Under the pieces are notes generated by a model. That model worked only from the letters and a program-made list of their open reading frames with translations. It was not told where the DNA came from and made no database searches. A program made the position numbers and the translations under genes. A DNA stretch of 63,562 nucleotides, filler included, from Stramenopiles sp. TOSAG23-6 (Eukaryota), in NCBI GenBank assembly GCA_900128565.1. It is 6 parts of 6 records of this genome, joined end to end, with 100 filler letters (N's around TTAATTAATTAA, not from the genome) between each part and the next. Parts side by side here need not be neighbours in the genome. Positions count along the whole stretch, not along the records: positions 1 to 10,589 come from LT636304.1; positions 10,690 to 21,219 come from LT636305.1; positions 21,320 to 31,812 come from LT636306.1; positions 31,913 to 42,398 come from LT636307.1; positions 42,499 to 52,983 come from LT636308.1; positions 53,084 to 63,562 come from LT636309.1. The stretch is one strand, 5' to 3'. How positions within the stretch are numbered: the first letter of the stretch is position 1; each line of letters opens with the position of its first letter. Shown one piece after another: positions 1 through 63,562 of this stretch.

Positions 1-60
1 TTAGGTACAAAATTTCGTACGAAAAAAAAATCGATTTTTTTGTTAAAAAAAAAAACATAC

Positions 61-1387
61 ATAAAGCTTTAAAGCCAAAACTACTCTTTGTTTGGAGCAT
101 TCCTACAACTTTTTTTGCAGCCTTTTTCTTCTGCCGTTTTTTAATTTGATACCACACGAAATATACACATATAGTTATAAATGCAATTGTAAGTTCAGAC
201 CAGAAAAACATTGATGTATAATACAACCAAGGTGTGTTATCAATGCACACAAGAGCTTGAACATGCGTATTGGAAAAATATTTCAAAAAAAAATCGTTAG
301 GTACAAAATTTCGTAAGAAAAAAAAACGCGAATTTGAAAAAAATAAAACATACATGGACAGAGACTAAACCCCATAGAAAAGCTACAACTAATAACAGTC
401 CAAAAAAAATATAAAATGCAATTAAACCTCGAAGTGTTCGCATGTATTGTGAAAAATATATTTTTTTACTAAAGTTGTTTTGTTAGGTACAAAATTTCAT
501 AGTAAAAAAACAAAAAAAAATTCGAAATTTTGAAAACGTACATTCGACAACAATTACACGCTCCTGGGCCAATAAAAATACAGCATAAGAAAAAAAGATA
601 CATGTATGATGTATTGTGAACAAATATTTATTTTAGTAAAAATATTTTGTGAGTTATAAATATTTCATAGTAAAACGAAAAACAAAAACAAAAACGAAAA
701 AAAAAAAAAAAAAAATGTCACATTCAATTTTGAAAACGTACCTAACGCCCAAATATTAAAAAGAACATAATCGACTAAAAATCCTTGATCGCACTCACCA
801 GGGTTTAGTGAGGCATCAGTAGCTCCTTTATTCCATAAATATTCGTGTACTGTGAAAAAATATTTTTTTTTTGTTTACAAAAATTCGTTAGGTACAAAAT
901 TTTCATGGAAAAAAATATAAATTTGAAATTCATAATGAAAACGTATGTATACAAAGGAGCCCCAGAGAATTGTAAACAATGCTGCATATATTCCAACAAA
1001 TGGTCCTGTAATAATAATGGGTACCCAAGTTTTCATTTTATCTTGGAAAGCTGTCTTCTTTTTCTTTAAGTTATTTAAATCTGTTTGACGTATTGACTCT
1101 TTCGCCTTCAACTTAAGTTCTTCTCTTTGAGCATTCTTTTCTTTCTCTTTATCCATAGTTTCCATTGTTATTGCCAAGCCACCATTATCATCACCGCCCC
1201 ATCCACCGTCATCCCATCCACCTTGATCAGCTTGCGCGTCAGTGTTGTCTGTGGCTAATTCTTCTGTAGCAACAGATGGAGCAATTCCTGCTTCTGCATT
1301 TGCAACTAAAGTGTCCCTTTCGATCTGAGCTTTCCGATCTTGCTCATTTTTGATATTTTGTTTACGTCTATCGCGAAGTGATGGCAT
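61..1387 (-). CDS. Multi-pass membrane protein of unknown function, 3' partial
   Basis: Exons 1387-947, 844-742, 608-542, 441-354 and 262-61 join in one open frame with several hydrophobic segments after removing four family introns. A fifth intron starts at 60 and runs off the contig. Confidence 0.75.
845..946 (-). other. Family intron with probable AT-AC ends
   Basis: gta tac|ATACGTTTTCA...CACAGTACAC|gaa tat gives FVY-EYLWNK in frame. An upstream GT 6 nt earlier is also in frame. Confidence 0.6.
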
Positions 1388-1764
1388 TGTCTTCTATATG
1401 CTCTAAAAAAATGGTGGATTAGTTTTCAAACAATAACTACAATATAAACACTTAATTTTTACTTCTTTGAGCTTCTGATTGTTGAACGTAAGTGTTACCG
1501 TTGGTTTGACAGTTTCATCCTTTTGGTACGAAATTCTGTACCTAATCTATAAACCAGAAAATGTACTCAAATTCCGATTTCATCTTTTTTCTTCGTTGAC
1601 CGCGACAATACAATAAGAGTCTTCTTCCTCCGAAAAACATTTTTAGTGCATCGGTGTGCATTCTTGATAGTATTATATCGAGAATGTTGTAGCAATATTA
1701 AAGTGCATTACCTATAGTATTGGTTTGCTTTTTGTGGAAATAGTTTTAAGAACAAATTTATAGT

Positions 1765-3234
1765 ATGCCCACGACGGAAGACATCGATGGTAATCGAAGC
1801 TCGAATGCGTTTGTTACTCCTGACAAAGAAAGTACTAGAAACATAATGGGGATATCAATAGGACAAAAAAATATGACCCCACCTCGTACACTACATGTAT
1901 CTCCGTTACAGTCGCATTCATCGCGACTATCATCTATTGAAAATATACGCAACGAAAAGAAAAGTCGTCCGTTCTCAGCACCTGCAAAGAATATTCGGTA
2001 CCCATTGTCCTACTCTGCCGCGCGAGCTTGTAGCTTCCGCCACAGTGAAATGCTACATGGCCAATCTTTAAATCCCTTACTTTTTAGTCATCGTGTCAAA
2101 CCGAAGAATATTATAACAACTACACCTATACCATCGAAACGAACAACGTCTCTCACTGCAAGGTCATTTCGGTCAGCAGCTTCATTAGATAAACTATCAC
2201 CGAATCGTCGGTCAGCAAAATTGGATTTCACCCCCAATCATGTTATTAATGATGAATTAATACAATCTGTACAAACATCGAGTGGTGGTTATATCGATAG
2301 TACTTCAGTAGAGCATTTGAAAAGTAATATAGATGAATGGATTGAAGAGGACGTCGTTGCAGTGAAAGACATTACTACCCCAACCCTAATAACCCCAACC
2401 CTAATAACTAAGGAAGTAGTACCAGTATCAAAGATACACCAAAATACAGTGAGACGGCCTCGAAGAAGTCAATCAGAAGGAGATACGGCAGATTTAGTCA
2501 GATTACAAATGCATAGCAGCAATGAAGTCATCCCAAAGTTCATATCATCGAATTCTTCACCAATTGTTCAACAGAAGAATAACCCTAACCCTAATGTCAT
2601 ACGAAACACTACTACGTCGACTCGTTCAAGAGGCCGTCGCAATGCTCTGACCATCAGTTCCAACAAAAATACTGTGGATGATGGATCATTCCATACGCAA
2701 ATAATCAGAAGTGTACAAAAAATAAATAACACAAACGCACTTACACAAACCAGCAGAGGTGTTCTTACATGTATGGTTTATTTTCTTTTCAATTTCAAAT
2801 TTTTTTTTTTTAATAGTAAATTTTGTACCTAACAAATTTTGAGATTTTTACATTGTTTTTTACAATACAGCAGAAACACCGAATGTTAGAAAATATCCAG
2901 TTTTATTACCTACTACTCATGATACGACTCGGAAAAGCCATTCCACAGATCCTGCGAATCGAATTTTTTATGTCATGTACTTTTTTTTAGATGTATTATG
3001 TACCGTACCATTATATTACTATGAAAATTTCATACCTAACAATTCAAAAAAAAAAAAATATTTTTTCACAAGATATGTCTCGAGGTCGATTCTTTGATGC
3101 AGCAAGAACATTGCGTTTAACATCTTCCAGTGTTGAGTTATACAGATCATCATCACATCAATCTTTAGGAGTACGTCGACATGCTTGGCCGTATGCTTGT
3201 CTTGTTGGTCTGGAGCTCTCGCCATCAGATGCAT
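1765..3234 (+). CDS. Hypothetical Ser/Thr/Arg-rich protein, 3' end uncertain
   Basis: Exons 1765-2770, 2871-2976 and 3077-3234 join in frame (introns GT-AG and GT-AT). The next intron leads into a phase-incompatible exon. Confidence 0.6.
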
Positions 3235-3340
3235 GTATGTTTTTTTTTTTTTTTTTAAAAAAAAATCGAATTTATTTTTTTATAAAAATTTTGTACCTAA
3301 CATTTTTTTTTTTTTTTTGAAATATTTTTCCAAAATCCAT

Positions 3341-3821
3341 TTTATGTTTGGCTGTTGGTCTTACAGCCTATTTTGATAAGTATATAAGAGATTGGGTTCC
3401 TTTTGCAGCAGTTGCTTTTCTTATTGGACATGGGTTAACAACAACAGCACTATCAATTGTTTCATCTGCATCGGAAGGTCTGTATGTTTTTTTTTTTAAT
3501 TTCGAATTTATGAATTTTTTTTCGTACGAAATTTTGTACCTAACAAATTTTTTATGATTTTTTTTTGAAATATTTTTCCAAAATACCTTATTATTGGATT
3601 TGAAAAGTATAGTCAAAAAATGCGCCGATCTTTCCCATTAATATATGAAAAATTAAACCGTCTCAAAGAAGAAAGATTTATACGGACTATGTATGTTTTA
3701 TTTTTTTTTTAACAAAAAAATCGAATTTATGTTTCGTACGAAAGTTTGTACCTAACAAATTTTGATTTGTTTTTGAAATATTTTTCCAAAATACATAGAC
3801 TTTGAGAATGATGGATTTTGA
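3341..3821 (+). CDS. C-terminal fragment of a choline transporter-like (CTL/PNS1) membrane protein
   Basis: Exons 3341-3481, 3589-3690 and 3797-3821 give AFLIGHGLTTTALSIVSSASEG-LIIGFEKYSQKMRRSFPLIYEKL, which resembles the PNS1/CTL C-terminus. Confidence 0.55.
3482..3588 (+). other. Family intron with GT-CT ends and a CT/CT duplication
   Basis: ggt CT|GTATG...CCAAAATAC CT|t att att gga gives EG-L-IIG in frame. Confidence 0.75.
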
Positions 3822-4081
3822 ATTTTTGAATCTTTGAATTTTTGATTGACAGATGTATTGCATATAATTTGTTTCCATCGGTTTCCATACACAATTTAAA
3901 TTCCAAGTAATAAAATCTAAATATATAATATTATATAAAATATTCAAAGTGAACCACTTGAAACAACTAAATTGTTTCGCGTTGTTTTACGGTTTTACGG
4001 TTTTACGGAGGGGTTACTGTTACGGGGTTTACGACTCATTGGAAACCTATTGCTTATAAGGTTGTTTTGCTCATTCTTATT

Positions 4082-4594
4082 CTATGATGAACTACGAAGT
4101 TGCCTCCCAACCTTCTCCTTTACTGCCTTTACTAAGGAAATCCGACGCTTTCGATAAAATGGTGAAATTGCTACCTCGTTCATATGATAAAGCCCATAGG
4201 CTATTGGAAACCCATACCTGTTTGATTTATCATCTTGAGTCAAAGGTGTGCGATTATCTAGTAATAGTTTCTCATTAGTGAGATCAGGGATATTATACTT
4301 CCAGAGTCGCGATGTATTTGGTGATCGGGGAGATTTTGGTGTTGGTCGACCCAATTCCTCGTAGATATAGTCTAAATTACCTAAATTATTGTCTAATTTT
4401 AATTTTTCTTGAATAAGTCCATTAAGTATCGCAGTACTTTGTTTTTTATTGTTATCTGGAAAACTCACTACTTTATATGTAGCAGAAGTCTCGGTACCTC
4501 CTCCGGTAACTACTATGAACCTGAGGAGGAAGTACCCCAGGCCTATGCACAGTGCTCCAATTAATAATATTGCATTCGTCACAGGATACGGCAT
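4082..4594 (-). CDS. Hypothetical protein with N-terminal membrane anchor
   Basis: 170-aa ATG-started ORF with an N-terminal hydrophobic helix, divergent from the ING gene. Confidence 0.55.
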   Translation of the reverse strand: MPYPVTNAILLIGALCIGLGYFLLRFIVVTGGGTETSATYKVVSFPDNNKKQSTAILNGLIQEKLKLDNNLGNLDYIYEELGRPTPKSPRSPNTSRLWKYNIPDLTNEKLLLDNRTPLTQDDKSNRYGFPIAYGLYHMNEVAISPFYRKRRISLVKAVKEKVGRQLRSSS

Positions 4595-4946
4595 TTAACC
4601 GTAGAGCTCTATATTAATGTGTGAAGAAGCGGACTCTAGCTAGAGAAAAAAAACACAAATTGAAGTCAGCTCGTGCGAGCCAGGCAAGCAAGCTGCAAAA
4701 CCAACCAATGTTTTTTTTTGTCTTTTGTTTTTTTGGCGCATTTGTCATCCGGGTCCGGGTACCCTCAAAAAATTTCGCGACCTAATTTTTTTTTTACCAT
4801 GATGACGTCTCTGCGGGCTAAACGCGGGAAGAAAAGTTAGAGTAAAAAAGCAGCTAGATTCATCTTTGAAGATGACATTGTGTTTTGAAATTCCTTCTGA
4901 ACGGAAATAGGAGCGTCATAGTTGTAGTTAGATATTGTTGAAAGAA

Positions 4947-6023
4947 ATGGCACAAAACGCAACGTATCTAGAGGAGTATCTTGATGATATTTCATCCGTT
5001 CCGAAAGAAATTAAACGTAATTTTAACTTGATGCGTGAGTTGGACCAAAATACTGTCGTTCTCCAGCAAGAAATAGCCACCCTTCGTAGTTGCTATTTGG
5101 AACGAGCGAAATCACGACTAGATGCTCAGAATAATGTAGATACCAACAAAGAAGAATCTTCTGGACGTGGCGGTAAAAAGCTCACTGCTCGAGAAAAAGC
5201 GAAATCTAATAGAAACTCAAAATCAAAAGGAGGGAACGATAAAAAAAGTGGAAAGGACTTGGCGGCTCTTGTACGAGATGAAAAAGCCCTCGAATATATA
5301 CAAAAACAACACCAAAAAGCAATGTCAAATGCAGAAGAAAAAGTGGCGATTGCTGCACAAGCTTATGATCTTGTTGATAGAGCTATTCGTGAACTAGACC
5401 AAAAGTTGCAGAAATTTGAAACCGAGCTTCAACAGGGAAAATATGCTGTTCATAATATAGATGAGAATGATGCAAATAATGAAAATGTGTATGATGGTGA
5501 TGATCAATTACATTCTCCAGCTGGACCACTGAAAGGTCTCAAACGGCCACGACCCGGATCTTCTTGGGAGGATTTGGGTTACGTACAAGTTTTACGTGGT
5601 TTACCAGGATTAGTTCCAAAGCCTGTGACTGTTAGTAGAAAGAGTAGTCTTGCAACTACATCAAGTATTTTAGCCTCAAATGTTAGCGATCGATCGTCTA
5701 TATCTGCAAATGTAAATTTTGTGTCAAATAAAGCAAATGGAATTGTCGCTATACCTGCTCTAAGTAGTTCCGTTGTGGGTGTTCAACCAACTAGATTGGT
5801 TGGAGAAATGCCAATCGACCCGAATGAACCTACCTACTGCTTCTGCAACAGAGTTTCATTTGGTGAAATGGTTGGTTGTGATAATGATGATTGTGAGATT
5901 GAGTGGTTTCATTATGCTTGTGTTGGTTTAACTGAGCAGCCTAAGGGTAAGTGGTACTGTCCTCAATGTGAAGCTATCATGGCAGGGGCAGCTCAGAATA
6001 AGAAAAAAAAAGGAAGAAGGTGA
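4947..6023 (+). CDS. ING: Inhibitor of growth (ING) family PHD-finger protein
   Basis: N-terminal ING helix ([27 protein letters not shown]) and C-terminal PHD ([38 protein letters not shown]...KWYCPQC). Intronless. Confidence 0.95.
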
Positions 6024-6380
6024 TGTTTCTTAAAATCTAATTCTACTAGTATGTAAATTGAGTAATTATATCCATGTATAAATTCTATAAAATTCCCTTT
6101 CAGCGTTTTACTATTACTAATAAATGTAAAATACGTCATGTAGGACTCCTAAATTGATCAATTTTACACATTTTTTTTTCATTTTTTTTCACATTTCGCA
6201 TCATTCTTGTCTTTTTTAGACTCGTAGTAGTCCACGATATAGATTCTGAAATCGAATTCGATATAGCGTAAGCTTCGCGAGTCTCAAAAAAAACTTTCCG
6301 TCTTCCTCCGACTTTTCATTTGCTGGAGCTTTGTGCAATGAATCTCATAAATTGATAAGCATTAGATCATTTCACAAAAA

Positions 6381-7649
6381 ATGCCTGAAAAGCCTAAGCG
6401 TAAGTCACGTGCCAAAACTGTACCAGCAAAAACCAATGCTCAAGAATCCGCGAGCAAGGGTGTTGCTGCAGCTGTTCCTACTTCTGGTAAGCCTGCTGCG
6501 GCTTCCAAAGCTAAAGTAGGTAGTTCAAAGGCAGTTGCACCCTCAAAAACAGCGCAAAAGAAAAAGAAACCAAAGAAGGCTACTAAAAAGGGTGCTGCCG
6601 GGGGAAATCGTACGGCTATACAGCAGCGTCGCGCCCTTCGGGATCGTGTTCAACAACGTCGTAAGGCTGACGCCTTAAACACTGAAGATACAACAGACGA
6701 GGAGTCCTTAAACTCAGACGCTTCTATCGAGGAAGAGAATGAAGAAATTATTGCTGAATGTGAAAGACATAGAGAAAGCGTCGTAGACGCTGCCGAAAAT
6801 ATGAGAACTATGATTGCTAGTGACATTGCAAGTTTTGCTGGGGAAGTTCCTCAAATTCTAGAAGAGACAGTTTTGGCAAGTAGCGGCAACGTAACAACAA
6901 CAGACAAATGTCGCAAGAGAGCTCGAGTTTCTGGTGCAATTGCACAACCGTTTGTATATGGTACGATTGCGTGGTGGTTAGGACGAAAACAAGATGATAG
7001 TGCCTCTCATAAATGGACTGTTTACGTGCGGGGTGTAGACTGTGAAGATTTATCATATTTAATTAAAAAGGTTGTTTTTCAACTCCATCCATCATTTGCA
7101 CAAAGCCGTCGTGTACTCACAGAGCCTCCGTTCGAAGTAATGGAAGCAGGTTGGGGTGAATTTGAAATTAAGATTACTCTTCATTTTCAAGACAATGACG
7201 AGAAACCACTGGAAATATTCAAATTATTACGTTTATATCCTCCTAGTGAAACTGGAAACCGACAACCTTCGACAAAAAAACCGGTTGTTGAAGAGTTTTA
7301 CGATGAGATTATCTTCAATTCTCCGAGTCCGGCGTTTACCCAAAAGTTACTGAGAGGCCCAGAAGGTTCTAAAAGAGCGAAATTATACGATGAAGCGACT
7401 AGTCTGAGAGAAAATGGTAAGTTACGTGAAAAAGACAAAGAGACTCAATCTAGCGAAGGGTCTAGTGAGGAAAATAAAGATGGTAGTTCATTAGAAAATA
7501 TATCTAACAAGAAGAGGCATCAACTAGCGGATTTATTTTGTACATTTGATGAAAATGAAGACATCGCAGCTATCGCAGCTGCACAGAATTATGTCTCTCA
7601 AGAAATGAAAAAAATGGTTCGACAATTGTCTCAGAGAGACGAAAGTTGA
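6381..7649 (+). CDS. YAF9: YEATS-domain protein (YAF9/GAS41-like)
   Basis: HKWTVYVRG...IKKVVFQLHPSF...PPFEVMEAGWGEFEI...VVEEFYDEIIF. Confidence 0.9.
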   Translation: MPEKPKRKSRAKTVPAKTNAQESASKGVAAAVPTSGKPAAASKAKVGSSKAVAPSKTAQKKKKPKKATKKGAAGGNRTAIQQRRALRDRVQQRRKADALNTEDTTDEESLNSDASIEEENEEIIAECERHRESVVDAAENMRTMIASDIASFAGEVPQILEETVLASSGNVTTTDKCRKRARVSGAIAQPFVYGTIAWWLGRKQDDSASHKWTVYVRGVDCEDLSYLIKKVVFQLHPSFAQSRRVLTEPPFEVMEAGWGEFEIKITLHFQDNDEKPLEIFKLLRLYPPSETGNRQPSTKKPVVEEFYDEIIFNSPSPAFTQKLLRGPEGSKRAKLYDEATSLRENGKLREKDKETQSSEGSSEENKDGSSLENISNKKRHQLADLFCTFDENEDIAAIAAAQNYVSQEMKKMVRQLSQRDES

Positions 7650-7788
7650 TATTTTACCTTCGTGTGATATAATAATAAACTCTCAATCATTATATCTTAG
7701 TATATATATCAATGTATAAAGGAATAATATTATTAGTGGAATATTCATTCATAAAATAAATAAATTATCTGCACAAGATATAGGAAAG

Positions 7789-9078
7789 TTAAAGCCGTGA
7801 TACTCCAATCCTTGAAGACGTACGACTATTTTTCATTGGTAACGACATTCGAACAACTTCTTCAATAGTTGTCATATTGTATCTTTCTGGTGCTCCAGTC
7901 TCAGATAATATCGCAGTATTTAAAGTACAACCTCCACCGACCTCATTTGCAACTGAACCAGTGACGAATTCCTTGTGCATGAACTGTTGATACCAACATA
8001 TGTAAAAATCGATCGAAGGAGTTGGAACATTCATCATCTGAGCTAAACTTTTCAATACAACAAGACCATATGGAATATCTTCCCAAAATAAGCGACATTC
8101 TACAAGCGGTTTGACACGATTTCCAGGTAACTTGACCATGGGCGTTGCACAACCAGCATAACCACGATTTGAACGGAAAATTTGACGGAGACTGCTTCTG
8201 TCAGAAACATCTTTCCCATACTGTTTTACTACACGAGCACCAAGAGGGAGCACAGGAGAAAGGTCTAAAGTTGGGAATCGACTCAAAAGAGCATGTTTGA
8301 TGGTTTGTAACTCTGTGTCAAGTGCTTGCATCTGCTCTGCGCCAAATTCATCCATATCTGCGTACAAAGTCATTCCTCCTTTAGCACGTATTTCTTCAAT
8401 ATCATAGTCTTTCTTTCCATCCCAATCTCGGAATATGGAATAATATCGAGGGGGGTGGATAATTTGGTTTGACGGAGATAGTGTCAATGTTAAAAAATTT
8501 GGTAGAGTATAAGTTGGGATGTCAAATAGTTTGAAAGCTACTGCAGCTGCGTCGGCAGCGCGTTCTACTGGATATGCTGCAACCCAAAGATTAGCTTTTG
8601 GACCAATAATAGTCACCCGTTTTCCATAATTCGCTTTCTTGTCAAAGAGATTGCATATCCATGGGATATTTTGAAGACCCCAAGTGATGGATATTTTACT
8701 CTCGAATGTAGCAAAGGCTTCTTGCACAGCCCAATCGAACCCACCTTGACAGTACAGTGAAGCGACCTGGACACCATTCTTCGCGAATGGCGCAACACGC
8801 TTCAACAGTATTGGATGAACATTGGCTGGTGCGGCAACAAGTAGCAAATCCGCACCTGGGACTACATCGTAAGGATCAGACGATACAGCTTCAATTTTAC
8901 CTGTGATAATACCACGACTCTCCCAAGATGAGCCCTTTGTATGAACATCAATGGTTTTGTTCCACTCACGAGGGCGTCGAGTCAAGATACGAACGCGAAT
9001 GTTCGGTTTAGAGCCTAAATAACCAGCTGCTGTGTGAGCTCCATTACCACCCCCACAAATACAAACTGTAAATACCAT
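7789..9078 (-). CDS. Opine (octopine/tauropine-type) dehydrogenase
   Basis: N-terminal VCICGGGNGAH Rossmann motif, NQIIHP, and RLFWEDIPYGL...VPTPSID typical of the octopine/nopaline dehydrogenase family. Confidence 0.85.
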   Translation of the reverse strand: MVFTVCICGGGNGAHTAAGYLGSKPNIRVRILTRRPREWNKTIDVHTKGSSWESRGIITGKIEAVSSDPYDVVPGADLLLVAAPANVHPILLKRVAPFAKNGVQVASLYCQGGFDWAVQEAFATFESKISITWGLQNIPWICNLFDKKANYGKRVTIIGPKANLWVAAYPVERAADAAAVAFKLFDIPTYTLPNFLTLTLSPSNQIIHPPRYYSIFRDWDGKKDYDIEEIRAKGGMTLYADMDEFGAEQMQALDTELQTIKHALLSRFPTLDLSPVLPLGARVVKQYGKDVSDRSSLRQIFRSNRGYAGCATPMVKLPGNRVKPLVECRLFWEDIPYGLVVLKSLAQMMNVPTPSIDFYICWYQQFMHKEFVTGSVANEVGGGCTLNTAILSETGAPERYNMTTIEEVVRMSLPMKNSRTSSRIGVSRL

Positions 9079-9527
9079 TTTGCAGTATGTAGTTTCTTTC
9101 AATAACTTAAGACAATCGTGGCTAAAATACACACACACACACAAACTGTGTTTGCAATTGGCCGTCAGTTATTGAGTTAATTAAAGATATTGTACACGAA
9201 ATATGACGATAGTACGACAAAGTTCACACGAAAAATGAAAATTTGATAGTTTTTCCCAAGGTTTAATCCATTTAATTCTTTAATCAAAAGGAAGACGAAA
9301 ACATTGAAATGAAATTGGTGATGTCAACATTGTTGTTGTATTGTAAAGGAAATTAGTGGTGTCTAAAATATCGCTTTTATTTCGATCCCATAATAAAAAA
9401 AATTGTTTCGCAAATTTTGACAATTTTTAGCTCATATATTATTAGGGTTAGGAACTATCCTCTCTCCCGATAAAACTTGATCGCTCTTGGTAATTCAATA
9501 AAAAAATGATGGAAAATGTTTTAAGGG

Positions 9528-10529
9528 TTAATTACACCCAGGTGCAAACACTGGTTTTCCTTCACATGATTGCCATTTGTGAGGAGTACATGCACAACAA
9601 TTTTGAAAGAAACCAGCTTGATACTGACCTGTAGCATATGTATTTTGGAAAAATATTTCAAAAAAAAAAAAACTAGAATTTGTTAGGTACAAAATTTCGT
9701 ACGAAAAAAAAATTTGGAATTTGAAAAAAAATAAAACATACATGTTCCTTCTGGACAAATGTACTTACAGTGTACATCCATTTTATCACATTTAGTACAA
9801 CACCCTGATGGATCATCATCACACCATGGAATATTAATTGGAATAAAGCCAGGTGTTTTGCTGCACTCTTTTACATGGATTATGAAAAATATTTCAATAA
9901 AAAATTCGTTAGGTACAAACTTTCGTACGAAAAAAAAATTCGATTTTTTTGTTAAAAAAAAAAATAAAACATACATGGTTATTGCAGTCCACAGGTTGCA
10001 AGGGTTCAGCACATTCGAGACCTTTAAATCCAGCATTGCACATATTTTGTGAAAAAATATTTTTCTTTTTTAATAGTTAGGTACAAAATTTTCTATGAAA
10101 AAAAAAATGACATATTTTTTTTTTCACTAAAAAAAAATTGTTAGGTACAAAATTTTCTATGAAAAAAAAAAAAGATCAAAACATACATACATTTTCCATT
10201 ACTACAAGTACTATTGTCATTGCAGTTTACTTCAAAGCAAGGATTATGCTCGAGAATGGCTTGCTCGAAATTTTTTACAATTTGCTCATCGTCGATTAAC
10301 TCGGTAATGGAAGTAAGGCGATATTGTATTCTTGCAGGAGCCTCATGAAAAGTTGTAATCCATGTATTTTGGAAAAATATTTGAAAAAAATCTAAAAAAA
10401 AATGTTAGGTACAAAATTTCGTACGAAAAAAAAAAGTTAAATTTGAACTTGTGAAAACGTACATTTGTTCCAGTTTGAAAGTTCCGAAAGTAAATCTGGA
10501 TCTCCACCAATTAGTACTGTTTCAACAAC
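9528..10529 (-). CDS. MACPF/perforin-like protein C-terminal part with EGF-like and Cys-rich domains, 5' partial
   Basis: Spliced sequence VLIGGDPDLLSELSNWNK-W-ITTFHEAPARIQYRLTSITELIDDEQIVKNFEQAILEH fits the MACPF C-terminal pattern. It is followed by EGF-like CSNGKC-M-CNAGFKGLEC. Four GT-AT family introns (e.g. 10362-10462). Confidence 0.7.
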
Positions 10530-10589
10530 ACGTATTTTGGAAAAATATTTCAAAAAAAAATCGTTAGGTACAAAATTTCGTACGAAAAA

Positions 10590-10689
10590 NNNNNNNNNNN
10601 NNNNNNNNNNNNNNNNNNNNNNNNNNNNNNNNNTTAATTAATTAANNNNNNNNNNNNNNNNNNNNNNNNNNNNNNNNNNNNNNNNNNNN
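10590..10689. other. Artificial contig linker
   Basis: N-run + TTAATTAATTAA (stops in all frames) + N-run, 100 nt. Confidence 0.97.
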
Positions 10690-11672
10690 TCTTTAGCTTC
10701 AGCAAGTCGTTTAGCTTCAATTCGTTCTTTAGCTTCAGCAAGTCGTTTAGCTTCAATTCGTTCTTTAGCTTCAGCAAGTCGTTTAGCTTCAATTCGTTTA
10801 GCTTCAATTCGTTCTTTAGCTTCAGCAAGTCGTTTAGCTTTAATTCGTTCTTTAGCTTCAGCAAGTCGTTTAGCTTCAGCAAGTCGTTTAGCTTCAGCAA
10901 GTCGTTTAGCTTCAGCAATTCGTTCAAGTTTAATTCGTTCTTTAGCTTCAGCAAGTCGTTTAGCTTCAGCACGTTCTTTAGCTTCAATTCGTTCTTTAGC
11001 TTCAGCACGTTCTTTAGCTTTAATAGCTTTAATTCGTTCTTTAGCTTTAGCACATCTTACCAAGTCTTCAGCTTTCTGAATAACAAACCTGGCTGATTCA
11101 TTTTCAACTATCCCCCTACTTATTCTCTTCGCAACTTGTTCTTGTTTTTCTTTGTTGGCAATAATTTTCCGTTGCGAGTTGTCATTTCGTGTTTTTTTCA
11201 CATCACCAGACGGATGAAATGTTGGTTTCAGGTTTTCTTTCTTTGGGGAGTTTCTTTTTCTTCTCATACACATTGCTCCTATCGAAAAATTTTGTGTTGT
11301 GTCCATATATTTTGAATCATTAGAACGAATGTGAGAAGAAGATTTTCCAAGTGTCTGTTCAGCAGTAGTTCTCGACTGAATCTGCTGAGATTTCAATTGA
11401 CGACTTTTTGTTGGGAATCTGTTTGTTGGATGTTTTTTTGTAATCATACATGATTCAGGTTTCTTTTTTTTCAAAATACATGAAGCACCTATAGACACTT
11501 GATGTACTTTTCTTCTTTGCTGCCTTAACTGCTCCAAAGCAGCACCATCCATAGCAAAATCATCCAAAGGAAGTTTATTCGACTTGGGTTTTCCGCCACC
11601 AACTCGAGCCATGAATGTATTCCATTCGTTGGCGTCCCGTCCTGTCATACTGCCAGCAATTGCAAAAAACAC
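10690..11672 (-). CDS. Hypothetical protein with AEAKRL/AEAKERIE charged helical repeats, 3' partial
   Basis: Long ORF with 18-33-nt tandem repeats at 10690-11050 running into the contig end. Start codon uncertain. Confidence 0.65.
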
Positions 11673-11989
11673 TATTATAATATTATATGAGTTTTGATAA
11701 GTCTACTCTTGGCCAACCGCCACGTCTTTTGAGGTTTGACAAGTCTTGCCAGAAAGCCCTAACCCTAGATCGCCTCAAGCGATTTTGAGAAAATTAGCAA
11801 ACAAAATGCTATTTTTGAAAATAATGCTAAAATGCCGTGGATTCGCGATCTGATTAGAAGATCTGTGTGAACTTCTGTCAAGTACAGTGGTATATACACG
11901 AAGAAACGTTGAAGAAAACTGCAAAATAATTCATTGTACGTTTGAATTGATTAAAAAANTATCACAATAAGTATCCAAGTGTTGCACTA

Positions 11990-14900
11990 ATGTCAGGATT
12001 ACCTTCACACTGGGAAGAGCAGTTTGACTCACAAAGTGGTAGGAAATTTTACGTGAATCACGAAACTCAAGAAACGTCATGGGAACCACCTGTCCTTGTC
12101 CCCTCGGTTACGAGTTCTCTTCCAGCTGGATGGGAGAAAGTTGTTGATGCGGATGGTCGAGAATTCTATGTTGATCACGTTAATCAAGTCACATCGTGGG
12201 AGCGTCCATCTATTGAGGCTCACAGTTCAGCACCGTCTATGAATCCTGAGTTGAATAATCCTCATCTCCGACAGGCAACAAGTGGAAGTTCATTTATGAA
12301 CGGCGACGCCACTGTTGGTCCTGATGGATTAAATCACACCCAACCAATGATAGATGCAGATTCTAGTCTAAAACATCATAGTGGTTCGTGGGATATTGGT
12401 GAAGTTGTGCGAATCAAATTGACAATGTTTTCATGGAAAATCGCTGTTATTTTATCCTTTAATGATGTGACGTCAAACTATGTTGTTCTTGTAGAAGATG
12501 GTCGAACACGGGATATTTCTGTTGAAACTACACTTCATCAAAAGATTCCTAAATTTTCTGAATGGGTAACTTCAGCATTACAACTGTTATCTATCTCTAT
12601 TAACTCAGATATGATGACAGACCAGTCAAGATTAAATGCTCAAGTTGTTATTTTAAATACGATTGGACAAAAGTTCCAAGAAGAAGGAAAAAAATCTTTA
12701 CCTCAAAATGAAAAACTGAATGTAATATCTGCATTTGATAATAATAAAGGAGTTCCACTACTTTCGCATTGTTTGTCAACAAGTCAAGGATTACGGCAAT
12801 ATGACGTCACTGCTGCGTCTCTCTGTGCACTTCAACATATTTCGTTATTTCGTTGTGGTTCTTTAAAAATAAGAGAAAAGAGTCAAAGTGAGAAGTGGGT
12901 ACAGTTATTAATCGCAGAAAATACGATTTCTGATTTGTCTTTGTCATGTCAAATTGATAAATCAAACATAAAACTTCCTGCTTTGCGTACTTTATACCAT
13001 TTGGCTCATATGTACGTGTTCAAACCTGAATACCTAACGCCTACATTCATTGTTGTACCTGAATTATTAATTATTTTTTTTTGAAATATTTTCAAAAATA
13101 CAGTCCAATTGTTGGTGAAAAAATATCTTGTTCAAAGGAAGGTTTTACTTCAATTTGTGAGAGTTTACTTGAACCAGATTTTCAAAATATTGTTATTTCT
13201 TTACTGTTTGAGTTATTAAATGCTGACAATCAAAATCAGAATAAAAAAAATGAAAAAAAAAGTAAAGTTTTGACTGCTATACGGAGAGCTCGTTGTGCAG
13301 AGTATGTGTGTGTCGTTATTGACTCATGTGATGATGAACATTTGTTACTACAATTACTAAAATCATTGCAAATACTAATTAAATCAGGTTTACAAGGTGC
13401 AGCTGCTCTACGTGCTGCTAATGGTGTAGTTACTTTGATTAATGTATTACAAAAATTGAATGTTCAACGTGAGTCGAGTAGTAGTAGTAGTACAAATATA
13501 GCAGAAGTTAGAAATATTTCTATGAGTATGTTAGCGTCTGCTGCTGTCGATCAAGCTGTGGCTGCAACACTTTTAGATAATGGTGCTGCTGAATTAGCTG
13601 TTAGAGCATGTGATCCAGGTACAACAGGAAATTCTTCTCTCTCAGTAAAACAGGCGTTAGAATTACTACAAGCTATGGCTACTATTGAACCATCTGCAGT
13701 CATTGCTGCTGGTGGTTTACTTTTAGCTATTGATATAGTGACTGCAAAATCAACATTATTGTCTACTTGTAAAAAAACTAAAAAAAACTCTAAAAAATTA
13801 ATGAAAAAAAAGAAAAATGTAATATTACAAGCAGCTCTTCATCTTGCTGCATCTTTATCTATTTCACAAGAAGCAGGAAAACTATTTCGTGATGCTGATG
13901 GATTTACTGTATTAATTGAAATATTGCATAAAGATTGTTCTAATAGTGTAAAAATAGTAGCTATTAAAATATTAACAGTACTTTGTTTAACAGATAATGA
14001 AAATATTTCATGTGCAGTGGAAGCAGGAGCAGTTGCTGCATGCTTACGTTGTGATGATATCAGTAGTGATTTGGAACTACGTGATAAGGAATTATTAGCT
14101 GCTTTGTTACAAGAAAGTGATGTTATGCTGATTGAGTTATCTCGGATTGGTTGTAATGAATCAGAATTAGAATCATTGGCTAAAGGATTAGTTTCTATTT
14201 TAGGTGCTTCTACTTCTATGAGTGGTCAAAACAAAATTACTCGTAGTGCAGCAGCATCTGCATTGTATTCCTTTGTATCAATTTCTGTCAATGATTTTGA
14301 AGAAATGTCAAATGATTATGAATATTCTGAAAAATCTCATTATTCTACAATCAAAATGCGTGTGTCTGCCTTAGCTAGAGTATCACCAGTACCTTCTCTA
14401 TTATCATTACTAAAAACAGGAGATATAGCTGAGGGTGCATTACGTACTCTACAAAAATTGAGTGTTGATTCTACATCTGCTGCTGCGATGCAGAGTTTAC
14501 GAACAGTACCTATGGTTGCTGCTTCATTACCATCATGGTCTTTTGATTTACAAGCGATTGGGTTACAACTAATACATTCTTTACTATCTAATGTAGGAAA
14601 TACATCGAAGCCATTACAGCCTGCTGATTTGAAGCAAGTCAATAATGCATTGCTTGAATCTTTACAATCAGACGATGTACAATGCGCTGCAGCTGCCGCT
14701 CGGTTAGCTAGAGATCTTTCTTTTGCACCACAGCATAGATTTAGTATGCGTATATTAATTCCTGCTTTTGTGAATTTAATTCGTCCAAAACCTGGTTTAA
14801 CAGGTGAAGCAGCATCCATTGCAGTTGCTACATCTGTTGATATTTGTGCAGCATTAGTACATATATGTAGTGAAGCAACATCTGCTATTACTGTTGTAGA

Positions 14901-17900
14901 AGTAGACAATGGTGTGGCAATATCAAGTTTAATATGTTTATTATCAGACTCGAGTGAAGCTGTATGTTTTTATTTTTTTTCAATTTTTTTCCAAAACATT
15001 TTTTTTTTTTTGGTAAAAAAATTTTGTACCTAACAATTTTTTTTTTTTTTTGGTAAAAAATTTTGAAATATTTTTTTAAAATACATGTACGTGATGCGTC
15101 TCTGCATACTATTGAAACTTTATGTACATCAACTCCTGTTGCACGTCGTGTGATATTAAATAATGGCGCAGCACCTCTTTCTGTACTTTTACATTTATTA
15201 CCAAATGAAGAAAATTGTATGAATTATATAGGAAATTCTCTAAAAAATTCAATGCGAAGTCGTGCCATGTCAATTATTCGATTATTGTGTTTAGAAAAGG
15301 AATTAGCAAAATCTGTTTTACCTACAATTCCTGGTTTAATTCAACAGTTACTTGGAGCATCAAAAGCTGAAATGACTTTGAATTCACAAAAAAAGGAAAA
15401 CATGGAAAATGATAATTTTGAAATTTCTGTAACAAAAATGGAAAACATGGAAAATGATATGCCTGTAACATATTTACTCTCTACTCTTGAATCAACAGTT
15501 TTATGGGATTGTATTGCTCATTCTGCTGCTGTAGGTGTGGCTTTATTTCTAATAGAAAAAAAAGATTGTGATACTCAAAAAGCAAATGAATCAATTTCTA
15601 TAATGTGTAATGAACAACCAAATACTGTTCTAAGACGATTAATTCAGTTGGATACTAATTCTAATACTCATATGATAAATGATCATTTAAATGATCATCG
15701 TAGAACAAATTTTTCTAATCATTTGACAACTTCAAATAATACAGTTGGCATCTCAGGTGTTATGCGATTGTTAGGAAATAATAATGAAAATGTGAGTAAA
15801 GCAGCCTCCTCTGTTGTATTTGTATGTGCTGAACATTCAGATGGTCGTCGGTATATACTTCAATATTTACCGATTTTATTACGTTTATTATCCTCGTTTT
15901 CTGCCAATATTGCAACGTCAGCTTTAACAATCGTTCATAAATTAGCAATGATAAAATCTACAGTATCATCATTTGATTCATCACAAGTATTAAATAATGT
16001 AGGAAATTATGATAATACGTTAGGTGCTGGTACAATTGAAGCTGTAGCTGATGCTGAATCATTTTGGTATACATTAATTTCACCTGAAGATAATCAAGGA
16101 AGTGTAATAACAGACACAAAAAACAAAAAAAAATCTCAAGTTGATATTAGAAAATTAGCTTTGGATAGTTGCGTGGCAGTTATAGCAAGGAGAGGGTTAA
16201 CAGATGAACAGAAAATAATGGCCGCGGAACTTCTCGCAGCTTTAGTACAAAAATTAAGTACATATGAAATTGTTTATGCTAACCCTAACCCTGATAACCA
16301 AACACAAAAAACACAAAATAATCAAAAAAGTTTTTCTTCCCTTGCGTCATCTTCACCATTATTGGCTCAAAGTATTCCTCCATTATTATCAATTCTTCCC
16401 ACACGTCCTGGTTTAGCCATGCCTGCTCTTGCTTCACTTGTCATGGTGTCCTCACGATGCGCATCTCGTTTACGTCAGGATCCTTCTGCACTTCGTAATT
16501 TATTGTTGACTATGCGTGATGATGATACTCATAAAAATGTTGCCTTACGTTTATTACGTGGTTTATTACGACCTGTTGATAATTCTGAAAATAATTCTAC
16601 AAATTCAAGGTGTTTAGTCAATTCATTGATGACTAAACCACCTAGAGCTGCTGTAGATGCTTTAATAAAGGCAGATGGTCTTTCTGCTGTATTGAGTGTA
16701 TTATCTTCATATAGTAGTAATATTGATGTAATGCAAAATGGGTTATCCGTATTATTTGCTGTAGCTTCAGGTTCTGTCAGTGGAAGACGAAAAATAATTG
16801 AAAAAGAAAAAATTATTCATCACTTGATTTCAGTTTTTAAAAATGAGATGTATGAAAATCAAGATGAAAATCAAGATGAAAATCAAGATGAAAATCAAGA
16901 TGAAAAACAAGATGAAAAACAAGATGAAAATCAAGATGAAAATCAAGATGAAAAACAAGATTTGAGTGTTGAAAATGAAAGTCAAAAAAAATTGCACAAA
17001 CAATCACAAAAATCACAAAAATCAAAAAAATCACGTATTTTATCTTGTACCGCATCAGAATTAATGTCATGTTTGTCTGAAGTCGGTAATACGCGAACAG
17101 TTTTGTGTCAACAATCAAGTTTTATTCCTTCAATATGTGATTTAATAATTTGTTCCGTTGAAGACATTACAACGTTTATGTGTATAGATTCTACTATACA
17201 TACAACAGATGTATTTTTATCTTTAAAAACTATTCACGCATGTTTACGTTCAATTTATAATTTATCTGGTAATATTGAAATGTCATGTCTTACATCGACA
17301 AGTGTTTGTATATCTCGTGTATCATGTGTATTATCTACGTTATTGAAATACAAAAAAAACTCTACTGGTAACCCTAACCCTAATAAGAAAAATAATGAAA
17401 AAATTAAAATCATTTCAAATATTACAGATTTTTCAAAGGTTGTGAATGGAATGCTCTTGCTTTGTATACAAACTTTGCATAATATTTCGCTATGCGCTGT
17501 GACGAAACATTCACAAAAATGTGTTTTAGATGATGTATATAAAATTATCAAAAATGAATTAAATGAATGGCGATGTTCAGAAACTGCTGGTATAATAGAG
17601 TCAGCGACACGTTTTACATTACATTGTGCGAAAAGAAATCAAGAAATAATATCTGGAAATTTGATACAGAATTTATTGCATAGAAATACGTTTGATAATT
17701 TTTCTAAAATTTTGGTTAAGCCAAAACAAAACGATACAGTAAATACTTTTGGTGATATACAATTAGCACAAGACAGTATCTTGGATTTGCTTCATTTTCT
17801 TGTATTAGTGTATGATAGTGCACATAAACTTGCAAGTCGACATGTAATTCTTGTTGGTAGTGTGAGAAAGATTGCAATTACGAAAGGTCACATTTCAGGT

Positions 17901-18780
17901 CCAAAAGCTGTTCGATTTTTGAAATTATTAGGTGTCAATCCACCATATGATTCTCCAAATCTTCAAATAAAACTTGAATTATCACAAGACGTAGAAAAAT
18001 CTGTAACAAAAACGTCAAATACAAAAAAAATACATACTGAAGTGAAGAGGCCTATTGCGAGAAAAATAGCTCCACCTCCTCCCTCTTTTGGCACACTACA
18101 ACAAACATCTCGAGGGAGTGTACATGAAATCAATAAGAAGCCACAACAACAACGTGTTCGTCCTATAACTCCACCACATGTTAGAGAAGAAAGGATGTAC
18201 GTTTTATTTTTTTTCAATTTTTTTCCAAAATTTTTTTCATAGTACATTTTGTACCTAACAATTTTTTTTAGATTTTTTGAAATATTTTTCTAAAATACAT
18301 GCGTCTTCGTCGAAGATTAGCATTACAATCATCAGCAAGTTCTTCAAGTATTACAAATGAAGTAGTGACTAGTAGAAGAAGAAGAAGGCGAATCATTAGT
18401 GATGATGAAGATGATGATGATGATGATGATGATGAAGATGATGAAGATAAACAAAATGAAAAATCTAAAGTATCAATAGTGGAAAACAAAGTACTTTCTA
18501 CATCAAAAACTACAATGAATAAAATAAAAACTTTTACAATGGATGAATCTGTCCTTTATTCTGGCGCGGATGGCACGAAATCTTTAGCTATTGTTACTGC
18601 CGTTCACACTGATAGTTCTGATGGTCCTTATTATACAATTCGTCTACCAAATGGTAGAGAAAGACAAACATTAGGTATTCGGTTATCAACTCCTCCCGCT
18701 GAGATGTTAATACATTCAAATATAACAAAGAAATCTGCTTCACCAAATACAACACAATATATTCCGTATACTAATCAGAC

Positions 18781-18818
<38 letters not shown>

Positions 18819-19888
18819 ATACACCACAACAACAACAACAATATACACCACAACAACAACAACAACAACAATATACCCAACCACCACCACCACCACAACA
18901 ACAACAACAACAACAACAACAAAATATTCAAACAGATACTGAACCAAAAACATTTGAAGACAAAATCACTCGTTTGCAGTCTTTAGGCTTTACTAAAGAA
19001 GATAGTGTTCGTGCATTGACGACAGCAAAATTTGATATGAATGAAGCTGCTTCAATCTTATTATCTTCCTCTACAACAACACCTTCTAATTCAGTATCAA
19101 ATTCTACACCAAACACAATTTCAACAAATACGTCGCATCAACTAGATATTGGTATGAGTAATTCTACAAATTCTACAAATACAATGTATCCTAATTTTTC
19201 TACATCTGAATCATCAAAAAGTTCAGTTTCAGCAAATGTCATTCAGGAGGCAATTAATGAAGCAAAGAAGCAAGAAATCGAGAGAGAAAATGAGGAAATG
19301 GCGAGAAAATTACAACGACAGTTTGATCAAGAAGCAAAAGAAGATCAAGAAGCAAAAGTAATTACTACAGATTTTGGTATAAAAGGAATGCTTCTCAAAC
19401 AGTCAAAATTCAGAAAAGCATGGCGCAACAGGTTTGTGTGGTTGGATGGTACAAAATTACGTACTTATACTGAAGATATTGCATCAAGTGCTACGACAGA
19501 TAATTTTCGTGATGAATTTGAATTGACTGAAGCATCAACAGTTGAAGAATTTAAAAATAATGTAAATGAGTTTGCATTTCGTATTACAAATGTTGGTAAA
19601 GAGGGGAAAGAATTTGTTATCTTCGCAGCATCGAGTGAAACAGGTTTGCGTAAGTGGAGTTCTGCTGTACGCAAAGCATTCTCTATACAAAAAAAACGTA
19701 ATCAAAGTGAATTTTTAGCAGCTAATCGTGAAAAAAGTATTCAGTTAGAAGCGATGGGATACTCAAATAAAGAGTGTATGGCTGCTCTTCATCAAGCAAA
19801 TGGTGAGTTAGATGGTGCAGTTGAGTTGTTATTAAATGGAGAAGTTGATCTTTCTGTTCTTTCCGTCATTGGTGATGATAATAATAAT
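11990..19888 (+). CDS. Large WW-WW / ARM-repeat / UBA / PH / UBA protein, 3' end uncertain
   Basis: Two WW domains (LPSHWEEQFD...TSWEPP; LPAGWEKVVD...TSWERP), long ARM-like region, UBA (LQSLGFTKEDSVRAL), PH (KGMLLKQSKFRKAWRNRFVWL), second UBA. Introns 13012-13103 (GT-AG), 14962-15086 and 18197-18300 (GT-AT) join the ORFs in frame. Confidence 0.75.
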
Positions 19889-19906
19889 GTACGTTTTTCA
19901 AAATTG

Positions 19907-19954
<48 letters not shown>

Positions 19955-19964
19955 TTTTTTTTTG

Positions 19965-20010
<46 letters not shown>

Positions 20011-20017
20011 TTTTTCC

Positions 20018-20056
<39 letters not shown>

Positions 20057-20071
20057 TTCTTCAGAATACAT

Positions 20072-21035
20072 GCGCCGAGATTGGATTGTATTAGGCCGTC
20101 GACCAACTGGTGTTTGTGCTGCAGCATTATTAATTGCTTCAAGAATGCATGGTATACAAAGAACACGAAAAGAAGTAATTTCAGTCGTTCGAATTTGTGA
20201 TTCTACTTTACGTGAACGTTTATCAGAATTTCAATTAACTGAAGCTGCTGATGTAGGTTTTATTTTTTGAAAATTTGAATTTTTTTTTTTTTTTTTAATT
20301 TTTTTCCAAAATTTTTTTTTTTTTTTGAAAGTTTGAATTTTTTTTTTTTTGAATTTTTTTCCAAAACATTTTGTTTCCAAAATACATTTTGTACCTAACA
20401 AATATTTTTCAAAATTAATTTCAAATATTTTTCCAAAATACATTTAACTCCTTTAGAATTTGAAGAAATGGCAAAAAATACAAATGATTTTGAATTAGAA
20501 GAAGATGGCAGTGTTGCTTTACATGACTCATTACAAGCAGCCAATCCACCTTCATTTACACGAAATCGAACTCTTGAACAAACTCAATTGTTATTGATGG
20601 AACAAGATATTTTACGTTTAGAAAATGAAAAAAAAATGAATTTGAAACATGGAAAAATTTTAAGACTTTCAAATGGAATTGTAAAAACAACAATAATTGA
20701 AGATGATTCAAATTGTAATGATGATAATGAAGAGGAGGATGATAGTAGTAGTAGTAGTAGTAGTGATGATAATGAAGAGGAGGAGGATAGTAGTGATGAT
20801 AATGAAGAGGATGATAGTAGTGATAAAGATGAAAAAAGTACAAAAAAAAGTACAAAAAAAAGTACAAAAAAAAGTGCAGCTGAGAAAAAAGCTCAAAATG
20901 CTCAAAAACGTAAAAAAAAAGAAAAACAAAAACGACGTAAAGAAAAACTTTTGAAAAAAAAACAAAAACAAAAACGACGTAAAGAAAAACAATTAAAAAA
21001 AAAAGAAAAAGAAAAAAAAAAGTTGGATAATTTAC
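20072..21035 (+). CDS. BRF1: TFIIIB subunit BRF1, internal fragment
   Basis: MRRDWIVLGRRPTGVCAAALLIASRMHG..RTRKEVISVVRICDSTLRERLSEF..AAD-LTPLEF...ANPPSF. GT-AT intron 20253-20443. Confidence 0.85.
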
Positions 21036-21140
21036 GTACGTTTTTCATTATGAATTTCATTTTTTTTTTTTTTGAAAATTTTGTACCTAACAATTTTTTT
21101 TTTTTGAGTTTTTATTTCGATACGTTTTTCATTATGAATT

Positions 21141-21172
<32 letters not shown>

Positions 21173-21219
21173 CATAGAAAATTTTTTACCTAATTTTTTT
21201 TTTAAATTTAATTTTTTTT

Positions 21220-21319
21220 NNNNNNNNNNNNNNNNNNNNNNNNNNNNNNNNNNNNNNNNNNNNTTAATTAATTAANNNNNNNNNNNNNNNNNNNNNNNNN
21301 NNNNNNNNNNNNNNNNNNN
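21220..21319. other. Artificial contig linker
   Basis: N-TTAATTAATTAA-N. Confidence 0.97.
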
Positions 21320-21370
<51 letters not shown>

Positions 21371-21388
21371 AAAAAAATAAAACATACA

Positions 21389-23934
21389 TATTTAACATCA
21401 TGAATATTTGAGCAAGAGAGCAATACAGCATTGTATACAATAGTATCTACAGGTATGCCTCTGTATTTCATTTCATTCAAGTAATTAAATGATTCTTTTG
21501 TTTTCTTACTTTTGGCTAGTGAAGAAAAATAGTGTTGAACAATATTATATAGTTTTGAAATTTATTTTGTTAGTTTTTTTTTTTTTTTCAAAATTTTTTT
21601 TTTTTAATTTTTGAATTTTGAAAAAAAAAAAATTTTTGAAAAAAAAAAAATTTTTTTGAAAAAAAAAAAAAAATTTGATTTTTACAATGAATAATGAAAA
21701 CATACATCAAAACTGTATACGTATATTTGTTCCCTCGTAAACCTGCTTTTTTTAATTTATGAAACAGTTCAAATACTAATTGATTTTGATTTGATCTATA
21801 ACATGCCATCATCACTTTATTATATATAGATATTGTAGGAATGACGTCATCATTATGAGATATTGTAGGAATGATGTCATCATTTTGTATATTTTTTATA
21901 TTTTTTGAATTTTTTGAATTTTTTATATTTTTTGAATGTTTTATATTTTTTGAATTTTTTATATTTTTTGAATGTTTTATATTTTTTGACATTTCATCCA
22001 ATATAAGTAATGCATTTTGAAATTGACCCAAAGTAGACATACATGCTAAAACACTGTTATATCCTAATATTGTAATTGGTATTTTTTTATTTTTCATTCT
22101 ATGAAAAAGTTGTAATGCAGTTTTAGGATTATTATACTGTCTATACATTTCCATCACAGCAACATACACCCCACATGTAGCTACACTAGGGTTAGGAATA
22201 TTCAGATGATTAGGGTTAGGGGTAGTCTCTATAATTGGAGTCTTTTCAGCTATTTTTAATAATTCATTTGCAGCTTTAGGATTCGGAACACAACGGATTG
22301 CTGATACAAATGTATATGGATCTGGATGTATATCCTCCAAAGTATCATGAACTGTAGGAAAATAAAAAAAAAAAAAAATTTTGTTAGGTACAAAATTTCG
22401 TATAAAAAAAAATTTAAAAAAAAATTTAAAAAAAAAATTTAAAAAAAAAAAAACCTACAATTGTTTTCAAAAGATAACGTGAATATTCAAACGCTTCTTT
22501 TTCAGTCAAATAATGATAGGATAATAATTTTGCGATTACATCGAGTGCCATATTGAATGAAGAAATTCGATCTATAGTTTGTATCTTACTACATTTTTTT
22601 GAATTTTTAAAATTTTTTGAATTATTAAAATATTTTAAATTTTTTGAATTTTTTAAATTTTTTGAATTTTTTGTAGTCGGTTGTACAAAATCGAAATGTG
22701 ACATCATACCATTCAATAAATCTGAAATCCGCGATTTTGATTCTCTACCATATTGTAAACATGATGTTATTGCTATTTTATAGGTCGCTATATTTAGATT
22801 TTCATTACAAAACAATTTTATATGTTTTTCATTCTCTTCTTCGAGAATATTGGATTTTTTTTCATTTTTTTTGGTATGAAATTCCGTACCTAATGAATAT
22901 TCAGGGTTAGGGTTAGGGGTATCAAAATGTCCTTGATCAGATTGTAACATGTTTACAATATGCAATACTTTATCATGTTTTCTTGTTGTAGTACAAGTGG
23001 CTAGAACATAATTTATTGTTGAAATTTTTGGAATTGAACCATGGAAAAAATGTAGTTTTTGTAAGTATTCAAATGCTTCTGTTGAGTGGTTAATTGTACT
23101 CAATGATTTGATGATGAGAGCAAAATCAGAAATCTCATGAATAAATTCAACATTAAAATTTGAGTTGAGTTTGTTCAAATGACTGCGGATTGCATACAAA
23201 TCATTTCGACGAACAAGTACGCCTAATTTTTCAATATATTTCATTTGTATTGAACTCTTTTTATCAGCTAGGGTTAGGGTTGTAGTAGGGTTAGGGTTTG
23301 CATCAATGCCTTGCCATCGTTTTCTTACTTGACACCAATATCGTTGAGAATGTTGCTTAGGTACTTGATTGTGTTGATTGGATTGATTGTGTTGATTGGA
23401 TTGATTGTGTTGAGTTGTAGTATTTGAAGGATAGTGAGTAGTACGAGTTTTGTTCAATGAATGTGTTTTGTTTCCAATATATTTCACACTAGCATTTGAC
23501 GTCTTCGTCAATTGTAAAATTGTTGTATCTATTTTATTCAATTTTTCTACCTTTTTCGATGATTCAAGATCAACGGGATGTACTCTATCTTTAATTGCAG
23601 ATTCTATTGTTGGATATACATCAATATATGGTGTATTTGGCTGTTGTAATGCAGAGTTCTGTACAAATAGTGGGGTATGTTTCTGTGAAAGATTCTCATC
23701 ATATTTTTTCCACTGTTCTACTCTTTTCTCGCGCCGCATACGCTCATTATCCAACCATGATAAAAACGATTTATTACTAAAGGAATGTGGCGTTGAAATT
23801 GTATCACCAACTTTTGAATTTGGACAGGTAGAGCGTACAGGTGTGATGGGGCGAGTTACAATAGTAAAACAACGGCCAAAATGGTGCCGTTTTGATAAAC
23901 GGTATATTTGTGGTTTTAACCAGACTCTACGCAT
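21389..23934 (-). CDS. Pentatricopeptide-repeat (PPR) protein, probably mitochondrial, 3' partial
   Basis: PPR motifs (PDPYTFVSAIRC; ILGYNSVLACMSTLGQFQNALLILDEM; ISIYNKVMMACYRSNQNQLVFELFHKL; DTIVYNAVLLSC) and an Arg-rich N-terminus. Introns 22350-22458 and from 21705. Confidence 0.85.
22350..22458 (-). other. Family intron with GT-TT ends, bypassing an adjacent CAG
   Basis: aca aTT|GTAGG...TTTCCTACAG TT|cat gat act ttg. Only the TT junction keeps the PPR frame. Confidence 0.7.
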
Positions 23935-24313
23935 ATTTCGTCGTACTATTAAGGTCTCATGTAATACAGAACATCAAACTAATTACACAACGTATAACAT
24001 GTACAATGATTTTATGCACTGACGTCTGGTAAAGGTATGATAATCTAGAAAGAACACATAATTGTACCTAAAGCTAAGGACGTTGTAACTTGTGAAGAGA
24101 CACATGCATGACTGACTTGACTTCATTCATCTGAGAGCAGAGAAGCCACGTGGCACATCAAAAAATCAAATGCTATTTTTGTTCATTTTTTTATCATTTT
24201 TCTACCTGACCTCTTTGAAAATGACCAACAACAAAACACTAACAACAACTCGAATTCTATATAATATAATCACTGAAATTTTGAGAATTCTATTCGTCTA
24301 AACACTAAAAGCA

Positions 24314-26080
24314 ATGATACAAAGTTCAGCAAGATTATTTTATGGTCTGACTAGCGCATCAATGTTTATCTGTTGGTTTTTGATGAGTATAACCGAAGGT
24401 GGAGACTTTCATAACCGAGTTCGACGGAACCACGTTGTAACAAAGTCAACATTGGTTCCAAAGGGTCTTTTTAAAGTAATTCACTATTCTTTTGTGTCAA
24501 AGTTTTTGTGTCACTGTGTACCCTTTGTTATGCTTTTTGCCGCACGATATCCATCTAATCCTATAGTAAGATACGTTGCTTCGATATTTTTTTCTTTATA
24601 TTGCCTAGCAGAAACATCAGTCACAACCTCACATCGTGATTATACTAATATGTATACTAGTTGGGCATTAGCCGTATTAGGCCCTTCAAATGATGATATT
24701 TCTGCTGGCGTTGCATTAGGCGTCAGTATCGTAATGTTAATGGCAAGTGGGTGGGCCAAATTACTCATTGGGGGTATTCATTGGTGGAATCCATCAACGT
24801 TGCGGAATATTTTAACAACTTATTCAACACTTCAAGTTGAACAATATGGTCCACTTTCTCATTTTTTAAACCTTGCTATACGAAGCCGACCATGGATGTT
24901 ACGCTGTATGGCATTTGGTACAATTGTTTTTGAATGCTTTCAGGCTCCTTTATCGTTATTCATTCCATCTAACTATCGTTATATCATGATTGTAGCTTCA
25001 ATTGCAATGCATCTTGGAATTGCCATTGTTCAGTCGTTCATGTACGTGTTTCATCAAAAATATCGAATTTATTTTTTTTTTTGGTTTTCGTACGACATTT
25101 TGTACCTAACAAAAAAAAAAAAAAATTTCAAATATTTTTTTTTAATTGTATAGATTTTTTTGTACCTAACACTCTTTTCACTCTTTTCACTAGTAATTTC
25201 ATTTTTTTTTTTTTCTCTTTACAAATTCACAATATAGAATTGGTATTGCATTCTTACCAAATTGTGCTTCGTACTGTTTTGGTTTCGGTTCGTCAGATAT
25301 TCATATTGGTTCAACATCATGGTATACCGCAGTCTTAATTATCATACTCTGGGCTATAGGAACAGGTGTGTGCTCAATGAAACGAAAAAATGGATTGATT
25401 CGTCTTTTACCGGAAAATTGGCCATGTATTTTTTTTTTCAAATTTTTTTTTTTTCAAAATTTTTTTTTTAGTATGAAATTTTGTACCTAACAAAATTGTA
25501 AAATGTTTTTTGATTTGTTGTACAACTCAGGCACACCTTTTGCACTATTTGCATGGAATGGTGAACAATGGTATACATTATTTCAACGATTTGTTGACTC
25601 TGATACAAGATTAGTTATATACAATAATAATGCTGTAATCAATTTAGTTGGAATGGAGGTGACAAACCCTAACCCTACAATATCCAAAAAACAAAAAAAA
25701 CAAAAATATATAAATATAAATAATGTGTTCGATGCCTGGGGACTTCTATTAGGTGAAACGCTATGCCACTCTATAGTATATGAGCATGATATTTGTCACA
25801 AAAATTGGAATATCAAAAAATTCATGTATGTTTTTTATTTTTTTTTACAAAAAAATCGAATTTTTTTTTCATAGTAAAATTTGTACCTAAGAAAATTTTA
25901 AAATTTTGAAAAAATATTTTTTCACAATATATATTCTCCATTAGCCATTGGATGTCAACTACAGAAATGTTTATTCATTTTCGTGGAATGGATAAAAGTA
26001 TTTTGAATAGAGTTGCTTTTGTTCAAGTAAAAAATGAAAAGAAAAAAACAATCATTATAAAAAATCTTTGTTCAATATAA
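24314..26080 (+). CDS. HTTM-like multi-pass membrane protein
   Basis: MLMASGWAKLLIGGIHWWNP..L...FGTIVFE...MHLGIAI-..-IGIAFLPN...ENWP-C-TPFALF. Three family introns (first 25042-25237). Confidence 0.6.
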
Positions 26081-26405
26081 ATTAGAAATTGAGCAAGTCG
26101 TTTTTTTTCGTATATGAAATTTTGTACCTACCATTTTATAAATTTTTATTTTGCTTTTCAAATGAACATCAAAAATTGGAAAATTTCAAAATTTGGAAAA
26201 AAAGATTTGATTTTTTTTTGCTCCTATCTTCGATTCTTGAGATCTGAGAGAGAGATCATAGTACTACTACTGTATATAAAAAACAACACACAGCAGAGAG
26301 AGAGAGAGAAAGACAGAGAAATCCTGTTATTGTTGTTGTTGTTGTTCTGTGTATATTTACTTTATCCATCCGACAGATTTGTATTATATATATATTCGTA
26401 ATACT

Positions 26406-26951
26406 ATGGGTGATAGTAAAGAAGTCGAGGATTTCCTTGTTCGTCTTAAACGAGTTAGAAATGACCTCAGTGAAGCGTCAAGTAGTTGCCAACTTGTGTT
26501 TAAGAAATTAGAAATTAAAAAACAAGAACTTGAAAAGTCTAAAGAAACACATGATGACGCTCTTCGATTAGAGCACAAGTTAAAGGGTGAGTTTATAAAA
26601 GAAAGGATAAAACTAGAAGACCAAACTGCGGAACTAAATGAGAGTACACTTCGTCTCGCCGAATTACGTAAACATCGTCAGAAAATTTCAAAGCAACAAA
26701 GGACGTTGGACCAGGAGTTAGCGAATACAAAAATCGTGTATTCGAAAACGAAGAAAGAAGCTCAACGTTGGCGAGAGAAAGCCAAAGAATATAGCATAAA
26801 ATTGGAAAAAGTGAATAATGAAAGACTTGAACACAGAAGTAAAGCAGCTAAACAAAAGGATATTTGTGATGAGTTGCTCTCTGAGTTAGGTCAAGTCAAA
26901 TCTGAAGTTCTTCAAGCAAGACGAGCTTTACAAACAGAACTGATTCATTAA
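26406..26951 (+). CDS. Coiled-coil hypothetical protein
   Basis: ATG 26406 (MGDSKE); heptad-rich E/K/L/R sequence. Confidence 0.7.
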   Translation: MGDSKEVEDFLVRLKRVRNDLSEASSSCQLVFKKLEIKKQELEKSKETHDDALRLEHKLKGEFIKERIKLEDQTAELNESTLRLAELRKHRQKISKQQRTLDQELANTKIVYSKTKKEAQRWREKAKEYSIKLEKVNNERLEHRSKAAKQKDICDELLSELGQVKSEVLQARRALQTELIH

Positions 26952-26967
26952 TTCAAAGATGTACATT

Positions 26968-27187
26968 CGATATACTGATGCTTCATAAGAAGGAGAATAC
27001 AATAATAGTATATGTAAACAATGAAGCAAAACATTTAATGTCTAAAATTTTTTTTTTACAACTTTATATTTTTTTCAATTTTCAATTTTTTTTCATACAA
27101 ATTTGAACAATGTAAAGTCGATATACTGATGCCCAATAAGAAGAATAATACAATAGTAGTAAATGTAAACAATGAAGCAAATATTTT
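26968..27187. repeat. Imperfect ~65-bp direct repeat downstream of a gene
   Basis: TCGATATACTGATGC...ATAAGAAG...ATGTAAACAATGAAGCAAA at ~26968 and ~27118. Confidence 0.7.
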
Positions 27188-27385
27188 TTAAAATTATTTT
27201 TTTTTTTTTTTTAATTTTTTTTTATTTTTTTAAAATTTTTTTTGTTCCCTTGAAATTTCAAATTAAGAAATTCATTTACCTACAAATATGAACAAATTGA
27301 AAATTAGGGTCAGATTTACAAATCACTCCTTTGCCATACTACCAATCCAAGAAATAGATGTAATACACCTACAAAGAATATTTTT

Positions 27386-28684
27386 TTAAAATCGCGTGGA
27401 AGATTTTCTTTTGCATATTCTATACAAGCCTATATTTTGTAAACATATTTCAAAAAAAAAAAAATTGTTCATTTTTTTGTTTTTTTTAATTTTTTTGTTA
27501 GGTACAAAAATTTCATAGTAAAAAAAAAGTAAAAAAAAAAAAAAAAAATGAAACCCTAACCCTAATGAAAATGATGGGATTTGACATACATGAGTAAAAC
27601 TTCTCCGACTATCTTCGTACCATTTTCTGTATATAATTTTAGAATTATCCTGAGATTTATTTGAAGAACTAAAACCATTTTTTGTAGTATTTTCTTGTTC
27701 TATCATTTCAAATTCCATTCCAAATTGGAATTCTTTTGCGAGTGTTTCGTGTTTTTTATTATGAACGAGCAGGTTTGTTATTTGTGCTTTTATATGAGAC
27801 CCAAAAAAATCACTAACTAACATTTTTGATGTTTTTCGTTCTAATTTATGCAATACAATTCTTATTTTTGATTTTAGTGGTGCATTATTCATATATCTCA
27901 AATAATCTTGCATTGTCGCATTAGTTTTTTTCTTGCTTTTTTCAAAAAATTGTATAGTGTGATAAGAATATTCGTCAATGACACTAACACCAAGCTCAAC
28001 ATCCATGTGATGCCCCCATGAATTTTTACCTTTTCTACTGGAGCCCACACCGACAATATTTGGTGATTTCAAATCTGTAAACAATGTTCCAGCTTGACAC
28101 GTATCTACTATAAACGTCACTTCATTATAACGATTTTTACTGTACATTTCGGCCAATGCGTCGCCAATGTCACTTGCGTGTAACTCTTCAAAGTCTTGAA
28201 ATTTAAGGAAAGTATCTCCGCCATGACCGGACATATATATCAGAATATTGCTGTTTGCATCTGTTTGTAGACGCTTTGAAACGGGTACACTATCATCTTG
28301 GCGTCCTGTTAATACTTGAAGGAAGTTTCTAACAGTAACTTCAGTTCCACGGAAGTCAACTTCAACATCCTCACCATACAAGTTGAGATATTGGGTCTTA
28401 TCATTAAAGACTGTACCAGGTTTTACATTCCGAGGATTACATGGCATATCATCTGCCAACATCAAAATAATTTGACTATCTGGAATACCACGTTCTTTCA
28501 CAATGTGATACATGGAAAGAGTGTTTGCAATGTGACGATAATTATACCACCATTTTGACGTACCTACAAGAACAGCCCAATTATTATTTACCTCGGCTGC
28601 ATAAGAATGGACCAAACACAAAGTGCATAATACCAAGCGTACCATTGTTAAAAAAGATGAATGAACAAGTAGTTTTTGTACCAT
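27386..28684 (-). CDS. GPI8: GPI-anchor transamidase catalytic subunit (peptidase C13); C-terminal exon structure uncertain
   Basis: NNWAVLVGTSKWWYNYRH.AN.LSMY..VK..GIPDSQIILMLADDMPCNPRN; catalytic SGHGG and IVDTCQA. A family intron lies at ~27430-27560. Confidence 0.9.
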   Translation of the reverse strand: MVQKLLVHSSFLTMVRLVLCTLCLVHSYAAEVNNNWAVLVGTSKWWYNYRHIANTLSMYHIVKERGIPDSQIILMLADDMPCNPRNVKPGTVFNDKTQYLNLYGEDVEVDFRGTEVTVRNFLQVLTGRQDDSVPVSKRLQTDANSNILIYMSGHGGDTFLKFQDFEELHASDIGDALAEMYSKNRYNEVTFIVDTCQAGTLFTDLKSPNIVGVGSSRKGKNSWGHHMDVELGVSVIDEYSYHTIQFFEKSKKKTNATMQDYLRYMNNAPLKSKIRIVLHKLERKTSKMLVSDFFGSHIKAQITNLLVHNKKHETLAKEFQFGMEFEMIEQENTTKNGFSSSNKSQDNSKIIYRKWYEDSRRSFTHVCQIPSFSLGLGFHFFFFFLLFFYYEIFVPNKKIKKNKKMNNFFFFEICLQNIGLYRICKRKSSTRF

Positions 28685-28954
28685 GATACAGTCAAGAAAA
28701 TCAACTTGAAGAGAACGAGAATACAGACTACTACCCTTAAAGAGACTACGTAAGACAAAAATGAAAAAATGACTACTGATTTAGAATCTTGCGGCTTGAA
28801 TAAAACACGAAATCCAATATAACCTATAAGCGTTTTTTTTCTTCACAAAATAACGGCTAAAGCAAAAAAAAAATAAGTCGTATCCAACTTATTGAATCTA
28901 TTCTATCGATCTGTTGCCCGCAGCAATTGGTGTTAACATTTGGTGACAATCAAA

Positions 28955-30654
28955 ATGAGTGACTCTTGGCTTACAAACGATACAAAGAGTTCTGAAGGCA
29001 AGATCAGTGTTAATATGTCTTCACCTAAAAGAAATTTAGATATTTTTACAAATGATGAACAAAAGAAAAATGAGTTTTCAGAGAATCTTAATGGAACCTC
29101 ACCGTTGTACAAAAGCGGTGAAAGTACAGGCGTACTTTCCCCATCAAAAAGTAGAGATGATGTAAATGGGAAACCTGTTGAAAAGATCATACTAATCAAT
29201 AGCAGTAAAAAAGAACAATATACAGTAAAACAAGGTTTCAAAAAGTTTTTCAGAAAGATTCGTGCCATTAAAAAAGTCGAAGAGAATAAGACTTCCCTTT
29301 CTCCAGGAGTTTTTGATGATGTAAAAGTTGCTATTTTTGGTGCACCGCGACTTCCATTTACAGATCCTGAAATAGCTCTTTTAAAGAACTATCTGGAAGA
29401 CGGTGGGTCTCTTTTCTTCTTATTTCGTGAGAAAGGAACGTCTGCCTTGGGAGAAAACTTGAATAATTTTTTAGCCAATTACGGAATTTTCGTTAATCCT
29501 GACTCGGTATTACGTACAGTATATTATAAATACTTGCATCCAAAAGAAGTATTTGTATCGAATGGCGTTTTAGAAAAAAACTTTATCTCATATGTGAATA
29601 AGGAAGAAAATAGAATTAACAGTGGACTGAGCAATACAAAAGAACAACAATTGCAATCTGCTCATGGGGATACTCGAAATAAGTTTGGAGTATTTGACAC
29701 CAAAACGAATAAAGACTCTGAACTTGCCTTTGTCTATCCATACGGGTCAACATTAAATGTACAAAAGCCAGCCGTGCCTATTTTATCATCTGGTTATATG
29801 TACCTTAACCCTAAACATCATTTTTTTTTTTTTTTTGTAAATTTTTTTTTTTTTCAAATTTCAAATTTCAAATAGTTTTTTTTCAATTTCGAATTTAGTT
29901 TTTTTGTAGTAATAGTACATTTTATGCCTAACAAATTAAACAACAAATAAAATATGTCTTCACAATATATATCGTATCCACTAAACCGACCTATTGGAGC
30001 AGTATCTACATCTAAATCTGGAAAAGGTAGGCTTTGTGTTGTAGGATCGGCTGACATGTATGTTTTTTTTTTTTTTTTAACAAAAAAATCGAATTTTTTT
30101 TTCGTACGAAATTTTGTACCTAACATTTTTTTTTTTTAAATTAGAAAAAAAAATATTTTTCCAAAATACATGTTTTCTGATGATTTTTTGTTAAAAGAAA
30201 ATAATGCAGGTCTTGGTATGGTTTTAATGAAATGGCTCTTGGGCGATAAAAATATCATGTTAACTGAAGGTGGCCCTGAACCTGATATCAGTGAATATAA
30301 TAAACTTCCTGAAATTGAAGCATTATCAGAGAGGTTACGTCCATGTATGTTTTATTTTTTTTTTTTAACAAAAAAAAATTGAATTTATTTTTCGTACGAA
30401 ATTTCGTACCTAACAAATTTTCAAAAAATTTTTTCAAATATTTTTCCAAAATACATGCTTACAAGAATCGGAAAAACTTCCGAAAGATTTTACAAAATTA
30501 TTTGACACAAACCTGTTCAAGTTTCATACTGGACTCATTCCAGAAGCAGTGACGTTATATAAAAAACTTGGTATTAAAAAGGAACCATTATCATTAATAC
30601 CACCACAATTTGAATGTCCTATGCCGCCGTTACAACCAGCTGTGTTTCCTCCAT
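28955..30654 (+). CDS. IFT52: Intraflagellar transport protein 52, 3' truncated
   Basis: DSVLRTVYYKYLHPKEVFVSNGVL; FVYPYGSTLNVQKPAVPILSSGY-I-SYPLNRPI; GSAD-M-FSDD; LRP-C-LQES; PQFECPMPPLQPAVFPP. GT-AT introns 29800-29970, 30058-30171 and 30345-30456. Confidence 0.92.
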
Positions 30655-30756
30655 GTATGTTTTAAAAAAAAAAAATTGAAATTTTTTTTTCGTACGAAAA
30701 TTTGTACCTAACAATTTTTTTTTTTTTTTTTTTTGAAATATTTTTCCAAAATACAT

Positions 30757-31760
30757 GCCCTCCGTTCACCTGCGAGGTTTTCAAAGACACTTATAGCTTT
30801 AGAAAAGGCAGCTTCAGTCATGTTAGAAGAAATGGAAAATTCTGAAGAATATCTCACCAAAATGTCAAAAATGGAAGATAAAAAATGGTTGACTGATGTA
30901 TGTTTTTAGTTTTACTTTTTTGAAATGTAAAATGTAATTTTTTTTTTTTGGTTTTCATACGAAATTTTGTACCTAACGTATATTGTACAAAAAAAAATAT
31001 CTTTGTACAATACATGAAAGTGTGATTTATTTTGAACTGGAATATAGAAAAATTCCTGAAGGTCTCGATGCGGTTGAACTCATGGCAACAAAAACATACT
31101 TACGAGAATTAGTATTAATTATGATTTGTACATTTTCAAAATTAATTTTTTTTTTTTTTTTTTTTTTTCATAGAAAATTTTGTACCTAACAAAACAAATC
31201 AAAATTTTTACATATTTTTCATAATATTGATATTGATGGTGCATGGTTAGCAACACTTCGACCTTGTGAAAAAACACAACCTCTATTAGATACTGACTTT
31301 CCAGATTTAACTCATAGAGGTCGTGGGTTTCAGTTAAAATCTTTTGATTCTTCTGTATTTAATCAATTGAGTTTATGTACGTTTTCATCATTTAGAATTT
31401 CAATTTAAAAAAAAAAAAAAAAAAAATTTTTTGAAATTTTTTGAAATGTTTTGAAATTTTTTGAAATGTTTTGAAATATCTAATACATTTTTAAAATGTT
31501 TGAAATATTTTGTTCAAGTACATGGCAGGTTTTAAACGAAGGTATTGTTTATGATAAAGAAAAAGATCATGACTCATCTTTAGCAAAAGAAAAAGAAAAA
31601 CAACAAAAACAAGAAAAAAATCAAAAAAAAATAAATTCTAGAAGTGGAAGTAAATCTCCAAAATCTCCTAAAAGTTTTCATGAAATGCCACAAAAAAGTG
31701 ATTATGAAGGATATACACAAATATATGTAATTATGCGTGCCATTGGAAAAAGAGATGGTA
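30757..31760 (+). CDS. Internal exons of an unidentified protein, not IFT52
   Basis: Open exons (ALRSPARF...KWLTD-ESVIYFEL...) separated by family introns (e.g. 30898-31015). Phase is incompatible with the preceding IFT52 exon. Confidence 0.5.
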
Positions 31761-31812
31761 TGTTTTATATGAATTTCTAATTTAATTTTTTTTTCATACG
31801 AAATTTCGTACC

Positions 31813-31912
31813 NNNNNNNNNNNNNNNNNNNNNNNNNNNNNNNNNNNNNNNNNNNNTTAATTAATTAANNNNNNNNNNNNNNNNNNNNNNNNNNNNNNNN
31901 NNNNNNNNNNNN
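31813..31912. other. Artificial contig linker
   Basis: N-TTAATTAATTAA-N. Confidence 0.97.
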
Positions 31913-31970
31913 TTTTCATACGAAATTTCGTACCTAACGAATTTTTTTTTGAAATATTTTTTCACAACTT

Positions 31971-34157
31971 TTGCGTGTCTTGGAGTTAGTTCCTAACGAT
32001 GTTGCAGCAAAGAGAGAGCTAAAGTCAATCCGTAAATTATTGAGACCTTATAAGAAACAACCAAGAAATGAAAATGTTTCTGGAGGTATTGGAAATATAG
32101 GCGATATAGGCAATGCTATGAGTGGTATGGGCAATTTAATGGGTAATATGGATATGCAAAGTTTGATGATTGAAGAGTTAACAAAAGATGGTAAAATGAG
32201 TCCTCAAGAAGCCAAACAATTTCTTGCTGAAAACCCTATTGAACAATTAATGAGTGGAATGGGTGGAATGATGCCCCCACCACAAGTACCAACACACTCA
32301 ACTACTGGTGGATTATCAACATCTGGACCTCAAGAACCTCCAAGTATGGCACAAATGTTACTGGGTGGTTCAACAAATAAACCAAAAAAAAAACTTAAAC
32401 TGAAACAATTACTAAAACCCTTACATATCGCGGCACGTAAAGGAGATGTATGTTTTATTTTTTTTTCAATTCCGAATTTATTTTTTTATAGTAAATTTTG
32501 TACCTAACAAATTTAAGTTATTTTTTTTTGAAATATTTTTCCAAAATACATGTAGATACGGTTCGATCTCTATTACAAACTCATGGAAATGACGTCATTG
32601 TAGTGGACGGACCTGTTTTAAACGAAGAAGATGTCAGACAAGGAAAATCTACTGCTGTACAAGAAACGTATGAGGTTCGATATGTTGATGAATTAGATGG
32701 TCATTCAATGTCTGCACTTACCTGGGCTTGTAAGGCAAATAAAGCAAATGTAGTTGATGTTCTCATTGCCGCAGGTGCAAAAGTTCACCCCAAGGGAGAT
32801 GATTGCGCTGCTCCTTTAGCTTCTGCATGTTATAGTGGTTATACAGATATCGTTGAGAAATTACTTGTTGCTGGTGCTGATATATCAATTTGTGATCCAA
32901 TAATGGGACATGCAGCCATTCATCGAGCTGCTGATGGAAAAGATACTACTGTAATGAAAATATTATTAAATCATGTACGTCTTCATGATGAATTTCAAAT
33001 TTGATTTTTTTTTTTTTTTTTTTTTCATTCAAAAAATTCCGTACCTAACAATTTTTTTTTCAAAATTTTATTATTTTTTCACAATATATGCGAAAGAATT
33101 GAACGGTGGGGTTGCTGCAGAACTCAATAGATTAGATATGCGTGGTTTTTCTGCACTCACGATTGCGTGCGGTAAAGGTGATTTAGCCATGGTAAAATTA
33201 TTAGTTGAAACGTATGGTACATTATGTAAAACGAAAATTAATTACTCAGAAACTTCAATTGAACAAGCTATGTACGTTTTATTTTTTTTCAAATTCGATT
33301 TTTTTTTTTATAAAAATTTTGTACCTAACATGGTAAATTGGAAATAGTACAATATTTGTGTAACTCAAAAGAAAACATACCCAAAAATGGACCTCATTCA
33401 TATTTTGCAGCTCTTTGCAGTCAACACGATAATGCTCCTAAAATACTCGATTGTTTGCGAAAGACAGCAAATATTTTGAAATGTAATCCTGCATGTACGT
33501 TTTTCAAAATTGAATTTTTCGAATTTATTTTTATTTTCATAGGAAATTTTGTACCTAACGATTTTTTTTGGTTTACAAAAAAAAAAAAAAAAAAAAAAAA
33601 ATTTTTTTCATCATTGTCGACGAAAGAAACTGGAGTGACTTGTCTTCATCTTGCTGCAGAAACATCTAATGTACATGTAGCAAAACAACTTTTGAAAGAG
33701 TACAACGGAACAATGGCAGTGTTACAACAGGGTACGTTTTCCCATCATTTTTTTTTTTATCATTTTTTTTTTTTTTTAAATATGAAATTGAATAATTCTA
33801 AATCTAACAAAAAAAAAAAAAATTTTTGAAATATATTTTTCCAAAATAGTTGAAAAATCAAAACATAAAAAATCTCTGAAAGCTAAAGGTCAAACTCCTC
33901 TTCATTTATGCGCTATTGCTGAAAACACTTCGGATTCCGTTGACGTAGCTCGTTTACTCATAAAAAAAGGTGGTAAAACAATTCTCACAGTACAAGACGT
34001 TAATGGTGATACTGCATTGCATTTAGCTGGTCGTTGTGGGAATAAACCTGTTTGGGATTTTTTATTACGGAATAATGCAAGTCTAAAGTGTGTAAATGTA
34101 AATGGTGAAATGGCTGTATTTAAAGAGAAGAAACTTGATAAGTGTATTGTAATGTAA
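31971..34157 (+). CDS. Ankyrin-repeat protein with a probable TPR end, 5' partial
   Basis: PLHIAARKGD-VDTVRSLL, SALTWACKAN, PLASACYSGYTDIVEKLL, TCLHLAAETS, QTPLHLCA, DTALHLAGRCG. Five family introns (e.g. 32448-32551). Confidence 0.85.
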
Positions 34158-34279
34158 TGCAATTCTGAATAAAGTTATTTTGCGCGAAATCAAAATTTTT
34201 CACTTTTATTTTTTGTTCCCACACTTTCATCACTTTAACATAATACATTTATTCATTAGGGTTAGAGTTATACATTTAT

Positions 34280-35785
34280 TCATTTTACATCCGTACCAAA
34301 ATTCCAGTTGTACAGTAGATGAGCAGCACTTGATCCAGAAAAACAGCAACTATCAAAATTAGATCCTGAAAGTCCATCTCCAGCAATGACAAAAGGTGCA
34401 GTATTAGGGTTTATTTTTTCCACTTTTTCAGTTCTATCCTTTTCCACATTGATTACAATTGCACCACTATCAGCAAATGCACCGTGTCTTACTTGAGAGA
34501 ATGTCCATCGTAATGATTTGATTGCATGAGGAGTAAATTTATTCAATGATGTTTTGTGAAGAAATATTTTTTTTTTCTTTTTTTTTTTTTAGTACAAAAA
34601 ATTCGTTTTGTACAATTTTTTATACGAAAAAAAAAAAAAAATTTGAAATTCATAATGAAAACATACAAGGAAGTAACTTTTTACTTTCAGTAACTCGTCT
34701 CAATAATTCTCGAGCAACGATTTCATGATCGGAATCAGAAGACTTCATTTTTTGTATTGACCAAGGTACAGAACTATGCAATAAAATAGAAGGACCTGTT
34801 GGTGAAAAATATTTTTTTTGGATTTAAAAATAATTGTTAGGTACAAAATTTGTTACGAAATTATTTTTGAAATTCATCATGAAAACACACCTCTCCCAGC
34901 TAAAATAGATGTTTTTGCGGCTTCATTGACATCACCACCATTACGTTTCGCATTATCAATACTGATAAATACAAGAGCATCATCTTCTTCGTTATTAACA
35001 TACCGAACTGCCCAATTTGAATTGTTTTCACTATCAACAACTTCTCCATCATCACCACTACAAGTATCTTTTAAAACGCCATCCCAAACTTCTGGTCCAT
35101 AATGAACAGCGGCAACATATCGGGTTGAATATGATACGTTACTTAACTTGGTATATATATCAGGATTATCTTTTTGCAATAATGATGAAACAAAATCACA
35201 ACTAGGGTCAAGACCCGATGGGTGTAATCCAAGTAGCTGTGGTAGAGGCACAGTACTCACGACTGCATCAAAGTATGATTTGTTTAATTCTGAATCTGTC
35301 ACAAGCCATTGATTCTGGGAATAATCTATACGAGAAACACGCCTTGAAAAATGAACAGCCTTATCTTTAATAGCAGGTTGCAAAAAATAGTCGACAACGG
35401 AACACATGCCACTTGGGGCAACATAATGTTTCTGACCCTGTTCATGCCTATCTCCTTTAATTGATGTAGCTTCAAATGGAACTAATATACCATCAGAAAG
35501 AAGTTTATCCAATAATTCTGGATCAGACTTTGGTATTTTTGGAACTGATATATACTGTGCTCCAAGGTCAGCACTTGCTCCTCCATCATCAAACGTGGTA
35601 GACATTCTACCTCCAGGACCTCGTGCTTTATCCCACAATTGTATGCTCCACGAAGGACAGAGTTTTTGCAAGTGATGGAAGGTTGATGCCCCAGTAATTC
35701 CACAGCCTATGACAAGGACCGATTTAGTTGCATGTAAGCTTTTATTATTGCTACTCATTGCTCGCAAAGCAGTCTTTGAGAACAT
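34280..35785 (-). CDS. Renalase-like FAD-dependent oxidoreductase
   Basis: VLVIGCGITG...WDKARGPGGRMST...ADLGAQYIS; spliced GPSILLHSSVPW, RWTFSQV, IAGDG...SNFDSCCFSG. Introns 34796-34890 (GT-AG) and 34549-34666 (GT-AT). Confidence 0.88.
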
Positions 35786-36035
35786 GACACTTTATGAAGA
35801 GAAGCTCTAGTAAGTCAGTCGAAGAGAAATCTCTCCTGAAGTGAAATAAAAAAAGCTGTCAAAATAGTAAAATTTGACCAGGTAAATTAGGGTTGGGGTT
35901 ATCCATGACTGTGAGATAGATAGACATCTCATTATTATAAATATTCAATATACATTTTTCAATTTCAATTGGGTTCCTTTATAAAGTTAAAACTATTCAA
36001 AATTTCAAATAGTTCACTTTTTCTAAATATTTTTT

Positions 36036-37001
36036 TTAAGCTTTACACTGAAGTGATAACTCTTCAAGTATAATGGAGTCGACTTTAATTTCATCAGAAT
36101 CATCCAACTTTTTCAGAGCTGCTGCAGCAATTTGTTGAGCACACCGTCGAGCACCAATGATCTCAGTGTCAGATAGAGTAAGTATATACCGATATGGTGA
36201 CTTTACATAATCAACTGTTTGTCGTCTTCCCTCTAAAAGAACAGTCTTTCCAGCAGAACTCATCGTCTCCAAAGCCTTGGCAGTAAATGCCACAACTTCC
36301 CCTTGAATTTGTTTTGCCACCGTTGGAATATTCTTTGATACAGATCGTCCTTTGAGGAGGGTATTACAAACATTTCCTACTAATACATCGATACCAAGAC
36401 CGTTGATACGGATATCAAAAGTTTTCTTTTCACCAAATTGACCAAATTCGAGCATCGAGAAGAAGGACTCAATATTTCGTGCAGTCAATGCTAACGAAGG
36501 ATCAAAATCAGCGTTTTTATTATTTTGCTCAAACCAGGTACTTGCCAATAATGTTATACTTCGAAAAACATTTCCATTTGACCATGTAACGGCATCAGGT
36601 AATTGTTTGCGAAGCAGTGCAACAGTAGTGCCTTTTCCAGTACCCGACAGCCCGCACAGAACTACGACAGCTCCAGTACGAAGAGCTTCACCGGCATGTT
36701 TTGTAATAATGCTACACACATTCTCCGGAGTACGGCCTAGGACATCTATTTCAGTGTATGGTTCTATCTTTAGTTCTTCAGCACTGGGTAATGCACCACG
36801 TTTGATACCTATATTAATACCTGCAGCTAGCTTTTCATCGTCCTCTGAATCACGCTGGACGATGGCCGCGGTCGTTTCTCTACTTAAGCGCCGAAAGTCT
36901 TCTGATGCTTTGGAATTTTGTAGAAAATTAATTATAGCGCTAGTAGTGGATGCATCTTGGCGTTTGAGAAGTGATACAGATATTTCCCCTGAAGAACTCA
37001 T
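36036..37001 (-). CDS. Cytidylate kinase-like P-loop kinase
   Basis: VVLCGLSGTGKGT P-loop, SNGNVFRSITL and VLLEGR motifs resemble Cmk. Confidence 0.7.
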   Translation of the reverse strand: MSSSGEISVSLLKRQDASTTSAIINFLQNSKASEDFRRLSRETTAAIVQRDSEDDEKLAAGINIGIKRGALPSAEELKIEPYTEIDVLGRTPENVCSIITKHAGEALRTGAVVVLCGLSGTGKGTTVALLRKQLPDAVTWSNGNVFRSITLLASTWFEQNNKNADFDPSLALTARNIESFFSMLEFGQFGEKKTFDIRINGLGIDVLVGNVCNTLLKGRSVSKNIPTVAKQIQGEVVAFTAKALETMSSAGKTVLLEGRRQTVDYVKSPYRYILTLSDTEIIGARRCAQQIAAAALKKLDDSDEIKVDSIILEELSLQCKA

Positions 37002-37314
37002 TATATTCTCAGTCTTTTTTTTTNATANTTNCGAGTTTTTAGACTGAGAGCCTTTTTTTGTGACATCTGGAATTTATTGATTCGATACGGGTACCCGGTA
37101 ATCACTAAAAATGACTCATTGCATTATTTTTATGTTAGTTCTTATCATAAAAATCAAAACGAAAATGACACGACTGCGACTGGATAAAAATAGGTAACAC
37201 GTGTCAGTGGTGTCAGGCCGTTCTTGTGTCTTCGACTACTACAGACAGTAGGTACTATAGCCGAGAATAGTAGAGCATTTCGATATAATAGTAAACACCT
37301 CATATTCTCTAGCT

Positions 37315-38903
37315 ATGGCAAAACGCATGACTAATCTAGTAAACTTTTGTAAGAGACGTGGGTTTGTTTTTCCAGGGTCTTCCATTTATGGTGGCTTTGC
37401 GAATAGTTATGACTATGGCCCACTAGGTGCCCAATTGAGAAAGAACTTGCAGGATAAATGGTGGTCAGATTTCATAGTTCGTCGTCACGATTGCGTCGGT
37501 CTTGAATCATCAGTGATTATGAGTCCTCGTGTATGGGAAGCATCGGGTCATACAGAGGAGTTTACCGATCCTCTAGTTGAGTGCCTCACTTGTCATAAAA
37601 GGTTTCGTGGCGACCATCTCTTAGAAGAAGCACTTGACGAATTGAATATTCCCAACTCTCACGTTGAGGGTTTATCTCTAGACGATCTTCATACTGAAAT
37701 AACTTCGAATAATGTAAAATGCCCATCATCATGTGGTAAAGAGTCTGAATTATCAAAACCTAAATTATTTAACTTAATGTTTAAAACTGAAATCGGTGTC
37801 ACCGAAGACGCTTCGCGTGATGCATTTTTACGCCCGGAAACTGCCCAAGGTGCATATATTAATTATTATAATACTGTAGAGAGCATGCGACGCAAATTGC
37901 CATTTGGTGTGGGACAGATGGGTAAAAGTTTTCGTAATGAAGTGACACCAGGTAATTTCATTTTTCGTACTCGTGAGTTTGATCAATTAGAACTTCAATA
38001 TTTCTGTGAACCAGGTACCTCTTCCAATTTATTTAAGTATTGGGTAGATGAGTCGTACGATTGGCTTCTAAAACTTGGAATTAAATCAGATCATTTAAGA
38101 AAACGTGAACATGGGCCAAATGATATGGCTCATTATGCATTGCAAGCTATAGATATCGAGTATAAGTATCCATGGGGTTGGGGTGAACTTTGGGGTATTG
38201 TACGTTTTTCAAAATTGAATTTTTTACCTACTTTTTTTTTCATACGAAATTTTGTACCTAACATTTTTTTTAAATTTTTTTTAAATATTTTTTTACAATA
38301 CTTGCGAATCGTGGTAGTTTTGATTTAGGAAGACATATGGAAGCTTCGGGACAGGATATGCGATACATTCCTCCAGGCGTCGGTGGTAAAAAAGATGTGA
38401 ATGGTGTGATTCCACATGTTGTAGAGCCTGCACTTGGTTTGAATAGACTTTTATTAGCCATTCTTTTAGAAGGTTTGATGGATGAAGACATTCCGTCAAA
38501 ATATAAAAACAAGGATAGTAAACAGTCGAAGGGTTCCTCTCGAAGTGTAATGCGCATATCACCTTTAATATCCCCTTACACTATCGCTATTCTTCCAATA
38601 ACAAAAAAATCGCAGTTTGTGGAGAAGGCTAATGAAGTATATACAGTTCTGTCACAGAGTACACAAAATGTTCGGGCGGATATTGATTTTACAGGATCAA
38701 TAGGCAAACGTTACAGACGTCAAGATGAGATAGGCACGCCTATTTGTCTGACAATTGATCATCAAACAATGGACGATGGTACCGTAACTCTTCGTTCAAG
38801 AGATTCACTCGCACAGATGAGAGTCTCTTTGGAAGAATTGTCAAAAGATCCGACAGCTCTTTGCCAAACAGCTCTACTTTTACCTGCTGAGGAAAATTTG
38901 TAA
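37315..38903 (+). CDS. GARS: Glycyl-tRNA synthetase (homodimeric class II)
   Basis: CKRRGFVFP..IYGG..NSYDYGPLG, FNLMFKT, LRPETAQG, GKSFRNEVTPGNFIFRTREFDQLE, ELWGI-ANRGSFDL, PHVVEPALG, GSIGKRYRRQDEIGTP. One intron, 38200-38303. Confidence 0.95.
38200..38303 (+). other. Family intron with GT-TT ends
   Basis: ggt aTT|GTACG...ACAATAC TT|gcg aat cgt restores WGIANR. No AG is available at the required junction. Confidence 0.88.
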
Positions 38904-38946
38904 TAAAAAAATGTTTATAATTATTTAATTATTTCATATTAATCTA

Positions 38947-39196
38947 CTATACACTACGCAAACTATTTAATTCTTTTGTCATAGCTTCAACCTTCTTTTC
39001 ATGAAGCCTGTCCCAAAATAAAGTTGAGACTCCAGCACCAACTAATATTCCACGAGTGTAGGCACTCCAGGGGAATGGTTTGGTAACTTTCTTGATAGCA
39101 ACTGTATGTGATGATACTTTCGTTGAAAAATTCGTCTTATAAAGAATAGACAACGTTTCAAAACGGTGGAGATTATGGCGGATATATAAACCATAC
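38947..39196 (-). CDS. Small hypothetical protein
   Basis: Short ORF (MYGLYIR...) with one hydrophobic segment. Weak support. Confidence 0.35.
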
Positions 39197-39458
39197 ATTA
39201 TTTCACATGGAATTTTGAATATAATACTGCTTTTTTGTTTGATAAAAAAATAGGTCGAAGTCACACAAAGGTAGTTGGCGTGTTGTCACTGTTGTGTCAA
39301 CTTGACCAGTGGACACGTGTCAGAATTTGGCCGCATTTTTTGATTTTTGAATTTTTGATTGGCTGTCAAAAAACTGTTCTTGTTTAACAAGGCAATTTCT
39401 TCGTATAGCCAAACAATTCATAACTATTTCTTTCTTATTATTTAACAAAGACGAAAAC

Positions 39459-40217
39459 ATGGCAAACATTGCAGAAATTTGCGAACAAGCATATTTGGCT
39501 TTCAGAACTGATGGCAAGGAAGGCCTTCCACTCGACCAGTACTGGCACGAAGATGCTGTAATGACTCCAATGTTTGAAGTCGCTGGTTGGAAAGCGGTCA
39601 AAGGTCGAGAAGCTATCCTTCAACAGCTGGCAAACACCAAAAATTTTCCTGGTCTTAAAGGTTTCCAGGTAATGCCTACAAAATTCGATGTGGTTGGAAA
39701 CGCCGTCTACGTTCATGAGGATGTCAAAACTGATCACGCTGGATCGTTTAAGGGTTTGGCTATCCACGAGTTTGACACAAATGGGAAATGCGTCAAAGTG
39801 ACACCAATCCACGATTCGTTCAAGATGACCTATAAGGAGAATGGAGAAGACCTCATTGCAAAGATGCGCCTTGGTTACGAATACTTTGGAAATGGAGACG
39901 TTGAGAACCTCTCCAAAATGTTTACACCAGACGCGTCCATGACACCTCAATTTCCTGTCAAAGGTTGGGAAACAGCATCCGGCTTCCACCCTTTCATGCA
40001 GCAATTCGCTGCCATGGAAAAGTACCCTCAATTAAAAGGCTTCAAACCAACACCATATGACATGAAGCGTTGCGGAAATACGGTATTTGTCTATGAGGAT
40101 GTCGTCACTGAAAAATGCTCATTTAAAGGCTTGGCGGTCTTTTCTTTCAACGATCAAGGTTTGGTCTACAATTGCACTCCCTACCATAACTCAAAGATGC
40201 TTAGCTCAAACAACTAA
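39459..40217 (+). CDS. Tandem SnoaL/NTF2-like domain protein
   Basis: Two internal ~120-aa repeats (DAVMTP.F.VAGW...GNAVYVHEDV.T...SFKGLA / DASMTP.F.VKGW...GNTVFVYEDV.T...SFKGLA). Confidence 0.75.
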   Translation: MANIAEICEQAYLAFRTDGKEGLPLDQYWHEDAVMTPMFEVAGWKAVKGREAILQQLANTKNFPGLKGFQVMPTKFDVVGNAVYVHEDVKTDHAGSFKGLAIHEFDTNGKCVKVTPIHDSFKMTYKENGEDLIAKMRLGYEYFGNGDVENLSKMFTPDASMTPQFPVKGWETASGFHPFMQQFAAMEKYPQLKGFKPTPYDMKRCGNTVFVYEDVVTEKCSFKGLAVFSFNDQGLVYNCTPYHNSKMLSSNN

Positions 40218-40362
40218 ACTCACAAAAACATTTTTAAAGCATGAGCGTTTGATTTAGCATTTAAAATAAAAACGACTAAAAAAAATTACTCATTCAACTT
40301 TTACTTGTAATATGGTTTTCAATTTATATTTATTTACTAATATTTAGTACATTTCTTCTCCC

Positions 40363-42398
40363 TCAAACAAATGAGATTATACGATATTTTGGAATTCGAA
40401 GAAAGTCAAAAATTAACTGAAGTTCATCCCGACCAACTACATATTGTTGTCTTCGAGCTTCAAAGTCTATCGATTCTTCTTTGCTTCTCGCCATCTGGTC
40501 GACCACGCTGCATAATGCTAATCGTATTGAAATGTCTATAGGCTCAAAAGAAATCAATTGCCGTAGTCTTAATGGAGGATGTACAATTGATGTGTCATTT
40601 AAGTGTGCTAAAGAGTGATCGTCTTCAAGAATAGGATCAAAACCTAAAGGTAGTGGCCAAGTAGATATGACATCATTTGTTGTAAGTTGAAGGGATACTA
40701 AGTTGTCATTAATATATAAAGAGTCATTTCTATTTCTATTAGTTTGCATCAATTTTCGTCTCTTATTATTCTGACTGATAGCATCCAGTAAGGACACGGC
40801 CCCATTGTTTCCAATATGGTTTTTTTCAATATTAAGTCTTGTCAAAGAACACCCAGTTTCTGATGTCAGCGCAGCTGAAATCGCATTACATCCATCAAAC
40901 CCGATAAGATTACCTTTTAAATTAAGATCAGTGATAGGATATCTACCACGAAGTAAAGGCTGAGTAGATTTAATATCATATTTTGCTCGCTTTTGGTTTC
41001 TCCAAGTTGATATGATCATTCGTGCAGTCAGTGTGAGGGGAACAATCCCACTCGCCAATTCTTCATCAAGTAACCATTCCGCCCCAATTGACATTCTTTT
41101 CTCTTTTGATATGCGCTCTCGACGGATGGAATAGGAATCATTATGTGTTTTGTTTTTTAGATTTACATCTGATATATTTGAAAATGTAGTTTTTGATACA
41201 TTCCGAATCGCTTTACTTAATTCGATCGCTCCTACTTTACCAATTTTACAACATTCCAAATTTAAGCCTAAAATCACACCTAGTTGTATAGGAACTGATA
41301 ATGCCACAATTCCTTGAACTCCTATTGTGTTGAATGCAACACTGAGCTGTAAAGGAGAACTATTCCGTGAATTTCTCCGTGATAGACACTTACTAAGCTT
41401 ATGTATTCCAACAGAAGTTATGTAGTTTTCACTTACATCCAAATGCGACAAATTATTAGCAACCCTAATCGCAGGTAAGAGTTCAATAATGCCTTTATCG
41501 CCAAGGCCACAATGAGCTAATGTTAAATGCCGCAAACAACTTTCCGACGTTCCCAGTGCAAATTGCGACAGTTCTTTAGCACCAACTGGGCCAATTCTAT
41601 TAAAACTTAAATCAATTCGCATTATCCTTGCCCCTTTGCTTACTGCTAATCCAAGTATTTTCATATGATATTCCCCAAGTCCATTTTGATCTAATATTAA
41701 TGTTTCTAGTTTTTTATTTCCATTTTTAGTATTCTGTGATGGACGTGTCAGATTGCATAAAGATTTAAATGCCTGTATACCAGAAGAACCATTAAATGAT
41801 GATACTTTTCCTAAATTAAGGACCCTAAGTGAAGAATGTCGAGATTTTTCATAGGATAACGCCAAACTCAGATGTTTAATACCTGAAGATCCTAACAAAT
41901 TTTCACGGAGTGATAATTCTTCAATTGGACATACTAATCCTCGTTCAGCGCATAAGAGACTTGCAATAATTTGAGTATGTTCGGAACGTAATCCAGTTTT
42001 CCCCAAAGAAAGATATCTAACTTTCTGTTCATTGCTTTGACGTGGTTTAACTGAACTTTCCGCGAAACACATAATACCTCTCATTTTTTCCATAAATAAC
42101 TCAGGAAATATCGCGTCAACACCGATAGAACTACCGCTTAAATTAATCACAAAGGGATTTTTTAAGCGGCTTAGTACTTTAATCTCACTCAATGGAGCCT
42201 TCCATCTGAGTACTCGACAATCTAGCAAAGCTTTTTCATCTGGGTTTTCTTGATAAAATACTTCCTCTGGAGACACAAACTTGTTACTTGTTAATGGAAA
42301 CTCGGTATTATTTATGTACCTCCCTACAAGACACGCTGAAGGAATACCTGCATGAAGAACGAGTGACGAAAAGGGCTCACTATTTAATTGAGTTTCAT
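40363..42398 (-). CDS. RNI-like leucine-rich repeat protein, 5' partial
   Basis: Repeated LxLxxNxIGxxG motifs; the frame stays open to the contig edge. Confidence 0.85.
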
Positions 42399-42498
42399 NN
42401 NNNNNNNNNNNNNNNNNNNNNNNNNNNNNNNNNNNNNNNNNNTTAATTAATTAANNNNNNNNNNNNNNNNNNNNNNNNNNNNNNNNNNNNNNNNNNNN
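42399..42498. other. Artificial contig linker
   Basis: N-TTAATTAATTAA-N. Confidence 0.97.
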
Positions 42499-42813
42499 TA
42501 TGAATATTATTATAACACAAATACAGGTGAAAGTGTTTGGACTTTACCAATGCCATTAGTAAAGAATATTGAAAACCCTAACCCTAATAACACAGGAAAT
42601 CCTAACCCTAAGGAAAACAAAACACAATTGACAAGAATGATTAATGATGCTAGTAGTATTACATCAAAAACAAATAGTTTGAAATTCCATAAAAAAATAC
42701 CAACCCCTCCATTGAAAAATAATGATACAAATAATTTGAATACATTACATACATTACCTCCACCTCCACCAAAGAATGAAAAACAACTTCAATTACTCTG
42801 GCAAGAATGCTAA
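42499..42813 (+). CDS. 3' end of a WW-domain protein
   Basis: YEYYYNTNTGESVWTLP from the contig edge, then a Pro-rich tail. Confidence 0.6.
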   Translation, partial: YEYYYNTNTGESVWTLPMPLVKNIENPNPNNTGNPNPKENKTQLTRMINDASSITSKTNSLKFHKKIPTPPLKNNDTNNLNTLHTLPPPPPKNEKQLQLLWQEC

Positions 42814-42875
42814 ACGAAATACAACACGAAAACTTCAATTACTCTGGCAAAAATGATGCGCGGCACTCGGCACTC

Positions 42876-42893
42876 TTAGGGTTAGGGTTAGGG
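42876..42893 (+). repeat. (TTAGGG)3 interstitial telomere-type repeat
   Basis: TTAGGGTTAGGGTTAGGG in an intergenic position. Confidence 0.85.
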
Positions 42894-43137
42894 TTTTAAT
42901 AAAATATTAATAATAATAATCTAGAAAAAACAGGATACGCGTATCCGTATCCAAAACAAAGGTATATTCAAAAGTAGTGTACCATCTTTCGTAAAAGAAC
43001 AAACTATATAAGTACATAACGGGAAAACACAAAGTGATCTACACCTTCTTCAAAACGACTTAATAATAATTAATAATAAAGAATATATAAACACATTCTT
43101 TATTCAAAGATACTACAAGAACCAGCGAAAATAAATA

Positions 43138-46100
43138 ATGACGACCACATCCGAAACTCCACTGTTGCGAGGGAACTCGAGTGTGAGTAAGAAGAAGCCA
43201 TTCTGGACAAAACAAAAAGTAATCATACTTGTAGTCTTTCTAGTGGTTGCAATATCTCTTGGTATTTTAATTCCATTGGTCTTCCTACGTTCAAAAAGTT
43301 CAAGTATTACCTTCACTGAGAGTTTTACGATCGTTGGAACATATGATCAAAACAAAGAATACTTGGAGGAAAAGAAAAAAATTCTAACTGTGGTAGAAAA
43401 GAAAGGGGGCAAAATTGTGAATGGAGTTAATGGTATTATAGCGTCAGATGGTTCTATTAAATTTACGTTTGTGATTGAGATCAGCAAAAAGAAAGACAAA
43501 AGTAAACTCAAAGAAGAGATTAAGCAGGAACTGGTTAGAGTAGTGCATGGCGGTGGTGTTGGAGATGTTGGTGGCAATGGTGGTGGTGGAGAAGAGATTA
43601 ATCAGGAACTGATTAGAGTAGTGCATGGCGGTGGTGTTAGTGATGTTGGTGGCAATGGTGGTGGTGGCAATGGTGGTGGCAATGGTGGTGGTGGTGGTGG
43701 CAATGATGGTGGTGGTGGTGGTGGTAGCGGTAGCAATGGTGGCGGTGGCAATGGTGGCGGTGCTGCTGCTGGTGCAGCACCAACACCAGCACAAGCAAAC
43801 GCAGAAGCAGATGCAAAAGCAGCAGAAGCAAACGCAGAAGTAGCAGCAAAAGCTGAGGNAGACGCAAAAGCAGCAGCAGAAGCACAAGAACAAGCAAATG
43901 CAGCAGCAACTGCAGAAGCACAAGCTGAAGCAGCAGAAGAAGCAAAAGCAGCAGCAGAAGCAAAAGCAGCAGAAGAAGCAAAAGCAGAAGCAGTGGCAGA
44001 ACCAAAAGCAGTGGCAGAAGCAGAAGTAGCGGCAGCAGAACAAGCTTTATTGGCAGCAAAAGCAGCAGAACAAGCAAAAGCAGCAGAACAAGCAAAAGTA
44101 GTGGCAGAAGCAGTGGCAGAAGCAGAAGAAGCACAAGCTTTAGCGGCAACAGAAGCAGAAGCAGAAGAAGCAAAAGCAGTGGCAAAAGCAGTGGTAGAAG
44201 CAGAAGTAGCAGTAAGCATTCAAGCTGCTCAACGTGGTCGTCAAGCAAGAGCAGAACAAGAACAACAACGACAAGCTGCTACAGTTATTCAAACTGTTGC
44301 CCGTGCTAATGCAGTTAGAGAACAAAAACGACAACATGATGCTGCTACACTCATTAATAATGCTGCTACAACTATTCAGACTGATGTACGTCGTCGTCAA
44401 GCAACAGCTTCAGTTCAACAAATGCAACAACAGAAAGCAAAAGCAAAAGCAGCAGAAGAAGCAAAAGCAGAAGCAGTGGCAGAACCAAAAGCACTGGCAG
44501 AAGCAGTGGCAGAAGAAGTAGCGGCAGCAGAACAAGCTTTATTGGCAGCAAAAGCAGCAGCAGAAGCAAAAGCAGCAGAAGAAGCAAAAACAGCACAAGC
44601 AAAAGCAGTGGCAAAAGCAGCACAAGCAAAAGCAACAGAAGAAGCAAAAGAAGCAAAAGCAGCAGCAGCAGTACGCATTCAAGCTATGTATCGTGGAGAT
44701 GTAGGAAGACGCAGAGCAGCAAAAAAAGCAGAAGAAGAAGCAGCAGCAGAAACACAACGACAAAATGATGCTGCTGCTACAAAACTTCAAGCTTTTCAAC
44801 GTGGCCGTAGTGCAAGAGCAACAGCAAAAGAAGCAGAAGAAGCAGCAGTACGCATTCAAGCTAAGTATCGTGAACACCTAGAAAGACGCGCAGCAAAAGA
44901 AGCAGAAGAAGAAGCAGCAGCAGAAGAACAAGCACAAGCTTTATCGGCAGCAGAAGAAGCAAAAGCCGCAGAAGAAGCAAAAGCAGAATATTTGAAAGTT
45001 CAAATGAGTGTTCTTCGTGAAATGTGTGGAGAATTTAAAGATGAAGACTATTGTAAGGAAGACGACGAATTTGCAATTGAAAAAAACACAATCGGTGAAA
45101 AATGTGAGTACACATGTGATAAGATAAACATTATATTGTTGAGATTAAACCCAGCGAACAAACTAAAAGAATTGCCCATTTCTATTGGTCAACTGAAAAA
45201 TCTTAAAACACTCGATGTACAAAATAATCAACTAACAACTATACCTGATTCTATTGGTAAACTGAAAAATCTTGAAAGACTCGATGTATCAAATAATCAA
45301 CTGACGACTATACCTGATTCTATTGGTAAACTGAAAAATCTTGAAACACTCGATGTATCAAATAATCAACTAACAACTATACCTGATTCTATTGGTGAAC
45401 TGATAAATCTTGATATTCTCGATGTATCAAATAATCAACTGGAAACTATACCTGGTTCTATTGGTGAACTGAAAAGTCTTACATTTTTTTCTGTTGATGG
45501 TAAAATATCAAATCTAAAAGACATTGTAGAGAAACGGAGAAGACTAAATTTGAATAAAACCTTCATATTTGAAGGTACACTGAAATTTACATCCATTGAA
45601 TCATATGAATTACAAAAGTATTTGACTCAAATAAATAAAGAAAACGGTGAAGTCTCAATTGAAACTTTGGAAAAATTTGGAACCACAGTAAAAACTGGTG
45701 TTTGTGATGACGAATTGACCATAGAAGGAACGTTAATGACAGGCTCTGCTTTTGATCTAGTTTTCCCTGACGAAAGAAAAGAACCAGACGCTTATTATCC
45801 TTTATCTATAACAATAACAAGTAAGAGCAACCCCGCCGAGAAAAAAAAAAATGCATTAATATTATTCACTTCAAAGGATGATTCTGGGGCTTTTGGAAGT
45901 TATTTCAAAACTTATAACGGGGTTGTATCATTGTCAACTTGTAGTATGTGGAAATGTCTTGCAAAGAATCATAATATTGTTATCAAAAGTGCTCTGTCAA
46001 TAAAGCAAATGACGCAAGAGGTTCAAAAAAAAAAGCTTGATTACTTGCGAATTTCCGCACATGTACGTTTTCATGATGATTTCCAATTTTGTTTTTTCAA

Positions 46101-47276
46101 AAACTTCCGTATCTAACAATGTGTTGTTTGTTTGACATATGTTTTCACTGACATGGTAATTACGGTGGAATTCAAATGAATGAAAATCTAATATTGGGAT
46201 TAGATTATTCTAAGGAGACTGAAGATTTTTGGGAAGCTGTACAAAACAACCTAAATTCTGATGGTGTTATCTATCTTCATGCATGTTTAACTGCATCAAA
46301 CAGCACAGAAAGGCAAGAAAAGGAATTGGAGACCGCAAACATGGATTATTTTGAGAGGACCATTTCATTTGAAGATGCAATAAATGAGGATGCACATCCC
46401 ATTGATTTTGCTACGTATGTCCGACGAAAATTACCAGGGAAACATGTATTTGCTAATGTAACTGAAGCACATAATAGAGATGATGAAGTTATTGACACAA
46501 GAAATAATCCACAATGTCTTCCTGGAAATGGTCAATATGGCTATGGTGATGAAAAATTTGGGATGAAGGAGACTATATCATACCATGGAAAGACACGAAT
46601 TCCAATATGTTCAGTAGCAGATAAACAAAATGAAGAAGGACGAAAAACAAGTGGTTATTTATGCTTTGGCGAATGTGTATCTTGGGTTGGAAACGACACC
46701 GCCAAGCAGAAGTCAGTGGAGGAAGCTTGTGGAGCACCGGCAAACGAAGCGGGGCACACGTCTGCGTCAACGACCGGCGCTGGGGCCCAATCAAGGGTGC
46801 ATCATGAACCATTGGTCGTTAAGAAAAAATACCAAACACATCCACTGGGTAGTTGTAAACTAACAAATGATTCACTTTGGACTACAATTCAAAACTGCAA
46901 CCACGTCGCCCTCTACGCTGCCCACTACGCTGAATCTAAATTTGAGGAAAACATACAAAAACTAACTTTGCTATCTTCGGGTGGAATAACAGAGGAGTTG
47001 CGAAAAATTACAGAAGATTACATCAAATGTGCAAGAGAAGCATTCAATTCTGGTAATGATCAAGATAATCAAGGTAAATGCTTTACAAAAGTTAGAACTA
47101 ATTATCATAATTATGACCGTAAAGAAAATATTAAAACGAAAATGTTCCGCCCAGTTTGTCATTTCAATGAAGAAAAAATAATACAGTTGCAAAGAAATCG
47201 AAAGAAACGCAAAGAGAAACGGATATATGCTCCACTCCAAAATCGAAGCGAAAAGATAACTTTTGAGAATTTATAG
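43138..47276 (+). CDS. Membrane-anchored protein with Gly-rich, Ala/Glu/Lys-rich, IQ-like, LRR and DUF4347/clan-CD-like domains
   Basis: N-terminal TM; IQ-like motifs (RIQAMYRGDVGR, KLQAFQRGRSAR); 23-aa LRRs (LDVSNNQLTTIPDSIGKLKNL); spliced LRISAH-G...VIYLHACLTA. GT-AT intron 46063-46154. Confidence 0.8.
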
Positions 47277-50200
47277 AAACTGAAAAGTTAACTTTTCAAA
47301 TCCTCCAAAAGATAACTTTTCACCTTCTGACGCCTTCGGCGCCAAAAGTTACCTTTTGACCAGCATACGACGAATATAATACTACCTGTAATATTAATAG
47401 CATTCGGTACCACTCTAGCTGTGGCAAGCATTGTTCGTATTCTATTAATAAATATCAATATATGTGTCATTAATGGAACTTAGCTTGTGTTATTGCAATG
47501 TACACAGTGGATACAAGCAACTGAAATATATATTGTAGTGTGTATACCTGAAAATACATTGTACACACCGAGCTTCACTACTCCGTTGTCGTGGCAATTG
47601 GAGTAATTATAGCTGTTTTAACTAGCTGTTGCTTCTCAACAGCTAGTGACTGAGAAAGGAAATATGTAGTACATATACTGGCTTCATCGATACATATTAA
47701 GCTGTTGCTACTATAAACAATAAAATATCTTGTGGAAATCTCAAAAAGAACAAGACAAAAAGTCAAGTTGTGTCGTCTCTGATATCGCTGATATCAAGTG
47801 ACAAACACTTCAAGATTTCCTGAAAAAAATTGAAAAACACCCCTAAGATACAATAATTGGTAAAAGATTATTCTTCTTATGCTTCTTATAGTTTATATCA
47901 GATATCAAAAATATATACTTTCTACACTCTAGAAATAATTTTCTTCAACTATATTTTTTCATTATAATTCCGAATGATCTTGTAAAAGTCAACAAAATAT
48001 GAAAATCTGTTTTTTAACATATTATGAAGATCAGAACAATCAAATCGCACATTGGTAGTATCATATCTATACATGTCAATCGATTCCAATGCAAAATTTA
48101 CGGATTAAAACTTTTATTTTCAAAAATTGAACGTAAAAGATTCTTAAATTGTAGTGATTATTTTGCAATTTCTCCCAAAAATGGAGACCCCCTCAAGTGT
48201 AAATGGTAATAATAAAATATAATTCAATAGACCAGTTACTTTATTTACACCAAAAACATTTCGTTGTGTTTGTATACTAATCATATTTCTATTGAAATAA
48301 GATGAATCTTTAATATTTTTATATTTTGTTTAGTTCAAAAATAGAAATGAGCTGTTGAATTTACAACACCTAATTGACACAAAATGCCAACAAAATACAA
48401 AAAATGATTTTCAAATTAATTGAAACACTTGAAAAAGATAAAATACAGATGTATATACACTATAGCACATATATCAATTAATACCAATGCCAAATTTAAT
48501 GAGGAAAATATTTTTCTCCAAGATATGAACTGAAATGAATTGAAAATTATTGCAATTGTTGTGCAATCTTCAATCGTAAGGCTGAATCTTTTATAATAAA
48601 ATGCTAAAAAAAATATAATCCGTCTGAATAACTCTCAATATTCGACCACAAATCGAGAATACACAACTATATATAGTATGATTGTATTTGTCAGCTTTAT
48701 ATCTATAATATTTTTATATATACTAATACTTACAAATAAAAGTTATCCATTAGAACCTTTCAAGTATTCTCAATAATATCCTGTAGTGAATTAATGAGCT
48801 AATTCACAAAAAAATGCTCAGACAAGAGGAAGTTGTTAAAATTGTTGACAACGCATATCCTAGTTCTACATACATAGATAAAGCAATAGAGCCATCAAGT
48901 AGCTTCAAACTCCTAAAACTTTTCTAGAAATTAGCTGTTATAGTTTAGAAATATTTTAGGTGCCTTTTTGGTGATGATTCAGCATCGATAAATGAAGAGA
49001 AAAATACTGTAAGATAAAATATTGTTTAAAAGTTCAAAAAATGATGTGTATATATATTCTTTGTCACATAATACTTTTATTAAATCATTGATTTTTGGAG
49101 AAATATTTTTGAAAAATATATTTTTTTGTGAATATCGTATGCTCATGAGCCGCGATTAATTACCCAAAATTGGCGAAATGGAAAACAATCCTGACCAGAT
49201 ATTACATTTTTATGCATTTAAAATGAATAAACATCATCATTTGCATATTGATGTCATTAAAAACAACATTGTTTGGGTATTTTGGGGGTCTCTATAAATC
49301 TTTAGCGGGAAATTCTAATTTTTATGGGTATTACAAGTCACTCAATGCAATTAACAAAAACTGCATCACAATTGTACAATTATCCTACATTTATGCATTT
49401 TGGAGAAACAAGATAATGTTTTTTTCAAAATTTTGAAAGTTGACACATACGTATATTCTTTGTCACATAATACTTCTATTAAAGCACCGATTTTTGGATA
49501 AATAGCTTTGGAAAATATACTTTTTTCGTGAATATCATATGCTCATGAGCCGCGATTAATTACCCAAAACAGGTACGTTGGACAGTTGGAATACCCATAA
49601 AAAAATGAGAATTTCACGCTAAATAGTTATAGAAGAAACCAAAAATACGTAACTATAGTTGTTTCCAATGACTTAAATATGCAAATGATAATATTTATTC
49701 CTTTCAAATACATCAAAATACAATATCTGGTCAGGATTGTTTTCCATTTCGCCAATTTTGCAATTAGCAAAAACTGAATCATTTTGGAAAAATTACTCCG
49801 CACAACTCACTTTTAACTGTAGCAGCTAGTAGTAATTAGCATGTGTCGCTACAAGATAAGTTGTGTAATTGATAACAAATACGAGCGACTACTATTTTTG
49901 TAACAGCAAGAGTGTAGCTACGTATAATGCTTTGACACCGCGTCAGATTCCATAGCTCTCAGTGATATTTACGCATTTATTGCTGAATATACAGCCAAGT
50001 AAAGTCAAAAGGAAAGCAGTTGAATACGGTTGGAGCATGCGATTGCTCCTTATTATTGCGAAGCAGTAATATCATAAAAAAGCGTTTACGTAGCATAGGT
50101 TTTGAAACTTTTGAGTTTTGACAAACAATATCATAGAATGGTTTCGTGAAGAGAAAGAAAGTGTTAGGTTTTGACAGAAGAAGTTAGTTTGAAATTGTCA

Positions 50201-50475
50201 CATAGTTTAATACGTTTGGTTGAAATCATCCTACATTGCTCATTCTTGCGTTTCCGTTTCCGTGGCATGCTCATTGGACAAGTAAATAGAATATTCGTAC
50301 TACAATTAAATAGAATATTCGTCGCGTATGCTGGTCAAAAGGTAACTTTTGGCGCCGAAGGCGTCAGAAGAAGGTGAAAAGTTATCTTTTGGAGGATTTG
50401 AAAAGTTAACTTTTCAGTTTCTATAAATTCTCAAAAGTTATCTTTTCGCTTCGATTTTGGAGTGGAGCATATATC
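47222..50475. mobile_element. Non-autonomous TIR DNA transposon (3.25 kb, ~155-bp TIRs, 8-bp TSD)
   Basis: 47222-~47377 is the near-perfect reverse complement of ~50315-50475. GAGAAACG flanks both ends (47214-47221 and 50476-50483). No long ORF inside. Confidence 0.92.
49050..49760. repeat. Nested direct and inverted repeats inside the transposon
   Basis: ~115-bp direct repeat (~49052-49169 and ~49452-49569). An inverted pair begins CAAAATTGGCGAAATGGAAAACAATCCTGACCAGAT at 49165, with its reverse complement ending at 49760. Confidence 0.8.
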
Positions 50476-50696
50476 GAGAAACGTGTTTGACATTAATTGA
50501 TCAACTGAGTCTTCGAGAGCTTCCAATATAAACATAAAATGTTGAATTAAAAGAATAAAGTTCTTAAAAATTATTTTGGTGGTACAAAACTGCTTTGATG
50601 AAAAAAAAATGAATCTCGGCGCAGCGCTCTTGCTCCTCCACCACCACAGTCCACCTAAAAAGTTACAAAGCGCAGAACTTTGACATAATCTTTCCA

Positions 50697-52290
50697 ATGA
50701 TCATTTCACTTGTTATATTATCTCTACTGAGCAATCAATATCATCATGGACTCATCATTGTTGTTGCAAGCTCAGGAAATCATCTACAACATTCTGTTTG
50801 TATGGAATCTGATGATATGACGTGTGTAAATAAAAACCCAAATAATCCAAATAATCCAAATAGTTCAAATAGTGTAAATAGTGTATTCAATCAAAGTGAA
50901 CTCTCATCATCACATTCCTCAACATCAACGGATTCAATGAAATTCATGTATGATCCAATGAATGATAAAGTACTTGATGATATTATCATAAAACGAATAA
51001 GTATCTCTCCCAAAGTTTACACAGTTGACAACTTTGCTACAGAAGCAGAAATGAATGAATTATCTGATATCGAAGAGTATTGGTTAGATAAAGCGTCAAC
51101 TCATACGGGAACGACGTTTGAAATGCCTATTACCATGGACTATACACCAATGCGAATCGCTGCTCGAATGGAAGCGTTACTAAATTTAAATAATAGAGAT
51201 TCTACATATAATCCAATTACTTTACGTACAAGGCTTTCGAAAAAGGGGGATTTTTTTCCGCCACATTATGTTCGTTTTTTTTTGATAACCCTAACCCTAG
51301 GTATACTANTTATTTTTTCATACAAAATTTTCATACTAACAATTTTTTTTAGAATTTTTTTTTNGAANTTTTTTTTTTGTACCTAACAAATTTCAGATAT
51401 GATATATTTGTCTAACAAAACAGGATTGGTGGGAAACAACAGATCGAATAGAACCATCCAAGAAAGTTAATTTAATTGTAACTGCCATGTTAAATATGAA
51501 AACTACAAAGGAGGTATTTATTATTATTTTTTTTTCAAATTCTAAATTTTTTTTTTCATAGTAAATTTTGTACCTAACAATTTTTCAAAATTTTTTTGAA
51601 ATATTTTTCCAAAATATATGGTGGTGAGACAGTTTTTGTAAAGGCTCAACCAACACCAATTAAAATTCCACCGATTAGAGGTCAACTGGTACGTTTTTCT
51701 AAATTTTTCCTAGTTTTTTTCTATTTTTTTTNATATTTTTTTTTTTTTTTTTTGTTTTTGGTAGGAAATTTTGTACTTAACAACAAAAGACATTTTTTTT
51801 TAAATGAAATAGTTTTGATCATGAATTTAAAATGTATTATGTGCAATGTATTATGTACAATGTATTGTTTAATTTTTGTTTTGTATACTTTTTCTACATT
51901 GAAAAACTATCAAATGTTTACATTTTATCAAAAAAAAAAAAATTCAAATGTTTGAATTTTTTTTTCATACGAAATTTTGTACCTAACGATTTTTTTTTTT
52001 TTTTTTGTGAAATATTTTTTACAATAAATATTTTCTGGTGGAATTGTAATGAAAATGGAGATAAAGATTTATTTTCACAACATCGAGGTGAAATGATAAA
52101 AAAAGGTACAAAATTTACTACAACACAATTTTTTTATAGTTCTTTGGAAAATTGTAAAAAACAATCGGAGTTTTCGGAAATTTTCCGATGTATCCCCGAT
52201 GGAAAAACTCCGTGTGTTCCTCGAATTCAACTTGAACAGTATTGGCAAAAATCTCAANTTTTTNAANAAAAAANCGATNCANGNCTATGA
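50697..52290 (+). CDS. Prolyl 4-hydroxylase-like 2OG-Fe(II) dioxygenase; 3' end uncertain
   Basis: Signal peptide; ISISPKVYTVDNFATEAE; spliced PPHY-D (intron 51270-51423); KE-GGETVF; SQHRG..IKKGTKFTTTQF. Confidence 0.8.
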
Positions 52291-52983
52291 ACGAGACAAT
52301 GAAGACAATGAAAATATACTACAAACAAAATTACATTACAAAAACAATCAAAATTCTTTTTTTTTTCTTAATGAATTTGAAAGGAAAAAATATCGTAGGT
52401 GATTTTCATCATGAATTTCGGAATTTCGGAATTTTTTTTTTTTTTTTTTTTTTTTTGTTTTTTTACAAAATTTTTTCCCCAAAATTTTTTTTTTTTTTAA
52501 TTTTGTATAATTTTTTTTTTTTTTTTTTTTTTTTTTTGGTATGAAAATTTGTACCTAACAAAAAAAATTTTGATTTTTTTTTTGAAATATTTTTCAAAAA
52601 TACATGAATATCAAATGTTGTATTCAAATGTTTACACAACTTGATTACATAACTAGAAGCGAACTTCTTTATGGTACGTTGTAATCTGTACAATATTGAT
52701 TTGTTTTCCTATACAATTTTTACAATCTTTTTTTTTTTTTTTTTTGTTTTTACTACGAAATTTTGTACCTAACAAAAAAAAATCAAATTTGAAATATTTT
52801 TTCAAAATTCATATATGTGGGAAACAATGAATATCTCTTCTGGAGATAGTATATTACCTTTTAATAATGACTGGACTGGACATGTATGTTTTATTTTTTT
52901 TTTTCACAAAAAAATCGAATTTATTTTTCGTACGAAATTTTGTACCTAACAAATTTTTTAGAATTTTTTTTGAAATATTTTTC

Positions 52984-53083
52984 NNNNNNNNNNNNNNNNN
53001 NNNNNNNNNNNNNNNNNNNNNNNNNNNTTAATTAATTAANNNNNNNNNNNNNNNNNNNNNNNNNNNNNNNNNNNNNNNNNNNN
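52984..53083. other. Artificial contig linker
   Basis: N-TTAATTAATTAA-N. Confidence 0.97.
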
Positions 53084-53150
53084 AAAAAAATTGTTAGGTA
53101 CGAAATTTCGTACGAAAAAAAAATCGAATTTGAAAAAAAAATAAAACATA

Positions 53151-53988
53151 CATCCATTTCTGCAAGTCTCGTGATAAGTCGAATTGAAGATAGCACAGAT
53201 TCTTTTGATGCTCCTTTATCAAATAAACCTTCCATAAATACTTCAACGCATCCATCTTCAATAAATAATTCAGCAACACCAGAACTTTTACACAGTTGTA
53301 ACGAAGATCGAGAAATCCCAGCGGCGATATTTTTATTTTCCGGAAATTTTTGAAAAATGGAAAGCATTTTCTGAATATGCATATGATTACTCATGGCTTT
53401 TGGATTCTTTTGGGTACAAACACTAACAAGTTTCGTGACAGCTTTACAAGTGCTGTCTGAGGGATTTTTACAAGAAGATAAGGACTCCATTGCCTTCGCA
53501 AGGCAACCATCATTAACAATTTTGCCACAGAAACGTTTTCCATACTTAGGATGACCACACAATTGAGTTAAAATCTCACATATTGGCTTAAGTTTCTCGG
53601 CATCGCCAGCATATAACTCCAAAAGGTCATTCAGTAAATCTATCGAACCCTTTTCAACCATAGCTTCGCAGTTCAAACGCCAGTCATTATTTGGAGGACA
53701 CACAGCTTTTAAAAACACAGTGAGAGAATATTGACATAGTTGAGGAAAACTCTTATTTTTCTTTGCTGTATCAATAAATGACTGAATTGTGCGTTTCTTG
53801 CGTTGCTGTTGTTTTACAAGTTTTGGATCACCCTTGAGCCGACGTGCCCCTTTGCGAGGTCGTGGTGTATATAATACTGTCGTTGNTCGTGGTGGTGGTG
53901 GAGCAGTTACATCAAGCTCCTCCGGTGGTGGTGGAGGAGCAGATACATCAAACTCCTCTGGTGGTGGTGGAGGAGGGGGCGCCGACAT
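53151..53988 (-). CDS. Pro-rich N-terminus plus ARM-like repeat protein, first exon
   Basis: SAPPPPP repeats followed by a helical ARM-like region; ends at a family donor. Confidence 0.65.
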
Positions 53989-54238
53989 ATTATTGCAGTA
54001 TCACTTCTAGGAATGGCCAGGATATATAAATACAACAAGAATATATCTAGTATTGAAGACTGAAGGTAATTTTTACCTCTGGAATTACGAAAACCGTGGC
54101 GAAAACGAAAACAAAACACAAATAAATTTGACAGTTTTGAAACGGTACCGGGTAACAAAACTTGAAAAAAAACTTCGATATTGTCCGATTTATTATTGTC
54201 CTGTAAAAAATGATTCATTAAGAAAAACTTGTTATACA

Positions 54239-55817
54239 ATGTCAATGTGGGCTTCAACATTATTCCGCAAATTTGTTCCAAAGATAATCTTGAAGTTGTC
54301 AAAAACCAAGAAAAAAATGCTTGGTGCAAGCTTTGTCTTTTTTGTTCTCTCTTTTATAGGTCGTCTCCAAAAAGGTGTAATTAATCGAAAACCATTCTCG
54401 CAGTTTATGTTAGACTTGCGAGGAGGAAAAATTGCAGCGTTATCCATTGGTGCTGCTGGTTTAACGGCATCTACCATTACAGGAGCCACATATACGACGA
54501 TAACTTCATCGATGCTTCTTAATACTTGTGGTCCTGAAATTATTCGCCGCTTACTAACAGATAAAATTCCCTTTGGAACTCCAAAACCAGAATTCCGAGT
54601 GGGACCAATTATAATGTTACTTTTGCCTTTTATTTATCTCGCTGTATCATTAAAGATGATGCAGAGGCAATTAAACCCTCCATCTGGAGATGTTGGCAAG
54701 AAACAAAACGATTCGTCAGCTCTATGCAACGGCCCAACTTTTGATGATATAGCAGGAATGGATGAAGCTTTGACCGAGGTGAGAGAGATTGTTGACTTTT
54801 TAAATAATAGTGAAAAATATTGTAAAATTGGTGCAAAAATTCCAAAAGGAATTTTGTTAATTGGGCCATCAGGAACTGGAAAAACTTTATTAGCTCGATC
54901 TTTAGCTCAGGAAGCCCGCGTTCCTTTTTATTCTTGTAGTGCATGTACGTTTTCAAAATTGATTTATTGTTTTTTTTCGTACGAAATTCCGTACCTAACG
55001 AATTAAAAAAATATATTTTTTTCATATTACATCAGATTTTGTGGAAATTCTAGTTGGTCGTGGTGCTGCTCGTGTACGTGATTTATTCCAAAGAGCTACG
55101 GATTCTTCTGGTGCATCTATTGTTTTCATTGATGAGCTTGATGCTTTAGGTAAAGCGCGAGGTGGTCTTAATAGTAATGACGAAAGAGAACAAACATTAA
55201 ACCAATTACTCACTGAAATGGATGGATTTGATACAAGAGTTGATGAAAATGGTAATAAATTAGACCCGATTGTTATCATTGCTGCGACCAATCGGCCAGA
55301 AGTTTTAGATCCTGCGCTGATTCGACCAGGTCGATTTGATCGACACGTGGAAATTGGATTACCAAATGTTGTATGTTTCATTTTTTTTCAATTTCGAATT
55401 TATTTTTTTATAAAAATTTTGTACCTAACGAATTGTTTTTTGAAATATTTTTCCAAAATACTTGCAGGTAGAGAAGCTATACTTCGTGTACATTCAAAAA
55501 ATATAAGAATGGACCCAAACGTGTCTCTTCGTAAAATTGTACATTATATTCACTTTAATTTCGAATTTATTTATTTTTTGTACGAAATTTTGTACCTAAC
55601 AAAAAAAAAATATATATTTTTCACAATATATGCGACCCTCACTGAAGGTAAATCAGGTGCTGAGCTTGCAGGCATTATTAATGATGCAGCTTTACTTGCA
55701 GTTCGTTATGGACTTGAGCAGGTGAATTCAGTTTGTATGCAGGAGGCGACCACGCGATCTAATGCGTACATATCACATACGAAGTCGAAGTATAAAAAAA
55801 CAAATTGGTTGTTATAA
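54239..55817 (+). CDS. FtsH-like membrane AAA ATPase lacking the M41 protease domain
   Basis: [99 protein letters not shown]. Introns 54945-55032, 55371-55463 and 55539-55631. Start codon uncertain. Confidence 0.85.
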
Positions 55818-55974
55818 ACGTTTGTTTATAAATGTAATTTATATTTTTTCTTTGTACCAAAAGTATATCTCAAGATTTCGTGTTTTGTTGATGTAACGGT
55901 ATTGAGATTAGTAAGATAGTCTTCATCTAACAAATCTTTAGTTTAGTACTACACTTTATACATTTCATTCAATC

Positions 55975-56921
55975 ATGCCGGTAGTTGTATTACGGGCAAA
56001 GGTTATCAAAGCATGGAAGGGTGCAAAAGTCAAGCTTGAAGTCGATGATATAGTTTGGGTTTGCCAGAAAACAGCTTTAGCTTGGTTAATTCGACTTCCC
56101 TCATCTACCAAAGGATCAACTCCCTTAGTCTGGTGTCCAACAAGTTCCCTTGAAATACTTTTGACTACGGACAATGAGTTACAAGATATCAATATATTAG
56201 TAAATGCACGTAATGAAAATATCCCTGAAGATTATTTGTATGATGATAATGCTTTTCTTGAGCACGGATCAGCGGTGTTGGTTCCTGGCGAACTCACACG
56301 AAGTACTCATCGACTTTGGCATAATTTTGGTTTTGCAACGCAGCGCTTCAATAATATGTTCTACCTCGATGATAAGACTCTCATCATGGTAAACGGCAAC
56401 AATGTTCGTTTAGTTGATATTGAATCACTTCAATCGTTTTATATATCAGGTAAAGATGGAGGAGGTGTTGGAGCACTAACGGTTTCTTCTGATAGTAAAT
56501 ATTTTGCAGTAGCTGAAAAAGCCAGATACCAACCAAATGTATATATTTATCAATATCCTAGTCTCAAAGTAAAACGTGTCTGTCGGATGGGTACAGAAAA
56601 GGCTTATTCATGTATTCAATTTAATGAAGATGGAACAAAGTTAGCTACGGTAGGAAGTGCACCAGATTATATGCTAACTGTTTGGGATTGGATGGCAGAA
56701 AAGGTCATTTTACGGACTAAGGCCTTTTCACAGGAAGTGTTTAATGTTTCCTTTTTCCCACAAAACGATGGAATATTGACTACATCTGGTATTGGTCATA
56801 TACGATTTTGGAAGATGGCAAGAACCTTTACAGGGCTTAAATTGCAAGGTGATATTGGAAAATTTGGCAAAGTTGATCTGAGTGATGTTCAAAGTTATGC
56901 GGAAATGCCTGGTGGTTTAAT
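55975..56921 (+). CDS. CFAP44: Cilia/flagella-associated WD40 protein 44, first exon
   Basis: LATVGSAPDYMLTVWDW..EKVILRTKAFSQEVF...TSGIGHIRFWKMARTFTGLKLQGDIGKFG. Ends at a GC-type family donor at 56922, then a gap. Confidence 0.85.
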
Positions 56922-58021
56922 GCACGTTTTAATTTTTTTTCAAATTCGATTTTTTTTCGTACGAAATTTTGTACCTAACAAATTTTAGTTTTTTTTTTTT
57001 GAANNNNNNNNNNNNNNNNNNNNNNNNNNNNNNNNNNNNNNNNNNNNNNNNNNNNNNNNNNNNNNNNNNNNNNNNNNNNNNNNNNNNNNNNNNNNNNNNN
57101 NNNNNNNNNNNNNNNNNNNNNNNNNNNNNNNNNNNNNNNNNNNNNNNNNNNNNNNNNNNNNNNNNNNNNNNNNNNNNNNNNNNNNNNNNNNNNNNNNAAA
57201 AAAAAAAATAAAAAAAAAAAAAAAAAAAAATATTTTCCGAAAATACATATTATTGTTTATATAAAGATGCAGTTTTGAAGATGTAAGATGGAATGTTTTG
57301 AGATTGATATTTGAGTGCTAAATAGTTCTGTACCAATACCTACTACCACGAACTTTTGAATTTGATACATTTTATTGATGTCACTGTTGTAGAAACTTTT
57401 ATATAGAAGGGGAATAGTGATTGAAAAAATTATGGAATAGAAAGAAACAAGAAAATGGGTTAGGGTTAGGGTTAGCGGAAATGGTACCAAATATCACAAT
57501 GCGCACAACACTAACTAGAATCTATTCGACAATTAATTCACCTGGATGAATTTTTTGTTTGTTGTTGTTGTACAAATAAGAAAGAAATATTTGATAATTA
57601 CTTTTATATTTAATTAAGTCAATGTGTACTCTTAAAAACCCGTAGGAAAGGATAATAGTTTTATAAATTGATGACCATCAAACTATTTTTTCCATTGAGT
57701 ACACCAATTTTAATATAAATTCAATATCTTTTTATATATGGCAACACTGCAGCAATGAAATTTCTTCATTGGTTCATTACTTCCGTATTCATATCTATTT
57801 TTTTTTATTTTTCCTAATTTTTAAAACTAAATATCGGAAATTTTGGCCCGCGATTTCGATTTTCGATTTATTTGGGATATTTCGATTTCGAGAATAAATT
57901 TTGGGCACGCGAAAAAGTGCGCAAGTTTGGAAACTAAACGAAACTAAACACGGTATTAGGACACTCTATCTATTAATAGCTAGCTTAGGAGGAAACACCA
58001 ACTTTATCTATAGCAAATAGT

Positions 58022-59842
58022 ATGTTTTCAAACCCTTCCAAAGTAGACAAGAAGACTTTGTCAGTCTCGGGAAACATAGGACCGCTTATCTTGACTGCAA
58101 CGAGTGATTTACTCTTGCGTGCTAATTGGGAGGTGAATATACAAATAGTAGACGGAGTAAATGCGACGACACGGAAGGATAGGTTAGCTGCTGTGACTAA
58201 AATTCTTCGCAAGAAACTCTCAGCCCGGGAAATAAAAACTGTGTGGTTAACACTTCTTCTTGTAGAGAGTCTCGTGAAAAATTGCCACGCGCGCTTTCAC
58301 GAAGAGCTTGGAAATCCGAAGTTCCAAGCGCAGATGAAAAAGTTATGTACGAAACCAATATCTAGAAGTAAGTCGGATCTGAATCAACTTGAAAGTAGTA
58401 CGGATGTAATGAATAAAGCAATTTCATTGGTTCAATTATGGGGCGAAGCGTTCTTACCTCGTGGAAATGAACCCTGTGGACGGGCTTTCGTTGAAACATA
58501 TCATGAATTGAAGCGAGCTGGTATCCATTTTCCAAATCAATATAACGATAAATCGTCTCCCGTATTTACTCCCGAAGTATCAAAGTCTGCTACNACAAAT
58601 AAAGCGGTTAATAATACTTCGTCGGATGTTCAAGCACCTATAGAAGGTAAAGAATCTGAAATTAAACAAAAACAGCGTGCTTCACTAGGTCATGATTTTG
58701 CTGTAATTGCCAATCATCTTGTGTTTCTTCAAAGTATGATGAAAAATGCATCACCTAAAGAAAATTTTGAAACNAATGTTTTGGCCAAGGAACTCTCAAC
58801 TGAATGTCGCGATTTTCAAGATAGGTTACAAAATTCTACAAGGCAAGCAATGGAAAGTGATTCTACAACCCTTCCAATACTGCTTGAAATGAATGATGAC
58901 CTTCTTGAAATTTTAAAAGAATATGAATATGTATGTGCTAATGGGCCACGAAAAAAACCTGATACATCTGATACACCTAATGTATCATCAAAAGGTGGAA
59001 CAGTATCTTCGTTGAAAATGCCTCCTAGTCCTCCCTTGGCTTCAAAGCTGACAGAAAATACTCATTCGACAGAGTTAATATTAGATAATTTTTTTCAACA
59101 AGAACCTTCGAAAGACACTGAGGAACAAGGTGAGAATGATGAAGCTTTGTTTACATTGGATTCACCAAAGAGAAAGAGTTTTAGAAGAATCCGGTCAAAA
59201 ACTATAAAACCTACTACGGATAAGAATAAATCGAATTCGTCTAAAAATTCAGTAAAAAGTAAAGAAAATGAAGAACTTGATGCTTTATTCGGATCTTTTG
59301 AAATTACTGAAGAAAAATCTACTGATTTGATGAATATCCCAACTGCTATACCCAAACATATTCGCCGCGACACCAACATTAGTGTATCGTCTGGTGAAGA
59401 ATCACTATTTGGTGATGACTTTGATATGCTAGCAAGAAATGGTTCTGGTAATATGAGTGGAACAAGTCAACCAACAAATAGTAACACAACATCTGATACA
59501 TTAAACAAAGATTCCTCATTTGATTTAGATAGTCTTTACAAACTCTCCAACCGACATAATTCTTTGAGAAATAGAATCCAACAGAAAATTGGCACACCAG
59601 GATCGTATAGTAATAGTAATGAAATGTACAATAATAATAGAATGAATCAACAACAAATGAATCAATATCAGATGAATCAACAACAAATGAATCAATATCA
59701 GATGAATCAATATCAGATGAATCAACAACAAATGAATCAACAACAAATGAATCAATATCAGATGAATCAACAACAAATGAATCAACAACATATGAATCAA
59801 AAACGACAAAGTGATAATCCATTTGATATATTTGGAAATTGA
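58022..59842 (+). CDS. VHS-GAT (TOM1-like) trafficking adaptor
   Basis: ATSDLL..ANWEVNIQIVD, LLVESLVKNC..FH, LVQLWGEAF, YHELKRAGIHFP; GAT-like helices; MNQQQ repeat; C-terminal NPF. Confidence 0.85.
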   Translation: MFSNPSKVDKKTLSVSGNIGPLILTATSDLLLRANWEVNIQIVDGVNATTRKDRLAAVTKILRKKLSAREIKTVWLTLLLVESLVKNCHARFHEELGNPKFQAQMKKLCTKPISRSKSDLNQLESSTDVMNKAISLVQLWGEAFLPRGNEPCGRAFVETYHELKRAGIHFPNQYNDKSSPVFTPEVSKSAXTNKAVNNTSSDVQAPIEGKESEIKQKQRASLGHDFAVIANHLVFLQSMMKNASPKENFEXNVLAKELSTECRDFQDRLQNSTRQAMESDSTTLPILLEMNDDLLEILKEYEYVCANGPRKKPDTSDTPNVSSKGGTVSSLKMPPSPPLASKLTENTHSTELILDNFFQQEPSKDTEEQGENDEALFTLDSPKRKSFRRIRSKTIKPTTDKNKSNSSKNSVKSKENEELDALFGSFEITEEKSTDLMNIPTAIPKHIRRDTNISVSSGEESLFGDDFDMLARNGSGNMSGTSQPTNSNTTSDTLNKDSSFDLDSLYKLSNRHNSLRNRIQQKIGTPGSYSNSNEMYNNNRMNQQQMNQYQMNQQQMNQYQMNQYQMNQQQMNQQQMNQYQMNQQQMNQQHMNQKRQSDNPFDIFGN

Positions 59843-59973
59843 TACATACACGTAATTATTAGTAATAAATTCTTTTATGGATACTTAATATATTCTTTCT
59901 CACTCAAAACATAATAAAAAACCATATATAATATATTATTTTCCCATCCCTTTTTTCCAAAAATATTTTCACG

Positions 59974-61635
59974 TCACACAACCAATAATAACAAAAGTAT
60001 CGCAACAATTGTAAAATATCCAAATACCTGAGCATAGAGCAAAGGAACAAATCGTCGCACGAAAAAAAATATTTTTCTATCAGTTATTATACTATCACCG
60101 CGAACTAACCTAGGTTTTTTACGTTTTGCCATATCACTATATAAGGAAGAGCGTTCCAAATGTCTAACTCGAGTTAAACTACTAGACAGATCTGTATCCA
60201 CATTTTCACAACTTACACCATAACCAATCTTTGTCATTGGTGCAAGTGGGCCTAAACTATCCAAAGTAAAACGAGAATTACAATTTTCTGTATTTCGCTT
60301 TGCAGGCCCAAAAAAATTGAATAAATCAAAGACTCCAATGTTGTCACCCGCCATACCCGTACTATGAAGTAAACGTAAATCAAGATCACCCAAATTATCA
60401 TTATCAAATGCATGTTTTGTGTCACCCAAAAACAATCTCTGGTTTTCGAATGAGTTTGTTTGTATTTCCTTCATTTTATTATCATTTTCACGCATATTTC
60501 GTACATTGCTCAAATTTTCTTTTATGTTGTTGTTGAGAGCATTAAACGATGGGACTTCTCCCCAGTGAATGCTATCAATGCTTCCATTGCTAGCTGTGCG
60601 TTTTCGTGTCACACACTTCGAACTTGATGAAAGAGAAAAATCTGTAGTTAATACCGTATTGGGGGATTGTAATGGTGATTCCGCAATAACGCTTGGAACT
60701 ACAATCGTCTTTGTATCATGAGAAGAAATCGACATTTTGGATTTAATTCTCATCGTTGCATGATCTGCATGTCGTTTGTCTTTCCAAATGTTTCCCCCCA
60801 TTAAAGGCCTTGCGACTACTCTTGAATCTTCCATGTCAATATCAGTATTACTTGACTCTTCATCCCAGTCCAGAGCGCCTGAGAGAACTTCATAAAATTC
60901 GAAATCAACGTCATCTCTCTTTGGTAATATAGGAGCACATGCAGGTTGTTTTGGTTTAGTCATTTTTGGCTGCTGTATTATACTTTGATTAGAATTTTGT
61001 AATGGTCTTTTTATTGTTTTTGACTTGGACGAGGTTCTCTTAGATAATGAATTTGTTCGAGACCTGCTTTTTGCATCTCTATCGCGAATGGATGTCGACG
61101 TTGTTCTACGTCGTCTAGGCTTAATCGGCGCCGGTGTGACTATTACTCCTTCAATGAGAGAATCAGATATATTCGATAAAGACACAAGGTTCGTTCCAGC
61201 ACAAACTTTCAGCCATTTTCGTTCTGCAGTGAGCTCACACAGACGAGGAAGCTCTAACTTAACCTTAGCTACAGTTGCTCTACCCAGTTTTAGCATATGA
61301 TCTTTATGCTTCTTGGATCGTTTATTCAATGGTTTTTCATTTTGCTTCAAATCTGATCCACCATGTTCGGCCCAAAAGCCATTCACCGCAAACACATCTT
61401 GGCATAGAGCACAATAACGCTGCCATGCTTTACGTCGTGTTTTCCCTTCATATATCGGTCGATCACCGCACTCACTACAACTACCACAGGAGCCATGATA
61501 TACGAGGGAAGTATCTTCATCAGATAAACTGTGTGCATGCTCTACTGCATCCGCTAAATCATTGTCGTTTCCGACACATTGTCCTATTAGAGTCACGACT
61601 CCACGACAATGAGCTCTTTTGCATTTAAGTCTCAA
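59974..61635 (-). CDS. Hypothetical protein with a Cys/His-rich N-terminus
   Basis: 553-codon ORF with CxxC pairs near the N-terminus. The start is disrupted or unclear near 61660. Confidence 0.6.
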   Translation of the reverse strand: MRLKCKRAHCRGVVTLIGQCVGNDNDLADAVEHAHSLSDEDTSLVYHGSCGSCSECGDRPIYEGKTRRKAWQRYCALCQDVFAVNGFWAEHGGSDLKQNEKPLNKRSKKHKDHMLKLGRATVAKVKLELPRLCELTAERKWLKVCAGTNLVSLSNISDSLIEGVIVTPAPIKPRRRRTTSTSIRDRDAKSRSRTNSLSKRTSSKSKTIKRPLQNSNQSIIQQPKMTKPKQPACAPILPKRDDVDFEFYEVLSGALDWDEESSNTDIDMEDSRVVARPLMGGNIWKDKRHADHATMRIKSKMSISSHDTKTIVVPSVIAESPLQSPNTVLTTDFSLSSSSKCVTRKRTASNGSIDSIHWGEVPSFNALNNNIKENLSNVRNMRENDNKMKEIQTNSFENQRLFLGDTKHAFDNDNLGDLDLRLLHSTGMAGDNIGVFDLFNFFGPAKRNTENCNSRFTLDSLGPLAPMTKIGYGVSCENVDTDLSSSLTRVRHLERSSLYSDMAKRKKPRLVRGDSIITDRKIFFFVRRFVPLLYAQVFGYFTIVAILLLLLVV

Positions 61636-61956
61636 CTTTATCGGAAGATCATTCTTTGCTCATTGTATTGAAGTAGGTTTCAAATGCCGCTGATCCATCA
61701 AAGAACATCTGGAAGTAATCTTGATGATGGCGCATAAACTGAAGGGCATATATTTTGGAAAAATATTTCAAAAAAAAAAAATGTTAGGTACAGACTTTCA
61801 TNNNNNNNNNNNNNNNNNNNNNNNNNNNNNNNNNNNNNNNNNNNNNNNNNNNNNNNNNNNNNNNNNNNNNNNNNNNNNNNNNNNNNNNNNNNNNNNNNNN
61901 NNNNNNNNNNNNNNNNNNNNNNNNNNNNNNNNNNNNNNNNNNNNNNNNNNNNNNNN

Positions 61957-62883
61957 TAAAGCTATTCCTGAGACTTTATTATTTTCAGTATTTTTAGTAT
62001 TTTTAGTATTTTCAGTATTTTCAGTATTTTCAGTATGTTTAGTACTTATTGTAGAAGTTTCAGTACACTCAGAAGGTCCTGAAGGCCCTCTAAATATTGA
62101 ACCGATGAATGTTTCGTCAACGATTGGTTTCCCAGCATTATCTGGGATTTTCATGACTGCTATTCTAGATACAAGATTACTTGGATTACCACCCTGACGT
62201 TTTTTTACATTCCATTTTGCTGCTTTGGCACGTCTTTTCAGTACCATGGCGGTTGAAAAAAAACCTCGAGTAAAAATTTCAGGAGCTATACTTTGTCGTA
62301 ATGCAGTGGATATTCGCTGCTCAGTATGTTTGAGAAAAATGACGAGCGGTTCATGACTCTGGAATGAGGAATCATTCCTTTGAAATAAACCATCAGTACC
62401 TTTAGTATTACTCTTTTGTTGATCTACTTCTAAAAATGTTGGATCTACTGTCATGAGATGCCCTGGCTTTGCTAATTCTGGGACTATGAATTCTATTAAT
62501 GTTTGAGTATTAGGAACTTGAATAAAAAGCGAATCTCCTGGCGAAGTTCCTAACGGGCAGACAACCGAAAATGGTTTCCTTGACGAAACCAATTGTTGTT
62601 GTGTTGTCCGCTTTTGCACAGAAGTAGACGCCAACTGAAGAGCAACTTCAATGGGAGTATCATCATTAATTCGTTTCGATGACAGGGATTTTTGGTCCGC
62701 TTCCATCGCATCAAAATATCGAGTAACTGCGATTGACATATTATAGTTTGATTTTCGAAGCAATATCAAGCAATCTTCCATAGGCAGACATAGAGTAATG
62801 GACATTTCCAGTATATCTGCCTCTGTATATAAGCTACGGAGTATTTCAGTTTCCTCTGTAGTTACGGAGGAACCAGATCCCAT
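61957..62883 (-). CDS. Possibly N-myristoylated protein with a UBA-like motif, first exon; a downstream OTU-like exon lies at ~61650-61747
   Basis: MGSGSS start; LLRKSNYNMSIAVTRYFD UBA-like. Beyond the gap, ALQFMRHHQDYFQMFFDGSAAFETYFNTMSKE resembles an OTU segment. Confidence 0.55.
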
Positions 62884-63562
62884 TTGAATAGTGTATCTAT
62901 ATAAAAATCAGTCGTAAAGTTGATGATAATGGCAAAATAATTGAAATCTGATGGAAATACTAAAGCCAAACGCAACGGGTAATTGAAAAAGATTATACTT
63001 CGAAGAAAAAGGAAGAAAAGATACTATCGATCGATCGATCAGATCGATCATTTTTTTTGACCAGAGAAGCAGTTTTGTGACTTTTTTTGTCGTCGTGTCA
63101 CTCAAAATCAAAAATTAGGTCAAGTGTAAAGCGCGCGAAACAAAGAAAACAAAGAAATATCTTTTGTTTTGACGTTGATGCTTTCTTCTTAGACTTGACC
63201 TCTTTTTTGAACACAAATCCATTTATCTTTCTCGTGTAAGATAACTTTCAATTTCATTTACAAGAGGTTCATACTTGAGAAGCATATATATAGGAAAGCT
63301 CGATATAAACAACAAGCAAGCTTTTTTACTGGCGTTTAGCACTTAGTTCACGCTATATCCATGGTTGGGGCTATATCAAATATATCACCTAAGGAATCGA
63401 AGAATCAAGTTGTATGCCTTACGAAAAAAGAAAAGAATATGAATACCCCGAAAACAATAACTACGCGTGCTCCCGTCCGTTCTTTACGACAAAGATCGTC
63501 GTATAAAAAAAAGAATACAAAAAAAAAATTGGAAATATTCCAAATCGTTTTCTTAATAATAA

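What the first reader, a model, noticed from the sequence alone, without database searches (positions are those of the whole stretch)
1..61801. Large intron family that appears to splice without a 3' AG (GT-AT/TT/CT introns as the norm)
Seen: about 50 homologous 90-190-nt inserts interrupt genes on all six contigs. Where protein conservation fixes the junction, the insert starts at GT and ends 2 nt after a conserved AATAC. Examples: GlyRS WGI|ANR (38200-38303, ..TT); IFT52 GY|ISYP, AD|MFSD and RP|CLQE (all ..AT); FtsH-like PNV|AGRE (..TT); BRF1 AAD|LTPLEF; MACPF NK|W; SAH|G (46063-46154). In several cases no AG is usable. Known: U2 introns almost always end in AG, and abundant non-canonical introns are described from few lineages (euglenids, Fritillaria, Amoebophrya). 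Inference: housekeeping genes here depend on AG-independent 3' splice-site selection, implying a modified spliceosome or recognition of the terminal AAAATAC motif. This may be an undescribed splicing system.
Basis: partly seen in the sequence, partly recalled or inferred. Interest (0 to 1): 0.95.

Follow-up and report, generated by a model that had tools for sequence, protein, structure and literature searches.

The report
Transposon-derived introns ending in AT
A marine protist's genes are peppered with copies of one small mobile element that act as introns and mostly end in AT instead of the near-universal AG, so its splicing machinery must accept an unusual end signal, and public gene models for it are wrong at these sites.

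Summary
One repeat family interrupts genes on all six contigs (68 nhmmer hits). I curated 43 complete copies of 88-207 nt. All lie in the sense direction. 42 of 43 start with GT, mostly GTAYGT, and 39 of 43 carry a CTAAC-type branch motif.

In the register that starts at GT, 31 end in AT, 6 in AG, 3 in TT and 1 each in AC, CT and TG. Position -3 is a pyrimidine in 42 of 43, so the 3' site reads YAT rather than YAG.

Support:
- Homologs fix 7 junctions to the residue in GlyRS, IFT52 and an AAA ATPase.
- 36 of 43 join the longest reading frames in phase, against 1 in 3 by chance.
- One polyA-RNA contig skips exactly the predicted 115 nt.

This is a target-site duplication, so these are introners.

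21 of 43 are non-canonical in every equivalent register.

A changed spliceosome is inferred, not shown. I found no description in print.

The parts
263..353 (-). family intron, AT|GTATGT..GCAT|
   Evidence: in frame
442..541 (-). family intron, AT|GTACGT..ACAT|
   Evidence: in frame
609..741 (-). family intron, AG|GTACGT..ACAT| (flank and end differ)
   Evidence: in frame
845..946 (-). family intron that starts ATACGT and ends AC (AT-AC), flank AC
   Evidence: in frame; CAG 5 nt upstream would break the frame
2771..2870 (+). family intron ending ATACAG (GT-AG in the same register)
   Evidence: in frame
2977..3076 (+). family intron, AT|GTACTT..ATAT|
   Evidence: in frame
3235..3340 (+). family intron, AT|GTATGT..CCAT|
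   Evidence: frame needs 1 nt less; unresolved
3482..3588 (+). family intron, CT|GTATGT..ACCT| (duplication CT)
   Evidence: in frame
3691..3796 (+). family intron before a short last exon
   Evidence: in-frame reading gives 8 codons then stop
9638..9741 (-). family intron, AT/AT
   Evidence: in frame with the Cys-rich reading
9875..9974 (-). family intron, AT|..CCAT|
   Evidence: in frame
10042..10186 (-). family intron with two branch cores, AT/AT
   Evidence: in frame with donor 10186
10362..10462 (-). family intron, AT/AT (NK|W)
   Evidence: in frame
13012..13103 (+). family intron ending ATACAG
   Evidence: in frame
14962..15086 (+). family intron, CT|..ACAT|
   Evidence: in frame, 400 codons each side
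18197..18300 (+). family intron, AT/AT; bypassed TAG 29 nt before the end
   Evidence: in frame
19889..20071 (+). family copy with very long T and A runs
   Evidence: frame conflict; upstream is a UBA/PH protein, downstream starts at position 38 of a TFIIB repeat: probable assembly chimera
20253..20443 (+). family intron, AT|GTAGGT..ACAT| (AAD|LTPLEF)
   Evidence: in frame
22352..22454 (-). family-derived intron with GT..CAG ends
   Evidence: in frame by hand
25042..25237 (+). family intron, two cores, ends ATATAG
   Evidence: in frame
25426..25530 (+). diverged family intron ending CTCAG
   Evidence: in frame
25826..25932 (+). family intron, AT|..ATAT|
   Evidence: in frame
27430..27589 (-). 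family intron ending ATATAG
   Evidence: in frame
29800..29970 (+). IFT52 intron, AT|GTACCT..ATAT|
   Evidence: SSGY|ISYPLNRP gapless against 10 full-length homologs
30058..30171 (+). IFT52 intron, AT/AT
   Evidence: GSAD|MFSDD gapless against homologs
30345..30456 (+). IFT52 intron, AT/AT
   Evidence: RLRP|CLQESE gapless against homologs
30655..30756 (+). IFT52 intron, AT/AT
   Evidence: frame off by one nt; unresolved
30898..31015 (+). family intron, AT/AT
   Evidence: in frame
31128..31229 (+). family intron, TT|GTACAT..ATTG|
   Evidence: in frame
31377..31523 (+). family intron, AT|..GTACAT|
   Evidence: in frame
31758..31973 (+). one family intron split by the spacer between contigs 3 and 4
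   Evidence: the contig ends overlap by 22 nt; 3' boundary not settled
32448..32551 (+). family intron, AT/AT
   Evidence: in frame; a DNA contig of run X3 crosses its donor
32975..33089 (+). family intron, AT|GTACGT..ATAT|
   Evidence: polyA-RNA contig (X10 record 4, 193 nt) joins 32972 to 33088, skipping 115 nt; in frame
33272..33329 (+). 3'-truncated family copy
   Evidence: the exon seems to resume at or just after TACCTAAC; the AG at 33346 gives a stop; boundary not settled
33495..33614 (+). diverged family intron, AT|..ATCAT|
   Evidence: in frame
33732..33849 (+). family intron whose ATAC has become ATAG
   Evidence: the frame fits the AG, not the site 2 nt further on
34549..34666 (-). 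family intron, TT|..AACAT|
   Evidence: in frame
34796..34890 (-). family intron, AG|GTGTGT..ACAG| (canonical)
   Evidence: in frame; lies whole inside a 541-nt DNA contig of run X3
38200..38303 (+). GlyRS intron, TT|GTACGT..ACTT|
   Evidence: ELWGI|ANRG matches the Saprolegnia and P0003 homologs
46063..46154 (+). diverged family intron, AT|..TGACAT|
   Evidence: in frame
51514..51619 (+). family intron, AG|GTATTT..ATAT|
   Evidence: in frame, short exons
51689..52029 (+). 341-nt composite family intron, TG|GTACGT..AAAT|
   Evidence: in frame by hand
52399..52605 (+). family intron, AG|GTGATT..ACAT|
   Evidence: two upstream frames tie
52674..52812 (+). family intron, TG|..TTCAT|
   Evidence: in frame
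54945..55032 (+). AAA-ATPase intron, AT/AT
   Evidence: CSA|SDFVE; FtsH chain 7vhp_A numbering is continuous
55371..55463 (+). AAA-ATPase intron, TT/TT
   Evidence: [14 protein letters not shown]
55539..55631 (+). AAA-ATPase intron, TT|GTACAT..ATAT|
   Evidence: LRKI|ATLTEG; cutting at GT gives I as in orthologs, cutting 2 nt earlier would give N
1..60 (-). 5' part of a family copy at the window start
10530..10589 (-). 3' part of a family copy at a contig end, ends ACGT
21036..21219 (+). two tandem family copies running into a contig end
52884..52983 (+). 5' part of a family copy at a contig end
53084..53151 (-). 5' part of a family copy at a contig end
56922..57003 (+). 5' part of a family copy that starts GCACGT
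61748..61801 (-). 3' part of a family copy, ends ATAT

Best explanation
These are spliceosomal (U2-type) introns created by a short non-autonomous DNA transposon, that is, an introner family. The element's 5' end supplies the donor GTAYGT. Its interior supplies a CTAAC-type branch site and a T-rich tract. On insertion it duplicates 2 nt of the target, usually AT and often inside CATG. To restore the message, splicing must remove the element plus one copy of the duplication. The intron therefore ends with the duplicated dinucleotide, and the acceptor reads Y-A-T| (or YTT, YCT) about 32-68 nt past the branch A. This organism's splicing machinery accepts U at the last intron position. It still uses AG where a copy has acquired one. 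Shown: the family, its sense-only orientation, the duplication, the exact junctions at 7 sites, frame restoration at most sites, and one RNA contig lacking the insert. Inferred: that the spliceosome does the cutting, that the cut is at GT rather than 2 nt upstream, and that the machinery is altered.
For: - Family and its signals.
- 43 curated copies, all in the sense direction of the flanking ORFs: 32 on + and 11 on -.
- 5' hexamers are GTATGT in 17 and GTACGT in 15 of 43. End dinucleotides are AT 31, AG 6, TT 3, AC 1, CT 1, TG 1. Position -3 is C in 32, T in 10 and G in 1.
- 36 of 43 join the longest ORFs in frame, against 1 in 3 by chance. Three more have a plausible in-frame reading.
- Seven junctions are gapless against homologs: GlyRS, IFT52 x3, AAA x3.
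- Flank equals end in 29 of 43 (permutation p 0.0012). Five concordant pairs are not AT: TT, TT, CT, AC, AG (p 0.001).
- Copies with discordant flanks are more diverged (p 0.009), and the best-conserved copies all end in AT, CT or TT.
- RNA: X10 record 4 skips 32973-33087, which equals 32975-33089.
- A DNA run from another study (X3) keeps intron 34796-34890 and the donor of 32448.
- At the discordant junction 55539, cutting at GT gives the aliphatic residue seen in 7 of 9 orthologs.
- AG wins when present: at 33732 the frame demands the AG.
Against: - Only one junction has RNA support. It is a low-depth contig (2.9), so an intron-less allele cannot be formally excluded.
- Two copies miss the frame by one nt (3235-3340, 30655-30756), and the split copy 31758-31973 also does not fit simply.
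- For the 29 concordant copies, the cut position cannot be told from mRNA or protein.
- The terminal inverted repeat is only 3-4 nt (GTA..TAC).
- No transposase or autonomous partner is in the window, and no empty site was seen, so mobility is inferred from structure.
- 14 of 40 copies carry an unused AG between branch motif and end, which a simple scanning model does not explain.
- High conservation of splice-like motifs may partly reflect the family's youth.
- No snRNA or splicing factor could be examined.
Confidence: 0.72

Rival explanations
1. The introns are cut 2 nt upstream of GT and right after AATAC. They would then be AT-AC introns, a known compatible pair of end bases, rather than GT-AT.
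For: With the 2-nt repeat this register gives the same mRNA. 15 of 43 copies then read AT-AC. Copy 946-845 is AT-AC even in the normal register. The A(+1)/C(-1) pairing rule is recalled knowledge, not tested here.
Against: - Only 15 of 43 become AT-AC. In that register 5 read AT-AT, 2 TT-AC, and others AT-CC, AT-GC, AT-TC and CT-AC.
- 14 copies have no such register because flank and end differ.
- Homolog-fixed junctions 38200, 29800, 55371 and 55539, and the RNA-supported 32975, are not AT-AC in any register.
- At 55539 the shifted cut would give N where orthologs have I, L or V.
- The consensus GTAYGT would sit at +3 to +8, which is wrong for donor pairing.
- AG-ending copies work only in the GT register.
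Confidence: 0.1
2. The inserts are removed from RNA by machinery other than the spliceosome, as has been proposed for euglenid nonconventional introns, with the paired element ends as guide.
For: Non-AG ends, transposon origin and a direct repeat at the borders resemble euglenid and Amoebophrya cases (passages of PMC12501133, PMC7789003, PMC11282704). G1, T2 and A3 can pair with positions -3, -4 and -5 in 41, 38 and 35 of 43 copies.
Against: - The end pairing is only 3-4 bp.
- There is no CAG/CTG code.
- A strong donor consensus, a CTAAC motif and a T-rich tract are kept even in diverged copies.
- Copies that gained AG are used in the same or a neighbouring register.
- All copies are sense-oriented, as the asymmetric spliceosomal signals require.
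Confidence: 0.08
3. The inserts are not removed from RNA at all. They would be recent disabling insertions, amplification or assembly artefacts, or sequences cut out of the DNA in the expressed nucleus.
For: - The assembly is fragmentary and breaks inside the repeat.
- One copy (19889-20071) looks chimeric.
- Family sequence is abundant in RNA libraries, which may be unspliced RNA or DNA carry-over.
- The single spliced contig could come from an allele without the insert.
Against: - About 40 sense-only insertions each restore the frame if removed, including in GlyRS and IFT52.
- The chance of all 43 being in sense orientation is about 1e-13.
- An independent metagenome (X3) holds the inserts.
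- The contig lacking the insert comes from a polyA RNA library.
- No DNA contig lacking an insert was listed.
Confidence: 0.05

Closest known systems
Introners (intron-generating DNA transposons) of Micromonas pusilla, Aureococcus anophagefferens and dinoflagellates
   Same: Hundreds to thousands of near-identical short introns sit in unrelated genes. Each has a target-site duplication at the borders. One splice site is carried by the element and the other is taken from the duplication, so intron = element + one duplicate. In M. pusilla IE1 the element brings gt/gc and the 3' ag comes from the duplication (passages of PMC11282704 and of bioRxiv 10.1101/2020.10.14.339549).
   Different: In the passages I read, those families yield an AG acceptor. 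Here the duplication is 2 nt and mostly AT, so the acceptor is YAT (31 of 43), YTT or YCT. The inverted ends are only 3-4 nt. No autonomous partner was seen.
Non-canonical MITE-derived introns of the tunicate Fritillaria borealis
   Same: Most introns escape GT-AG and derive from small transposons with duplicated targets. The 3' ends AC and AT are common, and the spliceosome is thought to have adapted (passages of PMC11282704; abstract starts only of PMC13326754 and bioRxiv 2025.08.15.670264).
   Different: Fritillaria introns mostly start with AG (AG-AC, AG-AT) and are diverse. Here the donor is a textbook GTAYGT, one family dominates, and only the acceptor departs. The lineage is a stramenopile protist, not an animal.
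Introner elements with non-canonical ends in Amoebophrya (Syndiniales)
   Same: More than 60% of introns are non-canonical, with repeated elements and 3-5 nt direct repeats over the borders that make boundaries ambiguous (passages of PMC7789003).
   Different: Amoebophrya shows no preferred end dinucleotides, has 8-20 nt inverted repeats forming hairpins, and has no detected U1. Here the donor and branch motifs are conventional and the inverted repeat is minimal.
Euglenid nonconventional introns
   Same: Non-GT-AG borders, short direct repeats at the junctions, and a suspected MITE origin (passages of PMC12501133, PMC11282704).
   Different: The euglenid code is a CAG/CTG pair at fixed spacers with RNA pairing, no pyrimidine tract, and probably non-spliceosomal factors. 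None of this is seen here.
U12-type (minor) and U2-type AT-AC introns
   Same: They tolerate non-AG 3' ends. Copy 946-845 is AT-AC.
   Different: The donor is not RTATCCTT. The branch motif lies 32-68 nt from the 3' end, not about 10-26 nt. These motif and distance values for U12 introns are recalled.

Membership tests
U2-type spliceosomal intron | donor GT with extended consensus | tested here: met
   42 of 43 start GT; GTATGT in 17 and GTACGT in 15; one starts AT.
U2-type spliceosomal intron | branch-site motif (CTRAY) upstream of the acceptor, with a pyrimidine tract | tested here: met
   A TACCTAAC-like motif is present in 39 of 43, and a looser TACAAAAC in one more (40 counted). The branch A lies 32-68 nt from the end (median 41.5), followed by a T-rich tract. 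Use as a branch point was not tested.
U2-type spliceosomal intron | acceptor AG | tested here: not met
   In the family register 37 of 43 do not end in AG; for 33732 the frame in fact selects an AG 2 nt upstream. 21 of 43 are non-canonical in every equivalent register.
U2-type spliceosomal intron | absent from mature mRNA, removed as a lariat | tested here: inconclusive
   One polyA-RNA contig lacks intron 32975-33089. Seven junctions are fixed by homology. No lariat data.
Introner (intron-generating transposon) | many similar copies as introns in unrelated genes | tested here: met
Introner (intron-generating transposon) | target-site duplication at the borders | tested here: met
   29 of 43 concordant, including TT, TT, CT and AC; p about 0.001. 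Discordant copies are older.
Introner (intron-generating transposon) | terminal inverted repeats | tested here: inconclusive
   Only GTA..TAC, 3-4 nt.
Introner (intron-generating transposon) | evidence of mobility: empty sites, polymorphism, autonomous element | not tested
   No transposase among the ORFs scanned. The family motif was absent from the two contig collections scanned. No second lay of reads was available.
U12-type intron | donor RTATCCTT and a branch site close to the 3' end | tested here: not met
   Donor is GTAYGT; branch-to-end distance is 32-68 nt. The defining values are recalled.
Euglenid nonconventional intron | CAG/CTG pairing at +4..+6 and -8..-6, no pyrimidine tract | tested here: not met
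   Pairing is limited to positions 1-4 with -3 to -6. A T-rich tract is present. The definition comes from passages of PMC11282704 and PMC12501133.
Amoebophrya-type introner | 8-20 nt inverted repeat hairpin, no preferred end dinucleotides | tested here: not met
   The definition comes from passages of PMC7789003.
Ciliate-type internal eliminated sequence | removed from somatic DNA | not testable with these tools
   DNA runs X1-X5 hold the stretch, and X3 contigs keep two inserts. No insert-free DNA contig was listed. Sense-only orientation and the splice signals argue against it.

The most novel reading that the evidence does not exclude
A free-living marine stramenopile has a major spliceosome whose second step routinely accepts U, not G, as the last intron base (YAU acceptors), and it bypasses upstream AGs. 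This state would have been forced, or exploited, by an introner that duplicates an AT target and has spread to thousands of genes. The acceptor would be placed by element-encoded sequence (the conserved AAATATTTTTYCA..AY tail) and distance from the branch site rather than by AG recognition. If so, this is a natural system with a conventional donor and branch site but re-specified 3' splice-site chemistry.
Probability: 0.55. Interest if true: 0.9.

Novelty: new variant of a known kind. Interest (0 to 1): 0.8.

Why it matters
- The AG at the intron end is among the most conserved signals in eukaryotic gene expression. The few lineages known to escape it differ at both ends or use other machinery.
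- Here only the acceptor departs, in one young and uniform family. That gives a clean natural experiment on how the 3' splice site is chosen and on how a transposon and a spliceosome adapt to each other.
- It extends the introner model, in which a splice site is borrowed from the target duplication, to a target that is not AG.
- It has a practical cost. The public protein set for this organism forces GT-AG and is wrong at every junction I could check: 7 of 7, in P0001, P0121 and P0229. These errors delete or insert conserved residues, which affects phylogenomic and functional surveys that use those proteins.

Tried and rejected
- **Whole genome:** not held, so splicing factors and snRNAs could not be inspected. 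Rfam found nothing in the window at E<=0.1.
- **Reads:** Most joints in that output are cross-matches between family copies, and only one two-piece RNA contig was listed. Depths over the repeat cannot be interpreted.
- **Transcript-derived proteins:** I looked for near-identical proteins that would cross junctions. None appeared for GlyRS, IFT52 or the AAA gene within the length ranges searched; only the public annotation's own models did.
- **Family motif:** the 22-nt family motif gave 0 hits in metagenome contigs and in genome contigs.
- **Earlier scan notes:** nothing relevant.
- **AG-ending copies older?** The trend is not significant (p 0.09).
- **End-to-end RNA pairing as acceptor guide:** only 3-4 bp.
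- **'First YAT after the branch' scanning rule:** rejected by eye, because the conserved AAATATTTT tail holds an earlier TAT.
- **Literature:** five searches and term look-ups in four papers on uncultured marine stramenopile genomes gave no mention of non-canonical introns in their main texts. Their supplements could not be seen and may bear on this.

Full report
**What the window is.** It holds six contigs of about 10 kb joined by artificial spacers, with about 32% G+C. The genes are eukaryotic. The first GlyRS exon is 100% identical, over its exons, to a public protein labelled eukprot GSMAST32.ASY1.ANO1.662.1. The next best named hits are oomycetes at 54-58%. I read the label as a marine stramenopile of the MAST-3 group. 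That reading of the label is mine, not a tool result. DNA runs hold up to 92% of the sampled words of 31913-41900. Seawater metagenomes and metatranscriptomes hold smaller shares. No whole genome was available.

**The family.** GTACGTTTT occurs 14 times against 0.70 expected. The motif TACCTAAC marks dozens of look-alike inserts on both strands. A profile built from 16 seeds finds 68 hits at E<=1 on all six contigs. Several contig ends lie inside copies.

I curated 43 complete copies, 88-207 nt long with median 106. I later added two more by hand, 51689-52029 and 22352-22454. The consensus is GTAYGTTTT .. CGTACGAAATTTTGTACCTAAC .. T-run .. GAAATATTTTTCCAAAATAC + 2 nt. All 43 lie in the sense direction of the reading frames they interrupt. 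I saw no intron in the window that lacks the family core. Many genes have no intron at all: ING, YEATS, an octopine-dehydrogenase-like gene, VHS-GAT, SnoaL and LRR genes.

**Where the inserts end.** I fixed the donor at GT and the end at the family register, 2 nt after the AATAC-equivalent.
- 36 of 43 copies join the longest upstream and downstream frames in phase; chance would give one in three.
- Three more (3691, 9741, 52399) have a plausible in-frame reading.
- Copy 33732, whose ATAC has become ATAG, fits only if the AG is used.
- Copy 19889-20071 joins a UBA/PH protein to an exon that starts at position 38 of a TFIIB repeat. It also carries very long T and A runs, so I take it for an assembly chimera of two copies.
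- Copies 3235-3340 and 30655-30756 miss the frame by one nt. I could not tell whether this is a sequence error or real variation in site choice.
- A 3'-truncated copy at 33272 seems to end at or just after the branch motif. The split copy 31758-31973 also stays unsettled.

**Exact junctions from homology.** Seven junctions are fixed to the residue.
- GlyRS reads ELWGI|ANRGSFDL, against ELWGIANRTDYDL in Saprolegnia and ELWGVANRGSYDL in P0003.
- IFT52 reads SSGY|ISYPLNRP, GSAD|MFSDD and RLRP|CLQESE, gapless against ten full-length homologs.
- The AAA ATPase reads [22 protein letters not shown] and LRKI|ATLTEG against orthologs.
- Its exons also map to solved FtsH chains without a gap. For chain 7vhp_A the ranges are 63-217, 220-324, 25 residues for exon C, then 353-388 from exon D residue 4.

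These seven introns end AT, AT, AT, AT, AT, TT and TT.

The public models P0001, P0121 and P0229 are wrong at all seven. They delete ANRGSFDLG, insert IKKNIFPKY, delete CLQESEKLPKD, and so on. That is what forcing GT-AG would produce.

**RNA.** I could lay reads once (on 31913-37023). One contig of a polyA metatranscriptome (X10 record 4, 193 nt, depth 2.9) matches 32837-32972 and 33088-33144. It therefore skips 115 nt. Given the AT repeat, this is the predicted intron 32975-33089. No register of that gap is GT-AG, GC-AG or AT-AC. A contig of X7 stops matching at 33271, the last base before the next donor. A DNA run from another study (X3) keeps intron 34796-34890 whole and crosses the donor of 32448. 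The summed depth over the repeat is very high in both DNA and RNA runs, but it cannot be interpreted.

**The duplication.** The two bases before GT equal the intron's last two bases in 29 of 43 copies: AT 24 times, TT twice, and CT, AC and AG once each. Shuffling the ends among copies reaches this in 0.12% of trials. It reaches the five non-AT matches in 0.1%. Copies whose flank and end differ score lower against the family profile (p 0.009). The best-conserved copies all end in AT, CT or TT. This is the pattern of a target-site duplication that decays with age.
- The base before the repeat is C in 18 of 43 and the first exon base after it is G in 27 of 43, so the favoured target looks like CATG.
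- The inverted ends are only GTA..TAC.
- I found no transposase in the ORFs scanned.

**Which register.** Because of the repeat, 29 copies can equally be written as starting 2 nt earlier and ending at AC. In that register only 15 of 43 are AT-AC, and 21 of 43 are non-canonical in every register. The register starting at GT is favoured for four reasons.
- It makes the 5' end uniform: 42 of 43 start GT, and the one exception, 946-845, starts AT and ends AC.
- It puts the six AG-ending copies in the ordinary GT-AG form.
- It keeps a pyrimidine at -3 in 42 of 43 copies.
- At the discordant junction 55539 it gives isoleucine where 7 of 9 orthologs have I, L or V. The other register gives asparagine.

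In this register the acceptor is YAT in 31 copies, YAG in 6, and YTT, YCT, YAC or TTG in the rest.

**How it most likely works.**
- Shown: the family, its orientation, the duplication, the junctions, and one spliced RNA contig.
- Inferred: the spliceosome removes element plus one duplicate, using the element's donor and CTAAC branch site and an acceptor whose last base is U.
- AG is still preferred when it lies at or next to the site (33732 and the six AG copies).
- 14 of 40 copies carry an unused AG between branch motif and end. Some lie about 13 nt past the branch A (18197). So the site is not simply the first AG or the first YAT. The conserved AAATATTTTTYCA..AY tail and the 32-68 nt spacing may place it.
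- From recalled work on yeast and on spliceosome structures, the last intron base pairs with the first: G with G, or A with C. A G-U combination used as the rule would therefore need some change in the machinery. I could not test that.

**Comparison with what is known.**
- The architecture is that of introners: one splice site in the element, the other borrowed from the duplication. This is described for Micromonas, Aureococcus and dinoflagellates (passages of PMC11282704 and bioRxiv 10.1101/2020.10.14.339549), where the acceptor is AG.
- Genome-wide escape from AG is described for Fritillaria (AG-AC, AG-AT), Amoebophrya (no preferred ends, hairpins, no U1 found) and euglenids (CAG/CTG code). 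I read passages of PMC11282704, PMC7789003 and PMC12501133, and only the abstract starts of PMC13326754.
- None of these combines a conventional donor and branch site with a YAT acceptor.
- A large introner survey states that it treated AG and AC as the familiar 3' sites, and that it required RNA-seq support on annotated genomes for anything else (passage of PMC12130899). A family hidden by a GT-AG-only annotation would not have been found that way.
- Term look-ups in four papers on genomes of uncultured marine stramenopiles found no mention of non-canonical introns in the main text.
- Five literature searches found no description.

**Verdict.** It needs recasting: this is an introner family whose borrowed acceptor is its AT target duplicate. 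It is a new variant of a known kind. RNA support so far is thin, and the mechanism is untested.

Noticed in passing
window 37315-38900, 28955-31126, 54011-55814: The public protein models labelled eukprot GSMAST32.ASY1.ANO1.662.1.2592.1 and .1539.1 (P0001, P0121, P0229) are exon-identical to the window. They delete or insert residues at all 7 junctions that homologs fix. P0001 also drops two in-frame stretches of GlyRS that homologs keep.
   Followed up: yes
window 31791-31812 and 31913-31934: The end of contig 3 and the start of contig 4 overlap by exactly 22 nt inside a family copy. The two contigs are therefore probably neighbours, and the assembly broke in the repeat.
   Followed up: partly
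window 19889-20071: A copy with T and A runs of 30-45 nt joins a UBA/PH-domain ORF to an exon that begins mid-way in a TFIIB repeat. It is probably a chimeric join of two intron copies.
   Followed up: partly
window 2583, 17372, 22210, 22907, 27554, 42576, 42876-42893, 57460: Short telomere-like repeats, (TTAGGG)2-3 or their complement, occur eight times. Some lie inside or beside family copies, for example 22907 and 27554.
   Followed up: no
window 845-946 (-): One family copy has A instead of G as its first base and ends in AC, with flank AC. This is a true AT-AC intron in the normal register. A CAG 5 nt upstream of its end would break the frame.
   Followed up: partly
window 56922-57003 (+): A family copy starts GCACGT, a GC donor. 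Its 3' end is lost in an N run.
   Followed up: no
window 10042-10186 (-), 25042-25237, 21036-21219, 51689-52029: Composite copies carry two branch-motif cores, or two tandem elements, within one intron. This suggests nested or tandem insertion.
   Followed up: no
window 1487-1556 (+), 26101-26140 (+), 22846-22902 (+): Partial family cores lie outside coding sequence. One sits in what looks like a GTAAGT..CAG intron just before a start codon. The other two lie in apparent intergenic DNA.
   Followed up: no
window 4000-9200 and 39300-42400: There are runs of genes with no intron at all (ING/PHD, YEATS, octopine-dehydrogenase-like, SnoaL, LRR) next to genes with 5-8 family introns. The insertions are very unevenly spread.
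   Followed up: no
window 32253 and other places in 31913-37023: The DNA run X3 and RNA run X6 share a 9-nt insertion after 32253. X3 also shows 16 single-base differences from the window, so a related but distinct strain is present in those samples.
   Followed up: no

What the first reader, a model, noticed from the sequence alone, without database searches (positions are those of the whole stretch)
3480..55463. 2-bp duplication plus short inverted ends suggest an introner transposon whose TSD forms the 3' splice site
Seen: the last two intron bases usually repeat the last two bases of the upstream exon and vary with them: AT/AT (many), TT/TT (38200, 55371, 22458), CT/CT (3482), AC/AC (946), AG/AG (34890). 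The body ends are inverted (GTATGTTTT...AAAATAC). Mismatched cases end in AT or AG (55539 TT/AT, 14962 CT/AT, 34666 TT/AT, 741 AG/AT, 13012 AT/AG). At 55539 the conserved I-A residues indicate that the 3' copy is the intronic one. Known: Micromonas and Aureococcus introners are non-autonomous DNA transposons that obtain canonical splice sites from TIR/TSD sequence. Inference: here any 2-bp TSD is tolerated as acceptor, freeing the element from needing AG targets, with later drift toward AT/AG.
Basis: partly seen in the sequence, partly recalled or inferred. Interest (0 to 1): 0.82.

Follow-up and report, generated by a model that had tools for sequence, protein, structure and literature searches.

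The report
Mobile-element introns with non-AG ends
A marine protist's genes are interrupted by dozens of copies of one ~100-base repeat that looks like an intron ending mostly in AT instead of AG, flanked by a 2-base duplication that suggests the repeat inserted as mobile DNA.

Summary
The window (six contigs of an AT-rich flagellate; the nearest labelled protein suggests a MAST-3 stramenopile) holds about 55 copies of a ~100-nt element, GTAYGTTTT…TTTCGTACGAAATTTTGTACCTAAC…TATTTTTCMAAATAY+NN, nearly all in sense inside ORFs.

I curated 41 copies with both ends. Removing the element plus 2 nt keeps the reading frame in all 41, and homologues confirm 8 junctions. Only 7 of 41 end in AG (AT 29, TT 2, CT, AC and TG 1 each).

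The last two intron bases equal the last two exon bases in 26 of 41 (shuffles: mean 19.4, p=0.002). All four TT, CT or AC ends match (p=5.5e-5). None is an inverted complement.

Matches are concentrated in the most similar copies, which fits a 2-bp target-site duplication that decays with age.

What is not shown:
- No RNA evidence, empty site or transposase was obtained.
- The inverted ends are only GTA/TAC.
- "Any dinucleotide tolerated" is overstated, since 36 of 41 end in AT or AG.
- Three copies do not fit element+2.

Fritillaria and Amoebophrya show the same principle, so this is a new variant of a known kind.

The parts
263..353 (-). element intron, AT/AT (3' ...CCAATACGC.AT)
   Evidence: phase chain of exons; table
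442..541 (-). element intron, AT/AT
609..741 (-). element intron, AG/AT (mismatch)
845..946 (-). element intron, AC/AC; begins ATACG and ends AC
   Evidence: only frame f0 open after junction
2771..2870 (+). element intron, AT/AG
2977..3076 (+). element intron, AT/AT (5' GTACTT)
3235..3340 (+). element copy, exception: element+2 (106 nt) is out of frame; 105, 102 or 108 nt fit
3482..3588 (+). element intron, CT/CT
   Evidence: only frame f1 open after junction
3691..3796 (+). element intron, AT/AT, short last exon
9638..9741 (-). element intron, AT/AT
9875..9974 (-). element intron, AT/AT (3' ..TAATCC.AT)
10042..10186 (-). element intron with internal tandem duplication, AT/AT
   Evidence: Cys pattern C-x-C-x-x-G-F restored
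10362..10462 (-). element intron, AT/AT
13012..13103 (+). element intron, AT/AG
   Evidence: 1926 nt open after junction
14962..15086 (+). element intron, CT/AT (mismatch)
   Evidence: 3153 nt open after junction
18197..18300 (+). element intron, AT/AT
   Evidence: 1701 nt open
20253..20443 (+). element intron (5' GTAGGT), AT/AT; a GT..AC reading 4 nt in and 2 nt short is in the same frame
22352..22458 (-). element intron, ambiguous: TT/TT (reader) or canonical AG|GT...CAG, same frame
22821..22903 (+). degenerate copy antisense to, and read through by, the 515-aa minus-strand ORF
   Evidence: nhmmer E=7.5e-6; ORF
25042..25237 (+). element intron, AT/AG
25826..25932 (+). element intron, AT/AT
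27430..27589 (-). element intron, AT/AG
29800..29970 (+). IFT52 intron, AT/AT (5' GTACCT)
   Evidence: colinear with homologues
30058..30171 (+). IFT52 intron, AT/AT; skips an internal TTAG
   Evidence: homologues VVGSxxM|FSD
30345..30456 (+). IFT52 intron, AT/AT
   Evidence: homologues RLRxC|LQE
30655..30756 (+). IFT52 element copy, exception: homologues (FPP-x-L-R) need 103 or 100 nt removed, not 102
30898..31015 (+). IFT52 intron, AT/AT
   Evidence: TD|ESVIYF against homologues' TDEDVEYF
31128..31229 (+). element intron, TT/TG
   Evidence: (174 nt open)
31377..31523 (+). element intron, AT/AT
32448..32551 (+). element intron, AT/AT
32975..33089 (+). element intron, AT/AT
33272..33331 (+). 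3'-truncated copy, exception: in-frame ends lie in or just after TACCTAAC (..CCTA or ..AACA)
33495..33614 (+). element intron, AT/AT (two in-frame AT options)
33732..33849 (+). element intron with TAC changed to TAG, spliced at that AG; GG/AG
34549..34666 (-). element intron, TT/AT (mismatch)
34796..34890 (-). element intron, AG/AG (canonical)
38200..38303 (+). GlyRS intron, TT/TT
   Evidence: homologues ELWGI|A(D/N)R
46063..46154 (+). element intron, AT/AT
51270..51423 (+). element intron (5' GTTCGT), AT/AG
51514..51619 (+). element intron, AG/AT
51689..52029 (+). long intron with two element copies, TG/AT
52399..52605 (+). element intron, AG/AT
52674..52812 (+). element intron, TG/AT
54945..55032 (+). 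FtsH-like AAA gene intron, AT/AT
   Evidence: homologues SCSA-S-DFVEML
55371..55463 (+). FtsH-like gene intron, TT/TT; the CAG 5 nt downstream is not used
   Evidence: 31-residue gap in homologue alignments
55539..55631 (+). FtsH-like gene intron, TT/AT; upstream TT kept (Ile)
   Evidence: homologues ..LIA.. / ..IIA..
1..63 (-). copy cut by the window start
10528..10590 (-). 3' part of a copy at a contig end; ends ..AAAATAC.GT
31758..31812 (+). 5' part of a copy at a contig end
31913..31967 (+). 3' part of a copy at a contig start
52878..52983 (+). copy cut by a contig end
53085..53154 (-). copy cut by a contig end
56920..57003 (+). copy (5' GCACGT) cut by an N gap; ..AAAATAC.AT follows the gap at about 57240
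61746..61802 (-). 3' part of a copy next to an N gap

Best explanation
These are spliceosomal (U2-type) introns made by one family of short, non-autonomous mobile elements, that is, introners.

The element itself carries three signals:
- the 5' splice site GTAYGTTTT;
- an extended branch site, AAATTTTGTACCTAAC;
- a T-rich tract followed by a conserved 3' end, TATTTTTCMAAATAY.

Insertion duplicates 2 bp of the target, usually AT in a C-AT-G context. The pre-mRNA is cut before the G of GTA and 2 nt after the element's last base. Element plus one copy of the duplication is therefore removed and the reading frame is restored.

The acceptor is not read as AG. It sits at a fixed distance from the element's 3' motif, and its last base is nearly always T (or G, or C when the intron starts with A).

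What is shown: the repeat family, the in-frame removal length, the non-AG ends and the direct-repeat statistics.

What is inferred: RNA splicing itself, DNA-level transposition, and the way the 3' site is chosen.
For: 1. It is a repeat family. nhmmer gives 55 hits at E<0.01 and pairwise identity reaches 0.89. Internal non-signal motifs are far above chance, and 8 of 16 contig or gap edges lie in copies.
2. Intron signals are present. In the 41 curated copies G1 occurs in 40, T2 in 41, A3 in 38 and T6 in 40. A TACCTAAC-type box lies 32-57 nt from the 3' end in 35 of 38.
3. Removing element+2 restores the frame in 41 curated copies. It gives colinearity with homologues at 8 junctions: GlyRS, IFT52 x4 and an FtsH-like gene x3.
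4. The acceptors are not AG. Ends are AT 29, AG 7, TT 2, CT 1, AC 1, TG 1. Of the 33 non-AG introns examined, 11 pass over an AG between branch box and junction. At 55371 a CAG 5 nt downstream is not used.
5. The flanks are direct repeats: 26 of 41 match (p=0.002), rare classes match 4 of 4 (p=5.5e-5), and complementary matches are 0.
6. Matching flanks are concentrated in the most similar copies: 13 of the top 14, Mann-Whitney p=0.019.
7. One degenerate antisense copy lies inside a minus-strand ORF. That fits insertion at the DNA level.
8. A database gene model for the same IFT52 (P0121) forces GT-AG sites. It keeps 9 intron-derived residues that the four aligned homologues lack.
Against: - There is no RNA evidence.
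- No empty site, insertion polymorphism, longer element or transposase was seen.
- The inverted termini are only GTA/TAC.
- Three complete copies (3235, 30655, 33272) do not fit element+2. The same local sequence ..AAAATACATGC appears to be cut differently at 30345 and 30655.
- 15 of 41 flanks do not match. Two of these (TG/AT) need two substitutions.
- Position -2 (A in 37 of 41) is as conserved as the element's own positions, so AT may belong to the splice signal and not to the target.
- The exon context C-A-T|G resembles the ordinary protosplice site.
- The table was curated by hand from one 63-kb window.
Confidence: 0.6

Rival explanations
1. The introns come from a repeat family, but there is no target-site duplication. 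The terminal AT is part of the element and of this organism's 3' splice signal. The exon-side AT is a splice or insertion-site preference, the analogue of AG|GT. The few TT, CT and AC identities have another cause.
For: Position -2 is A in 37 of 41 and -1 is T in 32 of 41, as conserved as neighbouring element positions. The exon context C-A-T|G parallels C-A-G|G. 15 of 41 flanks differ. The AC end goes with an A-starting intron, a known first/last-base rule (recalled).
Against: All four TT, CT or AC ends equal the upstream dinucleotide, which shuffles reach with p=5.5e-5. The identity is direct, not complementary. It is strongest in the most similar copies.
Confidence: 0.2
2. These are ordinary, old introns with an unusually strict and extended consensus plus AT-rich filler, and not copies of a mobile element.
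For: Nearly every intron in the window has the same architecture. Earlier notes of this scan (e1-562441, e1-566034) found such a case in another genome.
Against: Shared internal motifs with no known splice role occur far above chance. Copies reach 0.89 identity over about 100 nt. Contigs break inside the copies. There are tandem internal duplications and an antisense copy.
Confidence: 0.08
3. The boundaries are shifted by 2 nt. The intron would be NN-GTAYG…AATAC, mostly AT-AC, with a constant TAC| acceptor and a variable donor.
For: For matching flanks the mRNA is the same under either reading. AT-AC is a known terminal pair (recalled). At 20253, 30655 and 19889 a cut directly after TAC is also in frame.
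Against: At 55539 (TT/AT) homologues have Ile/Ile-Ala, which fits only if the upstream TT is kept. The GTAYGT and branch box fit U2-type signals. The U12 donor ATATCC is absent, and the branch box lies 32-57 nt from the end.
Confidence: 0.07
4. The elements are removed from DNA rather than from RNA, like ciliate internal eliminated sequences. Or they are not removed at all, and the interrupted genes are artefacts of amplification or assembly.
For: Short AT-rich inserts flanked by a 2-bp direct repeat, with one copy retained, resemble Paramecium IESs (recalled). No RNA evidence was obtained here.
Against: Donor, branch box and T-tract are strongly conserved at fixed spacing. Orientation is sense in all but one copy. 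The same exons and inserts appear in an independent gene model (P0121).
Confidence: 0.05

Closest known systems
Introner elements of Micromonas pusilla and Aureococcus anophagefferens, and the families of the wider surveys (review PMC11282704, passages read; PMC12130899, passages read)
   Same: Many near-identical short elements each form a whole intron in unrelated genes. They are non-autonomous. A short target duplication lies at the exon/intron borders, and one splice site is supplied by the element while the other falls at or in the duplication.
   Different: Those families give canonical GT/GC-AG introns with a 3-nt TSD and clear TIRs (review passages). Here the duplication is 2 nt, 34 of 41 acceptors are not AG, and the inverted ends are 3-4 nt. 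The 2025 survey states that families with mainly non-canonical sites were kept only if RNA evidence supported them (PMC12130899, methods passage).
Non-canonical introns of the tunicate Fritillaria borealis (Henriet et al. 2019, seen only through review PMC11282704; PMC13326754, abstract in listing)
   Same: MITE-like origin and non-AG acceptors (AC, AT). According to the review's figure legend, an exonic TAC, i.e. the duplicated target, forms the 3' splice site.
   Different: In Fritillaria the donor is also non-canonical (AG-AC, AG-AT). Here the donor is a strong GTAYGT with a yeast-like branch box, and the host is a stramenopile-like protist.
Amoebophrya introner elements / non-canonical introns (PMC7789003, passages read)
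   Same: Repeated introns with direct repeats that overlap the boundaries, and many different terminal dinucleotides.
   Different: Amoebophrya has 3-5 nt direct repeats, 8-20 nt inverted repeats that form hairpins, and no clear donor signature. Here the direct repeat is 2 nt, there is no end hairpin, and donor and branch site are conserved.
U12-type AT-AC introns (recalled)
   Same: AT…AC termini are possible if the boundary is shifted by 2 nt. One intron (946) starts with A and ends with C.
   Different: There is no ATATCC donor, the branch box is 32-57 nt from the end, and the boundary at 55539 is GT…AT.
Paramecium internal eliminated sequences (recalled)
   Same: Short AT-rich inserts in coding sequence, a 2-bp flanking direct repeat with one copy retained, and short inverted termini.
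   Different: IESs are cut out of DNA at TA and have no branch site. Here full spliceosomal signals are present.

Membership tests
Introner (transposon-derived intron family) | Many similar copies, each forming a whole intron in unrelated genes | tested here: met
   55 nhmmer hits at E<0.01; 41 curated introns spread over many different ORFs; identity up to 0.89
Introner (transposon-derived intron family) | Precise removal from RNA that restores the ORF | tested here: inconclusive
   Frame restored in 41 copies and 8 junctions colinear with homologues. Three copies do not fit.
Introner (transposon-derived intron family) | Target-site duplication at the borders | tested here: met
   2-nt direct repeat in 26 of 41 (p=0.002); rare classes 4 of 4 (p=5.5e-5). 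This is statistical evidence only; no empty site was seen.
Introner (transposon-derived intron family) | Terminal inverted repeats (present in many, not all, families) | tested here: inconclusive
   Only GTA/TAC pair consistently (39, 38 and 33 of 41). Position 4 pairs in 19 of 41, without covariation.
Introner (transposon-derived intron family) | Recent mobility: presence/absence polymorphism, or an autonomous partner with a transposase | not testable with these tools
   No genome is held. The metagenome scan gave only chance matches.
Amoebophrya / euglenid type hairpin introns | Extended pairing of the intron ends (8-20 nt IR, or +4..6 with -8..-6) | tested here: not met
   An end helix forms only in an AT/AT copy (6 bp). 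z-scores are -2.1, -1.3, +0.6 and -0.1 for four copies; pair counts.
Fritillaria-type non-canonical introns | Non-canonical donor as well as acceptor (AG-AC, AG-AT) | tested here: not met
   The donor is GT in 40 of 41. Only the acceptor is non-canonical.
U12-type (minor) introns | Donor /RTATCCTT and branch site TCCTTAAC 10-20 nt from the acceptor | tested here: not met
   Donor is GTAYGTTTT; the branch box lies 32-57 nt from the end in 35 of 38. The motif definitions are recalled.

The most novel reading that the evidence does not exclude
In this MAST-3-like stramenopile the spliceosome no longer reads AG at the acceptor. The second-step site would be set by a ruler-like 3' motif carried by a mobile element, with G(+1)·U(-1) taking the place of G·G. 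Any staggered-cut insertion then becomes a precisely removable intron whose last two bases are simply the target duplication. Nearly all introns of the genome would derive from this one family, which is why canonical gene finders fail on it.
Probability: 0.35. Interest if true: 0.8.

Novelty: new variant of a known kind. Interest (0 to 1): 0.64.

Why it matters
If RNA data confirm it, this is a third independent lineage, after a tunicate and a parasitic dinoflagellate, in which mobile elements made most introns and the acceptor AG rule was relaxed. Here the donor and branch site stay fully conventional, which isolates the acceptor step for study.

It also has a practical side. A database gene model for the IFT52 gene in this window (P0121) forces GT-AG sites and is visibly wrong. 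Published MAST-3 single-cell assemblies report strikingly few genes: 3289 and 2694 genes in 18.9 and 21.1 Mb, against about 8000 in 32-33 Mb for MAST-4A (Table 1 of PMC5778133, passage read). Whether these introns are the cause is my inference.

Re-annotating with a GT…AT-aware model could recover much of the proteome of an abundant, uncultured group of ocean protists.

Tried and rejected
- **RNA and DNA read evidence.** The look-up of sequencing runs listed small DNA runs that hold the stretch, plus seawater metagenomes and metatranscriptomes with small shares.
- **Whole genome.** None is held.
- **Metagenome scan with the 16-nt branch-box motif.** It returned 118 loci, each with a single match. 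Only 2 gave weak nhmmer hits, so there were no relatives and no larger table.
- **Earlier scan notes.** There were none on this genome and none like the element.
- **Rfam and tRNA scans of the window.** Nothing was found, so no snRNA could be inspected.
- **My first junction heuristics.** Using the longest open continuation after the junction misjudged introns followed by short exons, and one alignment set-up was wrong. I replaced these with exon-by-exon phase chains.
- **RNA folding of four copies.** No consistent end hairpin appeared, so the structure-based explanation of the flanks was rejected. It would also predict complementary flanks, and none were seen.
- **Literature.** 'introner'+'MAST-4' found 0 papers. 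'MAST-4'+'intron'+'splice' found 2, neither reporting such introns. The main texts of PMC5778133, PMC8163842 and PMC12614181 mention no non-canonical introns; apart from one 'splice' hit in a reference list, the terms 'splice', 'non-canonical' and 'introner', where searched, gave no hits. Supplements are closed and may hold more.

Full report
**What the window is**

The 63,562 bases are about 32% G+C. They consist of six pieces of about 10.5 kb joined by N44-TTAATTAATTAA-N44 spacers, plus two internal N gaps. No whole genome is held.

The ORFs are long and eukaryotic. I identified three genes by homology: IFT52, glycyl-tRNA synthetase and an FtsH-like AAA protein. By eye the ORFs also include ankyrin, PPR and LRR proteins.

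The nearest labelled protein is P0121. It is exon-identical for IFT52 and carries the EukProt name 'GSMAST32…', which suggests a MAST-3 stramenopile. Other named best hits are stramenopiles and chytrids. Small DNA runs hold 0.89-0.91 of the sampled words of one stretch.

**The repeat**

GTATGTTTT occurs 25 times against 1.87 expected. An alignment of nine copies gives this consensus:

xx|GTAYGTTTT – T-rich – (AACAAAAAAATCGAATTT) – TTTCGTACGAAATTTTGTACCTAACAA – T/A-rich – TTGAAATATTTTTCMAAATAY – xx

A profile built from it finds 79 hits at E≤1 and 55 at E<0.01.

The similarity is not confined to splice signals:
- AAAAATCGAATTT (≤1 mismatch) gives 16 matches against 1.5 expected.
- The palindrome TTCGTACGAAA sits at 14 loci, which is 28 two-strand matches against 0.03 expected.
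- The best pairs are 0.89 identical over about 104 nt.
- Eight of the 16 sequence edges (contig ends, gap edges, window start) lie inside copies, as expected for a dispersed repeat that breaks assemblies.

All copies but one lie in sense orientation within transcribed ORF chains. The exception is a degenerate copy at 22821-22903, which is antisense to a 515-aa minus-strand ORF and is read through by it.

**Junctions**

My first automatic frame heuristics failed where exons are short. I then walked each gene exon by exon, carrying the codon phase across each element.

For 41 copies with both ends present, cutting before the G of GTA and 2 nt after the aligned element end keeps the frame. In a few diverged copies I used the nearest in-frame position to that end.

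Homologues confirm eight junctions:
- GlyRS 38200: ELWGI|ANR against ELWGIA(D/N)R.
- IFT52 29800, 30058 and 30345.
- IFT52 30898: TD|ESVIYF against TDEDVEYF.
- The FtsH-like gene 54945: SCSA-S-DFVE. At 55371 and 55539 the alignments show gaps of exactly 31 residues.

At 55539 the flanks differ (TT upstream, AT at the intron end). Homologues have Ile or Ile-Ala at that position, so the upstream TT is kept and the AT is removed. The intron therefore runs GT…AT and not TT-GT…AC.

**The acceptors are not AG**

The 41 ends are AT 29, AG 7, TT 2, CT 1, AC 1 and TG 1.

- A TACCTAAC-type box lies 32-57 nt upstream of the junction in 35 of 38 introns where my pattern found one.
- 11 of the 33 non-AG introns examined pass over an AG between box and junction. 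One of them is the homology-checked 30058.
- At 55371 a CAG 5 nt downstream is ignored.
- Aligned from the junction, the last 20 positions are strongly conserved: -2 is A in 37 of 41, and -1 is T in 32, G in 8 and C in 1.
- The first and last bases pair up as G…T 32, G…G 8 and A…C 1. The single A-starting intron (946) ends in C.
- Where TAC has become TAG (33732), the frame puts the junction at that AG.

**The flanking dinucleotides**

The two bases before the donor equal the last two intron bases in 26 of 41. In 200,000 shuffles the mean is 19.4 and 0.2% reach 26.

The four ends that are TT, TT, CT and AC all match, and 0.0055% of shuffles reach four such matches. The TG end has TT upstream. 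Outside the self-complementary AT, no pair is an inverted complement. This argues against an RNA-pairing explanation and for a direct repeat.

The four rare matches do not depend on my curation choices:
- Two are fixed by homologues (38200, 55371).
- Two are fixed by a single open frame (3482, 946).

Ranking copies by their mean identity to their three nearest relatives puts 13 matching flanks among the top 14. Median identity is 0.81 for matching flanks against 0.71 for non-matching ones, n=26 and 13, one-sided Mann-Whitney p=0.019. Two introns longer than 200 nt were left out. This is the pattern expected of a duplication made at insertion that later erodes.

The 15 mismatches are AT/AG 5, AG/AT 3, TT/AT 2, TG/AT 2, and CT/AT, TT/TG and GG/AG 1 each. 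The intron copy is AT or AG in 14 of the 15.

**Results against this reading**

- Three complete copies do not fit element+2.
  - 3235 needs 105, 102 or 108 nt, not 106.
  - 30655 needs 103 or 100 nt according to the FPP-x-L-R motif of homologues, although its ends look like those of 30345.
  - 33272 lacks the 3' half and ends in or just after the branch box.
20253 has a similar alternative.
- 19889 adjoins very long T and A runs and a BRF1-like exon in another frame, so I left it out.
- The inverted termini are only GTA/TAC. Position 4 pairs in 19 of 41, without covariation. Folds of four copies show an end helix only for an AT/AT copy.
- The exon context C(16/41)-A(31)-T(33)|G(24) mirrors the ordinary C-A-G|G. 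Part of the AT/AT identity could therefore reflect splice-site selection or a palindromic CATG target; the data cannot separate these.
- I have no RNA read, empty site or transposase.

**Comparison with what is known**

- *Classical introners.* The review PMC11282704 (passages read) describes Micromonas introners with 3-nt TSDs and TIRs, in which one splice site comes from the element and the AG from the TSD.
- *Amoebophrya.* It has repeated non-canonical introns with 3-5 nt direct repeats and 8-20 nt inverted repeats (PMC7789003, passages read).
- *Surveys.* The 2025 introner survey kept mainly non-canonical families only when RNA supported them (PMC12130899, methods passage).
- *MAST lineages.* I found nothing in print on such introns. 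Supplements were closed.

The present case differs from these in four ways: a fully conventional donor and branch site, a 2-nt duplication, acceptors that are mostly AT, and a stramenopile-like host.

**Verdict**

The introner reading is well supported. The origin of the terminal dinucleotide in a TSD is the best explanation but rests on statistics alone. The claim that any dinucleotide is tolerated is overstated.

It is a new variant of a known kind. It is worth an RNA-level check and a genome-wide table.

Noticed in passing
window 10590-10689, 21220-21319, 31813-31912, 42399-42498, 52984-53083: The window is a chain of six contigs joined by N44-TTAATTAATTAA-N44 spacers. At 31812/31913 the two contig ends overlap by about 22 nt inside an element copy, as in de Bruijn graph breaks at repeats.
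   Followed up: partly
window 29015-30662 (+), protein P0121: A database gene model for this same IFT52 gene forces GT-AG sites. It skips 12 real residues (VLEKNFISYVNK), keeps 9 intron-derived residues (IKKNIFPKY) and stops at ..AVFPPCMF. The non-AG introns were evidently not recognised when it was made.
   Followed up: yes
window 3520-3531, 9695-9706, 30100-30111 and 11 more loci: A perfect 12-bp palindrome TTTCGTACGAAA sits just upstream of the branch box in one subfamily of the element. It could be a protein-binding site for mobility or a small RNA hairpin.
   Followed up: no
window ~34260 (-), ~9420 (-), ~27310 (-); also 27540-27560, 22890-22910, 51285-51300, 22180-22240: Telomere-like CCCTAA(T)/TTAGGG units occur shortly after stop codons of three minus-strand genes, and also inside some introns and ORFs (coding PNPNP). 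They may be a 3'-end or regulatory motif.
   Followed up: no
window 22821-22903 (+): A degenerate element copy lies antisense within the 515-aa minus-strand PPR-like ORF and is translated through (..LGTEFHTKKNEKK..). It looks like an exonised antisense insertion.
   Followed up: partly
window 845-946 (-): The only intron that starts with A (ATACGT) is also the only one that ends with C (..GTACAC). This matches the first/last-base rule known from AT-AC introns (recalled).
   Followed up: partly
window 19900-20055 and 20072-20252 (+): Runs of more than 100 T and more than 40 A separate a UBA/PH-like ORF from a BRF1/TFIIB-like cyclin-fold exon in another frame. This could be an assembly or amplification chimera, or a very degraded element.
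   Followed up: no
window 10042-10186 (-), 20253-20443 (+), 51689-52029 (+), 25042-25237 (+): Some introns hold two branch-box segments or two 3' motifs in tandem, that is, partial internal duplications or nested copies of the element.
   Followed up: no
window 10690-11100: A coding tandem repeat (..AKERIEAKRLAEAKERIEAK..) starts right at a contig edge. Other low-complexity coding repeats lie at 17500-17600 (NQDE), 19000-19100 (poly-Q) and 59600-59800 (MNQQQ).
   Followed up: no
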